Shown here one piece after another: positions 1-64,000 of a DNA stretch of 64,000 bases; the stretch's first letter is position 1, and every line of letters begins with the position of its first letter. The stretch lies in the IMG/VR virus record IMGVR_UViG_3300014205_000172, positions 173,172 through 237,171 of that record; one strand, written 5' to 3'. Origin of the DNA: a virus. Lineage: Duplodnaviria; Caudoviricetes. The notes below the pieces were generated by a model. That model saw only the letters and a list, made by a program, of their open reading frames with translations. It made no database searches and was not told where the DNA came from. Position numbers and translations under genes: made by a program.

Positions 1-490
1 GTTCCGTAAGTACTGCTGCAATCAGGTCCGTGACGATATCATCAAACCCATTCTGGATGCCGAAGACTACAGCGAGCATTTCGAATACCTCGAATCCCTC
101 TACGCTCAGTTTAAAGTCCTGGGCGAGAAGTTTGCAGAAGAAGGTCATCCCGCTATGGTTGTGGTCGGCGATGATGCATATCCCGTCCAGATCACGCTGA
201 TGAACTCAAAACAGCGGATGTTGATGTACGAAGGCCTCACCACCGAGAAGGCTAGTGAAGAAATTAAGCAAGATCGGTTCTGGGCGCTCAACAACGAATA
301 TGAACTGCAGTTGTCTGCAGGTCATTCGGTAATGAACGTTCTCGGCCTCGATCTGCTGTACTTCAAAGTACAGTTGTTTGAAAGCAAAGGCTTCTCTGGC
401 ACTATTGCCGATCTGGGCGTGCAGCGCGTTGAAGGCGCCGCTATTCACAAACCTGGACAATCATCCTACATTCAAGGGGATCGGGTATGA
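1..490 (+). CDS. hypothetical protein, 5'-truncated by the window edge
   Basis: The frame of ORF 155..490 is open from position 2; its stop overlaps the next ATG. Confidence 0.7.
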   Translation, partial: FRKYCCNQVRDDIIKPILDAEDYSEHFEYLESLYAQFKVLGEKFAEEGHPAMVVVGDDAYPVQITLMNSKQRMLMYEGLTTEKASEEIKQDRFWALNNEYELQLSAGHSVMNVLGLDLLYFKVQLFESKGFSGTIADLGVQRVEGAAIHKPGQSSYIQGDRV

Positions 491-897
491 GCAACGAAGC
501 TGAAGAATCATTGTCTCTGACTCTGGAACAGGAGCTGAAACTCATCAGCCATGCCTACGCCGGCACTAGCGATATCGAAGCCAAAGAAGAACTGGAAGAG
601 ATGCGCGACTTGATCAAGCACTCCCCTCCCGATGATCCTGCGCGTAAACGTGCAGAACGTAACCTTCCGAAGCTGGAAGAGTACATCGATCTCTACAACC
701 GGCGTGCGGTTTACGGCGTAGCTCAGGTGATCGACTTACCTAAGCTTCAAACCATCAGTCGCGCCGAGCGGGGTTCTTTGACAGACCGAAAACCACACAT
801 CACTGTCATCAATGAAGTGCATTTCCATGACCTTGCACCGGGTAGTAAAGAGCCAGTCAGCGATGTCTTCAAAGCATTCTTTGAGGGTAAGAAATGA
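487..897 (+). CDS. hypothetical protein
   Basis: 136 aa ORF with ATGA coupling at both ends. Confidence 0.75.
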   Translation: MSNEAEESLSLTLEQELKLISHAYAGTSDIEAKEELEEMRDLIKHSPPDDPARKRAERNLPKLEEYIDLYNRRAVYGVAQVIDLPKLQTISRAERGSLTDRKPHITVINEVHFHDLAPGSKEPVSDVFKAFFEGKK

Positions 898-1571
898 GTA
901 TCATCCACAAAGATAAACCTTATTGCGTGGTAGTGTTGACCCACCGCGCTACGGGTCTGTTTCATCTGGTGCTCACCACACTGACCCCGTCCGCGTATGA
1001 CGTGTCGTCCATGATTGCGTATATGAACGACTTCGCCAAGCGTACTCACCGCATCAACAACTACGCCCTGCGTGAGTTTCTCAACACCTATGCGCCTGTA
1101 AGTGCCGGTGACTTCGATCAGCGGTTTCTGTGCCATGACGTGACGCATGAGGTGGCCAAAGCAATAGCGATCACTACAGCGCACGCTATGGGCGCTGGTA
1201 AGCTGTTGACTGCTCACACGGTAAAGCCTGCGGCATGGGAGCTGAATCTCATGGCCAAGATGCGGATGCAGAAAGATCTTCCAAGTCCTTATACGAAGCC
1301 TGTAACGAACCAGCCCGTATATAGTCCAACGTTGACATCCGCTGAAACATCGCCCATCACCAAGGCTCAGTACGACTACATGTGCCAGCATGTCTGCAAC
1401 GGTATAAAGCCTCTGCAGTTGGATGAAGAACTCAAGCTTCATCAGAGCACCGTTGATACCTGTGATCCTCAGTTGCCGGCGTGGGCATGGGCGAAGAACC
1501 GTATTGATGAAATCCGCGAGTACGGTTCTTTGTACCTTGCGTATGTGACGTACGGTAAATATCTTTTTTAA
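894..1571 (+). CDS. hypothetical protein with a degenerate GIY-YIG-like N-terminal domain
   Basis: YCVVVLTHRATGLFHL...AKAIA...MGAGKLLTAHTV aligns by eye with the C-terminal half of 18064..18762. Confidence 0.55.
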   Translation: MSIIHKDKPYCVVVLTHRATGLFHLVLTTLTPSAYDVSSMIAYMNDFAKRTHRINNYALREFLNTYAPVSAGDFDQRFLCHDVTHEVAKAIAITTAHAMGAGKLLTAHTVKPAAWELNLMAKMRMQKDLPSPYTKPVTNQPVYSPTLTSAETSPITKAQYDYMCQHVCNGIKPLQLDEELKLHQSTVDTCDPQLPAWAWAKNRIDEIREYGSLYLAYVTYGKYLF

Positions 1572-1588
1572 TTAGGGGTAATTATTAG

Positions 1589-2107
1589 ATGAAATATCCT
1601 GATGGCGATCCAAATCTGGATTTGACTGATCTTCGTATCGACGACCCGTTGTTGACCGGCGTGGTGTTGGATTGGGCGCTTGCAAAAGCAACGGAAGGCT
1701 TACCGATCTTTAACATGCACGATGGTACCTATCCCGGCAATAATGCAAAGCTGATTTACTGCTCGGAACAGCGTGCCGTCATTGTCGATCTGGAATGGAA
1801 ACTCTGGCACGAGGGTCCTGACTCAAGGATTAATGGCCGCTGGGAACCTACCCGAAACTGGGCACAGCTTGGCCCGTATCTCAACAAATACAAAATCTCC
1901 ACAAGCTACGGGAGCGCTGCAGGGTCATTAAACATGGCCTCCATTAAGGGTCTTTCACCAACGAAAGGCTGTGAACGGATGGAGGACGCAATAGCTCTGA
2001 CAGTTGTTTATCACGCCTTCGGTAAAGAAATCCGCGTACCAACAAAACTTCTGGAGATCCAAAAGATGCTCACAGAAGACAATATAAAATACATCCTGAC
2101 ATCGTAA
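1589..2107 (+). CDS. NinX/DUF2591-like phage protein
   Basis: LTGVVLDWALAKA...WEPTRNWAQLGPYL matches the family pattern L.G..LDWAVA...P.T.W...GP.I. Confidence 0.65.
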   Translation: MKYPDGDPNLDLTDLRIDDPLLTGVVLDWALAKATEGLPIFNMHDGTYPGNNAKLIYCSEQRAVIVDLEWKLWHEGPDSRINGRWEPTRNWAQLGPYLNKYKISTSYGSAAGSLNMASIKGLSPTKGCERMEDAIALTVVYHAFGKEIRVPTKLLEIQKMLTEDNIKYILTS

Positions 2108-2118
2108 GGGGTTTAACC

Positions 2119-2856
2119 ATGCTCGAACAAATCTGCATTTATAAGTGGGAAGATCTGCTGGCTTGGATCACTTCGGTCGAACACAATTTCTGCAGCCAGG
2201 TCACCGGCAAGTTTACCACAACTGTGAAAGTCGGCGCCATGTGGCAGCACCATACCGTCGAACTGCAAGTCACCGATGATCTCCAGGCCGTCATGGACAA
2301 CATGACCAAGATCGTCACCAAAATAATGCATGCGAAGATGGTGATCGGCAGTTTGTTCATCTCACTACCGGAACAAGGCAAGGTCCTGGTAATCGCTAAC
2401 CCTGAACAGATGGCTGAAGAAGAAGCCCGCGTGAACAGCACGACGTTCCGTTTTGTTAAACACCTTCCTGCATATGTTGAGGCTGATTGCCAAAACGTTA
2501 CAGCCACCTCGAAAGAGGCTTTGCTTGACTTCGGTTTTGTTCGCCGTTTCTCCGAACGCCCTGGGTTCCACCAGTTTGCGGCCAGCGGGTTTGAAACAGA
2601 TCCGAAGACCGGTAAGTTATACATTACCCTGGTGGCTGAGCTTGATGAAGGCTACGAGTGGTTCGTGGTGGGTTACGTCTACGCTGACCTTGAAATGCTG
2701 ACCAGTCTTGATTTCCCGCTGTGGGTACCCAAGTACCGTGAAGCAGAAGCTCGTCAGAACGAAACCATGAACTACAAGCAACCTGTGCCATTGAGCGCTC
2801 TGATTGCTAGTGGTGTGGTCAGCGTTACCCAGGGTCCCAAAGTGGCGGACGATTAA
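2119..2856 (+). CDS. hypothetical protein
   Basis: 245 aa ORF, SD AAGGGG, abuts the next gene. Confidence 0.75.
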   Translation: MLEQICIYKWEDLLAWITSVEHNFCSQVTGKFTTTVKVGAMWQHHTVELQVTDDLQAVMDNMTKIVTKIMHAKMVIGSLFISLPEQGKVLVIANPEQMAEEEARVNSTTFRFVKHLPAYVEADCQNVTATSKEALLDFGFVRRFSERPGFHQFAASGFETDPKTGKLYITLVAELDEGYEWFVVGYVYADLEMLTSLDFPLWVPKYREAEARQNETMNYKQPVPLSALIASGVVSVTQGPKVADD

Positions 2857-3225
2857 ATGACTGAAGTTCTGATCAACGGCGTGCGGTTCGTACCGGCGCC
2901 GATTGTTTGCGAGAATCCAGAGCTGCTCGATTTCGAATGGGACTTCCGCGATGTAGGCAAGGCGCGCATCCGCGATTTCCTTTGTCAGCTTCTGCTGACT
3001 CTTTGGGAAAAGGGCGAAAGGTTCGACGGCAAATGGCCATGGGGTAATAGCGGCTGGCAGTGGGATTTCTACGAAGCCCTTGTTGCCGCTAAAGCTGTCG
3101 AGGGCGACATTGACGTCAACGCATTTGGCTGGGAAAAGGGCGATGGTAATCGCGAGAAGGCTTTCGATATCACGATGGGCCTGATCACCGCCATGTGTTC
3201 AACTCCTGCTGACGGTAAGTCCTAG
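2857..3225 (+). CDS. hypothetical protein, paralog of 3234..3560
   Basis: Shares ELLD.EW.F...IR..L..LL..LW.....FD.K.P.G.S.W....Y.AL..AKA..G. Confidence 0.8.
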   Translation: MTEVLINGVRFVPAPIVCENPELLDFEWDFRDVGKARIRDFLCQLLLTLWEKGERFDGKWPWGNSGWQWDFYEALVAAKAVEGDIDVNAFGWEKGDGNREKAFDITMGLITAMCSTPADGKS

Positions 3226-3233
3226 GGGTCGCT

Positions 3234-3560
3234 ATGGCAACTGAGCTAACTCACGACGAACTGCTTGATCTTGAATGGCAGTTCGAAAAAGGCGGTCCTA
3301 AATCGTCCATCCGCAATTACCTTCAAAGCTTGTTGATTCATCTTTGGCAAGCTAAGTCAAACTTTGACAGCAAACGCCCATTTGGTAAATCCTCTTGGGA
3401 GTTTCAACTGTACGCTGCACTGATTGGCGCGAAGGCGATCGCTGGGACTGTTGATAGCGACGGGCTTGTTGAAACGATATTTACTGAGGACTTAGCTAAG
3501 GCTGATGAGTTGATCGAACAGCTTATCATCACCATGTGTAAATCCTCTGGTAACCAATAG
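3234..3560 (+). CDS. hypothetical protein, paralog of 2857..3225
   Basis: Same motif string as the upstream gene. Confidence 0.8.
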   Translation: MATELTHDELLDLEWQFEKGGPKSSIRNYLQSLLIHLWQAKSNFDSKRPFGKSSWEFQLYAALIGAKAIAGTVDSDGLVETIFTEDLAKADELIEQLIITMCKSSGNQ

Positions 3561-3569
3561 GGGCTACTA

Positions 3570-4022
3570 ATGGGCGGTCGTGATCCAAATAAAAAACCAA
3601 CGTCGAAAGACTTCTTGGGTGATCCAACCCGGATGATGGAAGCTGACTTTCGATGTGGCTACAGGGGTAAGGTCCGACGGGAATACGAGATGTTCCTTGA
3701 TACAGACGGTTCGCGCAGTAAGTTTGTTGCGTATCGGGCTGTCCATGGCGGCATGATCGTGTGTCACACAATTCACCACCTGCGTCACCCAGATACAAAC
3801 ATTCGAATGATCGTGTGGTATTTACGCCGCGCTAAGTCCACGCCTGTACCACTCGTGGTTTGGGCGGGTAATGCGAAGGTCGAATTTCCAGAAGGTTCTC
3901 GCGATCCCGCCATGATCGAGATGACACCTAACCTCATGCAACGTCGCTACATGACAACGGGCGTGTGGCAGAAACCTCGCATCAAGCGCCCCTTCAGTTT
4001 CCCGCAGCCAATCGATCGCTAG
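3570..4022 (+). CDS. hypothetical basic protein
   Basis: 150 aa ORF with SD AGGGG. Confidence 0.7.
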   Translation: MGGRDPNKKPTSKDFLGDPTRMMEADFRCGYRGKVRREYEMFLDTDGSRSKFVAYRAVHGGMIVCHTIHHLRHPDTNIRMIVWYLRRAKSTPVPLVVWAGNAKVEFPEGSRDPAMIEMTPNLMQRRYMTTGVWQKPRIKRPFSFPQPIDR

Positions 4023-4030
4023 GAGGGTTT

Positions 4031-4261
4031 ATGACCATCGGTTCCCATCTCGACACAATGGAGCTTTGGAAACGAAAGCGTGCTCAAACGGCTGGCGTTA
4101 CTTTACTTAAACCTGAGTCCGTTCCCAACTACTCCGCCTACAACGCTGCAGTGGTTGAGTTAGACGCTCGTATTGAAGCAATGCGTCAGCTGCCGGAACC
4201 GCCAACTTCATTGTTGGAAGGTCTCCTGCTGCTTGGCGTTCCCGTAACCATTAAACAATAA
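4031..4261 (+). CDS. hypothetical protein
   Basis: AGGAGG SD before ATG 4031. Confidence 0.7.
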   Translation: MTIGSHLDTMELWKRKRAQTAGVTLLKPESVPNYSAYNAAVVELDARIEAMRQLPEPPTSLLEGLLLLGVPVTIKQ

Positions 4262-4289
4262 CCCGCAATACCCACTAGGAAGTAAGACG

Positions 4290-5186
4290 ATGAAGAAAAT
4301 GTTCTACGCTGTCCTGGCCTTGATGGCCATCTCGTTCGGGGTACTTGCCTCTGAACCAAAAGAGCTGAAGTTCTGCACCGGCGCTGCTGAAGGTTACTAC
4401 AGCCAAATCGGCCAGGTTGTTGGTACCGAGATCCAGTCCAACTCCAAAGGTCTGGTGGTGGTCAAGTTCGTCAACACCAAAGGTTCCGTCGATTCCGCCA
4501 CTCGCCTGAAGTCCGGCGAGTGCGATATTGCGATCCTGCAAAACGATGCGGTAACCTCGCGTCCGATGCCGACTGACATCTCCACTACCGATGCTCACCA
4601 GGAAGCGATCTATTGGATTCATGGCAAGAACAGCAAGGTCAAAGACTTTGCCGACCTGTCTGATAGCGACTACAAGAACATGGGCGTTGCCATTGTTGAC
4701 GGCTCCGGCGCTGAAGTCACCCTGCGTAACTTCGGCAATATCGACAAAGATTACAAAGATCTGAACATCGTCGGGTTCAAGAACTGGCGCTGGGCCGTCA
4801 AGGCTACTGCTGAAGGCAAGATCCGTAAGGGTGGTATTGACATCCCTATCGCTGGTCTGATCTACGTTGGCCGTCAAGGCAAGATCTCTGGCGAAATTAC
4901 CGGTGAATTCAAAGAAGACCTGCGCATCGGCGAGATCGATGTCAGTGCTTTCAAGAAGGTTAAGGACTCGAACAGCAATCCGCTGTACGAGACCTGCGAG
5001 GTTCTCTCGACCAACGGTATCGAAACCTCTACCACACTGAGGCCGGACACCTATTGCCTGCGCGCTCAGTTCGTGTATAACAACGCGTTCTTCGAAGGCA
5101 TGGACGAAAACGATGCTGAGCTTCTTCAGACCGTCGTCGACAAGGCCATCGTGCGTAACGTGCGTCAGGCACAAGCGGTTAAGTAA
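4290..5186 (+). CDS. TAXI-family TRAP solute-binding-like protein with signal peptide
   Basis: Sec signal MKKMFYAVLALMAISFGVLA; motifs CTGAAEGYYSQIG, NTKGSVDS, ECDIAILQND, GSGAEVT. Confidence 0.8.
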   Translation: MKKMFYAVLALMAISFGVLASEPKELKFCTGAAEGYYSQIGQVVGTEIQSNSKGLVVVKFVNTKGSVDSATRLKSGECDIAILQNDAVTSRPMPTDISTTDAHQEAIYWIHGKNSKVKDFADLSDSDYKNMGVAIVDGSGAEVTLRNFGNIDKDYKDLNIVGFKNWRWAVKATAEGKIRKGGIDIPIAGLIYVGRQGKISGEITGEFKEDLRIGEIDVSAFKKVKDSNSNPLYETCEVLSTNGIETSTTLRPDTYCLRAQFVYNNAFFEGMDENDAELLQTVVDKAIVRNVRQAQAVK

Positions 5187-5390
5187 GTGAGCGTCACCGA
5201 AATACTCCAGACCTATCGCCGGTTGGTTAAACCTACCATGCTTGAGTATGCATCCTTGTCGAAACTGGCCAGGGATGTTTACAGCGAGGGTGGTGTCGTA
5301 CAACTGACTCATGATAGCGCCGGTGGTGTGAAGTTGGAAATCATTGCGCCTAAAAGACGCAGGGTATCTAAAGCTACGTCCGCCGAGTAA
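5187..5390 (+). CDS. hypothetical protein
   Basis: GTG directly after the upstream stop; followed by a terminator. Confidence 0.55.
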   Translation: MSVTEILQTYRRLVKPTMLEYASLSKLARDVYSEGGVVQLTHDSAGGVKLEIIAPKRRRVSKATSAE

Positions 5391-5398
5391 CTGTACGA

Positions 5399-5440
5399 CA
5401 TATAGCCGGGGCATTGCCCCGGCTATATGCTTTCTTTTTT
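5399..5440 (+). terminator. intrinsic terminator
   Basis: CATATAGCCGGGGC-ATT-GCCCCGGCTATATG followed by CTTTCTTTTTT. Confidence 0.85.
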
Positions 5441-5458
5441 ACACAACTAGGTTTATTT

Positions 5459-5860
5459 ATGAACAACTTCAATGCAAACGAGATTGCCCTGATTGAGCGC
5501 TTTCGCAAACAACTGAACGACCTTAACACTACCAGTGAAGCGCAACATGTCCTGATTAAAGAAAAGAAAGAGGATGCGGGTACTTCCATCAACCTTATGG
5601 TCCCTGTAAAAGTACCGGATCATTTCCTTAAGGAAGACGCGGATGCCGCGTTCCCGGACATTTACTTGTCTTACGATGAGGGTATTCATGAAATGTCTGA
5701 AATGTTACCGATCGGCTATTCGTTGAGAACGCTTTCTGAACTGATGAAGATGATTGAAGATGTGGCTGGAGTAAAGCCACTGTTTATCAGACCGTCGTCG
5801 TCACCCACATCTCTGTTTATCTCAACTCCTCAAGTTCTTCTATTAATGGTGCTCGAATGA
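5459..5860 (+). CDS. hypothetical protein
   Basis: Start moved to ATG 5459, downstream of the terminator. Confidence 0.65.
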   Translation: MNNFNANEIALIERFRKQLNDLNTTSEAQHVLIKEKKEDAGTSINLMVPVKVPDHFLKEDADAAFPDIYLSYDEGIHEMSEMLPIGYSLRTLSELMKMIEDVAGVKPLFIRPSSSPTSLFISTPQVLLLMVLE

Positions 5861-6207
5861 ACAAAGAATTTGATCTGCACAGTAACCGTGGAGAATCATG
5901 GAATGGTTTTCCCACGTTGGAAATCCACAGCCACTCAAAAGGCCCACTTGCGGTTCTTGTCGATGGTAACGAACCCCACTTGATGATGAGCATTGTTAGC
6001 GTAGTTGACCACATCACAGAACCTCGTGATGTAGACGATTATTCGGTTGAGTCAACAGGTGATCTGAATAGTCAGATCAACCCTGTGTGGGATCTAGTTT
6101 GGACCCTCAGATCAGGTGAAAAAATTACACTAGGTCAGGTAACCACAGAAGTTGGCGCTAACAACCTTCTGACCTATTTGAAGGAAGTGGCTAGCAATGA
6201 GAACTAA
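5857..6207 (+). CDS. hypothetical protein
   Basis: ATGA-coupled ORF. Confidence 0.7.
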   Translation: MNKEFDLHSNRGESWNGFPTLEIHSHSKGPLAVLVDGNEPHLMMSIVSVVDHITEPRDVDDYSVESTGDLNSQINPVWDLVWTLRSGEKITLGQVTTEVGANNLLTYLKEVASNEN

Positions 6208-6502
6208 GATCAACTGGCCGGATACAACCTACGCGATGTCTGGCATGGATACGTTTTGCGGCGGACCTTCCCATGAGGATCGCACTGCCAACAGCTACTA
6301 TCGTGAAGTCAAACCGATGGTGGAACGTATTGTCCACAACCTCGAACAGGAGATCGATCTCCTCAACGCTGAGCTCAATCGTTTAAAGGAAGAGCTAAAA
6401 TCTACAAAACCACGCGTTAAGTATAATCAAGGTTCTGGCGTGTGGGAATTAGTCCAAGCCCAATGTGGTTGGAAACCCGACATGACTAAAGAAGAGGTTT
6501 AG
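6197..6502 (+). CDS. hypothetical coiled-coil protein
   Basis: Heptads LEQEIDLLNAELNRLKEEL. Confidence 0.7.
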   Translation: MRTKINWPDTTYAMSGMDTFCGGPSHEDRTANSYYREVKPMVERIVHNLEQEIDLLNAELNRLKEELKSTKPRVKYNQGSGVWELVQAQCGWKPDMTKEEV

Positions 6503-7225
6503 ATGACAGGTCAGATTAAAGTAGGTGTCGCTATTCTCATCCGCCGCGAATCCTGCGCCGACGATACTATCCTGGCAGGTATACGTCAAGGCAGTCATGG
6601 CGCTAACACATGGTGCCCTCCAGGTGGTGGGTTGGAATACGGTGAAAGCGTAGAAGCTTGCGCGCGGCGCGAAGTGCTCGAAGAAACAGGGATGACTCTA
6701 TTATCAGTTTCTCTACCATTTGCGGCTACTGACGACATCGTTGATGGTACCCAGTGGATTACGCTATGGGTCAAGGCTACTGTTGCCGATGATGCAATGC
6801 CTAAGCTGATGGAGCCAGACAAATGCAGTGTGTGGGATTGGCATTGTTTGTTCCAAGTTCCAACACCTCACTTCAGACCGTTTACACTCCTGTTGAAACA
6901 AATCATGGCAGGCGATAATTACGCTCACCAAATTATCACAATTCCGGCAGTGACTGACGATATAAAGCCAGGCGAATACGTATTTGCTAGTCGTTATAGC
7001 GATGCGGACCCTGGCGATCCTTGGTGTGTTGGATACGTTACAGACGTACGCGTTAAAGCAGGGTACCTTATAATCGGCGAGTATAGCACACGCGGCTGGC
7101 GACACGCTCGGAGGATCACAGCTGAACAAGGTCAGCGGATTCTTGAACGGTACCCAGCTATGGAAAATGGCCCCTCCCTCCCTTATCACAACATCGCCAA
7201 AGTCTTTGGTATCGAAGGAATTTAA
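6503..7225 (+). CDS. Nudix hydrolase (NUDT15/MutT-like) with an extra C-terminal domain
   Basis: Nudix box GGGLEYGESVEACARREVLEETG; MEPDKC..W.W motif typical of NUDT15-like enzymes. Confidence 0.9.
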   Translation: MTGQIKVGVAILIRRESCADDTILAGIRQGSHGANTWCPPGGGLEYGESVEACARREVLEETGMTLLSVSLPFAATDDIVDGTQWITLWVKATVADDAMPKLMEPDKCSVWDWHCLFQVPTPHFRPFTLLLKQIMAGDNYAHQIITIPAVTDDIKPGEYVFASRYSDADPGDPWCVGYVTDVRVKAGYLIIGEYSTRGWRHARRITAEQGQRILERYPAMENGPSLPYHNIAKVFGIEGI

Positions 7226-7227
7226 CC

Positions 7228-7788
7228 ATGCGTAAGAAAAAGATCTACCTCGGTCAAGTCACAGCACCTACCAGCTATCTTGTAAAGGGTTTTCTGGCCG
7301 GTAACTTGTTGTCTATCGAAAAGACCCTTTACAAAAAACTTGGGCGTGAAAACGTTCCACTGGTCAGTAACCTATTTGACGTATTGTCAAATTATTTTAT
7401 CCCGCGAAATCCCGCGCTTGGTTTTAATGAAATTGACCCGAAGCTACTCCTTGACCTGGTCAATGATACTGCCATGACGAACTTCTCTTTATCCGAGGTG
7501 GAGATTTCATCGGCTACGATCAACGGATCTGGTTACCTTCTCATCAAGTCAAGCAAAACCTCGACCTTTCGCGGCGTTTCAATTTTGACGTTCGACGCGG
7601 AGACCGATTTGCTAAAATTGAAAGATCATCAGTACACCACCCCTGAGTCTGAAGAGTGGGCATATTACGAGGGTGGCAAGGCCGAGCGTAAAACAAAGAG
7701 TCGCGTTAAAGAACGTGCTCGTGAACGTGAGGTCATGTACCTGCGTTGGAAATCAAGCTCGCACTTTCTCTCCGCGCTTACACACTAA
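7228..7788 (+). CDS. hypothetical protein
   Basis: 186 aa ORF with SD AAGGA. Confidence 0.7.
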   Translation: MRKKKIYLGQVTAPTSYLVKGFLAGNLLSIEKTLYKKLGRENVPLVSNLFDVLSNYFIPRNPALGFNEIDPKLLLDLVNDTAMTNFSLSEVEISSATINGSGYLLIKSSKTSTFRGVSILTFDAETDLLKLKDHQYTTPESEEWAYYEGGKAERKTKSRVKERAREREVMYLRWKSSSHFLSALTH

Positions 7789-7939
7789 GGAGTTTAACAA
7801 TGACCTCTTGCACTGTGGCCATCCACGCACCTAAGGAACGCAACAAGCTGGATTATTCCCTGGCGGACCGGGGTTCCAAGGTCACCCACTTGATCCAGGC
7901 CAATACGCCATGGTACGATTAAACTCTTAAGGACGGCAC

Positions 7940-8212
7940 ATGCCGAAATACCAGCCTGATGATGTCGTGTACGCCGTCCGGAAGATTGATGAGCCTGCAA
8001 GTGGGGATAGTCCGGGCGGAAGGCTTTGTAAGTTTGCGGATAAGTTAATCGTCCGCAGAGAGTCGATGCTTGACGGTAAACACGCTTATTCCGTGAGTCA
8101 TGAAGGTAGAACAGACGGCAAGACGTTCGCTGTACATCCTCACGAAATTAGCTACATGAAACCCTTCATTCATAATGACCCCGATCATTACGTCTATACC
8201 TGGAAGAGATAA
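7940..8212 (+). CDS. hypothetical protein
   Basis: SD AAGGA; 90 aa. Confidence 0.7.
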   Translation: MPKYQPDDVVYAVRKIDEPASGDSPGGRLCKFADKLIVRRESMLDGKHAYSVSHEGRTDGKTFAVHPHEISYMKPFIHNDPDHYVYTWKR

Positions 8213-8214
8213 AC

Positions 8215-8634
8215 ATGCCAATCAATAAAGATGAACAACTCCAAGTGCTCGCTGATCTATGCGGCGTTGACCTGAGTAAGACTAGTGTTATCCCAGTCAC
8301 TAATCATGAAGAATGGCAACAAGGTTACGATGCCGTTTTCAAGACCGAAGATGGCAGCATTTACAAACCTTATCGGATGGTCAGCCTACCGGCCTTGTTT
8401 CGGAACATCTCACCCATCGTTGAAGTCAAAGGTCAGTTCGACACAAAGGCGGCGCTAGCCGAGTTGGAGCGCATGTACGGCGTGAAGTTCACCACGAATG
8501 ACGTAACCATTCAATTCATTGAAGGGCGGCGTATCGAGCCTGGCCACAGCTATGATGCACACATCCTGAGCAAGGTGAGTTCGCAAGTCTACAAAGGCTG
8601 TGCGACGCTTCGACTCTACAACCCAAAGGCGTAA
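8215..8634 (+). CDS. single-domain homolog of the tail/fibre paralog family at 46.7-59.1 kb
   Basis: YRMVSLPALF...LAELERMYGVKFTTNDV...SQVYKG matches the Y.RL.L...LN..YG..LT..D...SL.Y.G pattern. Confidence 0.6.
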   Translation: MPINKDEQLQVLADLCGVDLSKTSVIPVTNHEEWQQGYDAVFKTEDGSIYKPYRMVSLPALFRNISPIVEVKGQFDTKAALAELERMYGVKFTTNDVTIQFIEGRRIEPGHSYDAHILSKVSSQVYKGCATLRLYNPKA

Positions 8635-8637
8635 ACC

Positions 8638-9162
8638 ATGGAACTCACCTGGTCTGATTTAGAAGGGCGTCTGGACGAGTTTCAATACCGTACAGACATC
8701 GTTGAGAAAGGCGAGGACATGCCAAGTGATGTTTCCGTGGACTACGTGTGCGGCCATCACCTGGTTCCTCTGATCAACGTCTGCTCCAATCGTGAAGCCT
8801 ACCTCATGAACTGCTACGGCCTGGATATGCGGAGCAATAAAAAGCCTTTTCCTGAAATCGTCAATAAGGTGGATCGTTACAAGAAGATCGCTGAAACGAT
8901 GTCAATTAACGATCTTTCTGAAGCGGCCGATGACGTGATGGTTTACGGTGAAGCAGATGATCATCTGTTTGCCTTCTGGATGCACCGCTCTGATCGTTGT
9001 CAAGTGATCAAGATGACAAAGGTCGTACCTCTGGCCAAGTTCATCGAGCTGCACCTCCAGCACATCAAGGAAGCCTTCGAACACTGGAACTATACAGACA
9101 CTGACAAAGAGCCCATCATCACTCGTATATCCGGCGAGATGGGTGTCGTTAACTGGGTTTAA
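8638..9162 (+). CDS. hypothetical protein
   Basis: 174 aa ORF within the operon. Confidence 0.7.
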   Translation: MELTWSDLEGRLDEFQYRTDIVEKGEDMPSDVSVDYVCGHHLVPLINVCSNREAYLMNCYGLDMRSNKKPFPEIVNKVDRYKKIAETMSINDLSEAADDVMVYGEADDHLFAFWMHRSDRCQVIKMTKVVPLAKFIELHLQHIKEAFEHWNYTDTDKEPIITRISGEMGVVNWV

Positions 9163-9235
9163 CGTACCAGTAACAAAATACCTGCAATATCCCTAATATG
9201 CAAAACCCACACTTGACCTACAGTAAGGAAACTGC

Positions 9236-9535
9236 ATGGAGATTTTTCTCTGGTGGATTATCCCTCTGCTGGTCTGTTCATTAACCCTGTGGTCATGGAT
9301 CATTCGGGGTAGTTTGCCGGGCGCCTTTGTGCCGTCTGCCATTTACTTCCGTGTGAAACAAGTGGTTATCTCCACGGCAGGCTTCTGGGGCCTGCACGGG
9401 ATGATTTCCATCTTACTGAACACCTGGAATAGACCTTCGGAAATCAAGCTCGGTCGCGTTACCGTACGGGCACTGCATTGGGCAGTGTATCCATCACGGT
9501 CGCTAAAACATATCGCAATGCCTGAGTCGGGATAA
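9236..9535 (+). CDS. putative membrane protein
   Basis: Hydrophobic N-terminus; SD AAGGA. Confidence 0.5.
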   Translation: MEIFLWWIIPLLVCSLTLWSWIIRGSLPGAFVPSAIYFRVKQVVISTAGFWGLHGMISILLNTWNRPSEIKLGRVTVRALHWAVYPSRSLKHIAMPESG

Positions 9536-9755
9536 CCGCTCACCAGAAAGGCGCTGATCAATATCAGCGCATACTGCTTCGTGCGCATACACGTCGTAGG
9601 TTCTACCCTCCCCGATGTAAATTCCATTGACCAGTTGTGTTCCAGCGGCCTTGACGGGTTAGCTGAGTTCCGTACTGCAGGTAATGGACAGGGGAGGTAT
9701 TTCTTCTTATTTATGCTGTATATTTTCTTATTTGACACTGTAGAAGGATTGCCTC

Positions 9756-10628
9756 ATGGACTTGTTTCGTAACTTCGCAAAGTTTGCAACCTACGATCCT
9801 AGAGATAAGGATCAGAATAGAGCGTTTGGTGAAATCGCTAAACGAGACTTTCAAAATGCTGAAAGGTTCGTACTTCCGTTGAATGGACGCATCCTCGATA
9901 ACGGCGGTGATAGCCTTGGTCAAGAGATGCGTCTTCCGTACCCTTCTATCACACTTGAGTTTGAATCTGAGTACAATCCAGATATTGGTTGGGATGATCT
10001 TGGTGCGCAGATGGAGAAGATGTCGTTCGCTAACAACATTTTTAGTCACCAGATTGTATTTGCTGAACAAGCATTGGATGGAACGATTACGGTACAACTT
10101 GCATCTAAGTTTCGCCCCGGCGGTCAGAATGCTGGTCGTTGGACACTGTGGCCGTTCAAGATGAGTTTCTCTAACAAGCTTGGTGCTGACCTAGACGTAG
10201 TAGCAAACATCACACCTACGCGCATGTCAGGAATGGCTGCTTATAAAGACCATACCGAAGAAGAAAACAAAGCGCTTGCTCCGGCCGTTGGTCTCACTAT
10301 TCTTAAGCCTGCATTTAAAGCAGTTGCTGAGTTGTTAGAGGCATTGGGCTGTTCTAATGTAAAGGCAGAAAAGAAACCCAACAAGAAACGTTTAGCTGGC
10401 CGACGTTCAGGTGAACTACCTTACGACGATTATCACGAACTAATTGTCTACACGTCCCGTGGGGCAAACGAGCGAAGTGAAAGTATTTCGGGTGGTGCTA
10501 AACGTCGTGAGCATTTACGTCGTGGTCACATTCGCCGTTACCAGTCTGGTTTGAAAATCTGGGTTCAGGCACACGTCGTCAATGCTGGAGCTGCCGGTAA
10601 AGTCACCAAACACTATAAGGTTAAATAA
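9756..10628 (+). CDS. hypothetical protein with C-terminal H-x-R-x-G-H-x-R motif
   Basis: REHLRRGHIRRYQSG; LPYPSITLEF; paralog of 11112..12185. Confidence 0.8.
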   Translation: MDLFRNFAKFATYDPRDKDQNRAFGEIAKRDFQNAERFVLPLNGRILDNGGDSLGQEMRLPYPSITLEFESEYNPDIGWDDLGAQMEKMSFANNIFSHQIVFAEQALDGTITVQLASKFRPGGQNAGRWTLWPFKMSFSNKLGADLDVVANITPTRMSGMAAYKDHTEEENKALAPAVGLTILKPAFKAVAELLEALGCSNVKAEKKPNKKRLAGRRSGELPYDDYHELIVYTSRGANERSESISGGAKRREHLRRGHIRRYQSGLKIWVQAHVVNAGAAGKVTKHYKVK

Positions 10629-10634
10629 ACCACT

Positions 10635-10997
10635 ATGAAAATTGTATCTCGTGAAGAGTTTCTCGCCATTAAAGGTGAGGTCGTTTTTGGAATCGTTGAA
10701 GAACACGGGCAGGATATCGGGCTCAACACTCTTTATATCAAAGCTGGCAATGTCGGACCTAACGACTATTGTTACGACACGCTTGACGCCGGTGCTTTGG
10801 AGGTAGGGGCGTCAGTAAATGCCGAGTATTGGGACCAGATAGAGAAACTGAAGAAGGGTGAAGAAGTACCTTTAGATTTTTCATGTGCGTCAAGAGCGGC
10901 TTTAGATATTCGAGATAACCAAAAATACGCCATCCTTGATACCGCCGATGTAACCCGTTTGCGTGATCGTTTGAATCAGGTGCTTAACGCTAGCTAA
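10635..10997 (+). CDS. hypothetical protein
   Basis: 120 aa ORF followed by a terminator. Confidence 0.75.
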   Translation: MKIVSREEFLAIKGEVVFGIVEEHGQDIGLNTLYIKAGNVGPNDYCYDTLDAGALEVGASVNAEYWDQIEKLKKGEEVPLDFSCASRAALDIRDNQKYAILDTADVTRLRDRLNQVLNAS

Positions 10998-11000
10998 CAG

Positions 11001-11048
11001 CATACAGCCAGGGGTAATTCCCTGGCTGGTTTCTTATGTTCTTTTTTG
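11001..11048 (+). terminator. intrinsic terminator
   Basis: CAGCCAGGG...CCCTGGCTG with a T-rich tail. Confidence 0.75.
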
Positions 11049-11066
11049 TTTAGGTAACGGTTCCTT

Positions 11067-11090
11067 GGTCGTACATTACCGACTCGAACA
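11067..11090 (+). promoter_or_regulatory. phage early-type promoter motif copy
   Basis: GGTCG-TACAT-TACCGACTC-GAACA. Confidence 0.6.
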
Positions 11091-11111
11091 ACTTACTTAA
11101 GGAGTCCTACT

Positions 11112-12185
11112 GTGGACAATCGCACACCTGTTCCAAAGCACGTCCCTCTCATGACTAGCGCTAAGTACTCCCTTACAGGCGATACTTCATTAGAAACCGT
11201 CGAGTACATGGGTCGTAAGATGGCTCTGGCTATGGCGCACGAACACCCTGAAGAAGTAGATCGCCTGCGCCGAGAAGCGTATAACCGTAACGCTTTGAAG
11301 AACCTTCGTGACCGGATGTTAATCAAAGACAATCAGCTCGATCAAATGATGCTCGGCCGTGGCAGTATGGATAACACCATGGATGTTCTAATGAAGCCAG
11401 AGGTTCAGCACTCGGCTATCATGCAAGGCGTGATGGAATACATCAACGATCTTGAGCTCACTGCGTCTTCAGAGATGCTGAATGAATACGTTGCGTCTGC
11501 TGAGGCCAGTCGGTTTGTGTTTGGCGATAATGCTAACTACAAGTTTGATCAAAACGCAATGACCACTCCACTTGAAATGCCATTCCAGAACTGCGTGTTC
11601 GAGTTTGACAATAAGGGCGCTAAGGCTCTGGTTCGTGTTAAACAGCACCGCGTCCAGAACAAGATGCATAACAACGGTAAGCCAGTGCTTCTGGTCACCA
11701 TGTTCTACAAGGTGAGTGACGAAAGTCAGTGGGTCTACCGTAACATCATTCAGCGCGTCCAGCATGATTCTACTGGGAAGCTACAAGTAATGTACGTAGA
11801 TCCTAAAGGTGTCTTGGACGCATTGGGTAAGGATGAGTACAAAGAAGTAAAAACCCAGTTCAAGAAATACCTGAACGCCATCCTCGCATTGCTGCACGGA
11901 CTTGATAACAAGAAAATTATCATCGTCCGACCTTCCGGCAACTTGCACACAGCAGGTGAGATGAAGACGGAGGATGGTGTCAGCGTTGTTTGGATGTCTG
12001 GCGTTATCAAACGTCCAACCGAACACTTGGGTGGTACTCACGCCTCGCCTCGTGAACACGAACGTGCCGGTCATTGGCGCACTCTGCAAAGCGGTAAGCG
12101 GATTCGTATCAAAGCCCTGACTGTCAATAAAGGCACTAAGGGTAAGATTGATAAAACCTACCGCATTAATAAGGATAGCTTTTAA
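11112..12185 (+). CDS. hypothetical protein with C-terminal H-x-R-x-G-H-W-R motif
   Basis: SPREHERAGHWRTLQSG; MPFQNCVFEF; paralog of 9756..10628. Confidence 0.8.
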   Translation: MDNRTPVPKHVPLMTSAKYSLTGDTSLETVEYMGRKMALAMAHEHPEEVDRLRREAYNRNALKNLRDRMLIKDNQLDQMMLGRGSMDNTMDVLMKPEVQHSAIMQGVMEYINDLELTASSEMLNEYVASAEASRFVFGDNANYKFDQNAMTTPLEMPFQNCVFEFDNKGAKALVRVKQHRVQNKMHNNGKPVLLVTMFYKVSDESQWVYRNIIQRVQHDSTGKLQVMYVDPKGVLDALGKDEYKEVKTQFKKYLNAILALLHGLDNKKIIIVRPSGNLHTAGEMKTEDGVSVVWMSGVIKRPTEHLGGTHASPREHERAGHWRTLQSGKRIRIKALTVNKGTKGKIDKTYRINKDSF

Positions 12186-12514
12186 TGACAAATGTATTTG
12201 ATATAGCTGCTGCTGATTTCGATCTTTCAGCTCTGCGGATGGCCCGTATTTTAACTGGGTCGCGGGCTGCGGCAATATCCATGCTGGACAGTTATCAACC
12301 AAGGGTCTATCGGAACTCTGATAAAATGCCTCGGCATCCACGGTCTGCAACAGCACATGAGTTCCTGAAGGACCATCCGCACTTTTCAGGATACCTAGAA
12401 GTTGTTCACGATCACCCGATTGATTACGTAGGTAATGTCGGTCACGTCTTTCTGGACGCTTTACCAAAGTCTGGATTTTGTGGATCGGTAACAATGACAT
12501 TCATTGCCGACTAG
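12185..12514 (+). CDS. hypothetical protein
   Basis: TAATG coupling. Confidence 0.65.
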   Translation: MTNVFDIAAADFDLSALRMARILTGSRAAAISMLDSYQPRVYRNSDKMPRHPRSATAHEFLKDHPHFSGYLEVVHDHPIDYVGNVGHVFLDALPKSGFCGSVTMTFIAD

Positions 12515-12524
12515 GAGTTTGAAA

Positions 12525-12770
12525 ATGACCGCTCCAAATAACAAACCAGTTTCTGGCGAAGATCTGATTCGCTTCGCTAACTATCTGAGCAAGAATCCAG
12601 CGTGGGGTTCTTTACACATTGTCCTTGCTGATGACAATATCAAGGACTGTCATGTGCAGTGGTGTATCGACCACGCTCGTGAGATTGGCGATACGGAAGG
12701 TGAATATCTGGCCAAAGTTCTTCTCACTCTCAGCAAGTCTCAGCGTTACAACCTGCCTCGAAGACTCTAG
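12525..12770 (+). CDS. hypothetical protein
   Basis: AGGAG SD; GSLHIVLADDN motif. Confidence 0.7.
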   Translation: MTAPNNKPVSGEDLIRFANYLSKNPAWGSLHIVLADDNIKDCHVQWCIDHAREIGDTEGEYLAKVLLTLSKSQRYNLPRRL

Positions 12771-12780
12771 GTGACTAACG

Positions 12781-12984
12781 ATGACCAAGCTGCCATTACC
12801 GCGCGGTGCGTTCGCCTACACCGACACAGAAGGTAAAGAGAGGACGGGTTACGTCACCTCTAATCCTGACCGCCGTACGACCACTTGGCGACGTATGAAG
12901 AAACATATCGCCGAACAAGCCGCCCTGAAGTTAAAGAAGGAACAAGAAGATGTCCAAGCTCTCCAACCTACATGCCCGCGTTAA
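12781..12984 (+). CDS. hypothetical protein
   Basis: SD AGGTG; 67 aa. Confidence 0.6.
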   Translation: MTKLPLPRGAFAYTDTEGKERTGYVTSNPDRRTTTWRRMKKHIAEQAALKLKKEQEDVQALQPTCPR

Positions 12985-13450
12985 AGCACTCGAAGCTGAA
13001 CTCGCCGGCAAGTACACTCAGCAAGAACTGTTCGATAAAAAGATCACAGAGCTTGAGCAACAAAATACTTATCTGCGTAATGAGTTGAGTAGTTCGCAAG
13101 GCTACAGTGTTACGCTTGAAGGCCGCTTGATGAAGTGGGAAGGCACGCCAGCTTCCCGCCATGAGCTGAAGGGTGAAAAAGACCCATTCGTCAACTACCT
13201 CGATAAAGAGCGTGCTGATTTGGCGTTGGGTGACATGACTGACGATGCCCTCGCCACTGCCATCTTCATGAACTACGACGTGTTCCCACCGGTTCAAGAT
13301 CTGCTTTCAGGCGCAGGTAAAATGCCCATCGCCTACATGACCGGTGGTAAAGAACGCATTCGCTGGCTGTCACGTCAAGTGATCCGCCTCAGTGACGAAC
13401 TGGAAACGTACAAAGCCGCAGGTAACCCTAAAGGCACTCTGGAGGTTTAA
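12950..13450 (+). CDS. hypothetical protein with coiled-coil N-terminus
   Basis: SD AAGGA; 166 aa. Confidence 0.75.
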   Translation: MSKLSNLHARVKALEAELAGKYTQQELFDKKITELEQQNTYLRNELSSSQGYSVTLEGRLMKWEGTPASRHELKGEKDPFVNYLDKERADLALGDMTDDALATAIFMNYDVFPPVQDLLSGAGKMPIAYMTGGKERIRWLSRQVIRLSDELETYKAAGNPKGTLEV

Positions 13451-13720
13451 ATGTCGAACAAGTTGAAGTTGGTGAACCTCACCATTCGTGCCGAAGTCTT
13501 TGGCGAAGGCGTTCTCGACGTCAAAGAATGTCTGGTTTCTATGGGCATTGCTGTAACGCCTGTTTCTGAAACCGACCCAGGTTTCGCTGTCAATCGTAAG
13601 CGTTTGTTTGAAGACAATTACGAGTTTGACTTCACCGAAGAAAATGGGATCATCAATTACTCACCGGCGGACGAACCAAAGAACGGGACCATCGACATCA
13701 TTATTGAAGTGTCCGACTAA
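13451..13720 (+). CDS. hypothetical protein
   Basis: GGAGG SD; abuts its neighbours. Confidence 0.75.
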   Translation: MSNKLKLVNLTIRAEVFGEGVLDVKECLVSMGIAVTPVSETDPGFAVNRKRLFEDNYEFDFTEENGIINYSPADEPKNGTIDIIIEVSD

Positions 13721-13977
13721 TGCCCAGTGTTAAGGTTACGGAGCGTTACGGTGAAACTTTAGTGCTGACTACAGGTTGTGCTGAAGAGATCGTAACGTTG
13801 ACAGTTCTTGCTCCAGACGATGTGATTCAACGCATCGTGGACAAGCATCAAAAAACCTGTGAAAGTGCTTACAACATTGCTCAGTGGCTGGTAGCCAAAA
13901 ACTGGGCAGTGCTTACTGAAATTAAAACCGTAACGCTTATTCAGTCGTTACAAATAGAAGCCAGGAGAGAACCATGA
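13720..13977 (+). CDS. hypothetical protein
   Basis: TAATG coupling. Confidence 0.7.
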   Translation: MPSVKVTERYGETLVLTTGCAEEIVTLTVLAPDDVIQRIVDKHQKTCESAYNIAQWLVAKNWAVLTEIKTVTLIQSLQIEARREP

Positions 13978-14213
13978 ATGTTGCAGATATGTTGAAACTC
14001 ACGCCGCCTAAAGACGCTACCCACTTTGTGCTGGACGACGATGGGTTCAGCGCCGCCTGGTACATGTACGATGGCGCTACGCTGTATGGTCAGCCTATGG
14101 CAAGCGTTGGTCCGGATCAGGACTGGACTGAAGTCAAGGGCGGCGTACGCGCAGTACGTTCTATCAAGAACGACGCCGAAGCTATCTTCGAACGCTCTAA
14201 GCAAGGACTGTAG
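13974..14213 (+). CDS. hypothetical protein
   Basis: AGGAG SD; ATGA coupling. Confidence 0.7.
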   Translation: MNVADMLKLTPPKDATHFVLDDDGFSAAWYMYDGATLYGQPMASVGPDQDWTEVKGGVRAVRSIKNDAEAIFERSKQGL

Positions 14214-14215
14214 CC

Positions 14216-14680
14216 ATGCTTGAACCACTAATCACACACGCCACTGATTTTAGTGGATCGTATTTGGATAACCTTGGTCGGGGGTTGTTCTTCGGTGGGT
14301 TGTTGTTCATGACCTATACTTTCATCTGGCTGGGTGCCGTGCTCTGGAACATCACCTGGTCGTGGATCGATGAGCAACCACGTCAGTGCCATAACTGCTT
14401 CAGCATATTCATCGCCAAGCTTACCGGGTATGAACACATCGGAAGCCTGTATGCCTGGCGGTCTGAAAGCATGGGAAGTACTGACTTCATTCACCTACTC
14501 CCCATGCTTACCGTGTTTGCAGGACCTGCGGTCCTTATAACGCTTCTGACGTTCTACAGCCTTACGCTAACTGTAGTCGTAGCGTTTGCTCTGGCGCATC
14601 TGACGCGGTATATCCGCCGGATGAAGAAAGCCTTTGACAAGCACGTCACGGATAAAGACGCGCACAAAGGGGACGTCTGA
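14216..14680 (+). CDS. putative membrane protein
   Basis: Several hydrophobic segments. Confidence 0.7.
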   Translation: MLEPLITHATDFSGSYLDNLGRGLFFGGLLFMTYTFIWLGAVLWNITWSWIDEQPRQCHNCFSIFIAKLTGYEHIGSLYAWRSESMGSTDFIHLLPMLTVFAGPAVLITLLTFYSLTLTVVVAFALAHLTRYIRRMKKAFDKHVTDKDAHKGDV

Positions 14681-14681
14681 C

Positions 14682-15305
14682 ATGGATACTCCAGAAGTCC
14701 TGTTTGATAAAACAGCTATAGAAATGCACGATAAGGTGATCAACGAACTCCTTAGCGAACTCCCCATGTCTGCTAAGATGATCGCCTTGGAAGTGCTGGC
14801 TAAGCATCATCAGAAGTACACCATCACTGAGCCAACCGCGCCGCCTGTAGCCGATATGCTTAGTGTATGGGGAAAAGTGGCAGTGGCCGGTGAACGTGCA
14901 TCTATGGCGTTCACAAATGCTCGGCGCAAATTGATCCGCAGCCTGTTCAAGGTGTACGGGTTCAAGGTGAAGGAAGGTGAATCGGATTTGAAGGAATACG
15001 TCTTCAAGGCCGGTGAAGCGCTGATGGATAAGATGGACCAGTACTACCGCGAAGTCGGCGTGGTGGCCATTGCCAACATGGGCGAGTTCTCCGAGAAAAC
15101 CATTGAGCACTACGAAGCAATGGAAGATCGGTCGAAGTGGGGGCCGGGTAAGTGGTACGAACACCTCGGTGCTGTACTCGACGACCAGGGTCGTGTTGTC
15201 TTTGGCAGCGTATACGCTGTTGAGAAAATGATGGAACTGCGTCTGACGGAATATGTCCGAGGTATTGTTCTGGCCGCCGCTATCCAAAATAAGCAAGGGG
15301 AATGA
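14682..15305 (+). CDS. hypothetical protein
   Basis: SD AGGGG before ATG 14682. Confidence 0.75.
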   Translation: MDTPEVLFDKTAIEMHDKVINELLSELPMSAKMIALEVLAKHHQKYTITEPTAPPVADMLSVWGKVAVAGERASMAFTNARRKLIRSLFKVYGFKVKEGESDLKEYVFKAGEALMDKMDQYYREVGVVAIANMGEFSEKTIEHYEAMEDRSKWGPGKWYEHLGAVLDDQGRVVFGSVYAVEKMMELRLTEYVRGIVLAAAIQNKQGE

Positions 15306-15306
15306 C

Positions 15307-15960
15307 GTGGAGTTAGAATTCAAATATTTTGTCCGTGATGGTTGGTGTCTCACGATCCCTGGGGATATTAACGAATACCCGGTACAGGCAAAGCGTGAAT
15401 GGGTTGGTGAGGGTGTTGAAATTGTCAGCGACATGCTTCTGCCGATTGGCGGTGAGTCTGTCATCGGGGAACTTCGCCTGCAGCCGGTGCTGCATGGGTC
15501 GGTCGACCCTACGCGTCTTGCGTGGATCGTTTGTACAGAAAACCGCAAGTTTTCCATGACGGTTGTACAGTTCAAGGTTGATGACAAGTATTTCAACCCC
15601 GGTGCTCCTCTTGACGATGTGCTTTCGTTCAAACTTCCGGCGTCGTTTATCAACACCGCTGAGATACTCAGCGAGGTCGAACTAACGTATCGTCAGCTTT
15701 CCATCTTCCGCCAGTTCTTCAAAACGAACAAAGCAATTGGTTCATTGCGCCGGGCAGAAGGAGTCGTGATTTTCGATAAGTTGGCCGATAAGCATTACCT
15801 CCTCACGAACCACAACCGCACGCCTCTGGAAGCTATCTGGCAGAGCGAGATCCCTGAGGCGTTGTCGGAAGATGAAGAAGGCGCGTTGTATCTGTACGAG
15901 CCCATGGTACGTAAAGACCAGATCATGGTAAATGCGTCGGCGTTCTTCTTCCCGCAATAA
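15307..15960 (+). CDS. hypothetical protein
   Basis: Probable GTG start after AAGGGG. Confidence 0.65.
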   Translation: MELEFKYFVRDGWCLTIPGDINEYPVQAKREWVGEGVEIVSDMLLPIGGESVIGELRLQPVLHGSVDPTRLAWIVCTENRKFSMTVVQFKVDDKYFNPGAPLDDVLSFKLPASFINTAEILSEVELTYRQLSIFRQFFKTNKAIGSLRRAEGVVIFDKLADKHYLLTNHNRTPLEAIWQSEIPEALSEDEEGALYLYEPMVRKDQIMVNASAFFFPQ

Positions 15961-15968
15961 GTCGTCAT

Positions 15969-15997
15969 ACACCACGGCTAAAAAAAAGCCGTGGTGT
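15969..15997. terminator. intergenic hairpin/terminator
   Basis: ACACCACGGCT-A7-AGCCGTGGTGT. Confidence 0.6.
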
Positions 15998-16013
15998 CTT
16001 CGAGGTAAGCCTT

Positions 16014-16532
16014 ATGTCAAAATTATACATCTTCGGTGAGGATCATTCTAAGCTTAAGGAGATTACCAAGATCGATGCAAAGATCGCTAAGATCAAACCG
16101 GATTACCTTTTGCACGAATTGCTGTATGCCGATGTGGCTCTGACAAAAGAAGTCATTGAGCAAAGACTCCATCATTGTAAAGAGGGAGGTCTCTGCGACC
16201 CTCGGTTGAATAAAGACATTTATGAATTAGGGCTTGCTCATGACATTAAGTTAGTGGGCATTGATCTGGATATAGACGGACTGACCCACCTACCGCTCGC
16301 TGAGCAATTTAAACGTCGTGAACGACACATGGTGAAGATGATCGAACGTTATCGTCTGAAGGGCACTGTGTGCGTTGTTGTTGGCGATGCACATCTGCGC
16401 ACTGAGCGGTCTGCTGAGTTAGGTGACCCATCGCCTATCCCTGCTCTCTTCGGACATATGGCGGTCATTGAACGCAGTGAGTCCGGTCGTTATTCCCCAG
16501 AATCAAAACAGCTTTCTTGGCTCGGCTGGTAA
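16014..16532 (+). CDS. EreA/ChaN/TraB-superfamily-like protein with a C-terminal WLGW tail
   Basis: IFGEDH, LLHE, VGID, RE..M and VVVGDAHL motifs. Confidence 0.55.
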   Translation: MSKLYIFGEDHSKLKEITKIDAKIAKIKPDYLLHELLYADVALTKEVIEQRLHHCKEGGLCDPRLNKDIYELGLAHDIKLVGIDLDIDGLTHLPLAEQFKRRERHMVKMIERYRLKGTVCVVVGDAHLRTERSAELGDPSPIPALFGHMAVIERSESGRYSPESKQLSWLGW

Positions 16533-16548
16533 TAACGAGGGTTTCAAA

Positions 16549-17124
16549 ATGACGTTTGTATCATCGCGAAAGATTCCACTGATCTGTCAAACTGTTGGCG
16601 CGCTACCGGTTATCACAATGGAGAACTATCCAAAGTGGTACGGACTTGAGGTCATCCATCCAAATGGCACTGTAGAAGATGTCGATCCAGATCTGTTGGA
16701 TGAGTTGTGTGGCGATAAGCCTTTGATGGGTGACCATAACTACCATCCAGACCTATTGAAAATGGTAGCTAACAGACTTGGCGGTATTGTCGATCAGGTC
16801 TCCCTGTACACAGCCGCTGGCCGCTGGCAAGTGGAAGTTGTTGATGAGTGTAATGAATATTCATACTCGGCCATCCACCGCAATAGTTCCACTTGGGTTG
16901 AAAATACGGTCAGTGAGGAGATTGCGCAACTCACTCTGTTTCGAATGAAGTGGCTTAGTGAAAATATGCCAGATTGCATTCAAAGCGTACGTATTCTTTA
17001 CCGTCCTAATGGTACGCTTGTGCTGAATGACGTTACAGCAACCATTTCGGATCTCGACAAGCTAGGTGTTCCTACGTCTATGTTGCAGATGTATGCCAGT
17101 AACTACTTACTAAAACCCGTATAG
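16549..17124 (+). CDS. hypothetical protein
   Basis: GAGG SD before ATG 16549. Confidence 0.7.
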   Translation: MTFVSSRKIPLICQTVGALPVITMENYPKWYGLEVIHPNGTVEDVDPDLLDELCGDKPLMGDHNYHPDLLKMVANRLGGIVDQVSLYTAAGRWQVEVVDECNEYSYSAIHRNSSTWVENTVSEEIAQLTLFRMKWLSENMPDCIQSVRILYRPNGTLVLNDVTATISDLDKLGVPTSMLQMYASNYLLKPV

Positions 17125-17144
17125 GTATGTAGAGAAACCGTAAT

Positions 17145-17280
17145 GCTCGCGACCGGTTGTAAGTGGAAGCTTAGGGCAGCTGGCCAATTGCGATCACTGA
17201 AGCCGGTGCGCGAGCGCCTTATTCTAGCTTTATCCCAGCACGATACCTGCATTAGACATCAGTAGCAGAGAAAGGCTTTT
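17145..17280 (+). ncRNA. candidate structured ncRNA A
   Basis: Stems GCTCGCG/CGCGAGC, ACCGGTT/AGCCGGT, TAAGT-GGAA-GCTTA and GCCTT..TTCT/AGAG..AAGGC; G-U pairs favour the + strand. Confidence 0.55.
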
Positions 17281-17301
17281 CTCAGATTACTAGGTGGCAA
17301 A

Positions 17302-17727
17302 ATGTTTGATATCGTATCTGTCGCTGACCGGACTATTCGTGAAATCTATTTGGACGAAAGTCTGAAGGATGAGGAACGAGGTGCTTTAGTCATCGTGTTG
17401 GGATCGGGTCATCGATTCGAGATTTATGACGGCCATGGTCAAAGCTGTTGTGAACATCGTTACTTGGAAACAAGCGATGATCTTTCTGCATTAGTTGGGG
17501 AGCAGTTAGTGTCTGTGGTGTGTGAATATCACGACAATGGATCAGAGTGGGGTGACGCTCAAACCGAAGCCGCCTCTATCCATATCCGATCAGATCGCGA
17601 CTCTGTCGTGGTCGGTTGCTACAACTCGAACAACGGCTACTACGGTGGTCTTAGTCCAGTGGTTGATGTAATCGACTCCAATGGTTTTGTGATTGTGAGA
17701 GGGGCTGACTTGCAACAACCCGGTTAA
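17302..17727 (+). CDS. hypothetical phage protein (QSCCE...NGYYGG type)
   Basis: HGQSCCEHRYLE and SNNGYYGG motifs, recalled from a widespread phage DUF. Confidence 0.75.
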   Translation: MFDIVSVADRTIREIYLDESLKDEERGALVIVLGSGHRFEIYDGHGQSCCEHRYLETSDDLSALVGEQLVSVVCEYHDNGSEWGDAQTEAASIHIRSDRDSVVVGCYNSNNGYYGGLSPVVDVIDSNGFVIVRGADLQQPG

Positions 17728-17767
17728 TGCGGACCGGCGCTTCGGCGCCGACTTATTCAAGTGTTAT

Positions 17768-18012
17768 GCCTGCGACCCACTAAGTAATTTCCGCCGTGCC
17801 GAAGCCTCGGGCGGGGGTGAATAGGTGAGTGTCGCGGGCGCCTAATCTGCTGCAGCAGATACTGTACTGGTACCGTATTGTGATTGTCACAGCCCCTCGT
17901 AAGGGTGAATAGGCCATATAGACATCAGGATGATGGAAAAGACCTCGCAGACGGATGGAACATCAGTGCAGTAGCCTTTCCCATACTGGCCTGCTTCGGC
18001 AGGTCTTTATGC
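17768..18012 (+). ncRNA. candidate structured ncRNA B, related to A
   Basis: Begins at the G of TATG; stems GCCTGCGAC/GTCGCGGGC and GCCTA/TAGGC; ends in the UUCG hairpin at 17988-18005. Confidence 0.55.
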
Positions 18013-18063
18013 TGTAAGTATCAACTTAGACATCTGCTTATATATCCACCAAGGGATCTTATC

Positions 18064-18762
18064 ATGAAATTTGGCTCTTATGACTTTAAACAAGTCTGTC
18101 GCAATGAAGTAGAGTCACTGCCAGAAAGTAGCGGGTTGGTACTTATCCGTGATCGGTCCGATCATCGCTTTGACGTACTCTGCGCCAATAGCTTACGGCG
18201 TCGTCTGTATCAGGCAGTTAATGGAGAAGTGGGTTCGCTTATTAAAGCACGTTATCCCATCTCTCCTGAAGATCACGTTGAGTTCTTCTACTGCTCGCTT
18301 GGGTATGTCGCTAACCTGAATGTCCACAAGTACCGGCTGCGTATGCTCCTTAAAGGCAAGCTTGTTACTCAGAACACTCATGGTACTGACGGTCGTGGTT
18401 ACAAGATCAACTTGTTTACCTACCCTGAAACGAGTGAGTACTTCATCTCGATCCAAACCATGGCGTCCAGGGAAGATCCATTGATGCGTCTGTACCGGAT
18501 GCTCAATGGGAAGATTAAACAGACGCACGTAACAGGCAATCCTATTGTAATGAACTTCTCGCGAAAGCGCGGTCCCTTCAATGAGACCAACTCTTTCATT
18601 CATGAACTCCGCAAGGCTGACATCCCAACTCTTAACGAAGCAAAACAAGCTGCACGAGAATTAGCACTAGAACTTGGCACTCAATATTTGCTCACAGCCA
18701 ATGTGGTTGATCGGGCACAGTGGAAACATCCCGGATGGGATAAGGTCGCAAAACATGCTTGA
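18064..18762 (+). CDS. protein with two degenerate GIY-YIG-like domains
   Basis: LPESSGLVLIRD...ANSLRRRL resembles the UvrC N-terminal GIY-YIG domain; the C-half aligns with 894..1571. Confidence 0.55.
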   Translation: MKFGSYDFKQVCRNEVESLPESSGLVLIRDRSDHRFDVLCANSLRRRLYQAVNGEVGSLIKARYPISPEDHVEFFYCSLGYVANLNVHKYRLRMLLKGKLVTQNTHGTDGRGYKINLFTYPETSEYFISIQTMASREDPLMRLYRMLNGKIKQTHVTGNPIVMNFSRKRGPFNETNSFIHELRKADIPTLNEAKQAARELALELGTQYLLTANVVDRAQWKHPGWDKVAKHA

Positions 18763-19009
18763 CTATATCGATTACATTTGCGTTGCAATATGGCTCATTG
18801 GCGTCATTGCTTTGTTTGCTCACGAGATCTGGATCTTCTGTAAGTATCCCGAAGACTGGGATAAGCGAGACCAGGGTATTACGTACATCCCTGACTGGCA
18901 AGTGTGGCTGGTGATGGTGTGCTGGCCAGCGGTATTGCTTCTTGCATGCCTCTACGCCGTGGGCATTTATGCCTCCACCAACTATCGTCATTTGTTTAAA
19001 CAAAGGTAG
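18755..19009 (+). CDS. small two-TM membrane protein
   Basis: Two hydrophobic stretches. Confidence 0.65.
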   Translation: MLDYIDYICVAIWLIGVIALFAHEIWIFCKYPEDWDKRDQGITYIPDWQVWLVMVCWPAVLLLACLYAVGIYASTNYRHLFKQR

Positions 19010-19015
19010 TGAACA

Positions 19016-19957
19016 ATGCAAGAACAACAGAAGAAAAAATATCTCTGTATCTACCATGATAAATGCATCGACGGTTTTGGCGCGGCATGGGCGGTGCGCA
19101 AAGGACTGGTGGGTGAGGACGTGGAGTTCTTCAGCGCCGACTACGGCTGTGAAGCACCTGGCGTCACCGGCAAACATGTCATCATTGTCGACTTCAGCTA
19201 CAGTGCGGACCAGTTGGTGGAAATGAGTCATAAGGCTGAAAGTGTCCTTGTGCTCGACCATCATAAATCGGCAGCTTTGGCACTCGCATCCTTTCCGAAG
19301 TTTACGGCAGGGTGCGTTAACGACATGCAACATGGTTCCGATCACTTCTTTGGGTACGAAACAGCATTTGCTAAACGGCGCGCCAGAGGCGAGTCCGCCA
19401 TCGCATGTTGCTTCGATATGACACGCAGTGGTGCGATGCTAGCGTGGAACCATTTCTTTCCAGGTCAACAACCACCGGACATTATTCGCCATGTTCAGGA
19501 TCGTGATCTGTGGCAGTTTAAGTTGGAAGGTACTCGCGAAATAACGACTGCCATCTATAGCTACCCTAGTAGTTTTGAGTTGTGGGACCACTGGGTCGCA
19601 AACTCTCTGACCAAATTCCACCTCAGGACGGAAGGTACTGCATTACTGCGTGGACAAGCGCAGAACATTAAGGTGATGATCGATAACAATCTCGTTAAGA
19701 TGATGATCGGCGGATACGCCGTTGAGGCCGTCAATGCTCCAAAGATGTACGCATCCGAGATCGGCAACATCCTAGCCAAGACTAACGATTTTGGCGTAAC
19801 TTACTTCGACACACTGGAATATCGTGAGTTTAGCCTACGTGGGGAAGTGGGTAAGATCGATGTCAGTCTGGTGGCGGAGCAGTATGGTGGTGGTGGACAT
19901 GTTACCTCCGCTGGCTTTAAAGTACCGCATTCGCACAGACTCGCTTCATTAAAATGA
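19016..19957 (+). CDS. DHH/DHHA1 family phosphoesterase
   Basis: IYHDKCIDGFGAAW, VDFS, LDHH, QDRDLW, SLR and GGGGH..SAGF motifs. Confidence 0.9.
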   Translation: MQEQQKKKYLCIYHDKCIDGFGAAWAVRKGLVGEDVEFFSADYGCEAPGVTGKHVIIVDFSYSADQLVEMSHKAESVLVLDHHKSAALALASFPKFTAGCVNDMQHGSDHFFGYETAFAKRRARGESAIACCFDMTRSGAMLAWNHFFPGQQPPDIIRHVQDRDLWQFKLEGTREITTAIYSYPSSFELWDHWVANSLTKFHLRTEGTALLRGQAQNIKVMIDNNLVKMMIGGYAVEAVNAPKMYASEIGNILAKTNDFGVTYFDTLEYREFSLRGEVGKIDVSLVAEQYGGGGHVTSAGFKVPHSHRLASLK

Positions 19958-20013
19958 TGCACAACCTGCAGTTAGCCGCTGCAGGTCTTTTTTTTGTTTC
20001 TAGTGAAGGTGTC

Positions 20014-20040
20014 TACAGCAATACATTACGTAGGTGGACA
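20014..20040 (+). promoter_or_regulatory. phage early-type promoter motif copy
   Basis: TACAGCAA-TACAT-TACGTAGGT-GGACA. Confidence 0.6.
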
Positions 20041-20074
20041 TCCATTTGTTATTCGTTAAACAAGGAGCTTCAAA

Positions 20075-20446
20075 TTGTCAAACTCTACCCTCATTGCACA
20101 AAACGTAGAACTGCTTTCGCGTGGAGAATACCGCGATGCGTTCACTAACCCCAACGTTGAGCTGTTCATCCCTGTAGATGAAACTGGGAAAACAGTTCCC
20201 TATACACAGGCTGTTCATTTCCAGTGCTGGTCAGTTGGTGAGCGTAACCCAAATATCCCTGCCCTCGTTACTCTCTCCGACCAGCTGGAAAACTGCTGGC
20301 TGAAGAAAGATTTCGATTACAAATTCGTACCCCTGGCTCGCTGTGCCGCATATGGGTCAATTAAGATCATGGACGAATGGTTATTCAAACTCAACCGTAA
20401 TGAAGCTGGCGATATTAAAGACATCGGAAACATTACACTTTACTGA
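20075..20446 (+). CDS. hypothetical protein
   Basis: AAGGAG SD with a TTG start. Confidence 0.7.
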   Translation: MSNSTLIAQNVELLSRGEYRDAFTNPNVELFIPVDETGKTVPYTQAVHFQCWSVGERNPNIPALVTLSDQLENCWLKKDFDYKFVPLARCAAYGSIKIMDEWLFKLNRNEAGDIKDIGNITLY

Positions 20447-20462
20447 TAAGGACTAAAGCTTC

Positions 20463-21191
20463 ATGGGTGATAAAAGTCGCATTCTCATGTTGTTCTCTGG
20501 TGGTCTTGATTCCACTTGGTTGTTGTACAATCGAGTGAAAGAAGGACACGCTGTTGATGTATTCTACGCCAAGGGTGGTCAACCGCGACTCAAGCAAGAG
20601 TGCGAGAAGCAACACCGTGAGTTGATTAAAACCTGGATTGAAAAACACGCGCCAGAAGATAAGCCTGCTCAAATTACCGAAGTGGACCCAGGTCAGGTTG
20701 AAGTTCAATTTGGCGCGGCTAAATATGGGGCATGGAAACAAGCTATTGGCTGGATTGTAACCGCCCTGGAAGTAGTCGACCATACCAAACACGATTGCGT
20801 GGAAATCGGCTACGTGATGGGCGATGAGATATGTCAGCATTTTCACGATATGCAAGATGCGTGGAATTCTTTGTGGAAGTTCAGTAAGGTGGGCGATCCT
20901 GTTCCACTCAACTTCCCACTACGTATCACAAGCAAGTATGAAATCCTCAAGCAGTTACCGGGGGAGCTTTACAAGTTAACATGGGTGTGTGAACTCCCAG
21001 TTACGGGAGAGGGTGGAGGGTTGCGGGCCTGCGGGCATTGCCATGCCTGCACCACCCGTGCTGTTGAAGAACATCGCTTCTTCTTGAAGCAGGGCATGAC
21101 GCTTGAAACGTTCCACACGCCAAGCGCCAAACTCATTGAAGATAAGCCTTTAAGCGATGAGTTCATGCAACTCATTAAAGATGAAAACTGA
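20463..21191 (+). CDS. divergent QueC-like PP-loop ATP pyrophosphatase
   Basis: LFSGGLDST PP-loop; SKYEI; Zn site TWVC...CGHCHAC; lacks the VP.RN motif of canonical QueC. Confidence 0.75.
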   Translation: MGDKSRILMLFSGGLDSTWLLYNRVKEGHAVDVFYAKGGQPRLKQECEKQHRELIKTWIEKHAPEDKPAQITEVDPGQVEVQFGAAKYGAWKQAIGWIVTALEVVDHTKHDCVEIGYVMGDEICQHFHDMQDAWNSLWKFSKVGDPVPLNFPLRITSKYEILKQLPGELYKLTWVCELPVTGEGGGLRACGHCHACTTRAVEEHRFFLKQGMTLETFHTPSAKLIEDKPLSDEFMQLIKDEN

Positions 21192-21198
21192 GGTGTCT

Positions 21199-21930
21199 AT
21201 GTCCATTTCGAAACGTGTAGAAGAAATCCTGTTCTTTCGTAAGTTGGACCAGATGGGTTTGACTCCGATGTGGGAATACATCTGTCGAACCAACCCGGCA
21301 AAGATCAACGCCTACCACAATACCGAACACATGTTTGGTGTCGCTCAACTTGCTTGGAAAATTTGGAACGTTGAGGTCGGTGAGGAACAGTGCGCTTCAG
21401 ACTCTGAGGATTATACGTTCCTTGAAGTCATCATCGCTTCACTGTGGCATGATTACGATCACAGTGGCGGGTACCAGCCGGATGTTGAAAATATCTCTGA
21501 CGCGCTCGCCGCGCTTGAGACCTGGCTTGACCTCCCTGAATACAAAGACGTTGCCGATAATCTCGGTCTGTACTACGACGATGGTGGCACGCTTGAGCGT
21601 GTTCGGCAACTCATCACTGTCACCGAGTTCCCATTTATTCATGAACCTCGCTTCATGGCCGAGAAGATCATTCGGGACTCGGATCTGCTGTATAGCTTCT
21701 CTGATGCAACAGGTCCCATCCTTCACGGACTTTATACCGAACTTGCCAATGCGGGTAAGTTCCCAGCCGAAGTAACCTTTGATCGAATGATTGAAGGACA
21801 AACCAAATTCCACGATGAGGTTCAACTGTTCACCCATACGGGACTCGCCATCCACCGCGAGTTGAAACAGATGGTCATCAAAGAACAAATCAAATACGGT
21901 CAGCAACTGCTGGCACTGGAAAAGACATGA
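21199..21930 (+). CDS. HD-domain phosphohydrolase
   Basis: YHNTEH...WHDYDHSG...IIRDSDL. Confidence 0.85.
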   Translation: MSISKRVEEILFFRKLDQMGLTPMWEYICRTNPAKINAYHNTEHMFGVAQLAWKIWNVEVGEEQCASDSEDYTFLEVIIASLWHDYDHSGGYQPDVENISDALAALETWLDLPEYKDVADNLGLYYDDGGTLERVRQLITVTEFPFIHEPRFMAEKIIRDSDLLYSFSDATGPILHGLYTELANAGKFPAEVTFDRMIEGQTKFHDEVQLFTHTGLAIHRELKQMVIKEQIKYGQQLLALEKT

Positions 21931-22370
21931 CCGACGAACAAAAGTACCCAACTCGGGAAGAATCTCAAAAGATCCTGACTGACCGCATCTCTGCGTTGGC
22001 CGAAGGTCTTGAACCTCACCTGACTCGGCGGTTGCTGATTGAAATCGCCGAAGAAGTGTTCTTGGGTGCTTACGGCATCTATCTCACTGACGAGATGAAA
22101 GAACTCCAAGACCGTGCTGATACGGATACTACGTCTATCCAGCCGATCAATGGCGGTAAGGCTATCCTGGTCTCCCCATACGGCTTTGAGGTCGTGTCGG
22201 AAGAATCGGTAGGTCGCAATGACCAGTATCGTGTAACGCTTCGTGAATGCACTCGTAGCCAGTTCCACACCCGTATGGGTGGCGGTATGAGCGTCGGTAC
22301 TGGCAAGGTTCCTCATCTCGAACGCGGTGGTCTGTTCAAAGGCTACCGTAATAAACGTAACTCTCACTAA
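21927..22370 (+). CDS. hypothetical protein
   Basis: ATGA coupling. Confidence 0.7.
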   Translation: MTDEQKYPTREESQKILTDRISALAEGLEPHLTRRLLIEIAEEVFLGAYGIYLTDEMKELQDRADTDTTSIQPINGGKAILVSPYGFEVVSEESVGRNDQYRVTLRECTRSQFHTRMGGGMSVGTGKVPHLERGGLFKGYRNKRNSH

Positions 22371-22380
22371 GGGCTTGAAA

Positions 22381-23406
22381 ATGGCTAAGCGTACTTTCGT
22401 TGTTGCTGTAGATCCGTTCATGGATAACTTCAGCGTACTGGGTTTGCGGCACACGCTGGCGAACGGTGATGAGGTTGTGATCCACAACACGCCAGACTTC
22501 AACATGGTCGGCGATAAGACCGTTTTCAACTTCGATATCTTTGTGTCGGGTAAGTACAAGCAAGAACTGCTTAGCAGCATTGTCCCTAGCTGGCGCTTGG
22601 TTGAAATCCCTCGTCACGGTAAGATTGCTCAGCACTGCCTCTTGCAGCAAGCGGCAGCCGCTTATTCTGCAGGTCGAGAACGGCGCGACTTCTTCATCAA
22701 CGTACCCACCTGGAAACAAGGCTGGGGTGGTCGCAATTACCCAATCCAGCCGGGTCGTATGGTTGTTAAGCCAAACGACGGCGCGCGCGGCATTGGACAG
22801 TTTGTTGTTAACACACATCTTGTCAACATCGACGCTTTCCTCAAAAGCCTCAACATTCTTTTGGCTAGCGAATATACCGCTGAATCATTGGCTGAGTTCC
22901 TTGCCAAATATGAAGATGCGGTGACTTACCACACAGGCAGTGAAAACAAACCGCTGGAAGGTTTGGCTACGCTCAAAGAGCAAGGTGTCATCGTCCAGAC
23001 TGTGGTCGAAAACATCGGTACCGAATACCGCATCATCACCAACAAAGATTGCGAACCCACCTATGTCCAGAAGCGTCGGATTCGTGATCCAGAATCAGTA
23101 TTCCCTCAGGCCACTGGTGGTGGTTCGTTGATCGACAAGGATTCCATTGTCGACATTGATGAAATGCCTGGCTGTGTCGACCGTGACATGCTCAGTTATC
23201 TGTGCCGTCATGCGATTGGGCCAATGAGTTCGATTGACCTGTTCGTTACGAACGATGGACACTGGGGCATTTTCGAGTTCTGTAACCAATTCGGTATCTC
23301 GGGTATTCCGCAAGTTATCATCCACTCCATGCATGTTCAATTCATGGAAATGGTCGTTGATCGTTATCTTGACGCCGAAGCCTCCACCGTCCTGAAGAGC
23401 GAATAG
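22381..23406 (+). CDS. ATP-grasp fold ligase (RimK-like)
   Basis: VVKPNDGARGIG, IVQ.VV, EYRII and IDLFV...W.IFEFCNQFG. Confidence 0.8.
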   Translation: MAKRTFVVAVDPFMDNFSVLGLRHTLANGDEVVIHNTPDFNMVGDKTVFNFDIFVSGKYKQELLSSIVPSWRLVEIPRHGKIAQHCLLQQAAAAYSAGRERRDFFINVPTWKQGWGGRNYPIQPGRMVVKPNDGARGIGQFVVNTHLVNIDAFLKSLNILLASEYTAESLAEFLAKYEDAVTYHTGSENKPLEGLATLKEQGVIVQTVVENIGTEYRIITNKDCEPTYVQKRRIRDPESVFPQATGGGSLIDKDSIVDIDEMPGCVDRDMLSYLCRHAIGPMSSIDLFVTNDGHWGIFEFCNQFGISGIPQVIIHSMHVQFMEMVVDRYLDAEASTVLKSE

Positions 23407-23407
23407 C

Positions 23408-23725
23408 ATGGCCGAATTCTTTAGCGTCGAATCGCACAAACTGCTTGTTCTGGCGGCGTTCGTTACCATTATACTGGTGTGGTTGAAAATCAGCACAGGT
23501 CGGTATGCGGAACGTAAAGAAATGACCGATTGGTGCGCGGCCGTTTCGGCATGCTTTGCAAAGAACGACTTCAGCTGTATTCCAAAAGGCGTACAGCTGA
23601 AAGGTATTTATCGCCGGCTCAAGATGCTAGAGAAATTCGGTATTGGTGCCGAGGTCCATTACGACAAGGAAACTCTCTACGTCAGTAAAGGCAAAGGCGA
23701 TACGTGGAGCTTCGATATCTACTGA
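23408..23725 (+). CDS. membrane-anchored hypothetical protein
   Basis: N-terminal TM segment. Confidence 0.65.
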   Translation: MAEFFSVESHKLLVLAAFVTIILVWLKISTGRYAERKEMTDWCAAVSACFAKNDFSCIPKGVQLKGIYRRLKMLEKFGIGAEVHYDKETLYVSKGKGDTWSFDIY

Positions 23726-23740
23726 GTATTTAATGACGCA

Positions 23741-23774
23741 ACGGAGGGCTGTATGAGCCCTCCGTCTTCTATGC
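23741..23774 (+). terminator. hairpin followed by TATGC
   Basis: ACGGAGGGCT-GTATG-AGCCCTCCGT then CTTCTATGC. Confidence 0.7.
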
Positions 23775-23794
23775 TATTTAAAAGGATTCTGTAC

Positions 23795-24538
23795 ATGGCA
23801 CTTTTGTCAGATCGGCAAATCAAAGAACGTTGCATGAAGCCAAGTCATTTGTTGTTGGAGAATGATGGCAAGTACAGTCCTGTAATCTCTGGCGTCACAC
23901 ACACGGCTGAATGTGTTGAGCAATGGGTAGTGCGTTCTTATGCGCGGCTGATTGACGCTACCCCTGAAGCGCTTAAACGCGTAGATTGGAAACCGATGAT
24001 CGCGCCGTTCGAGCCGCAAGCGGTCCGATTTATCGAAGACGTCAAGGTAATAAGCTATGGAACAAGTTCGTTCGGGTATGACATCCGGATGAAGAAAGAA
24101 GGGTTGAAGATCTTCACCAACATCAACTCGGCCATCATCGACCCTATGCGGATGTCGCCTGAAGCGTACAAAGAACCGCTCGTCCATTTCGACGAAGAGT
24201 TCAAGCTGCACTACTTCATCCTGCCGCCAAAGTCTGTAGCACTTGGCCACACCGTGGAATCGTTTGCCATCCCTCGCGATATCCTTGTGATGTGCCTGGG
24301 TAAGAGCACTTACGCTCGTGTGGCCATGATGCCAATCGTTACCCCACTGGAACCTGAGTGGGAAGGCGAACTTGTGTTGGAGATCGCTAACCTTGTAGAA
24401 CTACCGATGCGTATCTACCTGGAAACCGGCATTGCCCAGCTGTTGTTCCTCCAAGGTAACGAGCCTTGCGAAGTCAGCTATAAAGATCGTGGTGGTAAGT
24501 ACATGGGTCAAACGGGGACTCAAGATGCGATACTTTAA
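23795..24538 (+). CDS. dcd: dCTP deaminase
   Basis: LSDR...ISYGTSSFGYDIR, CLGKSTYAR, TPLEPEWEG and SYKDRGGKYMGQ. Confidence 0.93.
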   Translation: MALLSDRQIKERCMKPSHLLLENDGKYSPVISGVTHTAECVEQWVVRSYARLIDATPEALKRVDWKPMIAPFEPQAVRFIEDVKVISYGTSSFGYDIRMKKEGLKIFTNINSAIIDPMRMSPEAYKEPLVHFDEEFKLHYFILPPKSVALGHTVESFAIPRDILVMCLGKSTYARVAMMPIVTPLEPEWEGELVLEIANLVELPMRIYLETGIAQLLFLQGNEPCEVSYKDRGGKYMGQTGTQDAIL

Positions 24539-24686
24539 ATTTGCCCTTTTCATCTGTGCAATTTATCTGTGTGGGGCGTTTGTCTCAGGTGGTTTCAACC
24601 CTGAGCACTGGGATTCCTTTTGGAAACTGGTCCTTGTAATTATCGCCGTGACTGGCGGTTTGATCTACGTAAGGAATGTTCCATGA
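24525..24686 (+). CDS. small membrane protein
   Basis: Two TM segments; SD GGGGA. Confidence 0.55.
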   Translation: MRYFKFALFICAIYLCGAFVSGGFNPEHWDSFWKLVLVIIAVTGGLIYVRNVP

Positions 24687-24844
24687 ACGTAGCTGTAGGT
24701 AGTTTATGTATTGGGGTTTTTCTGTATTTCGCCATTGCGTTTATCCTTATGGAAGGCGATATGCGTAGGTGGCCTATACTGGGTAGGGCGGTTTGGGTAG
24801 TTCTCGAACTTGCAGTTTTCTTTACCCTGATTATTAAATTCTGA
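24683..24844 (+). CDS. small membrane protein
   Basis: Two TM segments; SD AAGGA; ATGA coupling. Confidence 0.55.
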   Translation: MNVAVGSLCIGVFLYFAIAFILMEGDMRRWPILGRAVWVVLELAVFFTLIIKF

Positions 24845-24866
24845 AGATTAGCGAAGGAAGTTCACT

Positions 24867-25319
24867 ATGATCACAATCGAATTTAAACCGCCAGTCAGGT
24901 CAAGTTTGGCCCTCGTCCGTGATGGGAATATCGAAAACTGGCGTTCTTTTGAAAAGCGCTGTCGGCGTGACCCTATCGGTATCGAATACATCGAGGAGCT
25001 GTCTAACGGCATGTGGTCCAACTCGCGTATTGCGTACATTGATGAGAATCGTGTCTGCGGCAGGTTTGTTAGTATCGAGTTGAACGAACTCAAAGGTACC
25101 GCTTCGGCGATCATCGAACCGTATGGTCCCTTAAAGCCAGTGCTGGAAGCACACATCGCTAATATTAAGGATGTCAAAGAACTGGTCTTCCTTATCCGTG
25201 GTGGTCTCAACCACATCGTCACGTATGACTACATGGGTCCACGAGCCATGTACGAACAGAAGCGTGCGGCACTGAGGGAAGCTCAGCAAAAGAATCGCGA
25301 TACGTGGTGGGCTCGGTAA
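24867..25319 (+). CDS. degenerate homolog of the phiKZ-type head maturation protease
   Basis: RIAYIDENRVC...IEPYGP...FLIRG...IVTYDY; catalytic His and Ser positions appear substituted. Confidence 0.5.
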   Translation: MITIEFKPPVRSSLALVRDGNIENWRSFEKRCRRDPIGIEYIEELSNGMWSNSRIAYIDENRVCGRFVSIELNELKGTASAIIEPYGPLKPVLEAHIANIKDVKELVFLIRGGLNHIVTYDYMGPRAMYEQKRAALREAQQKNRDTWWAR

Positions 25320-25355
25320 CACCGTTATATGAAATAAACTGAAAGGGATGCCGTC

Positions 25356-25970
25356 ATGGGCGTGTTCAACAAATGGTGGTCTTCAAGAAATACCCCGAAA
25401 CGTCCCGAAACGCCCAAGTTAGTAAAGCCACCAATTGTAATGTCGATTGTTGATTGGGATTCTATACATCAGGAAACCGCTAACCAGTTCCTTCAGTACG
25501 GTTGGCGCCGAGGTGAGTTAAACGAGTTTACAATACCCTGGGATCGGCAAATAGTTAATGCCACTACGCAGCTAACTGGTTGTACAGTTCGAAGCCTGTC
25601 CGTATTACTCCCCAATAACCTTGGGTTGAAAGCCTCCGAGATATTGTCACCTCAGATTACTGAGATGGGATTACCAACGGTACAAATACTTTACCTCTCA
25701 AAGGAATCCTCTTTTGAGAACATGCCTCTCATCGATCTTCTTTCGGGCGGACCAACCCGTGAACTTAGTGAGACGCTGCGGTACATTGCGTTAAGGATGG
25801 AATCCAAGATCGAGGCAGTCATGACCGACTGTGATCTTGGAAAGGTAGTCGTCGTCTTTAAGTCGAGAGCGCTTAATTTCACACTCCTCAATAATAAAGA
25901 ACGTTGGCAGGGTGGTCTTGATCTCTCTGTTGAACAAACGACCGTTAAAAAGGAATCAGATAAACCATGA
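25356..25970 (+). CDS. hypothetical protein
   Basis: 204 aa ORF. Confidence 0.7.
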   Translation: MGVFNKWWSSRNTPKRPETPKLVKPPIVMSIVDWDSIHQETANQFLQYGWRRGELNEFTIPWDRQIVNATTQLTGCTVRSLSVLLPNNLGLKASEILSPQITEMGLPTVQILYLSKESSFENMPLIDLLSGGPTRELSETLRYIALRMESKIEAVMTDCDLGKVVVVFKSRALNFTLLNNKERWQGGLDLSVEQTTVKKESDKP

Positions 25971-26371
25971 CCAGTAACGTAGCTGTAGAAACCATTTTGG
26001 AAATCATCGCTGATGCGGTAGCCGGCACTGCTCGGCAAATCCGTTTTAATCCTGAAGCGGCTAGTCACGAAAAGCCAGTCGACTTCGTAGCGGCCATCCC
26101 GGCGACTTTACCTTCACACTTTTACGATAAAGGCGTATCGGTTCCCATGGGGTTGACTGAAACCACACTGGAGTCATTCGGCAGTCGCATTCCCCACTTC
26201 TTGCTGAAGATGTTGGGGGATGAGGGGACAGCTGATGTGCTGAGCGCTATCTCCGCTGCCAAAGATACCACCCCACGTTATCTATATAGCGCCAGCACGC
26301 TGTATGCCTGCCGTAAGGATCTCGTGATCATGGTTTGTGAAGCCGTTACTCAACCAGGAACTCCGACATGA
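25967..26371 (+). CDS. hypothetical protein
   Basis: ATGA coupling. Confidence 0.7.
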   Translation: MTSNVAVETILEIIADAVAGTARQIRFNPEAASHEKPVDFVAAIPATLPSHFYDKGVSVPMGLTETTLESFGSRIPHFLLKMLGDEGTADVLSAISAAKDTTPRYLYSASTLYACRKDLVIMVCEAVTQPGTPT

Positions 26372-27045
26372 GTACGCCCGTTCGTAAGTATTTGGTCAAG
26401 CTGCCCATCAGTGCGGTCGATATGACGGCCAGTCCCATCATGGCCGGCTACAGTGAAATCCTCAAAGAGCTGAAGAAGCATTCGACTACTGATGTCATCA
26501 AATATAGCATGCCAGCCGCCAGCGGTGACGTGATGCGCCTCGTGGTCAGCATCGCTAAGGTAGCCAAAGACGAGCTCGTCGAAAAAGGCGTTGACGTCAA
26601 TGACCTGCCCGACTTGGCCGATGTGCTGAACACCAACCTGCCGTGGATGGGTCACGTTACTCACAACACGGCAAGCCGACAATTCAAGTCTAAGCATGTG
26701 CTGGCCGTGGCGGTAGAAGTGCTGCGTGAGTTCGATGGTTACATCTACAGGCTGTCTGCTGATACCGGCAGTGTTCCAGAGTCTCGCGGTCCTGCGCTCT
26801 TCGAACTGCAAAGTCCTTCGCGCATGGATCGTTTTTACAAGATCCATGTTAACATGGATATCAGCGACAAGATGACCGCCGACATCATGTTGAAGTCTCC
26901 GATCGTACCGCAAGGTTTGATTGATGAGCTGACAGCAGTCGGTTATACGCACCAGGGTCGGTTTTTCTCACACCCGGGTACTTGGCGTGGTGTTAATATC
27001 CACGTCTCTCTTTTCGGTATGATCGCTGACGCCGGAGTAAAGTAA
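26368..27045 (+). CDS. hypothetical protein
   Basis: ATGA coupling. Confidence 0.75.
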   Translation: MSTPVRKYLVKLPISAVDMTASPIMAGYSEILKELKKHSTTDVIKYSMPAASGDVMRLVVSIAKVAKDELVEKGVDVNDLPDLADVLNTNLPWMGHVTHNTASRQFKSKHVLAVAVEVLREFDGYIYRLSADTGSVPESRGPALFELQSPSRMDRFYKIHVNMDISDKMTADIMLKSPIVPQGLIDELTAVGYTHQGRFFSHPGTWRGVNIHVSLFGMIADAGVK

Positions 27046-27046
27046 C

Positions 27047-27523
27047 ATGGATATCTCGATCATCCCTAAGTGGGTGTGGTTACTGATTGCCCTTGCAGTA
27101 CTTGGGGGTGTGGTAGGTTCTGGTATTTACGCCGTACATAGCTACAACCAAATGACCATTAGTTTGGCCAAAGAAACGTCCGAGAAAAACACAGCTATTG
27201 AAGCAAACAAAACGCTTGATGCTGAAATTACACGTCTTAAACAAGACGTCGCCGACAAGGCTCAGGTTAACAAGGACATTGATGTAGGGCAGAAACAAAT
27301 TGCTGCACTCATGGATGGGTTGTCCAGTGATCTTGAAATCGCAGTCGCTCAACGCGATGAGGCGCGGCGTAAGCTGTTGTTAGACAAAGGTGGTGTCAAT
27401 ATGTGCAAGGCGGATGATGCGTTCTCTGTGGTCCCTACAGAGCGTGACATTGGCCTTGACTATGCATGGAAGGTGTATTGCAAAACCAATCCAACCGCTA
27501 CTGCGTGTAAGGGGGTGAAATGA
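27047..27523 (+). CDS. i-spanin (Rz-like)
   Basis: N-terminal TM, coiled-coil body and C-terminal Cys residues; coupled to a lipoprotein gene. Confidence 0.75.
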   Translation: MDISIIPKWVWLLIALAVLGGVVGSGIYAVHSYNQMTISLAKETSEKNTAIEANKTLDAEITRLKQDVADKAQVNKDIDVGQKQIAALMDGLSSDLEIAVAQRDEARRKLLLDKGGVNMCKADDAFSVVPTERDIGLDYAWKVYCKTNPTATACKGVK

Positions 27524-27840
27524 AATACGTTCTGTTGTGCATGTTTGCCTTATTGGTAGGTTGCGCTGCTAAGCCTATCGTAGTCACCAAAACTACAACG
27601 CAATATGCAGTACTGGATGAACGTTGGATTGCTGACTGCCCTATTACATCACCGCCTGACCCCATCGTTTACAACACCGCCGATCTTCAGCATCGGCTAG
27701 ACATGTGGTCGGTATCTTACGCGAATCTTGTACAGTCGGTTGTGAACTGTAATGTTCGTCTTGTAGGGGCTCGTTCCTACAACGACAAAAAGAAGCTGGA
27801 AACCACTACAATTACCTGCACCAACGGCGTCTGTAAGTAA
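27520..27840 (+). CDS. o-spanin (Rz1-like lipoprotein)
   Basis: Lipobox LLVGC; Pro-rich CPITSPPDP; CN motif. Confidence 0.75.
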   Translation: MKYVLLCMFALLVGCAAKPIVVTKTTTQYAVLDERWIADCPITSPPDPIVYNTADLQHRLDMWSVSYANLVQSVVNCNVRLVGARSYNDKKKLETTTITCTNGVCK

Positions 27841-27893
27841 CTACCGAAATACCCTTTCTTTATAGCCCATCACGCTACTTCGGAGATACGTTC

Positions 27894-28229
27894 ATGAAAG
27901 TAACTAACCTCGCTGGCATTACCCCCGCTCTGGCAACCATCGCCGTAGATGGTTTCGCTACCGTCGAGATCTCCTCGTTCACCAAAGGTACTCTGACTGC
28001 AGTTGCCGGCCATGGCGACATGTTCGTCCAGGTGAAACTGGATGCCATGCCTGAAGGCGAAAAGTCTAGCACACTGCTGGGCAAGTCCTTCAAGATCAAC
28101 CTGGAAACCGGCGATGTGGAACTGATCCCTGGCACAGCTACTCCGAAAGCTCCGAAAGCTCAGAAAGCGAAGCCTGCATCGGCACCAGGTCGTGGTGCGC
28201 TGGCGCGGATCAGCAACGACCGGATGTAA
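27894..28229 (+). CDS. hypothetical protein with a Lys/Ala/Pro tail
   Basis: GGAG SD; followed by a hairpin. Confidence 0.75.
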   Translation: MKVTNLAGITPALATIAVDGFATVEISSFTKGTLTAVAGHGDMFVQVKLDAMPEGEKSSTLLGKSFKINLETGDVELIPGTATPKAPKAQKAKPASAPGRGALARISNDRM

Positions 28230-28234
28230 AATGA

Positions 28235-28268
28235 CATAGAGAGCAGGCACGCAGCCTGCTCTCTATGC
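28235..28268. terminator. CATA...TATGC hairpin
   Basis: CATAGAGAGCAGGC-ACGCA-GCCTGCTCTCTATG. Confidence 0.75.
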
Positions 28269-28294
28269 TGCTCTCTATTCAATTAGGACACACC

Positions 28295-28825
28295 ATGACT
28301 ACTATTGTTCACCATGATGGCGTACTTTACGCCGACCAGTGTCACATACGGGCAGGGCGTCCGATTACCACGTATCAAGCCACTAAGTTGTTTATGTCTG
28401 AAGACAAGCAGTTTGCTTATGGGGTTAGCGGTTCCGTGATACGTCAGGAGGACCGCCCAGCGGCCGAAGCCGTTCTCCGTAAATTCATCGAAGACGTACT
28501 GGTTGCTAAGTTAGGCGACATTGCCAAGTTGAATGATTTTACTGATGGTGCTGCTTTAACCAAAGCTCTACTTGATGGTCACGCCATCATCATTACCAAA
28601 CAGCGTGTCTTTTCGGTAACGCCTGTTGGGTTTGCAGATGGGACTAATTTGACTACAGGTATTGGCACTGGTGGTTTTCTTGTGGTCGGTATGATTAGAG
28701 GCGGGATGAAGCCTAAAGAAGCCTTCGCTAACCTCGGCGACATAGATCCGTACACCACGGGTCATGTCGACAGCGTTTCCATGAGGTCGCTCAAACCGTT
28801 CGTCATTAAAGGAGATTCCAAATGA
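28295..28825 (+). CDS. HslV/proteasome-beta-like Ntn hydrolase
   Basis: N-terminal MTTIV...LYAD, KLF, GIGTGG and DPYTTG. Confidence 0.7.
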   Translation: MTTIVHHDGVLYADQCHIRAGRPITTYQATKLFMSEDKQFAYGVSGSVIRQEDRPAAEAVLRKFIEDVLVAKLGDIAKLNDFTDGAALTKALLDGHAIIITKQRVFSVTPVGFADGTNLTTGIGTGGFLVVGMIRGGMKPKEAFANLGDIDPYTTGHVDSVSMRSLKPFVIKGDSK

Positions 28826-29373
28826 GCCTTATCATCTGGATTGGCGAAGAGGTGGGGTTGCAGACAACCCCTGTCTCGATGGAAGGTCTTCATTGGATTA
28901 CCCATGGCCTGACGTTTGATCACTTCTATACCAAGTACGGCTTTGTTGCGCCGTTGAATGATTTTGATCTCAACTACAGCGCGGTCATTGAAGACCGTAG
29001 ACCACCAATGCCGAGTCATGTGCGTGATGCAACCACTGGTATCAGTTGGATGCTGATTGACCATTACGGTGAGGTCTGGCAGATCGATGCTTTTGCGGAT
29101 ACTGAGAAAGGCAAAAACATCATGGGCATGAGCAGTTGGTCCATGCCGGTCGGTCAGGTCAAAGCCATAGCCATGACAATAAACGATAGTGATCGTGACT
29201 TACTCATGGGGTTTCTGATGGCTAAGCCGGATAAGGAAGCCGTCACGAATTTCGTACAAGAGAACAAACTCGCATACGGCCGTAAACTGAACTGGTTCTC
29301 AAAGAAAGACATCGTTGAGCGCCTGCATAAAGAATTCCCACTTGAAGGAAACGATAATGTCAAACCAGCCTGA
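28822..29373 (+). CDS. hypothetical protein
   Basis: ATGA coupling; AAGGAG SD. Confidence 0.75.
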   Translation: MSLIIWIGEEVGLQTTPVSMEGLHWITHGLTFDHFYTKYGFVAPLNDFDLNYSAVIEDRRPPMPSHVRDATTGISWMLIDHYGEVWQIDAFADTEKGKNIMGMSSWSMPVGQVKAIAMTINDSDRDLLMGFLMAKPDKEAVTNFVQENKLAYGRKLNWFSKKDIVERLHKEFPLEGNDNVKPA

Positions 29374-29656
29374 AAACAAATTCTTTACCTCGGTCGAAGC
29401 AAAGCTTATCTTTGCTGCTACTCAGCTGGATGGCCCTCAGCGTACTAAAATGCTCGGCGTTGAGCGTAAGATGTACCACGATCCAGATGCCGCTGAACTA
29501 TGGCGTATTGATACCATCAACAAGATCCATAGCGCTCGATTTGATTTCGATAAGATCACTATCGAAGCGGCCGTTGGACAGGTTAACAAAATGCATGGTA
29601 TCATGACGTACACACCTTTGGAGGATGAAGGTAACGACCTTGACCTACCCGATTAA
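29357..29656 (+). CDS. J-domain-like small protein (HPD degenerate to HSA)
   Basis: EAKLIFA...LGV....Y....A..W....KIHSA...A...VN..H pattern. Confidence 0.45.
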   Translation: MSNQPENKFFTSVEAKLIFAATQLDGPQRTKMLGVERKMYHDPDAAELWRIDTINKIHSARFDFDKITIEAAVGQVNKMHGIMTYTPLEDEGNDLDLPD

Positions 29657-29662
29657 AAATAA

Positions 29663-29690
29663 TTACAGTCATACATTGCAATAGAGCACA
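29663..29690 (+). promoter_or_regulatory. phage early-type promoter motif copy
   Basis: TTACAGTCA-TACAT-TGCAATAGA-GCACA. Confidence 0.65.
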
Positions 29691-29738
29691 CCCCCACTCA
29701 TTGCAATATTTATACCTGCCCTAAGGAGGGCCTGCTTC

Positions 29739-30023
29739 ATGACTGGTATTAACACCCTGCAGTACGATGACGCGTTTGTTCAGACTAACGTTGAGTTCGG
29801 TAACGAAATGGCGCTACTTCGTAAATACCGCGATGACCTGACTCAGCAGTATCAGGCATTATCGCTGAAGAAAGTGAGTATGATCATGACTCATAGCGAC
29901 ACTTCCCATCTTCAGGTTCAGATGGATGAGCTGAGCCGTACCAAGCGCATGATCACTGACCAGATCGACGAATTGATGGCAGTACAAACCAGGTATCTGC
30001 GTAGCTGCATGCACGCATCGTAA
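29739..30023 (+). CDS. small coiled-coil protein, monocistronic
   Basis: Own promoter motif, hairpin SD and terminator at 30039-30068. Confidence 0.75.
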   Translation: MTGINTLQYDDAFVQTNVEFGNEMALLRKYRDDLTQQYQALSLKKVSMIMTHSDTSHLQVQMDELSRTKRMITDQIDELMAVQTRYLRSCMHAS

Positions 30024-30084
30024 ACCTCCTATAACTACCGCCCGGCTATCAGCCGGGCGTTTCTTTTGCAATTAAGGAAGAAAC

Positions 30085-31470
30085 ATGCCAACAGTATTGA
30101 GTTCTCGCGATTGGGGTATCGTTTTCCAACAGGTTGACAACAGCAACCTGGTTGACCACATCCCGCCGTACGTTTACAAGCTGAGCATCGATGGCAATAT
30201 GAACCTGGTCCTCGTTAAGGACCGTAAGAACTTCAATGTTCCTGAACGTCTGTATGGTTCGAACCAGGAATACCTGGAACTGCTGTACGATGACTGGCGC
30301 TCTACCGAAGGCGCTACCGGCGCAATGCTGTTCGGCAATAAAGGCTGTGGTAAAACGGTCTTGGCTGAAGCGCTGGCAAACAAATCACTGATCGCCGACA
30401 TCCCGGTGTTCATGGTTGACTCGTGTATTCCGCCTGGCATGATCAAGGCTGCCGTCATGGCATGTCCTGGTGGCGCAATGGTCATGTTCGACGAATTCGA
30501 AAAGATCTACGATGAGGACGATCAGAAGAAGCTGCTGACTCTGTTCAGTGACAGCGATCTTAAGAAAATCCTGTTCATCATGACCGTCAACGAGGCCAGC
30601 GGCATTAACAATTTCTTGATTAACCGCCCAGGGCGAATCAAGTACTGGATTCAGTATCGTGGTATTGAAGACCAGGTAGTGGTTGAAATGATGGAAGCTT
30701 TCAACGTTCCTCATCAGCTTCGGCCGTCACTGCGTGAATGGGCGCAAGGCGATGCTTCTATCATGAGCTTCGATATTCTGAAATTCGTGTGTAAAGAAGC
30801 GGCTAAATGCGCTGACTGGAAGTCGTTGGTAAAACGTGTACGTATTTTGAACGTACCCGGCATGTACCACCACGAGTACTCGCTCAGCGGTATCAGACTT
30901 CCGAACAATCAAGTTTGGCGCGAAAACTTGACATTCGAGATGACGGGTTTCCGCTCGTTCTCTTTGCACATCAAGGACGTCGAACAGGGTATCGATATTT
31001 TTGAAGAGTTTGATATCGCCTGTGGTGAGGATGGTCTTTTTAAAGCCGAACATAAACTACCCGGCGGTATTGAGATTTCCTTGTTTCGTGATCAACGTCA
31101 CTACACCGCTACAAAAGACATTGCTACTGTCTGCGTGCCGTGCAAGCCATTGCCGATCGAACCAGCGGTACCGGCGAATGGGGAGGTTGCCCAGGAGCCT
31201 GTGGGAAAGCCCCACTGGGGTCCAAAAGTGGAAATGCTTTCAATGCTTGAAGAGGTTGACCCCGCTTCTAAAGAGAGTGCGTTTCCTTACTTTCCGCCAA
31301 TGAACGCATTTGCTGGTTCGATGGGGTCGAGGAGGCTACTTCTTCCAAACGTTGTGGACATGTCAATAAAGGGAGTCCGTCTTAAAGACTCTTTTACGGA
31401 CTCTATCAGCCGAGTCCTGTCGTCAAAACACACGAGAAACAAAGGTCCTAAAGGCGACGACGTCTATTAA
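30085..31470 (+). CDS. AAA+ ATPase
   Basis: Walker A GNKGCGKT, Walker B VMFDEFEK, sensor TVN and arginine finger NRPGRI. Confidence 0.9.
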   Translation: MPTVLSSRDWGIVFQQVDNSNLVDHIPPYVYKLSIDGNMNLVLVKDRKNFNVPERLYGSNQEYLELLYDDWRSTEGATGAMLFGNKGCGKTVLAEALANKSLIADIPVFMVDSCIPPGMIKAAVMACPGGAMVMFDEFEKIYDEDDQKKLLTLFSDSDLKKILFIMTVNEASGINNFLINRPGRIKYWIQYRGIEDQVVVEMMEAFNVPHQLRPSLREWAQGDASIMSFDILKFVCKEAAKCADWKSLVKRVRILNVPGMYHHEYSLSGIRLPNNQVWRENLTFEMTGFRSFSLHIKDVEQGIDIFEEFDIACGEDGLFKAEHKLPGGIEISLFRDQRHYTATKDIATVCVPCKPLPIEPAVPANGEVAQEPVGKPHWGPKVEMLSMLEEVDPASKESAFPYFPPMNAFAGSMGSRRLLLPNVVDMSIKGVRLKDSFTDSISRVLSSKHTRNKGPKGDDVY

Positions 31471-31527
31471 CCTTAATAAGTCAGCTAGGAATGACCCTAG
31501 CTGGCACACCTATTCATGGAGATTGAC

Positions 31528-32061
31528 ATGTTTAAAAATTTGATGCATAAAGTGAAGTACCATTTCCAACGTGACGATATTGAGACCTTGCTGATTAGCA
31601 TCGTTGCATCGTGTCAGACCAATGTCAGACTCCCGTTTACTGATAATAACGGTAACATTACAAAACGTGGTGTCGTTGGCTACAACGATAAGAAGGTCTT
31701 CATCGACGTCGATGGCGTATTGGCTCAGTTCAGCAAGGACCGAATCACTCTCACCAACAAGGACCTGAAGGAGCTGGTGGCGCGTCACAAGGGTCGTATC
31801 ACGACACACCCTAAGGACGCGGTGCGGTCTCGGATTGATCAATTCAAGCACCTCACTGGAAGTGCCGTAAAGGTCCGTCATCTACCAACTGACACTGTGT
31901 ACAACATTCCATTCTTCCGCACTGACAGCGGCATCGTGATGGACCGTAACGATCCTGTCACTCATGTACCGTTGGTACTGATGCTGGACTTCTTCGCCCA
32001 CAAAATCCTGTATCTCGAAGATCTGACTCGGGTACTGCCGGGCGAGGCTGCACGATCTTAA
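31528..32061 (+). CDS. hypothetical protein
   Basis: GGAG SD before ATG 31528. Confidence 0.7.
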   Translation: MFKNLMHKVKYHFQRDDIETLLISIVASCQTNVRLPFTDNNGNITKRGVVGYNDKKVFIDVDGVLAQFSKDRITLTNKDLKELVARHKGRITTHPKDAVRSRIDQFKHLTGSAVKVRHLPTDTVYNIPFFRTDSGIVMDRNDPVTHVPLVLMLDFFAHKILYLEDLTRVLPGEAARS

Positions 32062-32083
32062 TTTAAGTAAAGCTGGAGGTTTA

Positions 32084-32650
32084 ATGAACACCAAAGCTAT
32101 TGAGTACCCCGCTTGCCTGTGGTTTGCAAACGCGCAATACAGTAAAGACGAGGTTCAGCAATTAGTTAACTTTGTTGATAAAGAAAGCGATACTGTAAAC
32201 GTTTCGCACCGTCGACAATATGGCTTACATCTGTTGGGCTATCCGGGTACTGAAACTTGTACAAAGAGTGGCGTGGTAGATACCCAATGGGTATACCTTG
32301 ACCTTTCTCAGGTCGGTGGTGCTGAGTTTTTAACAGCACGGCATCTCAGTGAAGTACTTGATGTCTTTACTGAAGCCGGTGGTGCCGTCATGGGCGGGTC
32401 CCTTAAAACGCATCTGCTTCGCAATAAGTACGCTCGATTACTGAGTGAACTTTCTGATTCAAATGAAGTGATGTTTGCTAATGGCGGCGCGTTGCTGATG
32501 AATATTTCCGCGTTCTATAATAGCTTTTATCATCTGGTTCCTGCCGCACTGTCCATCGACAAAGGGTCCGTTGATGAGTTTCCAAGCGATATGTCGCCAG
32601 AAACCCGTCGTCAGCTTCAATGCACGTTCCGTTTCCTGGTTTACGTATAA
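32084..32650 (+). CDS. hypothetical protein
   Basis: GGAGG SD. Confidence 0.75.
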   Translation: MNTKAIEYPACLWFANAQYSKDEVQQLVNFVDKESDTVNVSHRRQYGLHLLGYPGTETCTKSGVVDTQWVYLDLSQVGGAEFLTARHLSEVLDVFTEAGGAVMGGSLKTHLLRNKYARLLSELSDSNEVMFANGGALLMNISAFYNSFYHLVPAALSIDKGSVDEFPSDMSPETRRQLQCTFRFLVYV

Positions 32651-32651
32651 C

Positions 32652-32702
32652 GCATACCGCCACAGCCTTTGAGGCTGTGGCGGTATGCTCTCTTCTTTTT
32701 TA
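32652..32702 (+). terminator. intrinsic terminator
   Basis: GCATACCGCCACAGCCT-TTG-AGGCTGTGGCGGTATGC with a T tract. Confidence 0.85.
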
Positions 32703-32715
32703 TTTAAAAAAGTTT

Positions 32716-32740
32716 GAGTAATACATGATGAAGACGAATA
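32716..32740 (+). promoter_or_regulatory. phage early-type promoter motif copy
   Basis: GAGTAA-TACAT-GATGAAGAC-GAATA. Confidence 0.55.
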
Positions 32741-32774
32741 CCAATACCCCCATCCTGTTCTTTGGAGAACTTAC

Positions 32775-33347
32775 ATGGACTACTCCATTATCAACCATCT
32801 TCTTAGCCATAGCTATACCAAAGACGAGTTTGTCATTGGTGGGCTGATGGCCGTTGCCATGTCAGAACCTCTGGCGGCGAAGATCCTCAACTACGCAGCG
32901 CCGGTGATCTATGTCACCAGCACGCGGTTTAATGAACTCAAGGCTCGTGACCGCACTGTGGAACTTAGCCCTAACGAGATCCGAGTATACTTGGGTCGTG
33001 AAGGGGTTACGGTTAGGTTGGGTATTCCTTACAGTTGGACTGACGAGCATGGGTATCAGATTCTTGATACTATTCCTCTTCGGCGCTGGTTGGAGAAGCA
33101 TGGTCATGAGAGCCTTCTTAAGTACGTGCAAGATGTTCCCTTTCCAACCAGGCTTGCAAAGATGGAGAAGACCGAGGAGCTGATTACATTTGAGGAGGAT
33201 TGCGCGAGGCACGATTGGTATAGTGACTTCTCCGATTCCTTCCGTGTCCGTGATAACGGCGCTAAGGGGTTGTTGAAACTGCAAGCCCGTCGTGATGAAC
33301 TTGGTGAAAATGCCAAGGATATCTTCTTGTATTACTCGACCAAGTAA
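32775..33347 (+). CDS. hypothetical protein
   Basis: Hairpin SD; C-terminal HDWYSDFSD motif. Confidence 0.75.
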   Translation: MDYSIINHLLSHSYTKDEFVIGGLMAVAMSEPLAAKILNYAAPVIYVTSTRFNELKARDRTVELSPNEIRVYLGREGVTVRLGIPYSWTDEHGYQILDTIPLRRWLEKHGHESLLKYVQDVPFPTRLAKMEKTEELITFEEDCARHDWYSDFSDSFRVRDNGAKGLLKLQARRDELGENAKDIFLYYSTK

Positions 33348-33406
33348 TACCCTAGGGGCGTGGTTATGCCACGCCCTTTTACTTACACCGTTCAAAGGTG
33401 AACGAA

Positions 33407-33679
33407 ATGAACAAAGATTTTCCTCAGCAACTGAAACTGATGGCTGAACTTTACAGCGACCTCACCAAACGCCTTGAGGCGATCGAAGAGACGCTTGGCA
33501 GCGTACAGGCTGAGACTTACAGCGATGATATCAAAGCACTCATGGTTGACGACGTGCTGCGTTGCAACATGATGATGAAAGATATCATGAAGTACGCCAC
33601 TGATCAGCTCGCTGACGTTATCATGCATCCAGCGTTTAAAGAACTGATGGCCACATTGAAAGCTAAGGCGAGGGTTTAA
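33407..33679 (+). CDS. hypothetical helical protein
   Basis: ATG 33407 follows the AAGGTG hairpin SD. Confidence 0.7.
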   Translation: MNKDFPQQLKLMAELYSDLTKRLEAIEETLGSVQAETYSDDIKALMVDDVLRCNMMMKDIMKYATDQLADVIMHPAFKELMATLKAKARV

Positions 33680-33681
33680 TC

Positions 33682-34182
33682 ATGGCATACCTACCAGGTC
33701 AACTTGCAGGTACTTGTACTTCTGAACTGTTGGAAAATGCGTGCAGCTGCGGTAAACCTTCTGAACTGAAGGTAGTCGGGGAAACCGACAGCTTTGGTTC
33801 GGAATTCCATTTCATGTGCTGTGCTTGCTATAACGACATGAAGAAACAGGCTGAAGAAAACCCTCATCTGGAAACCTGCCCTCGCTGTAAAGCTGAAGCG
33901 GTACTGATCGCACACCGCGATCCAGATGAAGGTAGTAACGGCCCTCTGTACTACCTCTGCGGTCCGTGCCTGAAGATCTCTAACGCGTACTACATGGAAG
34001 GTCTCAGTGAAGCTGAACGCGGTCAGGATCAAAATGACGATCAGTTTGACGACGATGATCAAGATGATGATCCATGGACGCCTGAAGATGAGGAAGCGTT
34101 CCATGCTAAGCTGGACAAGGATGAGGAAGAATACCAAGCGCATCTGCTGCGCACTGACGTGACCGATGGAGAACAAGCATGA
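33682..34182 (+). CDS. Zn-finger-like protein with an acidic tail
   Basis: CSC, CCAC, CPRC and CGPC; Asp-rich C-terminus. Confidence 0.75.
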   Translation: MAYLPGQLAGTCTSELLENACSCGKPSELKVVGETDSFGSEFHFMCCACYNDMKKQAEENPHLETCPRCKAEAVLIAHRDPDEGSNGPLYYLCGPCLKISNAYYMEGLSEAERGQDQNDDQFDDDDQDDDPWTPEDEEAFHAKLDKDEEEYQAHLLRTDVTDGEQA

Positions 34183-34478
34183 CACCTACTGAGTTACAAG
34201 AAGGCGCAATGAAGCTCCAGCGTGAAACAACGGGTCAGGTGCGGGATGTTGAATCTAACATCTTCGCTCGACCTTCTCTAGTTTCATTCGGCGCGAACTT
34301 CGATGGGGATACACCTAGCCATGCTCCAATGCTGAAGTTTACGAAGAGCCGTACTCTTCGCATCAGGCTGCGGCGTAAATTCAACAACATGTCTATCAGT
34401 AACAAGAACTCTGTTCGTAAATTTCGTAAGGACCTTGCAAAAGCTGCTAAATACTTAGCGGCTAAAGATCCAGAATAA
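34179..34478 (+). CDS. basic hypothetical protein
   Basis: ATGA coupling. Confidence 0.65.
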   Translation: MTPTELQEGAMKLQRETTGQVRDVESNIFARPSLVSFGANFDGDTPSHAPMLKFTKSRTLRIRLRRKFNNMSISNKNSVRKFRKDLAKAAKYLAAKDPE

Positions 34479-34503
34479 TCTTACAGTTTGAAGGATGTGT
34501 AAA

Positions 34504-34875
34504 ATGGGTATGTTTGACAGCGTGGAAGTTTTGGCGAACAAGGTTGGCATTGACGCAGGTAGTTATCAAACCAAATGCCTGGGGTGTACTTTAGCCCACA
34601 TGACAATTGGGGAAGATGGGTGCATCATCTACACTCCTCCGGGCAGTATGAATGAAAGCGGTTATGCGTCCGACCGTGAAAATGAGGAGGTCATGCAGAT
34701 AAAAGATGGGGGGTACGGCACGTCGGGTGATGATCCGTACGAAGACTGGCTCACGATATACGGCGATGGCCATGATGGTAAATGGGTCGAGTACTACCTG
34801 CGTATTGAGAATTGCAGGATCGTGAAAGTACTCAAGTGGGATGAAGTGGTATTTAACACCCACGATCCAGAGTGA
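34504..34875 (+). CDS. hypothetical phage protein (MGMFD...YQTK type)
   Basis: MGMFD, YQTKCL and W.EY motifs. Confidence 0.7.
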   Translation: MGMFDSVEVLANKVGIDAGSYQTKCLGCTLAHMTIGEDGCIIYTPPGSMNESGYASDRENEEVMQIKDGGYGTSGDDPYEDWLTIYGDGHDGKWVEYYLRIENCRIVKVLKWDEVVFNTHDPE

Positions 34876-34881
34876 CATAAC

Positions 34882-34922
34882 GACAGAGCCCTTCGGGGCT
34901 CTGTCTAGTCATTTCTTTTTTT
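34882..34922 (+). terminator. intrinsic terminator
   Basis: GACAGAGCCC-TTCG-GGGCTCTGTC with a downstream T tract. Confidence 0.8.
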
Positions 34923-35188
34923 GTTAGATTGGTATTAGTTTACCAAACAGGATAATCAAATGAGGGGGATAAGGAGGAGCTTGCGACGACGATAGGGGGA
35001 GATAGGGGAGTAGAGATGACGAAGGAATCTCTTCCTTATTCCTATGTAATGTAAATGAATGGTTTTTTATTCATTGGAATGGAATATGGATTGGTTAAAA
35101 TGCCGGAGGCGTTTTATCTGATGTTGCTCTATTACTCTAGCTAAGAAACTATCCATTTATCTTAAACACCTAAGAGCTAAACCCCACA

Positions 35189-35476
35189 GTGAAAAGAATC
35201 CATCTAAAACCTGATGCTAAGTCAAAAGGGTTTTACGTATTAGAACACGTAGCTACCGGTAAGGTATGCACCGGGACATGCAGTAACCTGCAAGAGAGTA
35301 TCCTAGCCAGTAAGCAGCAACTGATGGTAGGTACCTTCCCTAATAAACCCTTTCAGAAAGCGTACAACAGCGACTGCGATATTAAAGCTCACTATACTGC
35401 TACAGCTACCCTTAAGGAAGCAAAAGCGCTAGAACGTGAGTACAGGCAGACTAAGTGCGATTACTTATTGCTGTAG
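35189..35476 (+). CDS. degenerate GIY-YIG (Seg-like) domain protein
   Basis: KGFYVLEHVATGKVCTGTCSNL...L..G..PNK.FQKAYN...A..LE. Confidence 0.6.
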   Translation: MKRIHLKPDAKSKGFYVLEHVATGKVCTGTCSNLQESILASKQQLMVGTFPNKPFQKAYNSDCDIKAHYTATATLKEAKALEREYRQTKCDYLLL

Positions 35477-35490
35477 TGGAGATATGAAAC

Positions 35491-35901
35491 ATGGCAGTAG
35501 AAGACGGTCTTTTAAAAACAGCGTTGATTGAAGCCCGCTATGCAATTCCTCGTGAAATCTTGGAGATTGCAGGCGGACAACCTTTCATTGACAAGGTAGT
35601 GACTGAACGACTTGAAGAAGTGCGTAATCAAACACTAAAGAATATTCCACCAAGTTGGAGGCACAAAGTAGTTCGTTACATCGTTACTCGGCTAAAGCAG
35701 GCTATCTCTGAAGTGCATGCCGGAGACAGAAAGCAGAATGACCTTAAACGTTGGGAAATCACCGTCATGAATCAGGGAAGGTTCAATGAGTTTCTTGATG
35801 GATACACGGAAGCCGAAGCATTAGCAGATGACTTGATGGATACCATTCTTAAGATCAATAGCATGCGTCGATGTGCTTCAGTAGCAGGAGTAGTCAGATG
35901 A
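35491..35901 (+). CDS. hypothetical protein
   Basis: GGAG SD. Confidence 0.7.
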   Translation: MAVEDGLLKTALIEARYAIPREILEIAGGQPFIDKVVTERLEEVRNQTLKNIPPSWRHKVVRYIVTRLKQAISEVHAGDRKQNDLKRWEITVMNQGRFNEFLDGYTEAEALADDLMDTILKINSMRRCASVAGVVR

Positions 35902-36113
35902 AAGCGTCTATCGAGCAACCTGAAGAAACTGTGTGGAATCAGCCAGTCCTTCAGCCGTTATCAGCCCGGCCAAAATTTACCGCCCCTACGAAACAACCTG
36001 TTGTCGATTTGGGCGATTACTCGGGTGCTGTATTTTTTGACTATATTCCAACAGAAGAGGAAAGGCAGATCGTTGAAGCCCACCTGATACCAAATATGTA
36101 TCCTCGTAAATAG
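35898..36113 (+). CDS. hypothetical protein
   Basis: AGGAG SD; ATGA coupling. Confidence 0.6.
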   Translation: MKASIEQPEETVWNQPVLQPLSARPKFTAPTKQPVVDLGDYSGAVFFDYIPTEEERQIVEAHLIPNMYPRK

Positions 36114-36116
36114 ACA

Positions 36117-36151
36117 GCATACAGCCAGCCCACTGTGGGCTGGCTGTATGC
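36117..36151. terminator. bidirectional hairpin between convergent genes
   Basis: GCATACAGCCAGCCCA-CTG-TGGGCTGGCTGTATGC. Confidence 0.8.
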
Positions 36152-36157
36152 CGCTTA

Positions 36158-36946
36158 CTAAACGTGTAGATAGCTGTGCTCTTTGGGGATATTGGCGTAC
36201 GCTGGCGATCCAGGAAACACGATATCGGATGCAGGGATATCGCTACTGTAAACATATTCGTTTACAGTCTTCTGAAACGGCAGCCTTTCGACAAACTCCA
36301 GCGATTCGGTATTAAGCTTAACCAAGAGCGGTATGCCGTAGAGACCGGAGTATGCCTTGGATGGCGTGAACCAGATTTTATTGCCCTTAATCCTGGCGTC
36401 ATTACTTCCATTGGCCTTAATGGATAGCCCCACACGACCTATTAGGTCAGGCGATGTCCTAGTGCCATGGAATAAGTAGATGTGTTTATTTGCAGTCCTG
36501 GCGTGAGCGAGCGCTTTCTCCTCGCCAAACTGGTTCTTATAACCCTCTACCAGACCACTGAACAGTTCAAAGGAGGCTTCCCCCATATCGGCTTCGCTCA
36601 AGATAACGCCTTTAATGGACGAATGTCCTTGAGTTATGGCTTTATACGCCCTATGAAAACCGTCCACGGTCACCAGAGTACCATCAGATCTCCGTAGGGC
36701 GATTATGGGAAAGCCGTCAATCGTTACAGCATCAAGACGCTTTTTACTGATACGGTCATGCGGGTACTGGTGTTTTAGCTCAGACAGTTTAATGTTTACA
36801 ACTGGCTTACCTTTAGCATAAGTCTGTAACTGCTCGACTGTACGCGACCATTTACTTTCAAGCTCTACGTCTCTCGAAGCGTAGTTGGATACATCCAGTC
36901 CACCAGACTCCATGGCGATGGCGAGCAACGTCTTTCGCATAGTCAT
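36158..36946 (-). CDS. putative virion-packaged ParB/Srx-N + ADP-ribosyltransferase-like fusion
   Basis: Leader LLAIAMES; PII...VDGFHR (ParB-N); LFHGT...GL...IWFT...Y...NEYV (HYE-type ART-like). Confidence 0.65.
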   Translation of the reverse strand: MTMRKTLLAIAMESGGLDVSNYASRDVELESKWSRTVEQLQTYAKGKPVVNIKLSELKHQYPHDRISKKRLDAVTIDGFPIIALRRSDGTLVTVDGFHRAYKAITQGHSSIKGVILSEADMGEASFELFSGLVEGYKNQFGEEKALAHARTANKHIYLFHGTRTSPDLIGRVGLSIKANGSNDARIKGNKIWFTPSKAYSGLYGIPLLVKLNTESLEFVERLPFQKTVNEYVYSSDIPASDIVFPGSPAYANIPKEHSYLHV

Positions 36947-36956
36947 TTTACAGCCC

Positions 36957-38075
36957 TTAAGCAGGCGCGCTGGTTTTAACAGATTTGATGCCGATCAGGG
37001 CCTTCAGATCGTTATAAACACGGATGTGGCCGCTTTGTTCAGTCGATACCAGAGCGACGATGCGCTGACCAACGGTCATGGCACGGGTCGAGACACCACG
37101 GAACAAAAGAGCTTCATGAGCGTCTTTCGCTTTACTGGCGTCGTTGAGCAAGCTCTTCTCAAGATCGGCAGTAATCTTGGCAAAGTGCGCAACCATACCT
37201 TCGAACCACTGAACCTTGTCAGAAACATGTTTGGTCAGTTCGAGAATTTGATCTGGGCGGTATTCGTAATCGGTAGTGGTTGGGCCATGAAGGAACCGAG
37301 CCTTTGCTTCCTCAATCAATTTCGGAGCAGGATCGGCCTCAATGTACTTGATCAGGTTCTCGTTGGTCTGTATCAACGCCTCGGAGTTAATGAACGAGTG
37401 TTCGTTAATCAGAAGATTGCCTTTCTGATCTTTGAACGATAATACGTTCCCGTGATCTTCGGTCGGTTCTTTATCCAGCTCTTGAATAACCAAAGATGAC
37501 TGAAGCTTACCGCCAGCGACAAACATAGTTAGCTGAGGATGGTGGCCTCTAACGAAAGCCGACTGGTCAACGTTGGTGTGTTCGTTGCCTTTCCAGTGCG
37601 CTTCGATCGCTGCCTGATCATCCTTGACTTTCTTGGCGCGCATGCGGGCGAAGATGTTCAGACGACCCAAAGCCTTGACGAAAGCTTCCCACTTCTCTTT
37701 CAGCCAGGCAATCAACTTGCTGATTACGCCAGCCGACTTCTGTTTGACTGCACCAGCATCAGCCGTCGCTGCTTCAAACGAAGGGGCCAGAGTGCCAAGA
37801 GGAATCTCGACCCCATGAACCGCCATCAGATGGTTCAGCTTGCCCTGATAACTCTCGAAGGATTCTTGAGTGAACGCTTCACCGCCGTTGTGGGAAAGCG
37901 ATTCCAGCGACTCGGCAAACTTGAGGGCATTCATAAGTTCGTCTGCACGGGCTTCGGTGGCATAGAGGAGTTCGTCAAAAACCTCATCCGAATCCACTTC
38001 ATAGCCCATGGTCTCTTCAGGCAACACCTCGCCCGACTCCATCGCGATCGCCAACATCGTTTTTTCAAAGCTCAT
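36957..38075 (-). CDS. phiKZ-type internal head/virion protein
   Basis: Acidic propeptide with AMES, SLES, SFES and SFEA sites, then the amphipathic helix ISKLIAWLKEKWEAF. Confidence 0.7.
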   Translation of the reverse strand: MSFEKTMLAIAMESGEVLPEETMGYEVDSDEVFDELLYATEARADELMNALKFAESLESLSHNGGEAFTQESFESYQGKLNHLMAVHGVEIPLGTLAPSFEAATADAGAVKQKSAGVISKLIAWLKEKWEAFVKALGRLNIFARMRAKKVKDDQAAIEAHWKGNEHTNVDQSAFVRGHHPQLTMFVAGGKLQSSLVIQELDKEPTEDHGNVLSFKDQKGNLLINEHSFINSEALIQTNENLIKYIEADPAPKLIEEAKARFLHGPTTTDYEYRPDQILELTKHVSDKVQWFEGMVAHFAKITADLEKSLLNDASKAKDAHEALLFRGVSTRAMTVGQRIVALVSTEQSGHIRVYNDLKALIGIKSVKTSAPA

Positions 38076-38119
38076 GAATATTCCCCTATAAAGATGCCGG
38101 CCTTTCAGCCGGCTATTGA

Positions 38120-40645
38120 TTATTTAGCCGTAACACGCTTGATGTTGATCGTGTAACCACGCAGAGTGCCAATGATGTCCACTGGTTCACACCGCAGGAC
38201 GTTTTCGGTAATGGTACCTTGCGTTTTGTACTCACCATTCATTCCATTGACAGGATTGAAGTTCTCAACCCAACCATCTTCAGCATCAGGACGAAGCGTA
38301 TAGATGTAAACGTTCAGCTTTTCGATGTCTGATTTGCTGACATCTTCGTCTACCACTTCAATGTCCAAGCGGTGAGCTTTAGCGTCGTACTTGTAACGCT
38401 GCAGGTTCCACTTCTTCTCAATGGCCGAACTGATACCAAGCATCATGGCATCTTGCTTCTTGTCGCAGCTATAGAGCCAGGTGTTGTCTTCGATCTTGTC
38501 CCACTTAACCAACTCGCCACTGTGTTTGAAACCAGGCTTGAGCTCATCCTGCTTATAAGCAGAAGAGTGGTACAAGTACGTAGGCAGCTTAATCAAAGGC
38601 TCACTGATTTCCTTTTCACCAACTGGCGGTTCGAGCGTCTGGTTATCAAACGACTCCATTGCCAGATCGATCAGACCATCGAGGTAGTCATGCTTGGATT
38701 CCAACTGCATGGTGTCCAAGTCGACGTTAGAAACGCCCAGGATCGAAGCGGTCATTTCAGCCGACCACTGCATGATGTCGTTACTGCGGGTAGAGATGTT
38801 CGGCTTATCACCGGTGTCCAGCAGCACGTCCCACACATCGACTGGCGTATCTTGACCCAAACGAGCAGCACGGGCAACTGTCTGAATACGGATCGCTTCA
38901 CGGAAGGGTTGGTTGATCAGGATGATCGAACTAGCCGCCGTCAGAGGCACCGCTGTGGATAGAGAAGGATAAGTCGCCAGCAGTGGGTTGATGTCATCAT
39001 TCTCAAAGAACGACTTCACGATAGCCGACAGGTTCTTGTTGGTAGCGCCATAAACCGCAGCTGTCTCGTAGCCTTGCTGTGTGATCAGCTTATTAGCCTT
39101 CTCCAGCACTTCAACAAAGCTTGTAAAGATCAGCGTCTTTTTCTGAGCACCATCAATCAACTTCGAAAAGTCAATGTGGTCGACCATGTCCAAGTGACAC
39201 TTAGAACGAGAGCCACCCAACACGGTACCCAGGCATTCGCCGAGAATGGTTAGGTTGACGTACTTGACGACTGACTTCGCTTTACGGAAGTCATCCTTCA
39301 TGGCGTTTGGCAATGCAGGAATGATCACCTTACGCTCAAAGCTGTTGGCCATCATCGACTCAGCTTTCATCGTCTTAGGATCAAAGCCTTTACTGATCAA
39401 AGCCACAGCCGCTTTGTAAGCAGCATAATCGGCTTTGTTGTAATGAGCGTGTTGCTCAAAGTACGTCAGCGCACGGTCATAGTCGTTTTTGAATTCAGCC
39501 TTGTGCTTATCGTAGAACGCAGTACGCTCTTCGATGAACTTACGCATCTTCTCGCCGATCGCTTCCAGGGTGTACTCATTACCGGTTGGCATTTTAACCA
39601 ATACGGTTTTGGTGTTCACTGGAATGTCGACTACGTCTTGTTTAGGGACGTGGTACTTCAAGTGACCAATACGGTTACGCAGGATGTCGTTGGCGCGTTT
39701 TGCATCACGACCATAGATCTTACGGAAGCGTTCTTCAGCCTCTTCATTAAACAGTGGGTCAATGCATTTAAGAAACGGGATGCACTCAACACCCAGTGCT
39801 TGGATCGGCGTACCCGATGCCCACAGGTTGACCCTGATTTGCGGCATAGATGCTAGGTCGATGTAGATCTGAGTACGGTCCGACGACATGCGGTTGAAGT
39901 TGTGGGATTCGTCCAGCCCCAGATACGTGTTTTCGAAATCACGAGGGTTTGCTTTGACGTAATCCGCCATTTGCTTCAACTGCTCGTAATGCACGATGTA
40001 GTAATAAGCATTGCTGTGCAGCGGCTTATCTTCAGTCGACACCCAGTACGGCAGTTTCTTCAGCATGATGTCAGCAACAGTATCACGCCAGACACGCTCT
40101 ACCGAGTTCTTCGGTACCACGATGATCATCTTTTTCACGCCTAGGCAGTGGGCAAGGATGATCTGTGTAACGGTCTTACCGGTACCGGCGCCTGCGTCCA
40201 ACATGTAACCACGCAGACGATAAGCCGGAACCATCCGGCCGAAGTGTCTGACGAAATCACGCTGGAAAGGTTTGAGTGGAAAAGGTACCAGATGGTCAAT
40301 ATCTTTTTCATCAGTGATCGACGCAATCACACGGTCGATGTCACCTACCCAAGTTTTCTCTTTCAGCTCATGGATCACTTTAGTCAGCACACGGCGAGAT
40401 GTGCGTGTCTGCGGATCGGCAATCAGGGTCTCACAAACGTACTTAAAATCCAAAGCGAAGAAGTGCAAAAAGCGCAACTTACCGCTCTGGATAGCAGAGA
40501 ACATTTGGTTCCCTACTTGATTCGAGCCCCACGATCTGTACATATCCCGAAGGAGCGTAAAGGTATCAATACCCTCCACAGTAATGTACTTTGGCGTGGA
40601 ATACACATCTACAACGCCAAGAGTTTTCTTAATAGAAGAAAACAT
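38120..40645 (-). CDS. SF2 (SNF2-like) helicase with a C-terminal ART-like domain
   Basis: GAGTGKT, LDESH, SGTP and QTVARAARLGQ; tail after LAMES reads LYHSS...LKP...WLYS...YIYTL...GEY. Confidence 0.85.
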   Translation of the reverse strand: MFSSIKKTLGVVDVYSTPKYITVEGIDTFTLLRDMYRSWGSNQVGNQMFSAIQSGKLRFLHFFALDFKYVCETLIADPQTRTSRRVLTKVIHELKEKTWVGDIDRVIASITDEKDIDHLVPFPLKPFQRDFVRHFGRMVPAYRLRGYMLDAGAGTGKTVTQIILAHCLGVKKMIIVVPKNSVERVWRDTVADIMLKKLPYWVSTEDKPLHSNAYYYIVHYEQLKQMADYVKANPRDFENTYLGLDESHNFNRMSSDRTQIYIDLASMPQIRVNLWASGTPIQALGVECIPFLKCIDPLFNEEAEERFRKIYGRDAKRANDILRNRIGHLKYHVPKQDVVDIPVNTKTVLVKMPTGNEYTLEAIGEKMRKFIEERTAFYDKHKAEFKNDYDRALTYFEQHAHYNKADYAAYKAAVALISKGFDPKTMKAESMMANSFERKVIIPALPNAMKDDFRKAKSVVKYVNLTILGECLGTVLGGSRSKCHLDMVDHIDFSKLIDGAQKKTLIFTSFVEVLEKANKLITQQGYETAAVYGATNKNLSAIVKSFFENDDINPLLATYPSLSTAVPLTAASSIILINQPFREAIRIQTVARAARLGQDTPVDVWDVLLDTGDKPNISTRSNDIMQWSAEMTASILGVSNVDLDTMQLESKHDYLDGLIDLAMESFDNQTLEPPVGEKEISEPLIKLPTYLYHSSAYKQDELKPGFKHSGELVKWDKIEDNTWLYSCDKKQDAMMLGISSAIEKKWNLQRYKYDAKAHRLDIEVVDEDVSKSDIEKLNVYIYTLRPDAEDGWVENFNPVNGMNGEYKTQGTITENVLRCEPVDIIGTLRGYTINIKRVTAK

Positions 40646-40725
40646 GGTGACTCCTAATGCTTTTATTGAGGGAGGTGTTTAAAGACATAAAATCATCGTT
40701 TAAAGAAGCCGCAGCAATACATTCT

Positions 40726-41091
40726 TTATTTGTCGTCTTCTGGAATGTCAACCATGCCGATTGTTTTGTTCTTGTGGCCGTGGGTGCAGTCGCCCAGATA
40801 GATAAGATTACCTTCACGGATAAAGAAGTGGCATGTAAAAGGCCGTGGTGTGATGGTACCACCAGTCATCAGGATATCGCGTTCTTCATCCGTGATGCGG
40901 CCAACACCACTAAGTAACAGACTGGGTGAAAAGGTTGGTTCGGTTACACTACCATTCCAGCTCCAGAAGGCTTGTTTATTCTTTTCATGCTCTAAGTACA
41001 CGTTGTGCATCATCATGCAACCGGGGCAAAAGAAGCTTAATGTGTACTCATTCACCTGTTGTAAGATCGGCGAAAGCTGTCTGATTTCCAT
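40726..41091 (-). CDS. DUF6527-like Cys/His protein
   Basis: FFCPGC...H...WNGS...PTFSPSLL...CHFFIREG...DCTH. Confidence 0.7.
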   Translation of the reverse strand: MEIRQLSPILQQVNEYTLSFFCPGCMMMHNVYLEHEKNKQAFWSWNGSVTEPTFSPSLLLSGVGRITDEERDILMTGGTITPRPFTCHFFIREGNLIYLGDCTHGHKNKTIGMVDIPEDDK

Positions 41092-41120
41092 TTGATATGT
41101 CCCCACCGGAGCTAAGTGAA

Positions 41121-41927
41121 ATGGATAAGAAGGATGAAGTTAAAAGACTGCTGGGTCTTGCGGTCAGAGATAAAGACTTAGGTCCGATGGTCCTCAAGAA
41201 GAATTTGAATGATTTGGTCTTGATTGAACATGATGGGAAGAGCGTTGGTTTTGCAATCCCTCGTTTTGAAAAAGACGGTCATTGGCGTACAGGTCCTATC
41301 TTTATTGAACCTGGGTATCGTAAGAAAGGTATTGCCTCAGCATGGATCACTGAGTTCTTTAAAGGTAAAAAAGGAAGAGCTTGGATCGAACCCCATAACC
41401 ATGCCAGTCAGGGCGCCTTCTCAAAGGCCGGGTTCCATAAAACAGGTAAGGAGCTCAATACCTCCGGCGAACACTTCCTTGAGTACTCGGTTGAATCAGC
41501 AGCTACCTCCGCTGAACAACGATTGATCGACCTAGCGTTAAAAGATCCACGTTTAGGTCCCGCTGCAGTTACCACAGACCCTAATCAACTAGTCTGGGTT
41601 TATGATGATAACAAAAAGAAGGTGGGTTTCTTTACACCTAAGCAGGAACCAGATGGCAGGTACAGAACCGGTACCATCTTTATCGAACCTTCAGAACGCG
41701 GTAAAGGGTACGGATCGAACGCTGTGAATTCGTTCTTCAATGGCGCTACCACACCGGGTCGTGCTTGGATCGAGCCTACCAACGTGCCAAGTCAAACCAT
41801 CTTTAAAAAGGCAGGATTCTATAAATCAGGTCGTCACACGATGTCGAAGACAACACCCAGACTGTTTGAAGAATGGATTAACAAACCAGAACCACCATTA
41901 GTATCACGACCAGTGCTTGGTTGGTAA
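41121..41927 (+). CDS. tandem two-domain GNAT acetyltransferase
   Basis: IFIEPGYRKKGIA...N.ASQ..F.KAGF and IFIEPSERGKGYG...N.PSQ..F.KAGF. Confidence 0.85.
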   Translation: MDKKDEVKRLLGLAVRDKDLGPMVLKKNLNDLVLIEHDGKSVGFAIPRFEKDGHWRTGPIFIEPGYRKKGIASAWITEFFKGKKGRAWIEPHNHASQGAFSKAGFHKTGKELNTSGEHFLEYSVESAATSAEQRLIDLALKDPRLGPAAVTTDPNQLVWVYDDNKKKVGFFTPKQEPDGRYRTGTIFIEPSERGKGYGSNAVNSFFNGATTPGRAWIEPTNVPSQTIFKKAGFYKSGRHTMSKTTPRLFEEWINKPEPPLVSRPVLGW

Positions 41928-41949
41928 AAAGATACATTATATGGGTAAT

Positions 41950-42185
41950 GAATACAACCTGTTCATCTTGCTCGCTGGACAGGTTACTTGTGGTCGGGAC
42001 GTTCCCTTCGACCTGGGTCATTGTCGTTCCTGGTCGTGTGACAGTGACTGCTGAGTATCACTTAGCCTATAAATCACTTAGTGTGGGAACGGAGTGCTTT
42101 ATAGAGTGTGTGGTGCGTTGTGGTGCTGAAGGTGGGTTGGGGGAGTGAAAACATATCGGCAGGGCGCAAGCCCTGCCTTTATGCC
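41950..42185 (+). ncRNA. candidate multi-hairpin ncRNA E
   Basis: Five closely spaced hairpins with G-U pairs, a G-rich tail and a terminator at 42158-42177. Confidence 0.55.
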
Positions 42186-42198
42186 GTTAATATTCGAT

Positions 42199-42235
42199 TT
42201 AACTTTTTTACAGTCATACATCACGCTGATGAATA
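42199..42235 (+). promoter_or_regulatory. phage early-type promoter; 27-bp exact repeat of 59117-59143
   Basis: TTAACTTTTTTACAGTCATACATCACG then CTGAT-GAATA. Confidence 0.75.
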
Positions 42236-42264
42236 AACATACCCCTACCTTAAAAGGATTTATC

Positions 42265-42639
42265 ATGTTTAGCAAAGACGTTCTGGCACTGGTTGGATTA
42301 AGTATGGCTGGTGTAATTATTGGCGGTCTGATTGGCCGCCATCTCGGAAAGACCATCGGTACGCTGCAAAAGGATATCAGCCTTCTCGACCGCCGTATCA
42401 TCGAGCTCGAAATCAAAGCTCTGGGCGGTGCGACAACTGAAACCGCTGAGCAGCGCGGGGCTTATGCCGATCTCGTTGTTCAACTGCTTGTCGATAAAGT
42501 TCGTCAGAGTCAAAAAGTACTGTCGGCTGGCGGTAATGAGAAAATCCATGTTCTGCGTAAGAAGTTTGTCGATAACGAAATTACTGCCGGCATACTTACA
42601 ACTGGTCTTCTGTACGATGTTTACAGAAATGCAAACTAA
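42265..42639 (+). CDS. membrane-anchored hypothetical protein
   Basis: N-terminal TM; SD AAGGA. Confidence 0.7.
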   Translation: MFSKDVLALVGLSMAGVIIGGLIGRHLGKTIGTLQKDISLLDRRIIELEIKALGGATTETAEQRGAYADLVVQLLVDKVRQSQKVLSAGGNEKIHVLRKKFVDNEITAGILTTGLLYDVYRNAN

Positions 42640-42675
42640 CACAATTATCTAACCCCGTTCTTTGGAGAACACACC

Positions 42676-43017
42676 ATGCAAACTTTCGACACACTCCTGG
42701 CAATCGTTTATGTTGGTTTGATGATGAGTATGCAAATCAACACACTCATCAAACTGTACAAATCCACTACCGGTCATTCAATTGCCCGCTGCTGCTTTGC
42801 TTTGACCTTCGTTATGGTTTCGCAATATACGCAGCTTAAGAACAATAAAGATTTCCGCCGTGGTTACATGACGGCGCTCTATGTTGCGCCATGCGTGTTC
42901 TTTCTGACAGGTCTCAATTACTGCCTGATCGCAAACCTGGTCTTTATCATCCAAGGTTTACTTTACGCGTACATCGGCAAAGTCTTGGTCGTTAAACACA
43001 CTACTCTCACCGCTTAA
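42676..43017 (+). CDS. multi-TM membrane protein
   Basis: Three to four hydrophobic segments; hairpin SD. Confidence 0.7.
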   Translation: MQTFDTLLAIVYVGLMMSMQINTLIKLYKSTTGHSIARCCFALTFVMVSQYTQLKNNKDFRRGYMTALYVAPCVFFLTGLNYCLIANLVFIIQGLLYAYIGKVLVVKHTTLTA

Positions 43018-43029
43018 GGAACTAATGCC

Positions 43030-43362
43030 ATGTCTTCAGAAGCTATCATTCGCGGTGTATCGATCGTAGTCTGCGTTGCAGCCGCAGCATACACCTCTTA
43101 CAAAATTGGTTCCTGGTTTGCTACCACTCGACGTAAAGTGCACTACATCGAGGAAATCAGCATTGGGCTGATGCGGCTCAAGTCGGGCGAGCCGGTTGGG
43201 GATGTAGAATCCCTCAAATTGCTGAGCTTGGACCTGGAACAAATCACTGAACAGTTGCAGAAGGCCGCTGAGGATTTCAGCTCTGTAACCGAAGAACAAC
43301 TAGTGCGTACAGTTGTACGTATCAGCAATCTTCATCTGGAATACAAGATTCCAAAAGAGTAA
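43030..43362 (+). CDS. membrane-anchored hypothetical protein
   Basis: N-terminal TM; SD AAGGA. Confidence 0.7.
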   Translation: MSSEAIIRGVSIVVCVAAAAYTSYKIGSWFATTRRKVHYIEEISIGLMRLKSGEPVGDVESLKLLSLDLEQITEQLQKAAEDFSSVTEEQLVRTVVRISNLHLEYKIPKE

Positions 43363-43370
43363 CAGCATAA

Positions 43371-43418
43371 GCACCTACTGCGAGAGAGTCTCGCAGTAGG
43401 TGTCTCCTTTTTATTTTC
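43371..43418 (+). terminator. intrinsic terminator
   Basis: GCACCTACTGCGAGA-GAG-TCTCGCAGTAGGTGT with a T-rich tail. Confidence 0.8.
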
Positions 43419-43459
43419 TACAAAAACGGATGTTCCTATAACTTTCGGAGCACGACAAC

Positions 43460-44239
43460 ATGAAATACTTACATGAAGATGATGCCAAACATCTGGAGAT
43501 TATGGAAGGGTTTGCTAAAGGCCCTCTCACAACTGCTGAGCTACTGATCAAGCGCGTTATCGCATTCTTCCATGGGTACGAATATACTTCTGATAGCAGT
43601 ATCCATGCAGCTTGCTTACAAGAAGAACTGCAACTGCGCCAGGAGATTGCTGACAGTGACCAGATTAATGCTGAAGTAAAAGCACTGGCACTGAAAGCAC
43701 TGAAGGACCATTTGGAATTTCCGGACGGGCCGCTCGATCAACTGAAGTCACGTTATCCTCGCGTTCAGCACGAAGGGTTAGTGAAATCAGGTTTTGCCAC
43801 ACTGCTTCACAAACATGGCTCTGCGTACATGGAACAGGTAATTGAATATTTGCGTGATCTGGATGCTCTGATTAAAGAACTTCCGACCAACCAATATCCA
43901 GGCTACTTTGTCCATACGCCATCTACGCCGCACTGGAAACAGATGCGTGAATACGCATTGTCCGAAAACCCTCCCGCACATCCCGCTTCATTCTACGGCT
44001 GCATCCTCTCAGATAAGCTACAGACTAAAGTAACATCATTCTTTGAGCGTAGCATCATTAGCGCTGAAGCGTGGCGCACAACGGTCTGTGAGAACGACCT
44101 GACTAGCTCAGCATCGGTAGGGGTAAGCTTCAAGATGGAATATGTGGCTGATGTACTCGCCCCTTCTAAGAACGAACCTGGATCTGCGACTTGGATCAAT
44201 GTCAGCATGGAAGGTAAATACTACAGTTTCTATGTTTGA
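43460..44239 (+). CDS. hypothetical protein
   Basis: 259 aa ORF; GGAG SD; UUCG hairpin at 44243-44264 after the stop. Confidence 0.75.
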   Translation: MKYLHEDDAKHLEIMEGFAKGPLTTAELLIKRVIAFFHGYEYTSDSSIHAACLQEELQLRQEIADSDQINAEVKALALKALKDHLEFPDGPLDQLKSRYPRVQHEGLVKSGFATLLHKHGSAYMEQVIEYLRDLDALIKELPTNQYPGYFVHTPSTPHWKQMREYALSENPPAHPASFYGCILSDKLQTKVTSFFERSIISAEAWRTTVCENDLTSSASVGVSFKMEYVADVLAPSKNEPGSATWINVSMEGKYYSFYV

Positions 44240-44309
44240 TCACACCCACGGTTCGCCGTGGGTGATCCACCACATTCTTTTTTTTGTAGTGGCTAATTAA
44301 TACTACTAT

Positions 44310-44581
44310 GTATTACGAGTTCTTTTACAACCTAAAACTTCAAGCTGACCTTCACAGTAAGTCGTTTGCGCGACAGCTCCCTGATGAGAAGCGCCTTTTA
44401 CAGACTTCAGTCTGACTTAGGCTTTGTTCCTCGAACTTAGCCGGCTTTCCAAACGATGCAATATACGAAGTAAAGCACTCAAAGGACTCTTTGTACTTAC
44501 ACATGCTTTCAACTGGTGCGCGCGTTTGGTCTGACCTAACACCCTTATAGGCGACTGGCTGGCTTCGGCCAGCCTTTATGC
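44310..44581 (+). ncRNA. candidate structured ncRNA C
   Basis: Starts at the G of TATG; closing stem GAGTTCTTT(44317)/AAAGGACTC(44481); GCCT/AGGC enclosing CAGAC-TTCA-GTCTG; UUCG hairpin at 44557-44574. Confidence 0.45.
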
Positions 44582-44643
44582 TGCATTTTGTAATAGGTTG
44601 ATTTGTAAGAAATTACTTCTTGTATCTATAATCTGAATAGAAA

Positions 44644-44860
44644 TTTCTCTCCAGGGCATTTGTAGAGAATCTTCGGTTACCTAATCCTGTAACACCGAAG
44701 CGGGTATAGGTGAGATAAGCGTTCGGGCGTACGCTGGTTTCTAAAGGATAGTTTGACGCTTAGCGTTTAACCGTCAGTCACTTATGGGCGTAAGTGACTG
44801 GTGGATGTACGTTGGGGGTGGTGTAGAAAACAAGCACCCTTCACGGGGTGCTTTTTATGC
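44644..44860 (+). ncRNA. candidate structured ncRNA D
   Basis: Stems ACCTA..CCTG/CGGG..TAGGT, GACGC-TTA-GCGTT and CAGTCACTTAT/GTAAGTGACTG; terminator at 44832-44856; no + strand ORF. Confidence 0.5.
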
Positions 44861-44923
44861 CGTAATGAGATGGTATGTAGTCATAGTGACTATATCCTAA
44901 GTACTCAAGAAGGTATATGAATC

Positions 44924-45448
44924 ATGGCAAAGGTAAACCTCGCACTCACCGCCTCCGCTAACGTCCTGGCCCTGATCAATGCTGCCAACCCAGCGCTGAA
45001 CGCAACCGATACCCAGGTCACTCTGGGCACTCCTTCGGTTGAAGCCGGTACTGGCGGTCGCAACACCAGCCTCATCGTTACCGCTATCGACAACCAGGGC
45101 TTCAGCGGCACCCAAACCTTCGCCTACACCCGTCAGGCATTGGCTTCCGGCGCTGCGGTCGCGACTGCAAAAGCAGTACCGTTCGCGATCGCTCCAGGCG
45201 ACACCAACGCTCAGATTCTGACCAAGGCCGCAACTGCCCTGGGTCTGTTGGAATCGGAACTGACCATCGCCAACGTTGTTCAGCCTACCAACGAAACCAC
45301 TCCAGGTTCGGCCGACATCGTGGCCAACGTCGCCAGCCTGCTTTACACCGGCACTTACGCCGCCACCCTGACCGTGCCGGACGCAGACGTCCCTTTGTCT
45401 AGCGTCGCAACCGTCACTGACCTGAGCGGTTTCGACGCAGAAGCCTAA
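44924..45448 (+). CDS. virion structural protein, tail/fibre paralog family
   Basis: LALINAAN...RNT...GFSG..F.YTR..L...SLLYTG...L.GF; strongly biased codons; monocistronic. Confidence 0.7.
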   Translation: MAKVNLALTASANVLALINAANPALNATDTQVTLGTPSVEAGTGGRNTSLIVTAIDNQGFSGTQTFAYTRQALASGAAVATAKAVPFAIAPGDTNAQILTKAATALGLLESELTIANVVQPTNETTPGSADIVANVASLLYTGTYAATLTVPDADVPLSSVATVTDLSGFDAEA

Positions 45449-45456
45449 GGGTTAAA

Positions 45457-45487
45457 CATATAGCCGGGAGCGCTCCCGGCTATATGC
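45457..45487. terminator. CATA...TATGC hairpin
   Basis: CATATAGCCGGGAGCGCTCCCGGCTATATGC, near-identical to the hairpin at 5399. Confidence 0.8.
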
Positions 45488-45560
45488 CGCATCATGAAAG
45501 TGATAGTTTACATTTGACACTTATTAGATAATACCACCCCAACCGCCCTGGAGTATTATC

Positions 45561-46181
45561 ATGTCTCAAGTTACCCTCGATACCGCGCCTTACAAACCAA
45601 GCAATCTGATTGTTAAGATCACTCACGTTCCGGAAGTGTTAACCGATCACCCACATCTAGTGCACTTGTTTAAACAGATCGTCGAGAAACTGGCTGTAGA
45701 GGTGGGCGATACCTGGATGCCAACATCACTCCAAACCTATTCGATGCCTGAAGCATCATCATCGGGTGTGGACCTTTCACTCTATAGTCTGCCAGAACCT
45801 GAAACAAAAACGATCAACGTCTGCGTGGCTGAAATCAAAGATAAACGTATTTCGCGTACGTTGAAAGAAATCTGTAAAATATGTTTTAAGGAAAAGCCGG
45901 TTCCGCCTTCGGATACTGTCCAGGAAAACGTCGGGTTTGATCTTTTGATGTACGAATTGGATGAAGCCGGTCTAGATGTCATAGACGCTTGGAAGCTGAC
46001 AAACTTCACAGTTCCTTATGGGATAAATATCCCTTTGTCAGCCTCAAATGGATTTGGTATTCCTGAACCGGAGACAGGTAGGCTTTGTAGCATCCCGCTT
46101 GAAGGTGTGTTCTTTTCGAGTGATGTCGTGATTGAAGAAGCCGGCTCCCTTCATCGGTTCAATTCAGAAAGCAAGGTGTAG
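45561..46181 (+). CDS. hypothetical protein, possible tail-tube-like fold
   Basis: LLMYELDEAGLDVIDAWKLTN resembles the gp19-type tube motif. Confidence 0.55.
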   Translation: MSQVTLDTAPYKPSNLIVKITHVPEVLTDHPHLVHLFKQIVEKLAVEVGDTWMPTSLQTYSMPEASSSGVDLSLYSLPEPETKTINVCVAEIKDKRISRTLKEICKICFKEKPVPPSDTVQENVGFDLLMYELDEAGLDVIDAWKLTNFTVPYGINIPLSASNGFGIPEPETGRLCSIPLEGVFFSSDVVIEEAGSLHRFNSESKV

Positions 46182-46187
46182 CCAGTC

Positions 46188-46697
46188 ATGGAAAGCAAAT
46201 ACTTTTTGACACTCATTGGCGTTCACTCACCAGATGATGAGTTCCCTTTCCTGCGTCCTGATTTCAAATGGACAAAAGCACTGAGTGGTCTGTTAGAGTC
46301 AAGTTCGGCAATCGACATCGTCGGTAAAGGGGTCCCTACAGAAGAACCTAATGATGGCCCCGATATCGTCAATAGCCTGAAACTGACCTTTGACGAAGAC
46401 GTTCAAAAGAATGCAAACCTGTTTAAACTACTCATGCAGGTTGAGCGAGGGTTTAACATGTCTATTCTTTTGACGCCCTTGACCGGGGTCACCACGGGCG
46501 ATCCTGCATTGTTTTTAAAAGATGCCGTCATGGGCGAATATGTAACTGCAGACGTCGGTAAGCCCGAACAGGGTATTCTCGATATCTCGTTTGAAAGAGC
46601 GGATACCTCGTATACTGTTCAGCAGTTCGCTACTCATGTGGCGATCGCTAAGAACCGATCGCCTGCTGTAGCTGTCATCCACGGCCAGCCAGAGTAA
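46188..46697 (+). CDS. hypothetical protein, possible tail-tube-like fold
   Basis: LKLTFDED...LFLKDA...LDISF beta-strand pattern. Confidence 0.5.
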   Translation: MESKYFLTLIGVHSPDDEFPFLRPDFKWTKALSGLLESSSAIDIVGKGVPTEEPNDGPDIVNSLKLTFDEDVQKNANLFKLLMQVERGFNMSILLTPLTGVTTGDPALFLKDAVMGEYVTADVGKPEQGILDISFERADTSYTVQQFATHVAIAKNRSPAVAVIHGQPE

Positions 46698-46702
46698 TAA
46701 CG

Positions 46703-46737
46703 GCATAGACCCCGGTCCTTGCGACCGGGGTCTATGC
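46703..46737. terminator. bidirectional hairpin between convergent genes
   Basis: GCATAGACCCCGGTC-CTTGC-GACCGGGGTCTATGC. Confidence 0.8.
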
Positions 46738-46741
46738 TACA

Positions 46742-47296
46742 TCATGAAGGATCGAAGCCATCAAGATTGGTTTCTGAGGCCAGATCTGCAAGGGATGGCG
46801 CCGATCCAGAGGCGTTAAGAACCACCTGCGAGCCTGGATTATAATACGCCGATGTAGACACAGCTGTCAGAGTGATCTGACCTCCGGCTGTACCAATCGT
46901 TGTATTGACCACATCCTTTTGTTCCAATGCGATACCAAACTTGGTATTGATCGCCGATAGCGCTGCGTATACGTTTGCATACGTGCCTGTCAATGTCAGC
47001 TCTTTCCCTGTAAAAGCAGAAGCGAGATCGGTTCGGTTAAAGCGAAAGGTATACGTCCCCTTGTACCCTTTCCCATCAATAGCTGTCAATAAAACACTGC
47101 TATTAAATAACGTATCGCCTACGTTTACAGTTGGATCGGCGATCGTGATTTGCGCCGTAGTGATAGAAGTACCCTGCTCGCGATTAATAGCCGCAAGTAT
47201 CCCAGTAGAACCAGCTACCGCGAAAGGTGGCAAGTTTGCAATGGAGTACAATACGAACGCATCAAGCGAACGTAGAACGAATTGTGGGTTAGCCAT
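46742..47296 (-). CDS. virion structural protein (tail/fibre paralog, N-domain only)
   Basis: FNRTDL...INTKFGIAL...LDGF. Confidence 0.75.
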   Translation of the reverse strand: MANPQFVLRSLDAFVLYSIANLPPFAVAGSTGILAAINREQGTSITTAQITIADPTVNVGDTLFNSSVLLTAIDGKGYKGTYTFRFNRTDLASAFTGKELTLTGTYANVYAALSAINTKFGIALEQKDVVNTTIGTAGGQITLTAVSTSAYYNPGSQVVLNASGSAPSLADLASETNLDGFDPS

Positions 47297-47299
47297 GCG

Positions 47300-48397
47300 T
47301 TACACCTTCGGCTTAACTTTGATGGTGAGTCCGGCAACACCAGGCTGAGTCCATGCCAGACCTGCCGGCGTCTTCGTCAGCGAGAGCATACGGTCGTACC
47401 ATGTCTGAGCTGCCACCATTGCGGTGTCAGCGTCTGCAGACTCTGTACCGTTCACGGTGGCGCTGATGCCAAGATGTCCAGAGGTGGCCGCTGTAACGGC
47501 TGATCGCCCTTTAACCAACACGCCAAGGATCTTCGTATTCAGCGGAATCGTGCTGGCATCATAGGTAATCGACCCAGGAGTCATTGCCGCATCAGTTGTA
47601 GCAGTGGGGGCAGAAACCGGTGTGTTAGGGTTAGCGTATCCTTTCTTGAATACGGAGGATACATCGCCCGTGCTCGGTGTCCAAGTGGCAGCCACAACTG
47701 CCGCAACAGGAACCTTTGCTACGACCTGGTCTCCTAGAAATTGAGCAACCTCCCCAGCCTCCCACTCAATGCAGTGAAAATCACGCCACGAATAAGTGTG
47801 CGTCTGACTCTGTGTGATCGAATAGCTACCATTCGCCGCACCGAATACAAGGAATGTCCCCAAAGCTCCAGGCGTTGCGCCCACAGCAGTTGCCATCCAA
47901 GTCGGCATTGCAATGGGCGAAAGTGCAACACCGTCGATCCGTCGGTTGATCAGCCCGGTGGTGTAGTTCAAGTTAACTTCCAGAAAATATGACTTATTTG
48001 TCACAAAGTTAGGTAAGTTAGCTTTAGTGATTATGGCTACTAGGTTCCCCAGCTCATAGTCGGACGTTAGCGCTAAAACGTTGACTCCCGCAAAACCTGT
48101 ACCGAACTTCATCCGAATACCCATGTAGATATTCGAACTTGCTGATAACGTCTGCACCATGTCTTTAATATTGACGTTTAACTTAAATCGATAATTCCCG
48201 TAGTTATACGTCCCTGCAGCAATGCTCATCAACATCCAACCATCGGTCTGTAAAGACCAAGTGGTCGTTGTTTCAAAGTTGGATGAATAAAGCTGAAAAG
48301 GACCGTTGGGTATCCGCGTATTAAGCCCAGCAGTTTGACTGGCTCCGCTGGCGCTCCCAATAGGAAGTTCAAGCCCGTACAAAGCATGAATTTTCAT
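47300..48397 (-). CDS. putative tail fibre/receptor-binding protein, ConA-like beta-sandwich
   Basis: YFLEVNLNYTTGLINRRIDGV...WRDF...FLG; paralog of 49054 and 50061. Confidence 0.6.
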   Translation of the reverse strand: MKIHALYGLELPIGSASGASQTAGLNTRIPNGPFQLYSSNFETTTTWSLQTDGWMLMSIAAGTYNYGNYRFKLNVNIKDMVQTLSASSNIYMGIRMKFGTGFAGVNVLALTSDYELGNLVAIITKANLPNFVTNKSYFLEVNLNYTTGLINRRIDGVALSPIAMPTWMATAVGATPGALGTFLVFGAANGSYSITQSQTHTYSWRDFHCIEWEAGEVAQFLGDQVVAKVPVAAVVAATWTPSTGDVSSVFKKGYANPNTPVSAPTATTDAAMTPGSITYDASTIPLNTKILGVLVKGRSAVTAATSGHLGISATVNGTESADADTAMVAAQTWYDRMLSLTKTPAGLAWTQPGVAGLTIKVKPKV

Positions 48398-48409
48398 GAA
48401 GTGGGTCCC

Positions 48410-49042
48410 TTACGTCCAGAGGATCGTGTCAGATTTGAAGGCCGAGGCCAATGTTGGAGTGAAGCCAACCTGGGCAGTCCTGTTTGGGATAAAGAACCGA
48501 CTCGTGGAAGCGGCAGTGATAGTTACTTCGACAGCCCCAGCTGGGATCGGCGCGTCGACAATATCGTCAGTTGTAAGGACCATGCCACTTGCAGCGTTGA
48601 TTCCAGCAATCAGTCCGTGAGTCGACGTAGCTGAGCCGATGACTACAGTCGTCAAATCCGCTGGGATGCGGGTCAGTGCTACACGACTGTAATAGAAATA
48701 CATCGACCCAGACAATGCAGAACCCACACCAGCCGTAACTAGCACGCGGCTATTGTGCAAATAGGTCTCAGACCCAGTATAGTTTTCCGGCGCTGAAAAC
48801 GTAAATTGACTAGCTGGCCGGATGCTTTTGCTTTGCGCCAGCACCAGGTTCGCCAATGCCGTAATGCCAGTCACGCCTTTTGGAAGCGGGATATCCGATA
48901 CCAACGCGTAACCCTGAAGGTTTCTCAGAGCCAAACCATTTGGCTCTGGATAAAGCGCATATGCCGTAATGCCGCTCACCGCCGCCAAGTTGGGCTCCTT
49001 ATAGAGCCCATATGCCGTAATGCCAGAAATGGAAGCAGACAT
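48410..49042 (-). CDS. virion structural protein (tail/fibre paralog) with an N-terminal repeat
   Basis: SGITAY.LY.EPN twice; YYSRVAL...INAASGMVLTTDD. Confidence 0.75.
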   Translation of the reverse strand: MSASISGITAYGLYKEPNLAAVSGITAYALYPEPNGLALRNLQGYALVSDIPLPKGVTGITALANLVLAQSKSIRPASQFTFSAPENYTGSETYLHNSRVLVTAGVGSALSGSMYFYYSRVALTRIPADLTTVVIGSATSTHGLIAGINAASGMVLTTDDIVDAPIPAGAVEVTITAASTSRFFIPNRTAQVGFTPTLASAFKSDTILWT

Positions 49043-49053
49043 GCATTACCTCC

Positions 49054-50043
49054 TTAAATATCCGGTGTCAGTATGACGTCGGTCACATCAATTACAGCGT
49101 TCGTCCAAGGGTGCCCGCCTGGGGCGGTTGGAAATAAGCCGACTTGACCATTGTAATTGATAACGTTGTTGGCAGGTCCTGACACGACCGCCTCGGCCGA
49201 TTCATCGGTGCCGTTCTTAAGTTTCATACCGCAGTTTACAACGTTCGCGATAGTGGACGAAAGCGCTACAGTTAATTCAATTGCCGACGCTGTAACACCA
49301 GTGGGTAGGTCGGGACGTAACGATGCAACCAATGGAGTTTTGTTGACGTCTGAAATATCTTTAGTGCTGTCTAATAGATCGAGGCCATAAATTAAATCCA
49401 CCCCAGTCGTTGGCGACGTTGTCCAACCGGAAGCTGTCGCCGAATCAAATTGGATACGCTTGGCGATTTGAGCACCAAGGAATCCGGAAATACCGCCTTG
49501 GTCATCATTGATGTAAATATCCCGAAACGCTGAGTTGCTCGTGTTGCTCCCAGTTGTCATCTCAAGATATAGTATCCAGCGTCGGTCATTCGCCGATATC
49601 GCCACTGACGCCAAGGCTATTCCATTGTAGCGGCGGTCGACAATACCGGTGGCGATATCAATCGAGAATTCAAAATACCCAGTAGTCCCGGCTGGGATTG
49701 TGGTAAGACCGGTGACCGTACGCACCTCGGTGCTGGAAAGAATAGATGAGGTGACAGATGAGGTGAGAGATCCAATGACCAAACCAACTAGCGGCTTAGT
49801 TGTATTAGAAGCGACGTCAAACCGCACCCGGACGCCACACCAAATTTTCGCGACCGGCTCGGCCAAAAAGGGCACTAACGAGTACCCGATGCGCGATGTA
49901 GAAGTCCAAGATGTAGAACCAGCCCAACCGTCACTACTAATTTGCTGACCGCCATAAGCCAGCATTCCATGGTCTGCCAGCGGTGTCCAAGTACCGGATA
50001 ACTTCGGATAATGATCAAAGCCAATTACTGCTTTTACAGTCAT
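49054..50043 (-). CDS. putative tail fibre/receptor-binding protein, ConA-like beta-sandwich
   Basis: YFEFSIDIATGIVDRRYNG...FRDIYINDD...FLG. Confidence 0.6.
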   Translation of the reverse strand: MTVKAVIGFDHYPKLSGTWTPLADHGMLAYGGQQISSDGWAGSTSWTSTSRIGYSLVPFLAEPVAKIWCGVRVRFDVASNTTKPLVGLVIGSLTSSVTSSILSSTEVRTVTGLTTIPAGTTGYFEFSIDIATGIVDRRYNGIALASVAISANDRRWILYLEMTTGSNTSNSAFRDIYINDDQGGISGFLGAQIAKRIQFDSATASGWTTSPTTGVDLIYGLDLLDSTKDISDVNKTPLVASLRPDLPTGVTASAIELTVALSSTIANVVNCGMKLKNGTDESAEAVVSGPANNVINYNGQVGLFPTAPGGHPWTNAVIDVTDVILTPDI

Positions 50044-50060
50044 GATACAAACCCCATTAT

Positions 50061-51122
50061 TTAGATGACGGTATCTGGCGTTATTTTAAACGACAGCGTC
50101 GCGAGTTTAGGTACGTTCCAGCTGCTACCATCAAGAGCTCTTGAATAAACCCCTAGCGATAACCCGTATTTTAAACCGCCGGCTGGTGCGGATACTTGCA
50201 TTGCCGGTAAGTTAACGCCGCTACCGCTTATCTCTACTTTTGTAGGACTTGGTGAAATTGTGGCACTTGCTCCCGCCATGCTAAAAGCCATACCTAAAAT
50301 ACGTGCTCCAACGACAGCAGTTGGACTTAGTGTAATAGCCAGTGGGGTTTTATCGGTCGGTGAGTTGACCGTGATGGTGCTAGGTGGTGTCAAGTTCATG
50401 ACATCCACTAATGACGCAGATCCAGAACTAGGTACCCAACCGACACCTGTAGCGCTGGATACTGTAGTTGGATAAATACGGGCCTGTCCAATAGAACCAG
50501 TGATGCCATCGCCCGCAATGTCATCAATTACGTGCACATCTCGGATAGCAAAACGTGTAGTACCGCTGGACCCAATCCCACTGAGCACAAAGTTCAATAC
50601 CAGCTTACCCGCATCCCAGGCTGTAGCGCCAGCTGTCGACAAGGTAAACGTGCGAGTAGCAGCCTGAGCAACACCATTGACTATATAACTGGTAAGGCCT
50701 GTCGCACGGGTATATGTGACTTCAACAAACAGTTCAGTACCTACTGCCTGAGTTGCCAGCCAAGGGGCGGCTGTAGTGAACAGATAATCGGCACCAGCAT
50801 TCGGCGACCCTTCTTGCGCAAGACTCAGTACCTGATAGTTGCCGCCAATAACCGACAGTACTTTTAACTTGAAGCAAATGGTGATCCGCGCGGCTGCAGC
50901 AGGGACAAACCCATTAAGAAAGATGGGTACGTTGCTGATCACGTTTGCCGTTGTGGCCATGCCAGAAATCCAACCATTCTGGTCGATGCAGGCACGAGTT
51001 GGGTTTTGACCAAGTCCCGCGCCTGGAATGCCAGAACTCGTCCACCAGTCTGCAAAGGTTGCATTCACCGCTGGGTTCGTTACCTTTAATGCGTTATCAG
51101 TACCGAAGATTGCACGAAGCAT
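50061..51122 (-). CDS. putative tail fibre/receptor-binding protein, ConA-like beta-sandwich
   Basis: FVEVTYTRATGLTSYIVNG...IRDVHVIDD...SIG. Confidence 0.6.
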   Translation of the reverse strand: MLRAIFGTDNALKVTNPAVNATFADWWTSSGIPGAGLGQNPTRACIDQNGWISGMATTANVISNVPIFLNGFVPAAAARITICFKLKVLSVIGGNYQVLSLAQEGSPNAGADYLFTTAAPWLATQAVGTELFVEVTYTRATGLTSYIVNGVAQAATRTFTLSTAGATAWDAGKLVLNFVLSGIGSSGTTRFAIRDVHVIDDIAGDGITGSIGQARIYPTTVSSATGVGWVPSSGSASLVDVMNLTPPSTITVNSPTDKTPLAITLSPTAVVGARILGMAFSMAGASATISPSPTKVEISGSGVNLPAMQVSAPAGGLKYGLSLGVYSRALDGSSWNVPKLATLSFKITPDTVI

Positions 51123-51127
51123 GTTCG

Positions 51128-51538
51128 TTACTCCCCTGCGGCAACTGGTGTCGGTGCCGGTTCGTCCAGTGGTGGTTCCTCAGTGCTCGCTACAGGTGCT
51201 TTAGCGGCAGGTTCGTACCAGCACATGTAAATGGTCCCAACTGGCGCTGTGGAAGCAGCTGGGAACTTCAGACCGAGGGCGTATTTGAAGAAGCTGAAGG
51301 TGGGTAGCGAGTTCTTATTCAGACCGTTGAACACCACTTCCACACCATTGAGAGAGTACTCTGTTCCGTACTCTTCCATGTTCCATTTGTCTTTGTCCGC
51401 CCGATCGGCGCCTTCTGACAGTAATGCGGCGATGAGCCGTTGATCGCTCTCATTGAGCAACCCAAGCGGAACGGCAGACAGCTGATTCCCGCGCGCTGTG
51501 AAATCTTGACGGATCAGGTAATTAGGCCAATTCGACAT
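51128..51538 (-). CDS. virion structural protein (C-domain only)
   Basis: LNGVEVVFNGLN..LPT..FKYAL...GTIY aligns with the C-terminus of 53030..53908. Confidence 0.7.
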   Translation of the reverse strand: MSNWPNYLIRQDFTARGNQLSAVPLGLLNESDQRLIAALLSEGADRADKDKWNMEEYGTEYSLNGVEVVFNGLNKNSLPTFSFFKYALGLKFPAASTAPVGTIYMCWYEPAAKAPVASTEEPPLDEPAPTPVAAGE

Positions 51539-51556
51539 GTTGAAAACCCTCTGGCA

Positions 51557-52051
51557 TTAGAAGCCAATTAACTGATTAGTGTTGAACGCTGTAGAGATGT
51601 CCGGAGCAGCTGGGAACTTCAGACTGGCAGTGCCAATCCAACCTAAGCTAGTCGGAGTAGCTTCAAGCACCGCTACCACTTTTCCGTTCACGGTGGTAGA
51701 CGCGTGCTCAACTAAGCTTGCAGCCGTAATAGGTACGTTAATGTACCCTATTACTAGAGGGAGCCATTGGGCGACTGTCAAGTTCTCTGAAATGCTGCAA
51801 CTGGTCAGATCAAAGTTCTCCAACCCACTAAGCTCCAAACGGTCGTAAAAGACTGTCGTGAAACCAATCGCGATCGTTGAAGAGTCAGCCACTTTAAAGT
51901 CAACCGCGGTATTTTTACCGTACGTGGTTAACTCAGCGCTGGTTGGCGTTCTTGGTTTAGCAAACGTCAGCTCTGTGGAAGAAAAAGAAACCCCGCCGGC
52001 AACGTTCACCATAGCCGTCAGGTCTACCGCGCTTGTTACGAAAATGCTCAT
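51557..52051 (-). CDS. virion structural protein (N-domain only)
   Basis: KNT...YDRLEL...SLGWIG...LIGF; start reassigned to MSIFV. Confidence 0.7.
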   Translation of the reverse strand: MSIFVTSAVDLTAMVNVAGGVSFSSTELTFAKPRTPTSAELTTYGKNTAVDFKVADSSTIAIGFTTVFYDRLELSGLENFDLTSCSISENLTVAQWLPLVIGYINVPITAASLVEHASTTVNGKVVAVLEATPTSLGWIGTASLKFPAAPDISTAFNTNQLIGF

Positions 52052-52059
52052 AACCGACC

Positions 52060-52980
52060 CTACACGTTGTAGTGGATGATGATATTGCCGGCAAACCAAG
52101 CGGTCGTATAACTTGGAATAACAATACAGCGGTTATACTTAGCCGAGTTGGCATCTGGTACTGCGATATTCGGCAATGAGTAGCGGAACCAGTTCATGCC
52201 TGCAATGCCACCAACTACCGAACCTGCAACGTTTTTATTCCAATCGGTTCTGACCGTATTTGCCAGCAAGAAGTTTACAACGGCGGTAAGTTGCGTGTCC
52301 GTATAACTGCTGCTTGCATTGACGATGGTTTCAAGCACCGCCGAGATCGCCGAAGCATCCTGACAGTAAGTCATGAACTCACCTTGAGGTTTTCGACCCT
52401 CTGTAGTGAAGTCATTACCGCCTGGATAGAGCCTACCGACTAACGCCCTGTTCGCATCGGTAATGATGTCACCGATTAGACGTTTACCTTTAGTCCAATT
52501 CAGTGTAAAATTACCTTTATAGCACAGCGACGTAGCTTTGATCCCGATTACGGTATTGCCTGAGGCCAACATGCCGGAGACCGGCGTGTCGCTAAAATCG
52601 GTATCGGGAATCGCAATACCGTATTTTGTTCTGAAGCTGTTTCGCCAAACTGCATCAACCAGGCCGGTCGTTGATGAATAATCATCAAGTTTAACAACCA
52701 TGCTTTTGAACATGGCGGCCATGTTAATACGGCGGTATCGAACAGTTTGGTTACCGATCTTACCAGCGCCAGCTGCTGAAAAGATCGTCACAGAGGTATC
52801 TGTTTTATACACATCCTCTTCCACAACGGTTACTGTCGACGGCGCGCTGAACTGAAGTGTGCCTTTTGGGAACTGCTGCGTGAACCCAGGATTGCTGTAT
52901 TCGATCAGCGCATAGAGCAGATCAGTGCTCGATGATTTGTAATCTGTTGGTACCGGCAGACCTATGTTAGACATGCCCAT
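52060..52980 (-). CDS. virion structural/tail fibre-associated protein
   Basis: YRRIN...SLCYKG...RLYPGGNDFTT...ANSAKYNR...HYNV; close paralog of 53920. Confidence 0.75.
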   Translation of the reverse strand: MGMSNIGLPVPTDYKSSSTDLLYALIEYSNPGFTQQFPKGTLQFSAPSTVTVVEEDVYKTDTSVTIFSAAGAGKIGNQTVRYRRINMAAMFKSMVVKLDDYSSTTGLVDAVWRNSFRTKYGIAIPDTDFSDTPVSGMLASGNTVIGIKATSLCYKGNFTLNWTKGKRLIGDIITDANRALVGRLYPGGNDFTTEGRKPQGEFMTYCQDASAISAVLETIVNASSSYTDTQLTAVVNFLLANTVRTDWNKNVAGSVVGGIAGMNWFRYSLPNIAVPDANSAKYNRCIVIPSYTTAWFAGNIIIHYNV

Positions 52981-53029
52981 CTCCTGAAGTAATCGACGAG
53001 CGCCGCATTGGCGCTCGTCTATGCCCTAA

Positions 53030-53908
53030 TTATACCGCGTCAGGATTGAACGGGTCGTTATAGTGCAGGTACAACAGACCAGCTGGCGTTGTGACGGTAG
53101 CGTCAAGCTGCAACACGAGCACGTACTTGTACGCTGGGTTAGTTGGCAACGACGTCGAGTTCAGACCGTTGCTGACAACTGTTGCGCCAAACACGTTCCA
53201 GGTGGCGACGCCGGAGGTATTGACCCACAAAGTTTTACCCGAACCCAGGTCGACCGCATTGAACGCCGAAACGAAGGCATCCGCTTTCTCCGTTGCAAGC
53301 ACACCGGTGGTGAGGGTTGCGATATCGGAGAAGTATGGAGTAAAGTCGTAAGGGTACATGTACAGAGGACCGTATACATCGGTATCGCTAGCAGTTGGAT
53401 AGTTCAGACCGTTCAACGAAGTAACCGTGATTACCTGATCGATAGCCGCACCGCCAACTTTGACGCTCAGTGTGGATTGGCCAATCCAACCCAAACTGCC
53501 CGCCTTAGCTTTCAATGTAGCGGTCAGAGTTTGATCGCCATTGTCTACCAGAGCGAGATCTTCCAGATCGTCATCACCAAACATAATGCCTGTCCAGTTA
53601 AGCAACGCCGGATACAGGCCATGAACCGATGTAACGTCATATGCGGAGCATTGCAATCCCGGAATATTTACCGGTGTGAGCGCCGCCAAATCCAATCGGT
53701 CATACGTCAGAGTCTGGACGCCTTGATATAAACTACCAGGAGCCGCAGTGAGCTTAATCGCAGTGTTGTGTGTGGTTACCTGACCATGCCAAGTACCAGA
53801 CACTGGCTGAGGAGTGCCGTAAAGAAAATCACTCGCTACGTAAGTTGTTGAGTTTGCTGCGTTCAAAGCCGCCAGGAATTCACTGAGCGGCTGATTCATA
53901 TACGACAT
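53030..53908 (-). CDS. virion structural/tail fibre-associated protein
   Basis: HNT...YDRLDL...SLGWIG...LNGLNYP...LYLHYN. Confidence 0.75.
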   Translation of the reverse strand: MSYMNQPLSEFLAALNAANSTTYVASDFLYGTPQPVSGTWHGQVTTHNTAIKLTAAPGSLYQGVQTLTYDRLDLAALTPVNIPGLQCSAYDVTSVHGLYPALLNWTGIMFGDDDLEDLALVDNGDQTLTATLKAKAGSLGWIGQSTLSVKVGGAAIDQVITVTSLNGLNYPTASDTDVYGPLYMYPYDFTPYFSDIATLTTGVLATEKADAFVSAFNAVDLGSGKTLWVNTSGVATWNVFGATVVSNGLNSTSLPTNPAYKYVLVLQLDATVTTPAGLLYLHYNDPFNPDAV

Positions 53909-53919
53909 TGGGTCTACCC

Positions 53920-54840
53920 TCAGACGTTAAAGTGAATATAGTTGCGGCCATTACCGTACGTAGCCACCAAAGCCTCTGGAGTATCCCAGGTCAACAAGCG
54001 GTTGTAGTACTTAGAGTTAGCCTCTGGGTACTTAGCCGATGGCAACACGACAACTTCCGCCCCGGTGAACATTGCGGAGGTCCAGGAAGCTTGTGTCGGG
54101 AACGAGGTTCCAAATGCAGTATTGCATTGGTTAAACACAGCATTCAGGAACGCCGTGGTAGCAGTACCTTGGATCATGACAGCTGGATAGCTCGTATACG
54201 GAGTGGTGCTCAGCAATGCAGTCCAGTCAGTCGAGTACATCAAGTTGTTCATGACAGGGCGACGGCCAGCGGTGGTGAAGTCATTGCCACCTGGGAACAG
54301 GCGCGCGTTGAGATCAGTCACGGTGATCATGGAGGCCAGATCCTGAGGCGCACTTTTCCATTTCAACTGAATCGTGCCGATGTATCCAAGGCTGGTGACC
54401 TTGGCGGTCACACTGACGGTGGTCGTGTAGAATCCATCTTCTTGGGTATTACCCCGCAAAATATTGACGTCAGTCACATCAGCTTCTGTCAGGTTCAGGC
54501 CGTACTGAGCATTGATCACCGGCAATAGCTGATACAATGAAAAAACGATACTGAACGAGTTACTCTGGGTCGGAGAGTACCGATTGATCTGGAGTACCTG
54601 CCCACGGAACAGTACTGCCAGATCAAGCCGGCGGTAGTTCAGCATCTTACGCCCAATGTAGTCCCCACCGATCGAAACGCAGTTGATCGACGTATTCATT
54701 GCGGCATTGCCGGAGACCGTCGCTGCCTTTACATCAGACAGCGCCATATTCAACGGCGTCAGTGGAACAGGCAGCAGCGGGTTGGCCTGATTGATGAGGT
54801 CATAAACCAGCTCGCTCGATGGCTTGTTATATAAAGGCAT
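53920..54840 (-). CDS. virion structural/tail fibre-associated protein
   Basis: YRRLDL...INAQYGLNLT...RLFPGGNDFTT...HFNV. Confidence 0.75.
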   Translation of the reverse strand: MPLYNKPSSELVYDLINQANPLLPVPLTPLNMALSDVKAATVSGNAAMNTSINCVSIGGDYIGRKMLNYRRLDLAVLFRGQVLQINRYSPTQSNSFSIVFSLYQLLPVINAQYGLNLTEADVTDVNILRGNTQEDGFYTTTVSVTAKVTSLGYIGTIQLKWKSAPQDLASMITVTDLNARLFPGGNDFTTAGRRPVMNNLMYSTDWTALLSTTPYTSYPAVMIQGTATTAFLNAVFNQCNTAFGTSFPTQASWTSAMFTGAEVVVLPSAKYPEANSKYYNRLLTWDTPEALVATYGNGRNYIHFNV

Positions 54841-54845
54841 CTTGA

Positions 54846-55643
54846 TTAAACCTCGTCAAGCAAATTGTAGTGAAAATACAGAGGCCCAAAGATGTAGGCG
54901 CTGTTAACTGCTGGCTGAATAGTGACCCGATCAAACGCTGGGTTGCTATCAGGGACGTCAGCAGTAGCAGAATCGATCAGTTGCCCTTTGGTCCATGCTG
55001 GGATCTGCAAATAAATGCAAGCCGATTGAAAAGTTGCCCAATCGGTATACGACCGCGTCAGCGGATTGATTTTTAACGAATCGCGAAGACTGGTAAAGTC
55101 AATACCCCAAGTTACCATCCGCCCCGACTGCTTATTAAACGCAGGATCGTTAGGGTGGTTAAACAACTTGAGTAGGCGAATGCCGATCACTGACTCAAGT
55201 AGGGTTCTGCCGTACATGAGCTGAATCTGAACCTGACCCACAAACCCAAAGCTCTCAGCCTTAGGGATGAGTGTCAACAATGCCGTTTCGTTCAGGGTCG
55301 GAGCTGGCGGTGTGAACGGTTCAAGATCATCAAGCGTGATAAACAGACCCAGCTGAGTGTTCACCATGTCGATCACCATTTGTGTGGTGAATGGCACGAT
55401 GTTTCTTAACTGCAGACCGGCTAATGCGTCAGTGAGGCTGATCCGCTTATACAGAAGTGTCTGACTACCTGTATAGACACGCCCAGGCACGCCCTCGATG
55501 GTAACCTGAGTGTTGTGCTTTTCATTTCCTTCAAGGACCTGAGGGACCTGAGGGGTAATGTTGATTAGGGTGAGTGGGCGTTTTGGAGAGTTCTTCTCGT
55601 TGGCCTCATTAAGAAGCCTTGTAATACTGTTGTCCATCAGCAA
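54846..55643 (-). CDS. virion structural/tail fibre-associated protein
   Basis: HNT...YKRISL...LYFHYN. Confidence 0.75.
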   Translation of the reverse strand: MLMDNSITRLLNEANEKNSPKRPLTLINITPQVPQVLEGNEKHNTQVTIEGVPGRVYTGSQTLLYKRISLTDALAGLQLRNIVPFTTQMVIDMVNTQLGLFITLDDLEPFTPPAPTLNETALLTLIPKAESFGFVGQVQIQLMYGRTLLESVIGIRLLKLFNHPNDPAFNKQSGRMVTWGIDFTSLRDSLKINPLTRSYTDWATFQSACIYLQIPAWTKGQLIDSATADVPDSNPAFDRVTIQPAVNSAYIFGPLYFHYNLLDEV

Positions 55644-55649
55644 GGCTCC

Positions 55650-56480
55650 TTAATCAACAGCAGGCGGGTTATAGTGCAGGTACAGCGACCCACTCAAGCC
55701 TACCGAGTTAGTTTCATTGAGCTGCACAATGATCACTTTCCCGTAATCGGTGTTGACGTCAGTGCGGCCAGTGGTGACCCCTGCGTAAGTAACGGTTGCC
55801 CCCATTACGCTATAGCGCCCGGCAGCGGTCGACGACCAGACGTTTTTAGTGACTGCTGTCAGCACATCACGTACCACGTCGATCTGATCAGTGCCGACCA
55901 ACACAGTTTCCAACGCTACGTCAGAGGCGGAGAAATTCTGCCAGTATGAGTAGGCGGCCGCGTACGGTTTGTCAATCGAAGGCGCTGGGTAGTTCAAGCC
56001 AGGCAGCGACGTTACCGTTAGGAACGCCTCCAGTGGCCGCTGACCTTGCGCAACAGTGATATCCACACTACCAATCCAATAACGACTGGTCGCCTTTGCT
56101 GTAAGCGTTACAGCACCAACGCCGTCAACTAAGCCGGTTGGACCGTCGGTGAAATCATCGGCTGTAAAGTTCAAGCCGTACAGCTTATTCAGACGATTGG
56201 CTACGTCCATGATCGTGGTGAGATTGTAGCCTTTGATGGACGTATCGATCAACGTACCCAAGTCGGCCAGATCAAGACGCTTATACAGGATCGGCACAGA
56301 ACCATCGTAGGTACTTTGGACATCCTTGGCGGTGATCGTCATGCTGGTGTTTTCACCAGACGTACCAGTCGGAATAACTACAGGATCACCGTACAAGTAT
56401 TCTGCTTCAACCAGGGTCACATTGTTTTGTGTCTTGATTGCCTTGAGTATTGCCTCAAGTGGCATTTCGTACAAAGCCAT
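55650..56480 (-). CDS. virion structural/tail fibre-associated protein
   Basis: YKRLDL...LNKLYGLNFT...LPGLNYP...LYLHYN. Confidence 0.75.
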   Translation of the reverse strand: MALYEMPLEAILKAIKTQNNVTLVEAEYLYGDPVVIPTGTSGENTSMTITAKDVQSTYDGSVPILYKRLDLADLGTLIDTSIKGYNLTTIMDVANRLNKLYGLNFTADDFTDGPTGLVDGVGAVTLTAKATSRYWIGSVDITVAQGQRPLEAFLTVTSLPGLNYPAPSIDKPYAAAYSYWQNFSASDVALETVLVGTDQIDVVRDVLTAVTKNVWSSTAAGRYSVMGATVTYAGVTTGRTDVNTDYGKVIIVQLNETNSVGLSGSLYLHYNPPAVD

Positions 56481-56491
56481 AAATGAAGCCT

Positions 56492-57298
56492 CTACGCCCG
56501 GTTGAAGTGGAAGTACGCATCGCCATTGAACTCAGGCGTCACGACATTCTTTTGAATGATGACGTGGCTGTACGCAGTGTTAGCGCCAGGAACGTCGGTA
56601 GTAGCATGTAATGTGACGCCAATACCTGTGCCAAATACGTTGACCGGATAATCGGCGAATCCGTTCTGAGCCATTATTGCTTTGACTTCCTGCGGGAACC
56701 ACCAGCCGTCACCATAGAGCTTCAACTTTGATTGATCTTCTGTAAAGTCAAATCCCCATGTTGCCATGGACATGGATTTCTTGTTACTAACGATTGGGTC
56801 CGGAAATGCCAATATTGGCAACGTACGGTTCACTACGGCTGAAGTGATATCCGGCCGCAGACGAATAAATTGAACGACCATCCGTCCTTCGTACGCCAGG
56901 GAATATGGCTGAATAACGAACTGAAGGTTGGCCTGCTCATTACCCCCCAGCCAAACAATAGACTGGTCGACGATGTCGTTGGGCTCTAACGACAGACCTG
57001 TCGCCTTGTTGATCACTGGCAACAGTCTAGTTAAACTGGTTTGACCAATAGCCTCAACCACAGGTCGGATCTCTTTAAAGATAATCGAGAGATTCAGGCG
57101 CTTATAGTTGAGTACCGCGTACCCTTCGTAGTCCTCGTTGTTAAACTGAGTGACTACGGGGAGTCGCGTACCACCCCCTGCTACTGATTTCGGAATACCG
57201 TAATACAGATCGCCAGGCTCCAATGGCACGGGTAAAACGTTGTTTGCATTGATAAGTTCCACCAATGCCTGTTCAGATGTTCCTTGTAGAAGGAGCAT
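56492..57298 (-). CDS. virion structural/tail fibre-associated protein
   Basis: YKRLNL...SLAYEG...YFHFN; start MLLLQG after AGGAG. Confidence 0.75.
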   Translation of the reverse strand: MLLLQGTSEQALVELINANNVLPVPLEPGDLYYGIPKSVAGGGTRLPVVTQFNNEDYEGYAVLNYKRLNLSIIFKEIRPVVEAIGQTSLTRLLPVINKATGLSLEPNDIVDQSIVWLGGNEQANLQFVIQPYSLAYEGRMVVQFIRLRPDITSAVVNRTLPILAFPDPIVSNKKSMSMATWGFDFTEDQSKLKLYGDGWWFPQEVKAIMAQNGFADYPVNVFGTGIGVTLHATTDVPGANTAYSHVIIQKNVVTPEFNGDAYFHFNRA

Positions 57299-57334
57299 GA
57301 CGTATCTCCTGACTAAATCATAACCGACATAGGT

Positions 57335-57376
57335 GTGTAGACGAGGATGAGGCAAACACCCCATCCTCGTCTACAC
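57335..57376 (-). terminator. intergenic hairpin
   Basis: 15-bp stem GTGTAGACGAGGATG/CATCCTCGTCTACAC. Confidence 0.7.
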
Positions 57377-57393
57377 GGGGTAACTACCGATAC

Positions 57394-57942
57394 TTACGGA
57401 GTAACAGGCGGAGCGGCGTAGGTCAGGCCGTCCATTTCGGCAACAGGGATTGCAGTGGCCAGATCGACGTCGTCAGCTTTGAGCGTCAGCGTGATGCTGC
57501 CGGTGTAGACGAGGGAGTCGGCCTTTACAACAATCTGCACTGGGTGGGTTTCGTTCACTGTGCCGGCGAAGGTCGGCAGGTCACCATCGGTGAAGTCGTC
57601 GCCAGTCAGGGCGATGTTCAGGCGAGCATTCAGCTCTGGGATCAGGTCAGCGATCTTGGTAGCGTCGCCGATGCTAAATACCAGGTCACGGCCAGTCGCG
57701 GAGGCAACAAACGCAGCGCCGACGTCAGTGCCCAGATGCAGACGGTTATAGCGAATGATGCGCGTGTTTTTGTAACCAGAACCGGCAGCGGCGACGAGGG
57801 ACAGGCTGGTATTTTGACCAGTAGGCTCAACTTCTGGCAGGCCTGCCCAGGTGAAAGTTGCCAGAGTGAAACCTGCGCCAGACTTGGCATTGACCATATC
57901 CAGAATAATCTGTTTTGGCGCTTTGGTTAAATCGTTAGCCAT
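57394..57942 (-). CDS. virion structural protein (N-domain only)
   Basis: YNRLHL...LIPELNARLNI.LT...SLVYTG...MDGLTYA; biased codons. Confidence 0.75.
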   Translation of the reverse strand: MANDLTKAPKQIILDMVNAKSGAGFTLATFTWAGLPEVEPTGQNTSLSLVAAAGSGYKNTRIIRYNRLHLGTDVGAAFVASATGRDLVFSIGDATKIADLIPELNARLNIALTGDDFTDGDLPTFAGTVNETHPVQIVVKADSLVYTGSITLTLKADDVDLATAIPVAEMDGLTYAAPPVTP

Positions 57943-58021
57943 GAAAAGAACTCCAAGGGTGTAGTGGGACTATGGTCGAATACTGACACATAGAATTGAA
58001 GACTATTTGCGCGATTGTCGA

Positions 58022-58555
58022 CTACACCTGAGGGGGTGCGTACGTCAAACCATCCATATGCACATCCGGAATAGCAAAATAAAGATCGTTACTATCGCGG
58101 ATCAATTTTACAAGCAATGTGTCCTTATAGACCAACGATGCAGGTAACACTTGAATCAAGACATCCACCCCACCTTCATCATCCTGGATCTCGGGGAGGT
58201 TAAAGTCAATGATGCGATCAGCCGTCAACTTTATCTGTAACCGCTCATTTAACTCTGGGAGTAGGTCGCTGATAAATTGCTTGCCGAACGGATCAAACGT
58301 TAAATCGGTAACGCCAGGTTCTACAAACTTACTCAGAGGTACCCGGTTGTAGTAAAACGTTTGGCTACCGTGGTACTGGTAGCCGGGTCTTGCAGTTGCT
58401 ACGATCATGGTGTTACGGTTAATGTCCACAGTCGGTGTAAAGACCTGGGGGTTACCGAAACTTACCATTAAAGGATATAAACTTTTATTGCTGTTGTCGC
58501 GGCGGATCAGATCGATCAGTACATCAATCTCATCGCGAGTATAATCAGTAGCCAT
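58022..58555 (-). CDS. virion structural protein (N-domain only)
   Basis: YYNRVPL...LLPELNERLQI.LT...SLVY...MDGLTYA. Confidence 0.75.
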   Translation of the reverse strand: MATDYTRDEIDVLIDLIRRDNSNKSLYPLMVSFGNPQVFTPTVDINRNTMIVATARPGYQYHGSQTFYYNRVPLSKFVEPGVTDLTFDPFGKQFISDLLPELNERLQIKLTADRIIDFNLPEIQDDEGGVDVLIQVLPASLVYKDTLLVKLIRDSNDLYFAIPDVHMDGLTYAPPQV

Positions 58556-58580
58556 GACTTACGATCTCGTGAGGTGGGGA

Positions 58581-59069
58581 TCAATCCAATCCGTTAAGGA
58601 CATTATTAGGGAACGCTACTGACAACTCCTCTATCGTTATTTCAGCGATGGAGACAACCAGCTCACCTGTCCAGATTAAAGAATTACCAACCACCTTAAT
58701 AGTAAAGAGGTCATCTTTAAATGTAAGGGATTCTATTTCACTGGCGTGGATCACAAAGTTGTATTTGTTCTTCAGTGCTATCAACAAGCCTGCGCCGTTC
58801 CATGACTCCACCTGGACACTAGGCAGTGTAACGCCAATATCTGCAAATGCTTGTTGCATGTCCAAACGGGTATAATAGTAGACGTAACTACCTTCAACAA
58901 ACTGAGTGTCGGCTGTGACGCCAACCATGGTGTTAGTGCCGCCTTCGAAATCCCCAGCCGTAGGGTCAGTGAACGTTAAGTCTTTTGCGGTCAACGTTAC
59001 ATTGAATTCGTCCAGGTAGCTCTGGTTTGTCGACACGATTAAATCGGTCAACATTTGCTTGTTGGTCAT
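58581..59069 (-). CDS. virion structural protein (N-domain only)
   Basis: YYTRLDM...SLIWTG...LNGL; start MTNKQ. Confidence 0.7.
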   Translation of the reverse strand: MTNKQMLTDLIVSTNQSYLDEFNVTLTAKDLTFTDPTAGDFEGGTNTMVGVTADTQFVEGSYVYYYTRLDMQQAFADIGVTLPSVQVESWNGAGLLIALKNKYNFVIHASEIESLTFKDDLFTIKVVGNSLIWTGELVVSIAEITIEELSVAFPNNVLNGLD

Positions 59070-59116
59070 CGGGTTGTACCTGGGGAAGTTATCGAGTACA
59101 TAAAAGAGCAGCATAC

Positions 59117-59153
59117 TTAACTTTTTTACAGTCATACATCACGTACTTGAACA
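59117..59153 (+). promoter_or_regulatory. phage early-type promoter; 27-bp exact repeat of 42199-42225
   Basis: TTAACTTTTTTACAGTCATACATCACG then TACTT-GAACA. Confidence 0.75.
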
Positions 59154-59183
59154 AACTCACCTTATCCTTAGGAGGATTAGCAG

Positions 59184-59621
59184 ATGGTCAGCTTACAGTT
59201 TACAAAATCCCTTGAAGCATTTAAAAACGTCGCGGCTATGACCAAGGCGTTTAGTAACATGGGACCTGTTCTGCGTAGAGAAGCAATTCTGTACGCGCAG
59301 CAATATTCGGAAAAAGTCGAAGTCGGCCGGAAGTGGGCCTGGACTGGCGAGAAGGGTACAAGCGTCATGGTCGCTGGCATCGCTGGGCACGTACTCTTTG
59401 ACAGTTCGTTGAATGTCAAGATCTGCGATAACTACAAAGCGACCGCTATCTATAAGCGGAAACCTGACTTGCTGATTAATCTCTTGGAGTATGCCTTTTA
59501 CGAAGGCTATCCAATGTTTGCCCTGATTGAAGCACTGGATAAACAAGTCCAGTGTCATGAACACACTATCGATGGGTTTGTAAAAATCCACGAATCCCTC
59601 GTACGTTTACAATTGAGCTAA
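59184..59621 (+). CDS. hypothetical protein
   Basis: AGGAGG hairpin SD. Confidence 0.75.
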   Translation: MVSLQFTKSLEAFKNVAAMTKAFSNMGPVLRREAILYAQQYSEKVEVGRKWAWTGEKGTSVMVAGIAGHVLFDSSLNVKICDNYKATAIYKRKPDLLINLLEYAFYEGYPMFALIEALDKQVQCHEHTIDGFVKIHESLVRLQLS

Positions 59622-59632
59622 TGGAGCCGATC

Positions 59633-59989
59633 ATGACTCACGTCAACATCACCGTAGATAACAACGACCTGGTTGTATACCTGGATAAAGATAAACGTCC
59701 AGCCGGCATGCCAAAAGTCGGTACAGTGCCCTTGACCATCAAACCGGGTTCTGTGCGGGAACTGGTACAGGTCAGCGGCTTCATCCGTGTGTACAACGAT
59801 AAGCGCGGCCGTGCCGAGTTCGAGCAAGAACTGCGTCAGCAGATCGAACGCCCAGGCGTGTTGCTGCAACTGTTTGGTGAGCTGGGCGAAAACCCAAGTA
59901 CCAACAAAATGAACCCGTCTATCCATACCCGTAAACAATCCGGTTGGCTACGTCCTGGAGAGACGCCTAAATCTACAGCAAAGCAATAA
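59633..59989 (+). CDS. hypothetical protein
   Basis: GGAG SD before MTHVN. Confidence 0.7.
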   Translation: MTHVNITVDNNDLVVYLDKDKRPAGMPKVGTVPLTIKPGSVRELVQVSGFIRVYNDKRGRAEFEQELRQQIERPGVLLQLFGELGENPSTNKMNPSIHTRKQSGWLRPGETPKSTAKQ

Positions 59990-60022
59990 CCCCCGTAACG
60001 CCAACGTCCTTTGGAGGACCCG

Positions 60023-60370
60023 ATGAGCAAAGCTGCAGAGTCAAGATTGAAGAAGGCGGTATCCGAACTCAATTCGGATCTGGATATGTTAGCCAAGGTA
60101 TTGGGTCAGCACTGCCCTCTGTACGATGAGATCACCACCTGTGATCGTGACTTTTTGAAAGTCAAAGTTGTAGTTGATGGCAAGATCGTTGCGATTCATT
60201 ACACTTTGGAAAAGGAAGGTTTTGGTAACACTGTCCATTACATGGGTGGTGAAGTCAGTCAATTTACATTTGAGCGGTTCTGTGAGACGTTCTACGGCGG
60301 AGTAGTTAAACATACAGCCTGTCGTTCAGCCAATCACAGAATAAGCATTGACGCTGATTTCAGCAAATAA
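60023..60370 (+). CDS. hypothetical protein
   Basis: GGAGG hairpin SD before ATG 60023. Confidence 0.75.
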   Translation: MSKAAESRLKKAVSELNSDLDMLAKVLGQHCPLYDEITTCDRDFLKVKVVVDGKIVAIHYTLEKEGFGNTVHYMGGEVSQFTFERFCETFYGGVVKHTACRSANHRISIDADFSK

Positions 60371-60396
60371 ATTAACTGTCCTAAGGGGGACTTATA

Positions 60397-61002
60397 ATGC
60401 GTATCATCAAACTCGAAAAGAAACTTGGTCAGTCGCAACGCATCGTCGTCAGTGAAAATGGTGCAAGCGTGGTGCTGACTTTGCCATGCGGCATTAGCTT
60501 TAACGAAGAAAGCGGTCGCTTCAACACTTGGATCATCAATGATGAAACCAGGGGCTGGAGAAACAAAAGCTGGTCGGCTAAGAAACACGGCGCCGTAGTG
60601 GCGTTTGAGAACGCGGTAGAGGCTCGTGAAGAGTCTTTGAAGTTCCTGCTCAATCGTCGTTTGCTGCCACGCATTCGCCGCGAGTACGAGTACCGTGAGA
60701 TCAAAGGCCTTATCGTCGTCCGTGATCCTTTGGAGAAGAAGAATCGCTATTTCTCTTCACTTAAGGCCGCGGTCGTGTTCAACAAAGAAATCACGAAGAA
60801 ATGGATTAATGAGTACCTGTTTGATAAGGCGTCGTTGATCCAAGACTACAGTGATAGCTCTGCTTCCAAAACACAGAGCAAGTTGGCTCAGCAGTTGACT
60901 GAAGCGTTCGCCAAAGAGTTTGGTGCATTTGAGCGCAGTGTGCTCAATACGCCAGGTCAGTTCCGCACCATGCTGCAAGATATCTCGGAGACTCGTCACT
61001 GA
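60397..61002 (+). CDS. AP2-like DNA-binding domain protein without HNH
   Basis: LPCGISF....GRF..WI...RNKSWSAKKHG...AF..AV.AR. Confidence 0.55.
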   Translation: MRIIKLEKKLGQSQRIVVSENGASVVLTLPCGISFNEESGRFNTWIINDETRGWRNKSWSAKKHGAVVAFENAVEAREESLKFLLNRRLLPRIRREYEYREIKGLIVVRDPLEKKNRYFSSLKAAVVFNKEITKKWINEYLFDKASLIQDYSDSSASKTQSKLAQQLTEAFAKEFGAFERSVLNTPGQFRTMLQDISETRH

Positions 61003-61147
61003 TGCTGCCGACCAATGAGGAACTCGATAAACGCGCCCGTGATCGTGAATCACAGGAACTCATTAACAAAACTATCTTCTGCCTGAAGCTGATCTCGATC
61101 TCTGGCGTTGTAGTGCTGATCATTCAAATAGTCAAGGAGGTTATCTA

Positions 61148-61348
61148 ATGGCCCGGCGTAAAGAACCCATTGATATCTTTCTTTGGGTATTGACAGCGCT
61201 GTTTGTGATCCTGTTGAACATCACGGTGGCTTTTAATAGACCGTCTCAGGAAGAGCTTGCGTGCGCGTCTAACGCGAGCCGCACCAGTGCCCTGCTCCTT
61301 GCTTCACCTCAGGTCGCAAACCACAAATACCGCTGCTACACGCGCTAA
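61148..61348 (+). CDS. small membrane protein
   Basis: AAGGAGG SD; one TM segment. Confidence 0.6.
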   Translation: MARRKEPIDIFLWVLTALFVILLNITVAFNRPSQEELACASNASRTSALLLASPQVANHKYRCYTR

Positions 61349-61352
61349 CAGA

Positions 61353-61396
61353 CATATGGCCAGGGCACAACGCCCTGGCTATATGCTTTCTTTTTA
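61353..61396 (+). terminator. intrinsic terminator
   Basis: CATATGGCCAGGGC...GCCCTGGCTATATG-CTTTCTTTTT, same family as 5399 and 45457. Confidence 0.8.
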
Positions 61397-61416
61397 TATT
61401 CCTAGGGGAATCTAGC

Positions 61417-61929
61417 ATGGATTACGTAACTAAACTGGTTGGTGGTTCTAAGTTGATTAAATGCCCAACTTCGCCAGATAAAAAGTTTATCGATTTTGCA
61501 CGCAGTCTGAAAGCGCATCGGCATTATCTTATCCTTGAAGATAAGAACGATGGGACGTTCTCGTTTACTAACGTCATGGCACATAAGCTCGATAGTCATC
61601 TGAAGCGCATCAATAACGGGAAAACCAATAAACCCGTGATGAAGCGATATCCTACCGCTGAAGCCTTCCACCGGAATATTACAGTCTGGCTTGAAATTGA
61701 GTGTAGTGAGATCAATATTGAACACTTCACTCTCGGCAAGTGGATGGATAACAAAGCACAGATTGCGCGGGCTAAGCGCCTTTCAAGGCTTTTGATGACA
61801 GGCGGTCGTATTGCAGACCGGCGTGAGTTCTGGAAAGAGCACTACACCGATGCATGTAAATACATCAATACCGTTGTCGATGCTGCGTGGAGTATCCCAC
61901 TTCCGTCTGCTCTGAGCACTCCTGTTTAA
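61417..61929 (+). CDS. hypothetical protein, paralog of 62870..63391
   Basis: Shares VTK...K.P...E.K.DG...P.A..FH.NI.VW..IE...TLGKW.D. Confidence 0.8.
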   Translation: MDYVTKLVGGSKLIKCPTSPDKKFIDFARSLKAHRHYLILEDKNDGTFSFTNVMAHKLDSHLKRINNGKTNKPVMKRYPTAEAFHRNITVWLEIECSEINIEHFTLGKWMDNKAQIARAKRLSRLLMTGGRIADRREFWKEHYTDACKYINTVVDAAWSIPLPSALSTPV

Positions 61930-61948
61930 TTGTCCTAAGGAGGACTAC

Positions 61949-62692
61949 ATGAACGTATTTGACAAAGCTCTTAAATCGTTTAACAAACGGGCCGTGCTGC
62001 AGAAAGCCGCTTTAGGCAAAGCGGAAGGTAGTTGGGTAAATGCCGAAGGGCAAAACGTACTGCCTCCTGTAATGTGGGACTTCGTATCGGGTCCGGGCAT
62101 TGCACTCTCTTCAAACCCAGAATTACCTGAAGACCATTTCAAGCTCGGCTCTGGGATCGGCCGTTTCTTTTCAGGTATTAACGCAGAACCAAGTCCACAC
62201 TATCCTGGTGTTCATCTCAATCCCATCCATGCCTTGCGTGAACGTCCAGAACTCTACACGGGCGATAATGGCGGCCGTGCAGGCCGTTCGTTGCTGACAC
62301 CCAAATATAAAGCCATTGCTGACCGTATAAATGGCGGTGTAATCTCGGAGTGTTCGGTGGATAGCAGCGATGTTGGCTCGCTAACATACAGCGCTGGTCA
62401 TCAGCCAATTGATCGTGATACTTATCGCGTACCGAACTATGACAACTTCATCATCCGACCCGCGCTGAAGCTGTCGTACGTAGAAGCCTTTAAACTGCTT
62501 CGTCTTCAGATTATCGCCCGATTGAACAAAAATTGTCAGCATTATCTGGCTAGATCGATCAGAACGAGTGCCCCTAACTTACACCCACAGATTACGAGAA
62601 AAATGGTTGGTCGAATCATCCAAGACTTACTTGTTGAAGACGCCGACCATCTCGCACCCTACTTTGCCGAAAAATTCGGCGCAGCGTTCTAA
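61949..62692 (+). CDS. hypothetical protein, N-terminus paralogous to 63411
   Basis: MNVFDKALKSFN. Confidence 0.75.
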   Translation: MNVFDKALKSFNKRAVLQKAALGKAEGSWVNAEGQNVLPPVMWDFVSGPGIALSSNPELPEDHFKLGSGIGRFFSGINAEPSPHYPGVHLNPIHALRERPELYTGDNGGRAGRSLLTPKYKAIADRINGGVISECSVDSSDVGSLTYSAGHQPIDRDTYRVPNYDNFIIRPALKLSYVEAFKLLRLQIIARLNKNCQHYLARSIRTSAPNLHPQITRKMVGRIIQDLLVEDADHLAPYFAEKFGAAF

Positions 62693-62702
62693 GGAGAACA
62701 TA

Positions 62703-62846
62703 ATGGCAGTCAAAAAACGCTACAAGAGAAAGAAGTCTGATAGCAATACAGATATCACGATTCCTTGGGATGTTGCCATTTTGGTTTCTAAGCTTCATAA
62801 CGATAGCGCAAGGGTCAGACAAACCCGCGCCAAAAAAGATAACTAA
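62703..62846 (+). CDS. small basic protein
   Basis: AAGGAG hairpin SD; MAVKKRYKRKK. Confidence 0.55.
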   Translation: MAVKKRYKRKKSDSNTDITIPWDVAILVSKLHNDSARVRQTRAKKDN

Positions 62847-62869
62847 CTTTATTCCTAGGGGAATTGATA

Positions 62870-63391
62870 ATGGAACATGTTACTAAAACTTTGTACGGAT
62901 ATACTTTGCTGAAAGTGCCCGAAGGTGAATTCAGTGAAGCGTTTTACGAATATCTATTAAAAGAACATTACGAGCTCCGGTGCCGCGTTAACTTTCTTAT
63001 TGAGCATAAGAAAGATGGCCGTGTTGCATTTAGCAGCGCAATTGAAAGCACCGTACGTAACATGCTGCAACGTTTCAGCCGTGGTCAGACTGTGAAGTGT
63101 GTCCAGACACTGTTTCCAACGGCAAGGCGGTTTCACAATAACATCAATGTTTGGGCGGTAATTGAAGAACCGGCGCGCAATGTCTTAACGCTGGAGATCC
63201 TCACGCTGGGTAAGTGGTTTGATAAAACCGCCGAGAAGCACAAATGTAAACGTCTAGCCGAAAGACACGTTCGGGCCGTGCCGCATAGTTACCATGCAGT
63301 AACTCGGTTCCTCAAAGACGCTGCCAAGATTCGTCCAGATCTGATTGAATTTATCAACCAGCATTCAGGTAAATGGCAAGTTCAAATTTAA
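62870..63391 (+). CDS. hypothetical protein, paralog of 61417..61929
   Basis: Same motifs and the identical leader ATTCCTAGGGGAAT. Confidence 0.8.
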   Translation: MEHVTKTLYGYTLLKVPEGEFSEAFYEYLLKEHYELRCRVNFLIEHKKDGRVAFSSAIESTVRNMLQRFSRGQTVKCVQTLFPTARRFHNNINVWAVIEEPARNVLTLEILTLGKWFDKTAEKHKCKRLAERHVRAVPHSYHAVTRFLKDAAKIRPDLIEFINQHSGKWQVQI

Positions 63392-63410
63392 CCGTTCTAA
63401 GGAGAACATA

Positions 63411-64000
63411 ATGAAAGTATTTGCAAAAGCTTTGAAGTCGTTCAACCAAAAAGCACGCCTTCCAACTTTCCGTTTGTGTAACCAAGCATTCCTCACGGTC
63501 TTCGCGCAAGAAATCGAAGATATGCAAAGCAAGAAAGGCATTGTTCGCAAACCTTTAAGGAACAATAATCCGCTTACAGCGGCCGATCATGGGCCAGTCA
63601 ACATCCAACCGGTCATTACGCCAACGACGCTCGGTAGTTTGCTTGAGTCGTCTAAGGCATTTCCCGTATCGGCGGCGCGGCAGGAGATGTTCAGCCTGCA
63701 CCGCAAACCGTTTGAGCGTTCTGAAGAGTGTCCCGCATTCTCCCTTCCGGGAGGTGAGGTTACTGAGTCGAATCAAGAACTGAAGCCGATTGTCGTTGAT
63801 GAAAGTTCGCAGTTCGCAGAGGGGGGTAAAAAACCAGTTACCTTTGCTGACTTTGGCCGTCGTCATAGACCTTGGGGTATCGCAGAGACGGAGACCTTTA
63901 ACTGGATGTCTGACGACAGTGAGGTAGCTCAAGCGATCACCGAAGATTTGACGACTATTGCCAATGCCGTTAAGTGGACTACGGATATCCAGTTTTATTA
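63411..64000 (+). CDS. hypothetical protein, 3'-truncated and absent from the ORF track
   Basis: MKVFAKALKSFNQK...; frame read open to the window end; AAGGAG SD. Confidence 0.75.
   Translation, partial: MKVFAKALKSFNQKARLPTFRLCNQAFLTVFAQEIEDMQSKKGIVRKPLRNNNPLTAADHGPVNIQPVITPTTLGSLLESSKAFPVSAARQEMFSLHRKPFERSEECPAFSLPGGEVTESNQELKPIVVDESSQFAEGGKKPVTFADFGRRHRPWGIAETETFNWMSDDSEVAQAITEDLTTIANAVKWTTDIQFY

Follow-up and report, generated by a model that had tools for sequence, protein, structure and literature searches.

How does a phage start translation at genes whose Shine-Dalgarno (SD) sequences are folded into hairpins, and why should many such genes share one hairpin geometry? The question is raised by the last 64 kb of the 237,171-bp genome of an uncultured phiKZ-like phage, the stretch of 64,000 nucleotides referred to here as the window, in which the original prediction listed 13 ribosome-binding sites (RBSs) folded into NNGG-tetraloop hairpins and read them as a regulon switched in trans by a phage RNA-binding protein, a host Rsm-type protein or a trans-acting RNA. 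All features located below, hairpins, promoters and terminators alike, are on the plus strand.

Shine-Dalgarno hairpins in the window

All 13 hairpin sequences were found at their predicted coordinates, and 12 of them are robust, with a stem of 5-6 bp at most, a 4-nt loop ending in GG and an ATG 3-7 nt downstream. The 5' arm (5 nt, usually GUCCU or GUUCU) is complementary to the 3' half of the SD (AGGAC, AGAAC and variants), and the first two G residues of the SD occupy positions 3 and 4 of the tetraloop. Eleven of these 12 stems are fully Watson-Crick, and the predicted folding energies range from -2.2 to -7.0 kcal/mol. Rfam gave no match at gathering thresholds anywhere in the window.

An early-type promoter core, TACAGTCATACAT with an A/T-rich box on its 5' side (29664..29676), precedes GCCCT-AAGG-AGGGC (29718..29731; ATG at 29739) of a 94-aa ORFan, the first gene after the motif; this hairpin has a predicted dG of -7.0 and a predicted pair probability of 0.97, and the same sequence is present in the relative G001. 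A variant core, TTGAGTAATACAT (32714..32726), stands likewise before a first gene, of 190 aa, with GTTCT-TTGG-AGAAC (32757..32770; ATG at 32775; predicted dG -2.2). The 6-bp hairpin CGTTCA-AAGG-TGAACG (33389..33404; ATG at 33407; 90 aa) directly follows an intrinsic, terminator-like hairpin, GC-rich and with a T-run (33355..33376); G001 retains a 5-bp core of the SD hairpin, its upstream flank being replaced. The operon of another TACAGTCATACAT core (42209..42221) contains a second GTTCT-TTGG-AGAAC (42657..42670; ATG at 42676; 113 aa), and the homologous leader modules of three relatives (L002, L003 and L005) read GTCCT...AGGAC, a compensatory change.

Eight hairpins belong to the operon at 59.2-64 kb, which is headed by a further TACAGTCATACAT core (59127..59139). 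Its first gene, of 145 aa, carries ATCCT-TAGG-AGGAT (59164..59177; ATG at 59184), which is present in six relatives and is represented in a paralogue of L011 by GTCCT...AGGAC. GTCCT-TTGG-AGGAC (60006..60019; ATG at 60023; 115 aa) is retained as a stem in five of five family members with wholly different flanks, and GTCCT-AAGG-GGGAC (60378..60391; ATG at 60397; 201 aa; predicted dG -5.0), the site with one U.G pair, corresponds to a hairpin in all seven members of its family, with AAGG, TAGG, TTGG or TGG as the loop. ATTCC-TAGG-GGAAT (61398..61411; ATG at 61417; 170 aa) adjoins a second GC-rich terminator-like hairpin and its T-run (61359..61379), and its leader module is found before different genes in L003, L005 and L013. 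At GTCCT-AAGG-AGGAC (61932..61945; ATG at 61949; 247 aa; predicted dG -4.9), the upstream stop lies 2 nt 5' of the stem, and at GTTCT-AAGG-AGAAC (62686..62699; ATG at 62703; 47 aa) the closing pair and loop span the TAA stop of the upstream gene. ATTCC-TAGG-GGAAT recurs (62851..62864; ATG at 62870; 173 aa) before a paralogue of the gene starting at 61417. The last copy, again GTTCT-AAGG-AGAAC (63394..63407; ATG at 63411), starts a gene that extends past the window end and lies in a 21-nt module (63393-63413) identical to 62685-62705.

The remaining predicted copy, TAATTA-GGGG-TAATTA (1569..1584; ATG at 1589), is doubtful. Its stem is AU-only, with a predicted dG of 0.0 and a pair probability of 0.08, and the orthologous leader in G001 lacks the stem; it is probably a chance match, one such match being about the chance expectation.

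Frequency and genomic context

The strict pattern, an NNGG tetraloop closed by 5 bp and placed 3-7 nt 5' of an ATG, occurs at 13 of 266 called genes in the whole genome. Two nulls, both preserving the SD, were used for comparison: shuffling of the 20-nt stretch before the loop gave 0.43 expected sites (maximum 3 in 1000 runs) and permuting the 5' arms among genes gave 0.63 (maximum 4 in 2000 runs). The count thus exceeds the nulls about 20-fold (Poisson p ~2e-13), bearing out the excess over an SD-preserving shuffle that the original prediction implied and contradicting an origin as chance palindromes. Enrichment is restricted to the 4-nt loop at 3-7 nt from the start codon; loop lengths of 3, 5, 7 and 8 nt are as frequent as expected. 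Counting every plausible ORF, the plus strand holds 16 strict sites and a further 2 with a single G.U pair, and the minus strand none; about 17 early genes have the element. The proteins encoded downstream represent 15 or more unrelated families, so duplication of genes does not account for the number of hairpins.

The hairpins are confined to early operons, early timing being assigned here from the promoter motif: all copies lie behind it and none lies in the minus-strand structural arrays, in agreement with both the promoter association and the absence from the late structural array that had been proposed. In jumbo phages, early promoters take the form of AT-rich motifs that are conserved and have their centre near -10 (PMC7598289). 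Of 17 promoter-proximal early genes, only about 5 bear the hairpin, which is thus dispensable for early translation in general.

At six sites of the window (60006, 60378, 61932, 62686, 62851 and 63394) the upstream stop falls within the loop or 0-16 nt 5' of the stem, an arrangement that would fit translational coupling, in which a ribosome reaching the end of the preceding gene opens the stem and exposes the SD of the following one. We nevertheless consider coupling improbable as the explanation, since five other window sites (29718, 32757, 33389, 59164 and 61398) come first after a promoter or lie beyond a terminator, with no translated ORF extending to them, the weak stems could hardly block initiation strongly, and the families with tightly coupled starts, where stop and start overlap, have the hairpin in 0 of 25 members.

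Selection on base pairing

Within the families that bear it, the hairpin is retained in 43 of 48 members from seven related contigs, down to 46% amino-acid identity. Conservation is 94% in the 5' arm, vs 36% in the flank and 45% in the spacer. Among 15 distinct hairpins, four of the five stem pairs vary on both sides, U.G pairs are seen on the sense strand, and loop positions 1-2 change among orthologues (AA, TA, TT, CT, TC). Selection acts on RNA pairing and not on sequence, as the original prediction had suggested from the copies of the window, and the covariation extends to the relatives.

These data bear on two further explanations. The elements are inverted repeats in DNA and might accordingly be operators for a DNA-binding protein, hairpin promoters or fortuitous palindromes; however, half-sites that differ at four of five positions yet stay complementary, U.G pairs restricted to the sense strand, and the placement of all copies on the coding strand at a fixed distance from ATG make this scarcely credible. 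Alternatively, the module could be an mRNA-stabilising or processing hairpin, or a short homology for cassette shuffling like the T4-type PeSLs, with any effect on translation incidental. The identical 21-nt modules described above bracket an inserted or duplicated cassette, and relatives carry the same leader module before different genes. Recombination homology, however, needs no complementarity, whereas the arms covary, and the SD is always within the element at a fixed distance from ATG; we therefore hold this explanation to be very unlikely.

Recurrence in other phages

Enrichment of this format extends to two distant phiKZ-like genomes (10 observed vs 2.5 expected, and 16 vs 2.9), and in an unrelated 97-kb phage the hairpins are clustered within one operon; the genomes of phiKZ, Eowyn and Noxifer, phages that do without the module, showed no enrichment. 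This recurrence in unrelated phages favours a universal reader, such as the ribosome, over a phage-specific regulator.

Candidate trans-acting readers

Pfam profile searches of the whole genome yielded no homologue of CsrA, RegA or RegB, and the RegB profile PF10715 had no match even at E <= 1. No separate antisense locus for the hairpins was found, so a switch by antisense RNA is not supported.

The uniform geometry and the restriction to early operons would suit an operator for a phage RNA-binding repressor or endoribonuclease that jointly shuts off a subset of early mRNAs by the logic of T4 RegB and RegA. RegB cuts GG/AG in early SD sequences and works best with GGA unpaired and the next G constrained (PMC3014915); here, GG is in the loop and AG opens the stem. 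GGAG was found at 12 of 17 sites and most 3' arms match the AG-R-A-Y of the RegB/S1 site consensus; the A-rich tail of that consensus (RAYARAA context) is matched only partly. Against such a factor stand a genome without a RegB or RegA homologue, free variation at loop positions 1-2, the presence of the hairpin on a minority of early genes, and the occurrence of the format in phages with unrelated proteomes, each of which would need its own factor. We regard it as a rather unlikely alternative.

Host CsrA/RsmA would be a conserved factor in many hosts, compatible with the wide distribution, and the hairpins, with GG(A) at a loop overlapping the SD and AAGGA-type sites that fit the A-N-GGA core, are candidate binding sites through which it could repress or time early phage mRNAs or be titrated by them. 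Yet the loop holds only GG, the A of GGA being base-paired outside it; 5 of the 18 genome sites have GGG or GGU instead; the TT and TA loops lack the upstream A; and each G-poor leader has one site and no second GGA hairpin, while known targets usually have at least two. Little weight can accordingly be given to this reading. Of the regulon first proposed, then, the structure, the selection on pairing and the early-operon restriction stand, and the reader in trans is unsupported, since GGA is not invariant and the loop positions drift.

A proposed module presenting the Shine-Dalgarno sequence

Hairpin genes have a stronger SD:anti-SD duplex than other genes (median -9.75 vs -6.55 kcal/mol, p = 8e-4), and their net strength therefore comes out near the genome norm. 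By thermodynamic prediction in 154-nt windows, the loop GG has a median probability of 0.87 of being unpaired; randomising the 5' arm lowers this to 0.19 (p = 8e-5), and the value for the SD GG of other genes is 0.14. At 12 of 18 sites the hairpin itself is predicted to form with a probability of 0.74 or more. On such folding models, "sequestered" would be too strong a term for these SD sequences, given their weak stems and the display of the first GG in the loop. In terms of thermometers of the ROSE/fourU type, the stems are short and weak, yet mostly perfectly Watson-Crick. The upstream tail, of about 18 nt, is G-poor and C/A/U-rich with a median of one G; the 18 nt 5' of the stem contain 9% G, vs 19% in the corresponding stretch of other genes (p = 4e-5). 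The sites thus combine an SD in a local hairpin with a predicted single-stranded tail of roughly 16-18 nt, as in standby-type RBSs, where an unstructured tail, CA- or AU-rich and 16-18 nt long, overrides the RBS hairpin (PMC5934652).

We put at about even the chance that the hairpin is a cis-acting module, read by the ribosome, that presents the SD. The 5' arm would act as an intramolecular anti-SD; the 30S subunit would dock on the unstructured tail in standby, and the 3' end of 16S rRNA would nucleate on the exposed loop GG and displace the weak 5' arm, a toehold opening. The dedicated partner arm could also insulate the purine-rich SD from stronger pairing with the pyrimidine-rich leader, and lower a very strong SD to ordinary net strength. 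The outcome would be a start signal that is portable and independent of context, serving early genes frequently exchanged between phages.

As regards tuning, a weaker SD alone could do the same job. The uniform geometry, for its part, equally fits recognition by a factor or recombination that spreads one module.

The presented-SD module may have a second role as a shared handle for early shut-off. More tentatively, and with some doubt, the hairpin could be a general, convergent SD-presenting device of phage early or replication operons or, alternatively, the mark of a conserved factor that switches the whole class off together. As a general device, it might with the same arm later aid release of the ribosome from a very strong SD, and phage mRNAs that fold before ribosome contact would gain privileged, context-independent initiation.

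Comparison with known systems

The literature searched contained no description of a class of NNGG-tetraloop SD hairpins, which looks like a new, reusable way of starting translation, common to several unrelated phages. The start-associated sequences (SAS) of Cluster K mycobacteriophages (Pope et al. 2011, PMC3203893) are likewise SD-containing elements of 13-14 nt that share one orientation, lie 3-7 nt 5' of the start codon, preferably ATG, of a subset of non-structural genes, and are conserved before unrelated gene families. SAS, however, are a single conserved sequence, with GGG...CCC around ATAGGAG, a stem of at most 3 bp, a 7-nt loop and no demonstrated selection on pairing, whereas here it is the 5-bp stem and NNGG tetraloop that persist while the sequence varies; the conserved 13-nt SAS sequence is not matched, consensus and arms both differing, and the hosts and phage families differ as well.

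The RBS of the MS2 coat gene (de Smit and van Duin; Sterk et al. 2018, PMC5934652) is also a hairpin after a single-stranded C/A- or A/U-rich tail, where waiting 30S subunits can begin translation in spite of the fold. The MS2 element is a single stable stem, at about -11 kcal/mol, with the start codon inside it; those described here are far weaker, take in no more of the SD than its 3' half, do not cover the ATG and form a multi-gene class. At T4 RegB/S1 sites (PMC3014915), GGAG in the SD similarly marks a class of early mRNAs, and the best substrates, with GGA unpaired and the next G constrained, resemble the loop-stem junction, but those sites are set by A-rich 3' context and not by a covarying stem, and structure generally protects from RegB.

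CsrA/RsmA targets share the short hairpin over the SD with GG(A) at the loop; their GGA is invariant, wholly in the loop and usually present at least twice per leader, none of which holds for the hairpins here. On early read-through transcripts of the T4 genes e, soc and 25, hairpins mask the SD. These are again RBS hairpins tied to a temporal class, but their SD is freed by a late promoter inside the hairpin, and no such promoter was seen in ours. The T4-type PeSL cassettes are reportedly repeated regulatory modules bordering swappable early genes; their stem-loops, unlike the present hairpins, contain no SD, and the two are alike as modules at the borders of early cassettes.

The phage and its relatives

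The virus record comprises 237,171 bp at 49.6% G+C, with the window as its final 64 kb. The gene content of the window is phiKZ-like; an SNF2/DEAD helicase encoded there is 35-42% identical to jumbo-phage helicases. Searches of the phage collection with megablast and blastn yielded no nucleotide relatives of three window segments, and relatives were found via protein identity: an 86.7-kb IMG/VR contig (G001) and seven metagenomic loci from public assemblies, namely the Logan contigs L002, L003, L005, L011, L013 and L014 and the JGI contig L012. In the relatives, the early operon is followed by a divergent DnaB-like gene and then a PhiKZ-type major capsid gene, which in close relatives lies just past the point matching the window end. 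No intact capsid gene was detected in this record with the PF25620 profile, and the record is cut in or near the capsid region (window end/genome start). The minus strand at 46742-59135 carries about 16 consecutive genes, mostly DUF7941 paralogues, in an order kept in all relatives.

Shine-Dalgarno hairpins in the genome

The original prediction listed 13 ribosome-binding sites in which the Shine-Dalgarno (SD) sequence is folded into a short hairpin with an NNGG tetraloop. All 13 sequences were found in place, and 12 are robust (29718, 32757, 33389, 42657, 59164, 60006, 60378, 61398, 61932, 62686, 62851 and 63394); the site at 1569 does not hold up, having an AU-only stem, a predicted dG of 0.0 and a pair probability of 0.08. 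Its orthologous leader in G001 retains the SD and lacks the stem, and a single match of this type is about what chance predicts.

A strict scan of the whole genome, which asked for five Watson-Crick stem pairs, GG as the last two bases of a 4-nt loop and a start codon no more than 12 nt away, retained 16 sites with a plausible ORF, each with its ATG 2-7 nt downstream. Permitting one G.U pair added 60378 and one further site, and all sites from both scans are on the plus strand. Outside the window, SD hairpins of a variant form at record positions 59603 (GCTC-CAGGA-GAGC) and about 151428 (ATCC-GTAGGA-GGAT), where four base pairs enclose a loop of 5-6 nt, suggest that there are degenerate family members that the strict scan overlooks.

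For statistics, 266 genes and their start sites were called with a purpose-made simple codon-usage model, and the strict pattern was present in 13 of these genes. The excess expected over an SD-preserving shuffle was borne out: shuffled versions of the 20 nt preceding the loop gave a mean of 0.43 (maximum 3), and swapping 5' arms (the upstream stem halves) between genes at the same register gave a mean of 0.63 (maximum 4), with SD and spacer left intact in both nulls. When all loop lengths and offsets were scanned, enrichment was restricted to 4-nt loops with 3-7 nt between loop end and start, loops of 3, 5, 7 and 8 nt being at expectation and a slight excess at 6 nt representing 6-bp versions of the same stems; thus, a register with the first GG unpaired, rather than general SD masking, is specifically favoured. 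The downstream proteins belong to at least 15 unrelated families, which rules out gene duplication as the origin of the copies.

Conservation and covariation

Leaders were sorted into families by homology of the downstream protein, with the hairpin disregarded. In hairpin-bearing families, the hairpin is kept in 43 of 48 members, extending to L011, whose orthologue of a 145-aa protein is only 46% identical; in four families where the start overlaps the upstream gene, it occurs in 0 of 25. The claim that structure rather than sequence is under selection is upheld by half-sites that vary and remain complementary, and by a pairwise identity of 94% in the 5' arm, which plays no part in 16S rRNA pairing, vs 36% in the 14-nt flank. 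The corresponding values are 93% for the 3' arm, 100% for the loop GG, 75% for loop positions 1-2 and 45% for the spacer. The 15 distinct hairpin sequences represent eight stems, with four of five stem pairs altered on both sides and U-A changed to U.G in two, a count that shows sequence variation rather than providing an unbiased test, the rows having been picked for pairing. Compensatory changes include A-U to G-C in the 145-aa family and C-G to U-A when the leader at 61932 is compared with its paralogue at 63394. Because G.U pairs occur in the sense strand, strand bias is strict and variable half-sites stay complementary, selection is placed at the RNA level, and a DNA-level role or chance is extremely improbable.

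The leader at 61398, consisting of a terminator, a T-run and ATTCC-TAGG-GGAAT, also occurs at L003:9981, L005:9981 and L013:12035 before different genes, so that leader modules are evidently swapped from gene to gene. A two-gene unit is tandemly duplicated in the window (61398-62705 vs 62851-64000; 170/173-aa and 247/196+-aa paralogues), and identical 21-nt hairpin modules at 62685-62705 and 63393-63413 flank an inserted segment, missing from L002, L003 and L005, that holds a very basic 47-aa ORF (62703-62846) and the 173-aa gene. Such bracketing of a cassette and the leader swaps between relatives would fit a mostly recombinational or stabilising role, which leaves the complementarity of the arms unexplained and which we consider a distant prospect.

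Placement in early-type operons

About 17 first genes, exclusively on the plus strand, have a promoter-like motif 44-75 nt ahead of them, in which TACAGT-N-A-Y-ACAT (in its fuller form extended by Y-AC) comes after an A/T-rich box resembling cgatttaa; in the window, the motif occurs at 29664, 32714, 42209 and 59127, with about 13 more in the genome. The copy at 42209 falls within a called ORF (42145-42639), so that this gene probably starts at 42265. The motif resembles the early promoters of jumbo phages that encode RNA polymerases, which are reported to be in every case AT-rich and centred near -10 (PMC7598289), and the leader lengths that it implies agree with those of phiKZ, whose 5' UTRs measure 31-40 nt (PMC8244752); from this motif, we infer that the hairpin genes are early.

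The original prediction put most copies in motif-driven operons and noticed none in the late structural array; in agreement, each of the 12 robust sites in the window is at most 4.3 kb downstream of a motif, and the minus-strand structural arrays contain none of them. No gene of the DUF7941 array has a strict Watson-Crick SD hairpin; a variant with one G.U pair (GTCTG-AGGG-TAGAC), also found in L012, precedes the gene whose start is at 53908. The hairpin is not a universal early mark, given that about 5 of the 17 promoter-proximal genes have the strict form. In the 59.2-64 kb operon, it precedes 8 of 11 genes, and the leaders of the other three are short or absent, two overlapping the upstream stop and one starting 11 nt after it. 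Translational coupling would leave the promoter- and terminator-proximal copies unexplained and is very unlikely as the main role. No known family was found in Pfam or PHROG for ten hairpin-led proteins, all ORFans.

Distribution in other phages

Analysis of phiKZ, Klebsiella phage Eowyn and Pseudomonas phage Noxifer with the same pipeline revealed no enrichment of 4-nt loops (6 vs 4.9 expected, 3 vs 3.3 and 4 vs 3.8, respectively), so the hairpin is rejected as a general solution of nucleus-forming phages. The core pattern is present in 0-2 copies in these phages and in FLC9 and pPa_SNUABM_DT01; this genome has 6 forward and 0 reverse copies.

Other carriers were sought by scanning IMG/VR for one stem variant and rescoring the matches for any stem. 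Two distant genomes that encode the PhiKZ-type capsid protein, with proteins 23-35% identical to those of this phage in the scanned loci, contain 10 copies vs 2.5 expected (G002, complete, 231.7 kb) and 16 4-nt-loop hairpins vs 2.9 expected (G003, 238.8 kb), 14 of the latter 16 having NNGG loops on 11 different stems. In a complete 97-kb phage without the PhiKZ-type capsid protein (G004), seven to eight copies all lie within one 8-kb helicase operon, and a related 9.8-kb contig (L145) has 12 copies before consecutive genes. In this group, which is not phiKZ-like, GACCT/TACCT-GAGG-AGGTC/AGGTA hairpins precede nearly every gene of the helicase-containing operon (G004 27.1-34.9 kb, minus strand, and L145) and occur nowhere else in the 97-kb genome. 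These carriers refute a hairpin private to this clade and indicate a recurrent, operon-specific format that is not bound to one phage family. In G002, a conserved tAtnCCCCAn box directly 5' of every SD hairpin (loci L191-L202; 90.9-93.8 kb and 159.8-164.9 kb) brings the whole module to about 24 nt; several window hairpins likewise have C-runs upstream, at variable distance.

Anatomy and possible mechanism

All statements on RNA structure are predictions. The stems are 5 bp, sometimes 6, and their dG values range between -2.2 and -7.0 kcal/mol; at 12 of 18 sites, the hairpin has a predicted probability of at least 0.74 in its sequence context. The SD:anti-SD duplex is stronger in hairpin genes than in other genes (median -9.75 vs -6.55 kcal/mol, p = 8e-4), and SD strength less the cost of the hairpin is close to the genome norm. 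The loop GG is unpaired with a median probability of 0.87 in 154-nt contexts, which drops to 0.19 when the 5' arm is randomised at local base composition (with a fall at 16 of the 17 sites; p = 8e-5); the score for the SD GG of ordinary genes is 0.14. The roughly 18-nt tail 5' of the stem contains 9% G vs 19% at the equivalent position in other genes (p = 4e-5). This predicted layout, a G-poor tail beside a ribosome-binding-site hairpin, is the same as that for which ribosome standby on an unstructured C/A- or U-rich tail was shown experimentally (PMC5934652).

We regard the RNA hairpin, selection for its pairing, its confinement to early-type operons and its recurrence as demonstrated, and what follows on mechanism as inference. 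The original prediction proposed a regulon read by a trans-acting factor, and this part found no backing: Pfam searches of the genome gave no match to CsrA, RegA or RegB, a search for an independent antisense, anti-SD-like locus hit nothing beyond the complementary strands of the known sites, and most promoter-proximal genes lack the strict hairpin. Binding by host CsrA/RsmA is decidedly improbable, as three defining features of such binding sites are missing. The main rival, in which a phage repressor or RegB-like nuclease would use the hairpin as its operator, draws on the resemblance of the loop-stem junction to the best RegB substrates (PMC3014915) and is possible but unlikely, considering that the genome lacks RegA and RegB homologues. 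We favour, at about an even chance, a module that acts in cis and has the ribosome as its reader, a universal reader being suggested by recurrence of the format in unrelated phages and by the free variation of loop positions 1-2. In such a module, the ribosome would stand by on the tail, and pairing would nucleate at the GG displayed in the loop. The 5' arm, being weak, would be a displaceable pairing partner that keeps the pyrimidine-rich leader from engaging the strong SD and brings SD strength to the normal level.

Significance and comparison with known elements

Structured ribosome-binding sites are known and mostly regarded as one-off regulators; what we rate as notable here is the stereotypy and recurrence. 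A single stereotyped, covarying hairpin format covers a whole class of putative early genes and is shared with distant phiKZ-like phages and an unrelated 97-kb phage, yet is missing from phiKZ. If read by the ribosome, it would amount to a portable start module, compact at about 40 nt, from which clear predictions follow for initiation kinetics and synthetic biology; if read by a factor, it would hint that nucleus-forming phages have a hitherto unrecognised system for early shut-off. The hairpin may also provide a sequence-only marker of early-gene operons for uncultured phage genomes.

The element has no Rfam family, and full-text literature searches, most of them directed at phage SD hairpins, turned up no account of a class of covarying SD tetraloop hairpins in jumbo or other phages. 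Among described elements, the start-associated sequence of Cluster K mycobacteriophages (PMC3203893) comes closest, being alike in position and gene class; that element is a fixed sequence without demonstrated pairing, whereas the hairpins described here vary in sequence and stay paired.

Follow-up and report, generated by a model that had tools for sequence, protein, structure and literature searches.

Phage tRNA clusters have long been known to contain small stable RNAs. To our knowledge, the species 1 and species 2 RNAs of phage T4 have gone without an assigned function for fifty years. These small non-tRNA RNAs, rnaC and rnaD, lie at the 3' end of the T4 tRNA cluster, beside the GIY-YIG gene segB (PMC3014915, PMC9697503). 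Their lengths are 139 nt for rnaC, which has a T arm, and 119 nt for rnaD. Other non-tRNAs, pre-4.5S RNA and the precursor of the P1/P7 C4 antisense RNA, are hairpin-shaped, obtain their 5' ends from RNase P and carry a 3' RCC-type tail (PMC4919922, PMC11143913). The E. coli enzyme cleaves hairpin model substrates as well as the natural hairpin substrate pre-4.5S RNA (PMC11143913), and RNase P also cleaves phage regulatory RNAs (PMC4919922, PMC11143913). Bacterial RNase P reads its substrates through base pairing of loop L15 with the 3' RCC and through contacts to U(-1) and A(-2) (PMC4919922); a U at -1 is preferred without being required (PMC11143913). The t-elements of plant mitochondria are partial tRNA mimics located between genes, where they recruit tRNA-processing enzymes to cut polycistronic RNA (PMC4919922).

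The locus described here belongs to a viral contig of 237 kb with an estimated completeness of 95%; the final 64,000 nucleotides of this contig, which contain the locus, are referred to as the window. The large helicase of this genome shares no more than 41% identity with its counterparts in named phiKZ-like jumbo phages such as Noxifer, FLC9 and Eowyn, which makes the genome that of an uncultivated, distant member of the phiKZ-like group. We infer that the phages of this clade resemble the nucleus-forming relatives of phiKZ. The element is carried by two intergenic stretches, 17125-17301 and 17728-18063, with a small DUF7448 gene between them. An earlier note had interpreted them, from the letters alone, as two paralogous structured RNAs, A and B. 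A blastn search of the locus against named phages returned no match. Relatives were reached through homologs of the 232-aa gene located 3' of B, which yielded about ten contigs: four are 90-94% identical and six encode a homolog of the 232-aa protein that is 54-58% identical. The features of the locus are as follows.

17107-17129, + strand: predicted middle-type operon promoter, with TTAC at 17107-17110, TATG at 17126-17129 and the predicted start at G 17129
17129-17144, + strand: leader of A, 16 nt, ending G-U-A-A-U; conserved in L048, L093 and L094
17145-17215, + strand: hairpin A1 (A type), 71 nt; basal helix formed by 17145-17153 with 17207-17215; fold z -4.6; 58 bits with model R2
17216-17219, + strand: unpaired G-C-C-U tail of A1; R-C-C-U in 14/14 copies
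17228-17301, + strand: 5' UTR of the DUF7448 cassette, with a promoter-like word TTTATCC and the 10-mer at 17253-17262
17302-17727, + strand: small gene, 141 aa, DUF7448 (Pfam PF24240, E 1.4e-13)
17735-17750, + strand: weak UUCG hairpin 3' of the DUF7448 gene, with a poor U tract; read from the sequence, uncalled by the terminator scan
17756-17767, + strand: leader of B, 12 nt, ending G-U-U-A-U; contains the TATG of 17765-17768
17768-17839, + strand: hairpin B1 (B type), 72 nt; basal helix formed by 17768-17776 with 17831-17839; 88 bits with model R1
17840-17843, + strand: unpaired G-C-C-U tail of B1; R-C-C-U in 14/14 copies
17846-17859, + strand: B2, small palindromic hairpin; one compensated pair among close relatives
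17861-17972, + strand: B3, domain with a predicted closing 11-bp helix; holds the second 11-mer (17903) and the 10-mer (17919)
17988-18005, + strand: UUCG terminator closing the operon, from the terminator scan; conserved in all relatives
18006-18013, + strand: TTTATGCT, promoter-like word for the next gene; its TATG at 18008-18011
18064-18762, + strand: 232-aa gene, 3' of the B hairpin in every relative

The shared motifs on which the comparison of A and B had been based are present as listed and are essentially confined to this locus in the genome. A 12-nt 5' motif (ATGC, two free bases and six fixed ones) has three genomic occurrences, including 17143 and 17766; an 11-nt 3' motif occurs only at 17209 and 17833 and a shared 10-mer only at 17253 and 17919. 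The 11-mer reported twice in B is indeed found at 17815 and 17903, and nowhere else in the genome. The order of the motifs is the same in A and B, the first two being spaced 66 and 67 nt apart. Two of the listed features did not survive comparison with the relatives. TAAGT is not conserved there and has 362 occurrences in the genome, and the second stem that was to pair GCCT with AGGC is not supported, since this GCCT forms the R-CC-U tail, which is conserved and unpaired.

A1 is predicted to fold at -40 kcal/mol (z -4.6; 0/200 shuffles as good) and B1 at -37.9 kcal/mol (z -2.8; 2/200 shuffles). The full-length local alignment of A and B is modest, with a z of about 3 over shuffles, and a covariance model built from the B-type hairpins gives the A type no more than 18 bits. 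These two results restrict the proposed paralogy to the basal helix and flanks; it does not extend to the whole length. Within that limit, the shared motifs and structure support the view that A and B are diverged copies of one conserved structured RNA. A coding reading was rejected: the frame from the conserved ATG has 5 codons in B and 40 in A, and its length and frame vary in the relatives.

Homologs of the B-type hairpin are present in the same position in all of the roughly ten relatives (61-89 bits with model R1 in 10 relatives), followed in turn by the UUCG terminator, by a promoter word of TATG type and by the 232-aa gene. The A-type hairpin is restricted to the subclade of the window, namely the window itself, L048, L093 (identical to L100) and L094. 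Altogether 14 copies were compared, 10 distinct B-type and 4 A-type sequences. The conserved unit is a hairpin with its flanks, 61-73 nt in total hairpin length and variable in its body, and not the 136-nt A and 245-nt B first delimited; the 3' two-thirds of B occur only in relatives about 92-94% identical and fold no better than shuffles (z -1.6). The basal helix has 9-10 bp and starts at G(+1). None of the 14 copies departs from A(-2), U(-1), G(+1), C74, C75 and U76, and position 73 is a purine, G or A, throughout.

The helix covaries. Among the B-type hairpins (10 distinct sequences), pairing extends to 96.6% of cells, compared with 86% in shuffles (0/500 as high), and it falls to 35-50% when the 3' partner is slid. 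Six pairs of the B-type helix show double changes, and the A type alone, with 4 sequences, has three compensated pairs. When all 14 A and B copies are considered, 96.8% of the basal-helix cells pair versus 83.5% in shuffles (0/500), and position 4 is occupied by five different pair types. The 5' stem with compensatory changes that the earlier note saw between A and B is thus borne out by covariation in 10 B-type and 4 A-type sequences. Conserved pairing in homologous loci, which the same note had named as a test, is present in the basal helix of all 14 copies. The many G-U pairs indicate that the structure is selected in RNA read from the + strand. The B-type loop of 13-15 nt contains an invariant 8-nt apical word, UGCCGAAG (17797-17804), whose surrounding stems covary. 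The A type has a conserved apex too, different from that of the B type. A whole-genome duplex scan for a trans target of the B1 loop gave no outlier beyond the expectation for GC-rich 33-mers.

The hairpins do not belong to any described class that was searched. Neither A nor B is a tRNA, in agreement with the first impression from the sequence: ARAGORN called no tRNA or tmRNA, and RF00005 gave no match at E<=10 in 16900-18300. ARAGORN and RF00005 do detect the tRNAs of the relatives. A search of Rfam, including C4 antisense RNA, SRP/4.5S RNA and Y RNA, gave no match at gathering score or at E<=10, so that no known class was recovered. The genome encodes no TROVE domain, that of the Y RNA partner Ro60, and likewise no CCA-adding enzyme, RNA ligase or Ro60 was found in it. 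The T-loop word is absent from the 14 hairpins, which are thus not mimics of the tRNA top half of the t-element type. All 14 have a tRNA-type acceptor end, consisting of a helix of at least 7 bp from G1, an unpaired purine 73, and then C-C; position 76 is U in 14/14, not the A of CCA. Likewise present in 14/14 are the sequence contacts of RNase P, namely A(-2), U(-1) and G(+1) on the 5' side and, adjoining the helix, the R-C-C on the 3' side.

In the relatives the same locus is a tRNA operon, a setting that the description of A and B as free-standing ncRNA genes had overlooked. The operon of L091 contains tRNA-Tyr, Gln, Asn and Ser as well as an odd tRNA, and the other relatives have one to three. 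In every relative the B-type hairpin is the last unit of the operon before the conserved UUCG terminator. In L097-L099 it starts 6 nt after the CCA of the preceding tRNA-like unit. The leaders are shared as well: in L091 tRNA-Asn has an 8-nt leader identical to that preceding the B hairpin of L095 and L096, tRNA-Asn leaders all end in A-U, and the 3' end of the odd tRNA is G-CC-U in L048, L094 and L095. The leader of B is identical in L048, L093 and L094, regardless of what lies upstream. The genome of the window itself has no tRNA detectable with ARAGORN (window and whole genome) or with RF00005 at E<=1 (genome). This tRNA-less genome still holds two intact copies of the hairpin, whereas relatives have up to five tRNA genes at the equivalent locus. 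That all tRNAs were discarded and two hairpins kept argues for a hairpin role other than decoding support.

All relatives have, in front of the operon, a TTAC word and then TATG, whose G is 18 nt further on. In phiKZ the middle-promoter motif is centred near -24, with TATG at the start site (PMC4666361). By this resemblance 17107-17129 is predicted to be a phiKZ-middle-type promoter of the operon. A tRNA of 201phi2-1 is likewise under middle-promoter control.

Several unusual units were seen in the operons of the relatives. The odd tRNA (L048 4861-4947; L093 3604-3687; L094 1341-1426; L091 3333-3416; L095 3453-3538) is absent from the window. It scores 39-48 bits, above the Rfam tRNA threshold, and has an elongated, self-paired anticodon arm; ARAGORN finds no proper anticodon in it, reporting a 6-nt loop or a 10-nt "intron". 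Another group of RNAs, each close to 150 nt in length, occurs at the approximate positions 2070-2190 and 2195-2350 in L097, 3690-3822 in L098, 3655-3795 in L099 and 2873-3025 in L091. They have an acceptor-type stem, a canonical T arm, a CCA end and long inserts, and are uncalled by ARAGORN and Rfam; their architecture is reminiscent of T4 rnaC. In L099, at about 2968-3000, the 5' half of a tRNA-Asn is followed by an open reading frame for an HNH-type endonuclease (3048-3653), and the 3' half is missing. This tRNA-Asn appears to have been disrupted by the mobile endonuclease gene.

The operon context bears on how the hairpin RNAs could be made, and favors tRNA-type processing over a free-standing ncRNA gene running from promoter to terminator. 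We hold with moderate confidence that A1 (17145-17219) and B1 (17768-17843) would be stable hairpin RNAs with a tRNA-like acceptor end, freed by the tRNA-processing enzymes of the host. Long irregular hairpins of roughly 25-30 bp with internal loops, placed between genes and present as paralogous copies in one genome, could also be generic processing or stability elements like the RNase III sites of phage T7; they would then not be recognized as tRNA-like and would not function as free RNAs in their own right. The A-U-rich bases after the tail agree with this. Double-strand cleavage nevertheless leaves unexplained the invariant single-stranded flanks, which are the same as those of the neighboring tRNAs, and also the invariant 8-nt apical word amid covarying stems; we regard such elements as a rather improbable explanation.

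The segment between the two hairpins differs even among close relatives. The A-B interval holds the odd tRNA in L048 and L093, the odd tRNA plus the cassette in L094, and the cassette alone in the window. The DUF7448 gene is absent from L048, L093 and L100 and present in L094; it is a movable cassette between the hairpins. Its 5' UTR is missing in L048 and L093 and in L094 is placed after a tRNA-like gene, not after hairpin A. It follows that the copy of the 10-mer assigned to A belongs to the UTR of the cassette and not to the hairpin RNA. In Noxifer a DUF7448 homolog (L047 2786-3426) lies directly 3' of a tRNA-Lys, which ties the DUF7448 gene to tRNA regions in more than one jumbo-phage lineage.

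Exchange of this kind, with the odd tRNA, the DUF7448 gene or both swapped among close relatives and the break points at the hairpin ends, would be expected if the hairpins were remnants of a tRNA operon in decay, or if they worked on the DNA level as direct repeats that only promote cassette exchange (perhaps with the GIY-YIG-like protein described below), and had no function as RNA. The genome has also lost its tRNAs, and B3 is not significantly structured. This reading is very unlikely, because the compensated changes and the G-U pairs reveal that an RNA helix has been under selection across relatives whose neighboring protein is only 54-58% identical, and because G-U pairs are C-A mismatches on the opposite strand.

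Downstream of hairpin B1 conservation is uneven. The B2 hairpin also follows the B hairpin in the distant relative L099. B3 is found only in relatives of 92-94% identity, and its fold is not significant relative to shuffles (z -1.6). B3 and the shared 10-mer are lineage-specific, and the status of B3 is uncertain. Two candidate origins of B3 were rejected: its similarity to the spacer after the tRNA-Asn of L091 is not significant (z 1.0), and it has no tRNA-like score as a decayed tRNA. The UUCG hairpin said to end B lies at 17988-18005 and is terminator-like by scan. In the promoter word that follows, TATG occupies 18008-18011, so the G is at 18011 and not at 18012. Across the genome, 52 promoter-like sites share one pattern, T followed by G, A or T and then by TATGC and a pyrimidine; the word at 18006-18013 is one of these sites, and many of them stand directly after a GC-rich hairpin flanked by an inverted repeat. 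Examples in the window are at 5424, 36145, 44575, 45481 and 61380. These sites look like compact terminator-promoter modules, some of them two-way.

The apical word of B1 is complementary to a stretch of the UUCG terminator, 9 nt in the window and 8-9 nt in relatives, that takes in the loop together with the 5' arm and some of the 3' arm; both partners are conserved. B1 could on this basis be a cis antiterminator that controls read-through into the 232-aa gene. The pairing shows no covariation, and in L097 the terminator loop has changed and the hairpin has not. Such sequences complement any C-UUCG-G hairpin, of which the genome has 27. The downstream gene moreover has its own promoter, and the distance from B1 to the terminator ranges from about 15 to about 145 nt. 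Together these points make antitermination highly improbable.

No Pfam or PHROG family was found for the 232-aa protein. Its first ~95 residues are modeled, weakly, as a GIY-YIG-like fold (pLDDT 71), and Foldseek ranks the N-terminal domain of UvrC and I-TevI highest, again weakly (E 0.06). The signature tyrosines of GIY-YIG proteins are not conserved in it. The protein was considered as a partner of the hairpin RNA and set aside, since the weak fold match gives no clear link.

The invariant bases at the 5' end of the helix invite comparison with a promoter. The late promoter of phiKZ is TATG, and its G is the start site (PMC4666361). Each element might accordingly be a primary transcript of the phage non-virion RNA polymerase, initiated at a TATG promoter with the first G of the stem as the start. 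The hairpin would then protect the 5' end, B would be a 245-nt ncRNA from promoter to terminator, and A would be the 5' UTR of the small gene. Window B and its three closest relatives do have TATG with G at +1, the bases after the G of the 52 genomic sites resemble the 5' strand of the helix, and a good terminator stands at the end of B. The 5' flank is, however, TAATG or CAATG in 10/14 copies and TATG in only 4/14, and phiKZ transcription needed all four TATG positions (PMC4666361). With TATG in just four of the 14 copies, the promoter does not account for the conservation of the flank. The statement that B starts at the G of a late-promoter TATG is thus correct for the window (TATG 17765-17768) and names a feature that is not the conserved one. 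In addition, a better promoter candidate for A lies 16 nt upstream, the hairpin of L097-L099 starts 6 nt past a tRNA-like CCA end, and the invariant R-C-C-U tail is left unaccounted for. We consider initiation at the stem unlikely. The flanks shared with the real tRNAs of the operon, together with the promoter fit in only 4/14, favor release by the tRNA-maturation machinery of the host.

Release of the hairpins by host enzymes would proceed as follows. The operon would be transcribed from the middle-type promoter, starting near 17129, and the hairpin would be freed like the neighboring tRNAs, by a cut of host RNase P before G(+1). That RNase P cleaves A1 and B1 is suggested by the presence of its sequence determinants. 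The 3' side would be trimmed to R-C-C, and completion by the CCA-adding enzyme of the host is possible. This would yield a stable hairpin, the conserved apical loop of which (B type, 17797-17804) would bind a partner. In the tRNA-less phage the same cuts would act as tRNA-like punctuation between the upstream message, the DUF7448 message and the B RNA. Access of host enzymes to the transcript is assumed, despite the inferred phage nucleus.

Some features count against a role for RNase P. The hairpin lacks a T-loop, which normally helps RNase P to position its substrate. An invariant U76 takes the place of the A of CCA. The promoter consensus of the phage has initially transcribed bases similar to the 5' strand of the helix, and window B has a perfect TATG. 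Processing by RNase P and initiation at TATG both predict 5' ends at 17145 and 17768; they differ in the chemistry of these ends and in the role of the tail. A further proposal, for the function of the mature RNA, is that it is a non-decoding mimic of an acceptor end (R-C-C, or R-C-C-A when completed by the host), which the phage would retain past the loss of its last tRNA as a decoy or sponge for host tRNA 3'-end factors, or which a phage protein would recognize as a handle through the invariant apical loop. Defense toxins that modify or extend the CCA end are an example of factors that might be decoyed. We rate this proposal as speculative, with very little chance of being correct.

Within the searches made, all finds of the element come from a single small clade of uncultivated phages. 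Of the 40 and 25 matches that IMG/VR returned to two degenerate patterns, only those on the contigs of two known relatives score with the model. The remaining matches look like chance; the 40 sit in high-GC DNA. A protein-guided scan of metagenome contigs added one further contig, and a search of Noxifer and two other jumbo-phage contigs with model R2 found nothing. The models found no extra copy of the hairpin in the 237-kb genome, except for one match of 16 bits. This weak match to both hairpin models is located outside the window (genome 160723-160780, minus strand). It resembles the apical region of distant B-type hairpins at 18/20 bases and runs antisense to the open frame 160635-161030; a chance match and a target site are both conceivable. 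The "undescribed jumbo-phage ncRNA class" of the earlier note corresponds to a real structured RNA that is absent from Rfam, and the name is too broad for an element of one small clade.

The locus provides a simple new example of a small RNA of a tRNA cluster, with clear covariation. If tRNA-type processing is true, a bare acceptor-type helix with its flanks would suffice to borrow the tRNA-maturation enzymes of the host, which would punctuate phage messages or make a stable small RNA. The defined 8-nt loop offers a handle for a partner search. The family is narrow, with about ten uncultivated contigs, and its present importance is moderate.

By context, the closest known RNAs are species 1 and 2 of T4, and the 232-aa gene, fixed 3' of the B hairpin, recalls segB in the T4 tRNA cluster. 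The phage element differs in being a plain hairpin of 61-73 nt without a T loop, and its fold is unlike those of rnaC and rnaD. Local alignment with rnaC and rnaD showed no significant similarity (z 3.8 for window A, 1.7 for its orthologs and about 0 for B), and a 9-mer shared with rnaD in the leader is not significant. With the late promoter of phiKZ, window B shares TATG, the G of which is the first base of the stem; this TATG is missing in 10/14 copies. By proposed mechanism, the closest systems are the hairpin substrates of RNase P and the tRNA-like punctuation elements. Compared with pre-4.5S RNA and the C4 precursor, the phage hairpins have a tail that reads R-CC-U and not R-CC-A, match no SRP or C4 model at E<=10, and are here predicted to be cleaved. 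The t-elements comprise an acceptor stem and a T arm; the phage element has only the acceptor-type helix and flanks, joined to a long unrelated body with a loop of its own.

Follow-up and report, generated by a model that had tools for sequence, protein, structure and literature searches.

Organization of the locus

The 64,000-nucleotide stretch of DNA analyzed here (the window) belongs to a 237-kb genome, in which 460 ORFs were scanned, and carries at 36158..36946 on the minus strand an open frame of 262 aa, designated P0001, which consists in order of an N-terminal leader, a ParB/sulfiredoxin (ParB/Srx) module, a linker and an ADP-ribosyltransferase (ART) domain. The source is a giant phage of the phiKZ-like kind, from landfill and wastewater, that has RNA polymerases of its own. 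Every string quoted in the original prediction was found within this ORF, namely K-T-L-L-A-I-A-M-E-S (residues 5-14, with A-M-E at 11-13), P-I-I (80-82), D-G-F-H-R (95-99), A-S-F-E (124-127), L-F-H-G-T (158-162), I-W-F-T (191-194) and N-E-Y (229-231).

The gene of the upstream neighbor P0002 (372 aa, 36957..38075, minus strand) lies 10 nt from the P0001 ORF and encodes the same leader, beyond which BLASTP revealed no likeness between the two proteins. P0002 scored 19.7 bits against phiKZ_IP (cut-off 27) and was 27% identical over 211 aa to the internal head protein (IP) paralog L004, and by these sequence comparisons it ranks as a diverged relative of the internal head proteins. Its earlier designation as a head protein holds only to the extent of this sub-threshold relationship to phiKZ_IP. 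A perfect 19-bp hairpin (36117..36151) is situated a few bases past the P0001 stop codon in the convergent gap; its energy of -38.8 kcal/mol (z -7.4) was equalled by none of 200 shuffles, and it likely represents the terminator of the two-gene unit. Another hairpin (38096-38113) is located between P0002 and a helicase gene. The C-terminal domain of this helicase was considered as a second ART and rejected, with an hhalign probability of 0.67% and only DUF6886-like and unnamed clusters in the Atlas.

As an independent 27.8-kb wastewater contig contained the same ORF and covered the stretch, differing over 2.3 kb by five substitutions and showing neither an indel nor a joint, the fused ORF is no assembly artefact. 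Five of the seven natural variants within the ORF were synonymous, and no form lacking the ParB module was present among the contigs of the sequencing runs. Searches of the GenBank phage collection gave no match to the region (megablast) or to P0001 and P0002 (tblastn), P0001 alone had no match in Pfam at E up to 1 or in the PDB (phmmer), and locus searches with P0004 in viral contigs and with P0019 in genome contigs were likewise without a match. The fold was predicted by AlphaFold2 (AF2) with the alignment A3, giving a mean pLDDT of 83.8 and two confident domains separated by a flexible linker, whereas the prediction from the single sequence (pLDDT 35) was unusable. The combined alignments A4 and A5 were discarded because H-G-T was misaligned onto D-G-F-H-R.

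The leader and the prohead protease

The leader (residues 1-13, 36908..36946, minus strand), which ends in A-M-E(13), is proposed to be a capsid-targeting propeptide carrying the first protease site, and was modeled with low confidence (pLDDT 53-66). Its near-copy in the neighbor was confirmed, with 11 of the 15 N-terminal residues identical. Throughout the genome the pattern [LIM][AS][LIM]ESG[EG] occurred in 5 of the 460 ORFs, always within the first 30 residues and never elsewhere, and 200 shuffles produced no match, so that chance does not account for the leader. The five bearers are distributed over three distant loci; one is a phiKZ_IP (PF12699) member (52.7 bits), in agreement with the claim that the leader is common to internal head proteins, two are encoded directly downstream of the Peptidase_S80 prohead protease gene, and one bearer other than P0001 gave a weak 2H-phosphoesterase signal. 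P0001 itself did not match PF12699, the leader alone being in common with the IP proteins. The site pattern [SA]-h-E-[SD] was found within the first 30 residues of five of the seven Pfam-defined IP paralogs.

The original prediction had invoked a protease of the phiKZ gp175 type, and such an enzyme is indeed encoded in the same genome (Peptidase_S80, PF20034, in the G000:C1:55556-56131 region; 193.6 bits, 31% identity to SPN3US gp245). The T4 gp21-type protease (PF03420) had no match in the genome, PF20034 being the right family, and a homolog of SPN3US gp75, sought in the record as a control for capsid-protein cleavage sites, was not found. In phages of this kind, cleavage occurs at S/A/G-x-E and A-x-E, and head paralogs have common N-termini, as in SPN3US gp53/54, while phiKZ gp93 is cut at SLE-13 (PMC5694885); many head proteins, including a helicase, are packaged in phiKZ (PMC13282480).

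The ParB/Srx domain

Residues ~36-122 (36581..36841, minus strand) were modeled as a ParB/sulfiredoxin-fold domain with pLDDT above 90. Foldseek against the PDB retrieved ParB-CDP, Noc, sulfiredoxin, PadC and SbnI with probabilities of 0.99-1.00, VIA gave Z scores of 7.7 for Srx, 6.8 for free serine kinase and 6.3 for KorB, and the BFVD matches comprised ParB/Srx proteins of the phages Psa21 (TM 0.83, rmsd 1.2 over 88 columns) and EL. The family profile also detected SbnI in the PDB (E 0.013). The segment D95-G-F-H-R99 (36650..36664, minus strand), corresponding to the phosphate-binding motif of the superfamily, aligned with G-G-C-H-R of sulfiredoxin and, in the HMMER alignment, with D-G-V-H-R of SbnI. 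Among 15 relatives, G96 was invariant and D95 nearly so, and the motif was kept in 13, H-R being absent in the other two. Judging from the model and the alignments, this part of P0001 is a member of the ParB/Srx superfamily with an intact D-G-x-H-R nucleotide-phosphate motif.

The assignment of the N-terminal half to ParB/Srx was accordingly upheld for the fold, which Foldseek matched, and for the motif, but it does not extend to ParB proper. No ORF in the whole genome matched the canonical ParB family (PF02195, ParB_N) at E up to 10, and the ~85-residue module has no room for the helix-turn-helix parS-binding domain or the dimerisation domain of a partition protein.

The ADP-ribosyltransferase-fold domain

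The C-terminal residues 151-262 (36161..36496, minus strand) were predicted, mostly with pLDDT above 90, to adopt a minimal ART fold of the H-Y-E class (diphtheria toxin/PARP-like). ARTs made up about 38 of the 50 entries listed by VIA, with middling Z scores of 5-8.3 (TreX 8.3, KptA 7.7, diphtheria toxin 7.1, tankyrase 6.8 and PARP1 5.5); Foldseek matched Tpt1 and TreX, and the neighbors in the ESM Atlas were PARP-type clusters. The scores of ART-family relatives against Pfam fell below the thresholds, reaching at best 26.3 bits against PF00644 PARP (P0030; cut-off 26.7) and 21.8 against PF18760 ART-PolyVal (cut-off 31.2), for which 6 of 15 had weak matches, and the family profile gave only a weak match to KptA in the PDB (E 0.2-0.4). 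Both domains together had 24 matches among 1.8 billion cluster representatives. The ART family defined here is rare, very small, PARP-like and missing from Pfam.

Predicted catalytic residues were present in P0001 and conserved in the family. His160 of H-G-T (36467..36469, minus strand), the predicted NAD+-binding His, located where the first core strand ends, aligned with L-Y-H-G-T of KptA and was His in 13 of the 15 relatives. Trp192 and Tyr203 (W-x10-Y, 36338..36373, minus strand) occupy a strand and the helix after it in the AF2 model; Tyr203 was nearly invariant among the relatives, while position 192 was W, F or S. A Y-x10-Y pair of the same spacing stacks on nicotinamide in diphtheria toxin and PARP1, and we take W-x10-Y as its putative counterpart from established knowledge of the motif and not by superposition. 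Glu230 of N-E-Y (36257..36259, minus strand), the predicted catalytic Glu, stands at the start of the core strand 230-233, and E-Y was invariant in the sets of 15 and 18 ART relatives. The sequence N-E-Y-V-Y resembles N-E-Y-I-V-Y of PARP1. His, Tyr203 and Glu-Tyr were conserved in relatives down to ~33% identity with P0001. The model and the conserved residues together indicate that the C-terminal half is an ART fold with a predicted H-aromatic-E arrangement like that of PARP and diphtheria toxin. The H-G-T and Glu elements of the predicted H-G-T/Y/E signature and the expected structural match by Foldseek were thus obtained, and for the aromatic pair the spacing agreed.

Two other assignments were rejected. 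The R-S-E class of ART (T4 Alt, cholera-toxin type), defined by Arg, S-T-S and [QE]-x-E motifs, was discarded since P0001 has His instead of Arg and, reading V-N-E, lacks a Q/E at the position two before E230. The RNA 2'-phosphotransferase Tpt1/KptA was discarded since PF01885 did not match, only the NAD+ lobe aligned (KptA residues 91-180), and the domain before the ART is ParB/Srx, not a winged helix. Two ART relatives had Arg in place of His160. No Macro, NADAR or ARH gene was present in the genome, and the absence of such an eraser fits a one-way effector.

The linker and the modular construction

The two domains are connected by a flexible, partly helical linker (residues 121-150, 36497..36586, minus strand) with block-mean pLDDT values of 46-61, falling below 50 at residues 132-140. 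The proposed second protease site, S125-F-E127 (36566..36574, minus strand), had been predicted to separate the domains, and it was found in this low-confidence linker, exactly at the border of what appears to be an inserted module. Residues 18-120 (36587..36895, minus strand) constitute an insertion relative to the 158-aa proteins P0003 and P0004, which are composed of leader, E-S-F-E and ART with no ParB-like module and keep the site a few residues past the leader; BLASTP of P0001 against P0003 gave two segments, aligning 1-17 with 1-17 and 114-262 with 10-158. These alignments indicate that the ParB/Srx module sits as an insertion between the A-M-E and S-F-E sites. The string E-A-S-F-E recurs at residues ~28-32 of a phiKZ_IP paralog in this genome. 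The residue after S-F-E is Leu, whereas the N-terminal sites of head proteins have Ser or Asp there.

Both modules also occur as free-standing proteins elsewhere. In the 325-kb record G002 of a second jumbo phage, a stand-alone ParB/Srx protein bears that phage's own IP leader, which is of another type and is present in only two ORFs, the other encoding a 609-aa phiKZ_IP protein. The ParB/Srx homolog of the related phage record G001, which had no relative of the ART, and a ParB/Srx paralog in the source genome are both leaderless, so that the ParB/Srx module is not always cargo. Fusions in other members of the ART family involve a LigD 3'-phosphoesterase or a SET domain, with no known cleavage site.

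Proposed function and alternatives

The combination of an internal-head-protein tag, a ParB/Srx module and an ART suggested that P0001 is probably an enzyme cargo, loaded into the capsid and delivered along with the DNA. We assign a probability of about 60% to the reading that the gene encodes a pro-protein loaded into the capsid as enzyme cargo, for which we infer packaging, cleavage at S-F-E, enzymatic activity and target as follows. The leader would bring P0001 into the prohead, where the prohead protease would trim it after A-M-E(13) and probably also cut after S-F-E(127), releasing the ParB/Srx part (~12.5 kDa) and the ART (~15 kDa). Both products would remain among the inner-body proteins and accompany the DNA on ejection. 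During the first minutes of infection, NAD+ would be used by the ART to mono-ADP-ribosylate a host macromolecule, which would serve takeover or counter-defence as with T4 Alt, while the ParB/Srx module might bind or hydrolyze nucleotides, or bind or nick DNA. The leader and the sites would constitute a portable packaging cassette, which may have carried the ART first, before a free-standing, leader-bearing ParB/Srx head protein was inserted between the cleavage sites.

Several alternatives bear on whether the protein is packaged and how it is cut. P0001 might be packaged and lose the leader alone, with the domains remaining joined so that the ParB/Srx module steers the ART to DNA or to a target with bound nucleotide; the Leu after the Glu of S-F-E, the predicted helices of the linker, the frequent retention of ParB and ART in one chain in polyvalent proteins (PMC5512222), and the site-free fusions of ART-family members to LigD 3'-phosphoesterase or SET lend this some substance. 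Since, however, two protease-type sites flank the inserted module exactly, E-A-S-F-E occupies a propeptide position in an IP paralog, and both modules stand free elsewhere, we regard persistent joining as possible but doubtful. That residues 1-127 are instead a long propeptide of the SPN3US type, used in assembly and then degraded so that the ART alone is delivered, would agree with the 124-127-residue propeptides of SPN3US gp50, gp53 and gp54 (PMC5694885), which are of the same length. It is nevertheless very improbable, because this segment is modeled with confidence as a folded domain, has a conserved nucleotide motif, is found free-standing and leader-bearing in other jumbo phages, and as a folded 12-kDa domain would be unlikely to exit the capsid. 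Quite unlikely, too, is an unpackaged P0001 acting in the infected cell, whose common N-terminus would be left over from local duplication or reflect a translation-start region in common: the most similar leader does belong to the adjacent gene and leaderless ParB/Srx homologs do exist, but three distant loci carry the leader, among them those of a true IP and of two protease-adjacent genes, the protease motif closes the leader at residue 13, as it does in phiKZ gp93 (PMC5694885), and the same logic holds with a different leader in G002.

As for the activity, the C-terminal domain might have the ART fold and yet be no transferase; it could instead be an NAD+ glycohydrolase, bind NAD+ or ADP-ribose, or belong to the structure of the inner body. 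The similarity to known ARTs is sub-threshold only, the first aromatic position varies, and inactive ART folds exist, PARP13 being among the structural matches; against this, His, Tyr203 and Glu-Tyr are maintained down to ~33% identity and the natural variants are mostly synonymous, and we consider the possibility unlikely. We hold out rather little hope for another variant, in which the injected transferase acts on nucleic acid and not on protein. Here the ParB/Srx module would load on DNA and the ART would ADP-ribosylate ends or bases of DNA or RNA, so that the incoming genome is shielded, or host nucleic acids are disabled, before the protective compartment of the phage forms. Pointers in this direction are the LigD 3'-phosphoesterase fusions of the relatives, the resemblance to KptA/Tpt1, Scabin and DarT, and the weak 2H-phosphoesterase signal in another leader-bearing protein.

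To our knowledge, jumbo phages of the phiKZ-like, nucleus-forming type have abundant inner-body and ejected proteins, to almost none of which an activity has been assigned. P0001 as capsid cargo would offer concrete candidate activities for injected proteins besides RNA polymerase, ahead of the formation of the early vesicle and the nucleus. The leader and the [SA]-x-E sites behave as a portable packaging tag, to which unrelated enzymes are attached and between whose sites one has been inserted, and on this basis the tag can serve to compile candidate cargo proteins from uncultured jumbo phages. It could perhaps also load foreign proteins into such capsids, as the T4 targeting sequence has already been used to do.

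Comparison with known systems

Within the capsid-cargo reading, a close phage precedent is T4 Alt, a late-made ART whose short N-terminal targeting peptide is cut after Glu by the prohead protease, and which resides in the head before it is injected (PMC5694885, PMC5512222). P0001 likewise has an ART behind a short, putative N-terminal targeting peptide, its packaging being a proposal. T4 Alt is, however, a large enzyme of the R-S-E clade processed by gp21, whereas the ART of P0001 is an H-Y-E-type core of ~115 residues with no detectable similarity to Alt, the protease of the source phage is S80 (phiKZ type), and P0001 includes a second enzyme module. ARTs have been reported as less common in phiKZ-like phages with their own RNA polymerases (PMC7824862). 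Polyvalent proteins, described by Iyer et al. (2017) from phages and conjugative elements, combine several conflict-related enzyme domains per chain and are co-delivered with DNA; ParB/Srx and ART, including ART-PolyVal and DdrB-like ParB, are typical parts of them, and processing into units has been proposed (PMC5512222). P0001 differs in having only two domains in 262 aa and no metallopeptidase or LPD domain, so that its processing would depend on the phage head protease.

The ART shares with the PARP/diphtheria-toxin clade the H-G-T motif and, going by the spacing, a putative aromatic pair x10 apart, and its matches included tankyrase, PARP1/2/3/4/10/15/16 and diphtheria toxin. Unlike PARPs, it has neither the helical regulatory domain nor the loops, carries Trp for the first Tyr and scores below the family threshold, and nothing suggests that it forms polymers. 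The nearest annotated relatives of the N-terminal module are the ParB/Srx proteins of Psa21 (A0A481W5G1) and EL (Q2Z106), which have the same ~90-residue fold (TM 0.83 and 0.60) but are free-standing, whereas the module of P0001 is fused between a head leader and an ART. The inner-body proteins of phiKZ, 201phi2-1 and SPN3US resemble P0001 in a leader ending in [SA]-x-E near residue 13, in the same protease family and in an IP-like gene neighbor; they have no assigned enzymatic fold, and P0001 beyond the leader is unrelated to PF12699. Among known kinds, P0001 as capsid cargo would belong with T4 Alt and the polyvalent proteins.

Gene context and phage lineage

The window, 64 kb at the end of the IMG/VR virus record G000 (237 kb; 95% complete), contains at 36158-36946 (-) an open frame of 262 codons, with an AAGGG box 8 nt ahead of its ATG and a perfect 19-bp hairpin (-38.8 kcal/mol, z -7.4) a few bases past its stop. 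The frame lies downstream of a 372-codon gene (36957-38075) at a distance of 10 nt, and a second hairpin sits between the latter and the gene of an 841-aa SNF2/DEAD-like helicase. A 27.8-kb contig from an independent wastewater sample carries the same stretch with five substitutions and no indel, and five of the seven natural variants inside the frame are synonymous. All strings quoted in the original prediction, which had read the product as a probable virion-injected polyprotein, were found in place in the protein.

G000 encodes at least five paralogs of the phiKZ internal head protein family (phiKZ_IP, PF12699) at the Pfam level and a Peptidase_S80 prohead protease (193.6 bits; 31% identity to SPN3US gp245), and its helicase showed ~40% identity to those of Erwinia, Klebsiella, Serratia, Pseudomonas, Xanthomonas, and Burkholderia jumbo phages, while no close match at the DNA level was found among GenBank phages. 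On these grounds, the phage is a distant, uncultured phiKZ-like jumbo phage. Neither genome search nor local tblastn detected a homolog of SPN3US gp75, the major capsid protein, in this record despite its 95% completeness rating; either the capsid protein is highly divergent or its gene falls within the missing part. The window also holds, at 41097-41927 (+), a tandem GNAT acetyltransferase in which Pfam recognizes two GNAT stretches (53.9 bits).

A leader shared with head proteins

Residues 1-15 of the protein matched those of the upstream 372-aa neighbor at 11 of 15 positions, with no match between the remaining parts. A pattern based on this leader detected five ORFs in the whole genome, always within the first 30 residues and nowhere else (0/200 in shuffles). 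These are the protein under study, its neighbor, a genuine phiKZ_IP protein (52.7 bits; annotated in phrog as 'internal head protein'), and a pair of ORFs, 461 and 479 aa long, that immediately follow the Peptidase_S80 gene (C1:55556-56131) and lie outside the window (L003 and L014; G000:C1:56345-57730 and 57743-59182). Of this pair, the 461-aa ORF, with a weak, below cut-off match to 2H (2'-5' RNA ligase superfamily; 18.5 bits), may encode another enzyme cargo. The more general motif [SA]-hydrophobic-E-[SD] occurred inside the first 30 residues of 5/7 Pfam-defined phiKZ_IP paralogs and inside the first 60 residues of 16/278 gene-like ORFs of the genome; two further ORFs, at G000:C1:102497-103357 (AFES at 29) and 122632-123957 (SMES at 10), both with [SA]-h-E-S inside the first 30 residues, may be additional protease substrates.

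The head proteases of the phiKZ and SPN3US type cleave after Glu in S/A/G-x-E or A-x-E; phiKZ gp93 is cleaved at SLE-13, and in SPN3US the first 15 residues of the paralogs gp53/54 are identical and contain such sites, a stretch that has been compared with the capsid-targeting sequence of T4 (PMC5694885). The AME ending at residue 13 of our protein fits the published cleavage pattern exactly. On the basis of the parallels with gp93 and gp53/54, the leader would direct the protein to the prohead.

Structural prediction of the two domains

Among 1.84 billion cluster representatives, 24 relatives were detected, each spanning just one half of the protein. The AlphaFold2 model, built from an alignment of 50 sequences (mean pLDDT 83.8), exceeded a pLDDT of 90 at residues ~40-120 and ~150-260, with low confidence in the leader region (residues 1-35) and the linker (121-150).

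The N-terminal domain, predicted originally to be a ParB/sulfiredoxin (Srx)-N domain, had ParB-CDP, Noc, sulfiredoxin, PadC, and SbnI as its leading Foldseek matches. VIA listed sulfiredoxin (Z 7.7), free serine kinase (6.8), and KorB (6.3), and the BFVD matches were ParB/Sulfiredoxin proteins from two phiKZ-like phages, Psa21 (TM 0.83, rmsd 1.2) and EL. A PDB search with the family profile reached SbnI (E 0.013), pairing DGFHR with DGVHR. Identity as a partition ParB was rejected, as there is no space for the DNA-binding and dimerization parts and no match to Pfam ParB_N; the domain is, as modeled, a bare ParB/Srx nucleotide-binding fold.

The C-terminal domain had been predicted as HYE-type ADP-ribosyltransferase (ART)-like. 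Of the 50 VIA rows listed for it, approximately 38 were ARTs, including TreX (Z 8.3), KptA (7.7), diphtheria toxin (7.1), CARDS, Scabin, tankyrase, pertussis toxin, several PARPs, Arr, and DarT; as single Z-scores are middling, the assignment draws its weight from how uniform the list is and from matches that span the whole domain. In Pfam, 6/15 family members gave weak ART-PolyVal matches and three gave PARP matches (P0030, an ART relative, 26.3 bits; cut-off 26.7), and the ESM Atlas neighbors were PARP-type and small phage clusters. In the model, His160 (HGT), Trp192-x10-Tyr203, and Glu230 (NEYVY) were placed on the strands of the H-Y-E triad; the Glu-Tyr pair is invariant in the relatives, and the His is kept in 13/15, with Arg in two. 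TreX, the best structural match, is an R-S-E enzyme (PMC11606950), and the fold match by itself therefore leaves the clade unfixed. Because the [QE]-x-E motif ahead of Glu230 is absent, the domain probably belongs with the diphtheria-toxin/PARP clade and not with the Alt or cholera-toxin type.

Among relatives of the ART domain (P0032, P0033, P0015, and P0017), there are fusions to an N-terminal LigD 3'-phosphoesterase (50.9 bits) or a C-terminal SET domain (45.1 bits), as well as Arg in place of the HGT His (two relatives). The fusions show that the family is joined both to enzymes acting on nucleic-acid ends and to enzymes modifying proteins, and are compatible with either kind of substrate. 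No Macro, NADAR, or ARH gene was found in the genome, so that nothing points to a partner that would reverse the modification or confer immunity.

Modular origin of the protein

Two close relatives of 158 aa, P0003 and P0004, are made up of this leader, a short stretch, ESFE, and an ART part 79% identical to ours, so that residues 18-120 represent an insertion between AMESG and GEASFE. Outside this protein, the ParB/Srx module occurs free-standing (~90-125 aa) on jumbo-size contigs or joined to other C-terminal parts. Since G000 also encodes a leaderless 85-aa paralog (L002:1480-1737, G000:C1:154024-154281; 35% identical where the two match), the module presumably exists in a non-packaged form as well. 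Another leaderless homolog is encoded by a related 250-kb phage (IMGVR_UViG_3300014697_000001), where a tubulin-like ORF lies downstream at ~3 kb and a terminase-like ORF upstream at ~4 kb, both as judged by eye (L012 13180-14220).

Many free-standing ParB/Srx proteins begin with a different conserved leader ending in I-S-x-E. In the 325-kb record G002 (IMGVR_UViG_3300034358_000008), the leader M-S-[LR]-V-N-V...I-S-x-E-S is common to exactly two ORFs, the ParB/Srx protein (35540-35881) and a 609-aa phiKZ_IP family protein (238893-240722), and on several further contigs the ParB/Srx homologs begin with leaders resembling this one. In this second lineage, a ParB/Srx protein again bears the internal head protein leader of its own phage, unrelated in sequence to ours, which offers the best independent support for reading the protein as head cargo. 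ELES at residues 28-31 aligned with the leader junction of the free-standing forms, suggesting that the module arrived with a remnant of its own leader.

Putative processing sites

For the proposed separation of the two domains, the candidate site SFE lies inside the low-confidence linker, where the insertion ends on its 3' side; EASFE also occurs at propeptide position ~28-32 of an internal head protein paralog, and several neighboring sites within one propeptide are documented in SPN3US and phiKZ (PMC5694885). Against cleavage counts the residue following the Glu, which is Leu here and Ser or Asp at the N-terminal sites. We consider a cut between the domains slightly less likely than not.

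The helicase (38120-40645 (-)) contains DLAMES at residues 660-665 (38651-38662), followed by a ~150-aa C-terminal domain (phrog_13483). As phiKZ packages a predicted helicase (PMC13282480), this could be the processing site of a packaged helicase. An ART reading of its C-terminal domain found no support (hhalign against the ART family not significant, probability 0.67%; DUF6886-like and unnamed clusters in the Atlas).

Comparison with known systems

The domain folds, motifs, shared leader, encoded protease, and insertion architecture were computed directly, and the original prediction is supported wherever computation reaches. The protein would be loaded into the capsid, cleaved, and ejected, and would catalyze a reaction on some target. 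A limited literature search found no report of an enzyme-fold protein with an inner-body leader, which does not prove absence, and ARTs have been reported as less common in RNAP-encoding jumbo phages (PMC7824862).

The proposed route of a targeting peptide, a cut after Glu, and subsequent injection is that followed by T4 Alt. Polyvalent proteins, in which ParB-like and ART domains recur and processing into units has been proposed (Iyer et al.; PMC5512222), resemble it in combining both domains in one chain. In contrast to these systems, its ART belongs to a minimal H-Y-E-type family that stays under every Pfam cut-off, a phiKZ-type leader and an S80 protease would stand in for a built-in metallopeptidase, and it is found in an RNAP-encoding jumbo-phage lineage.
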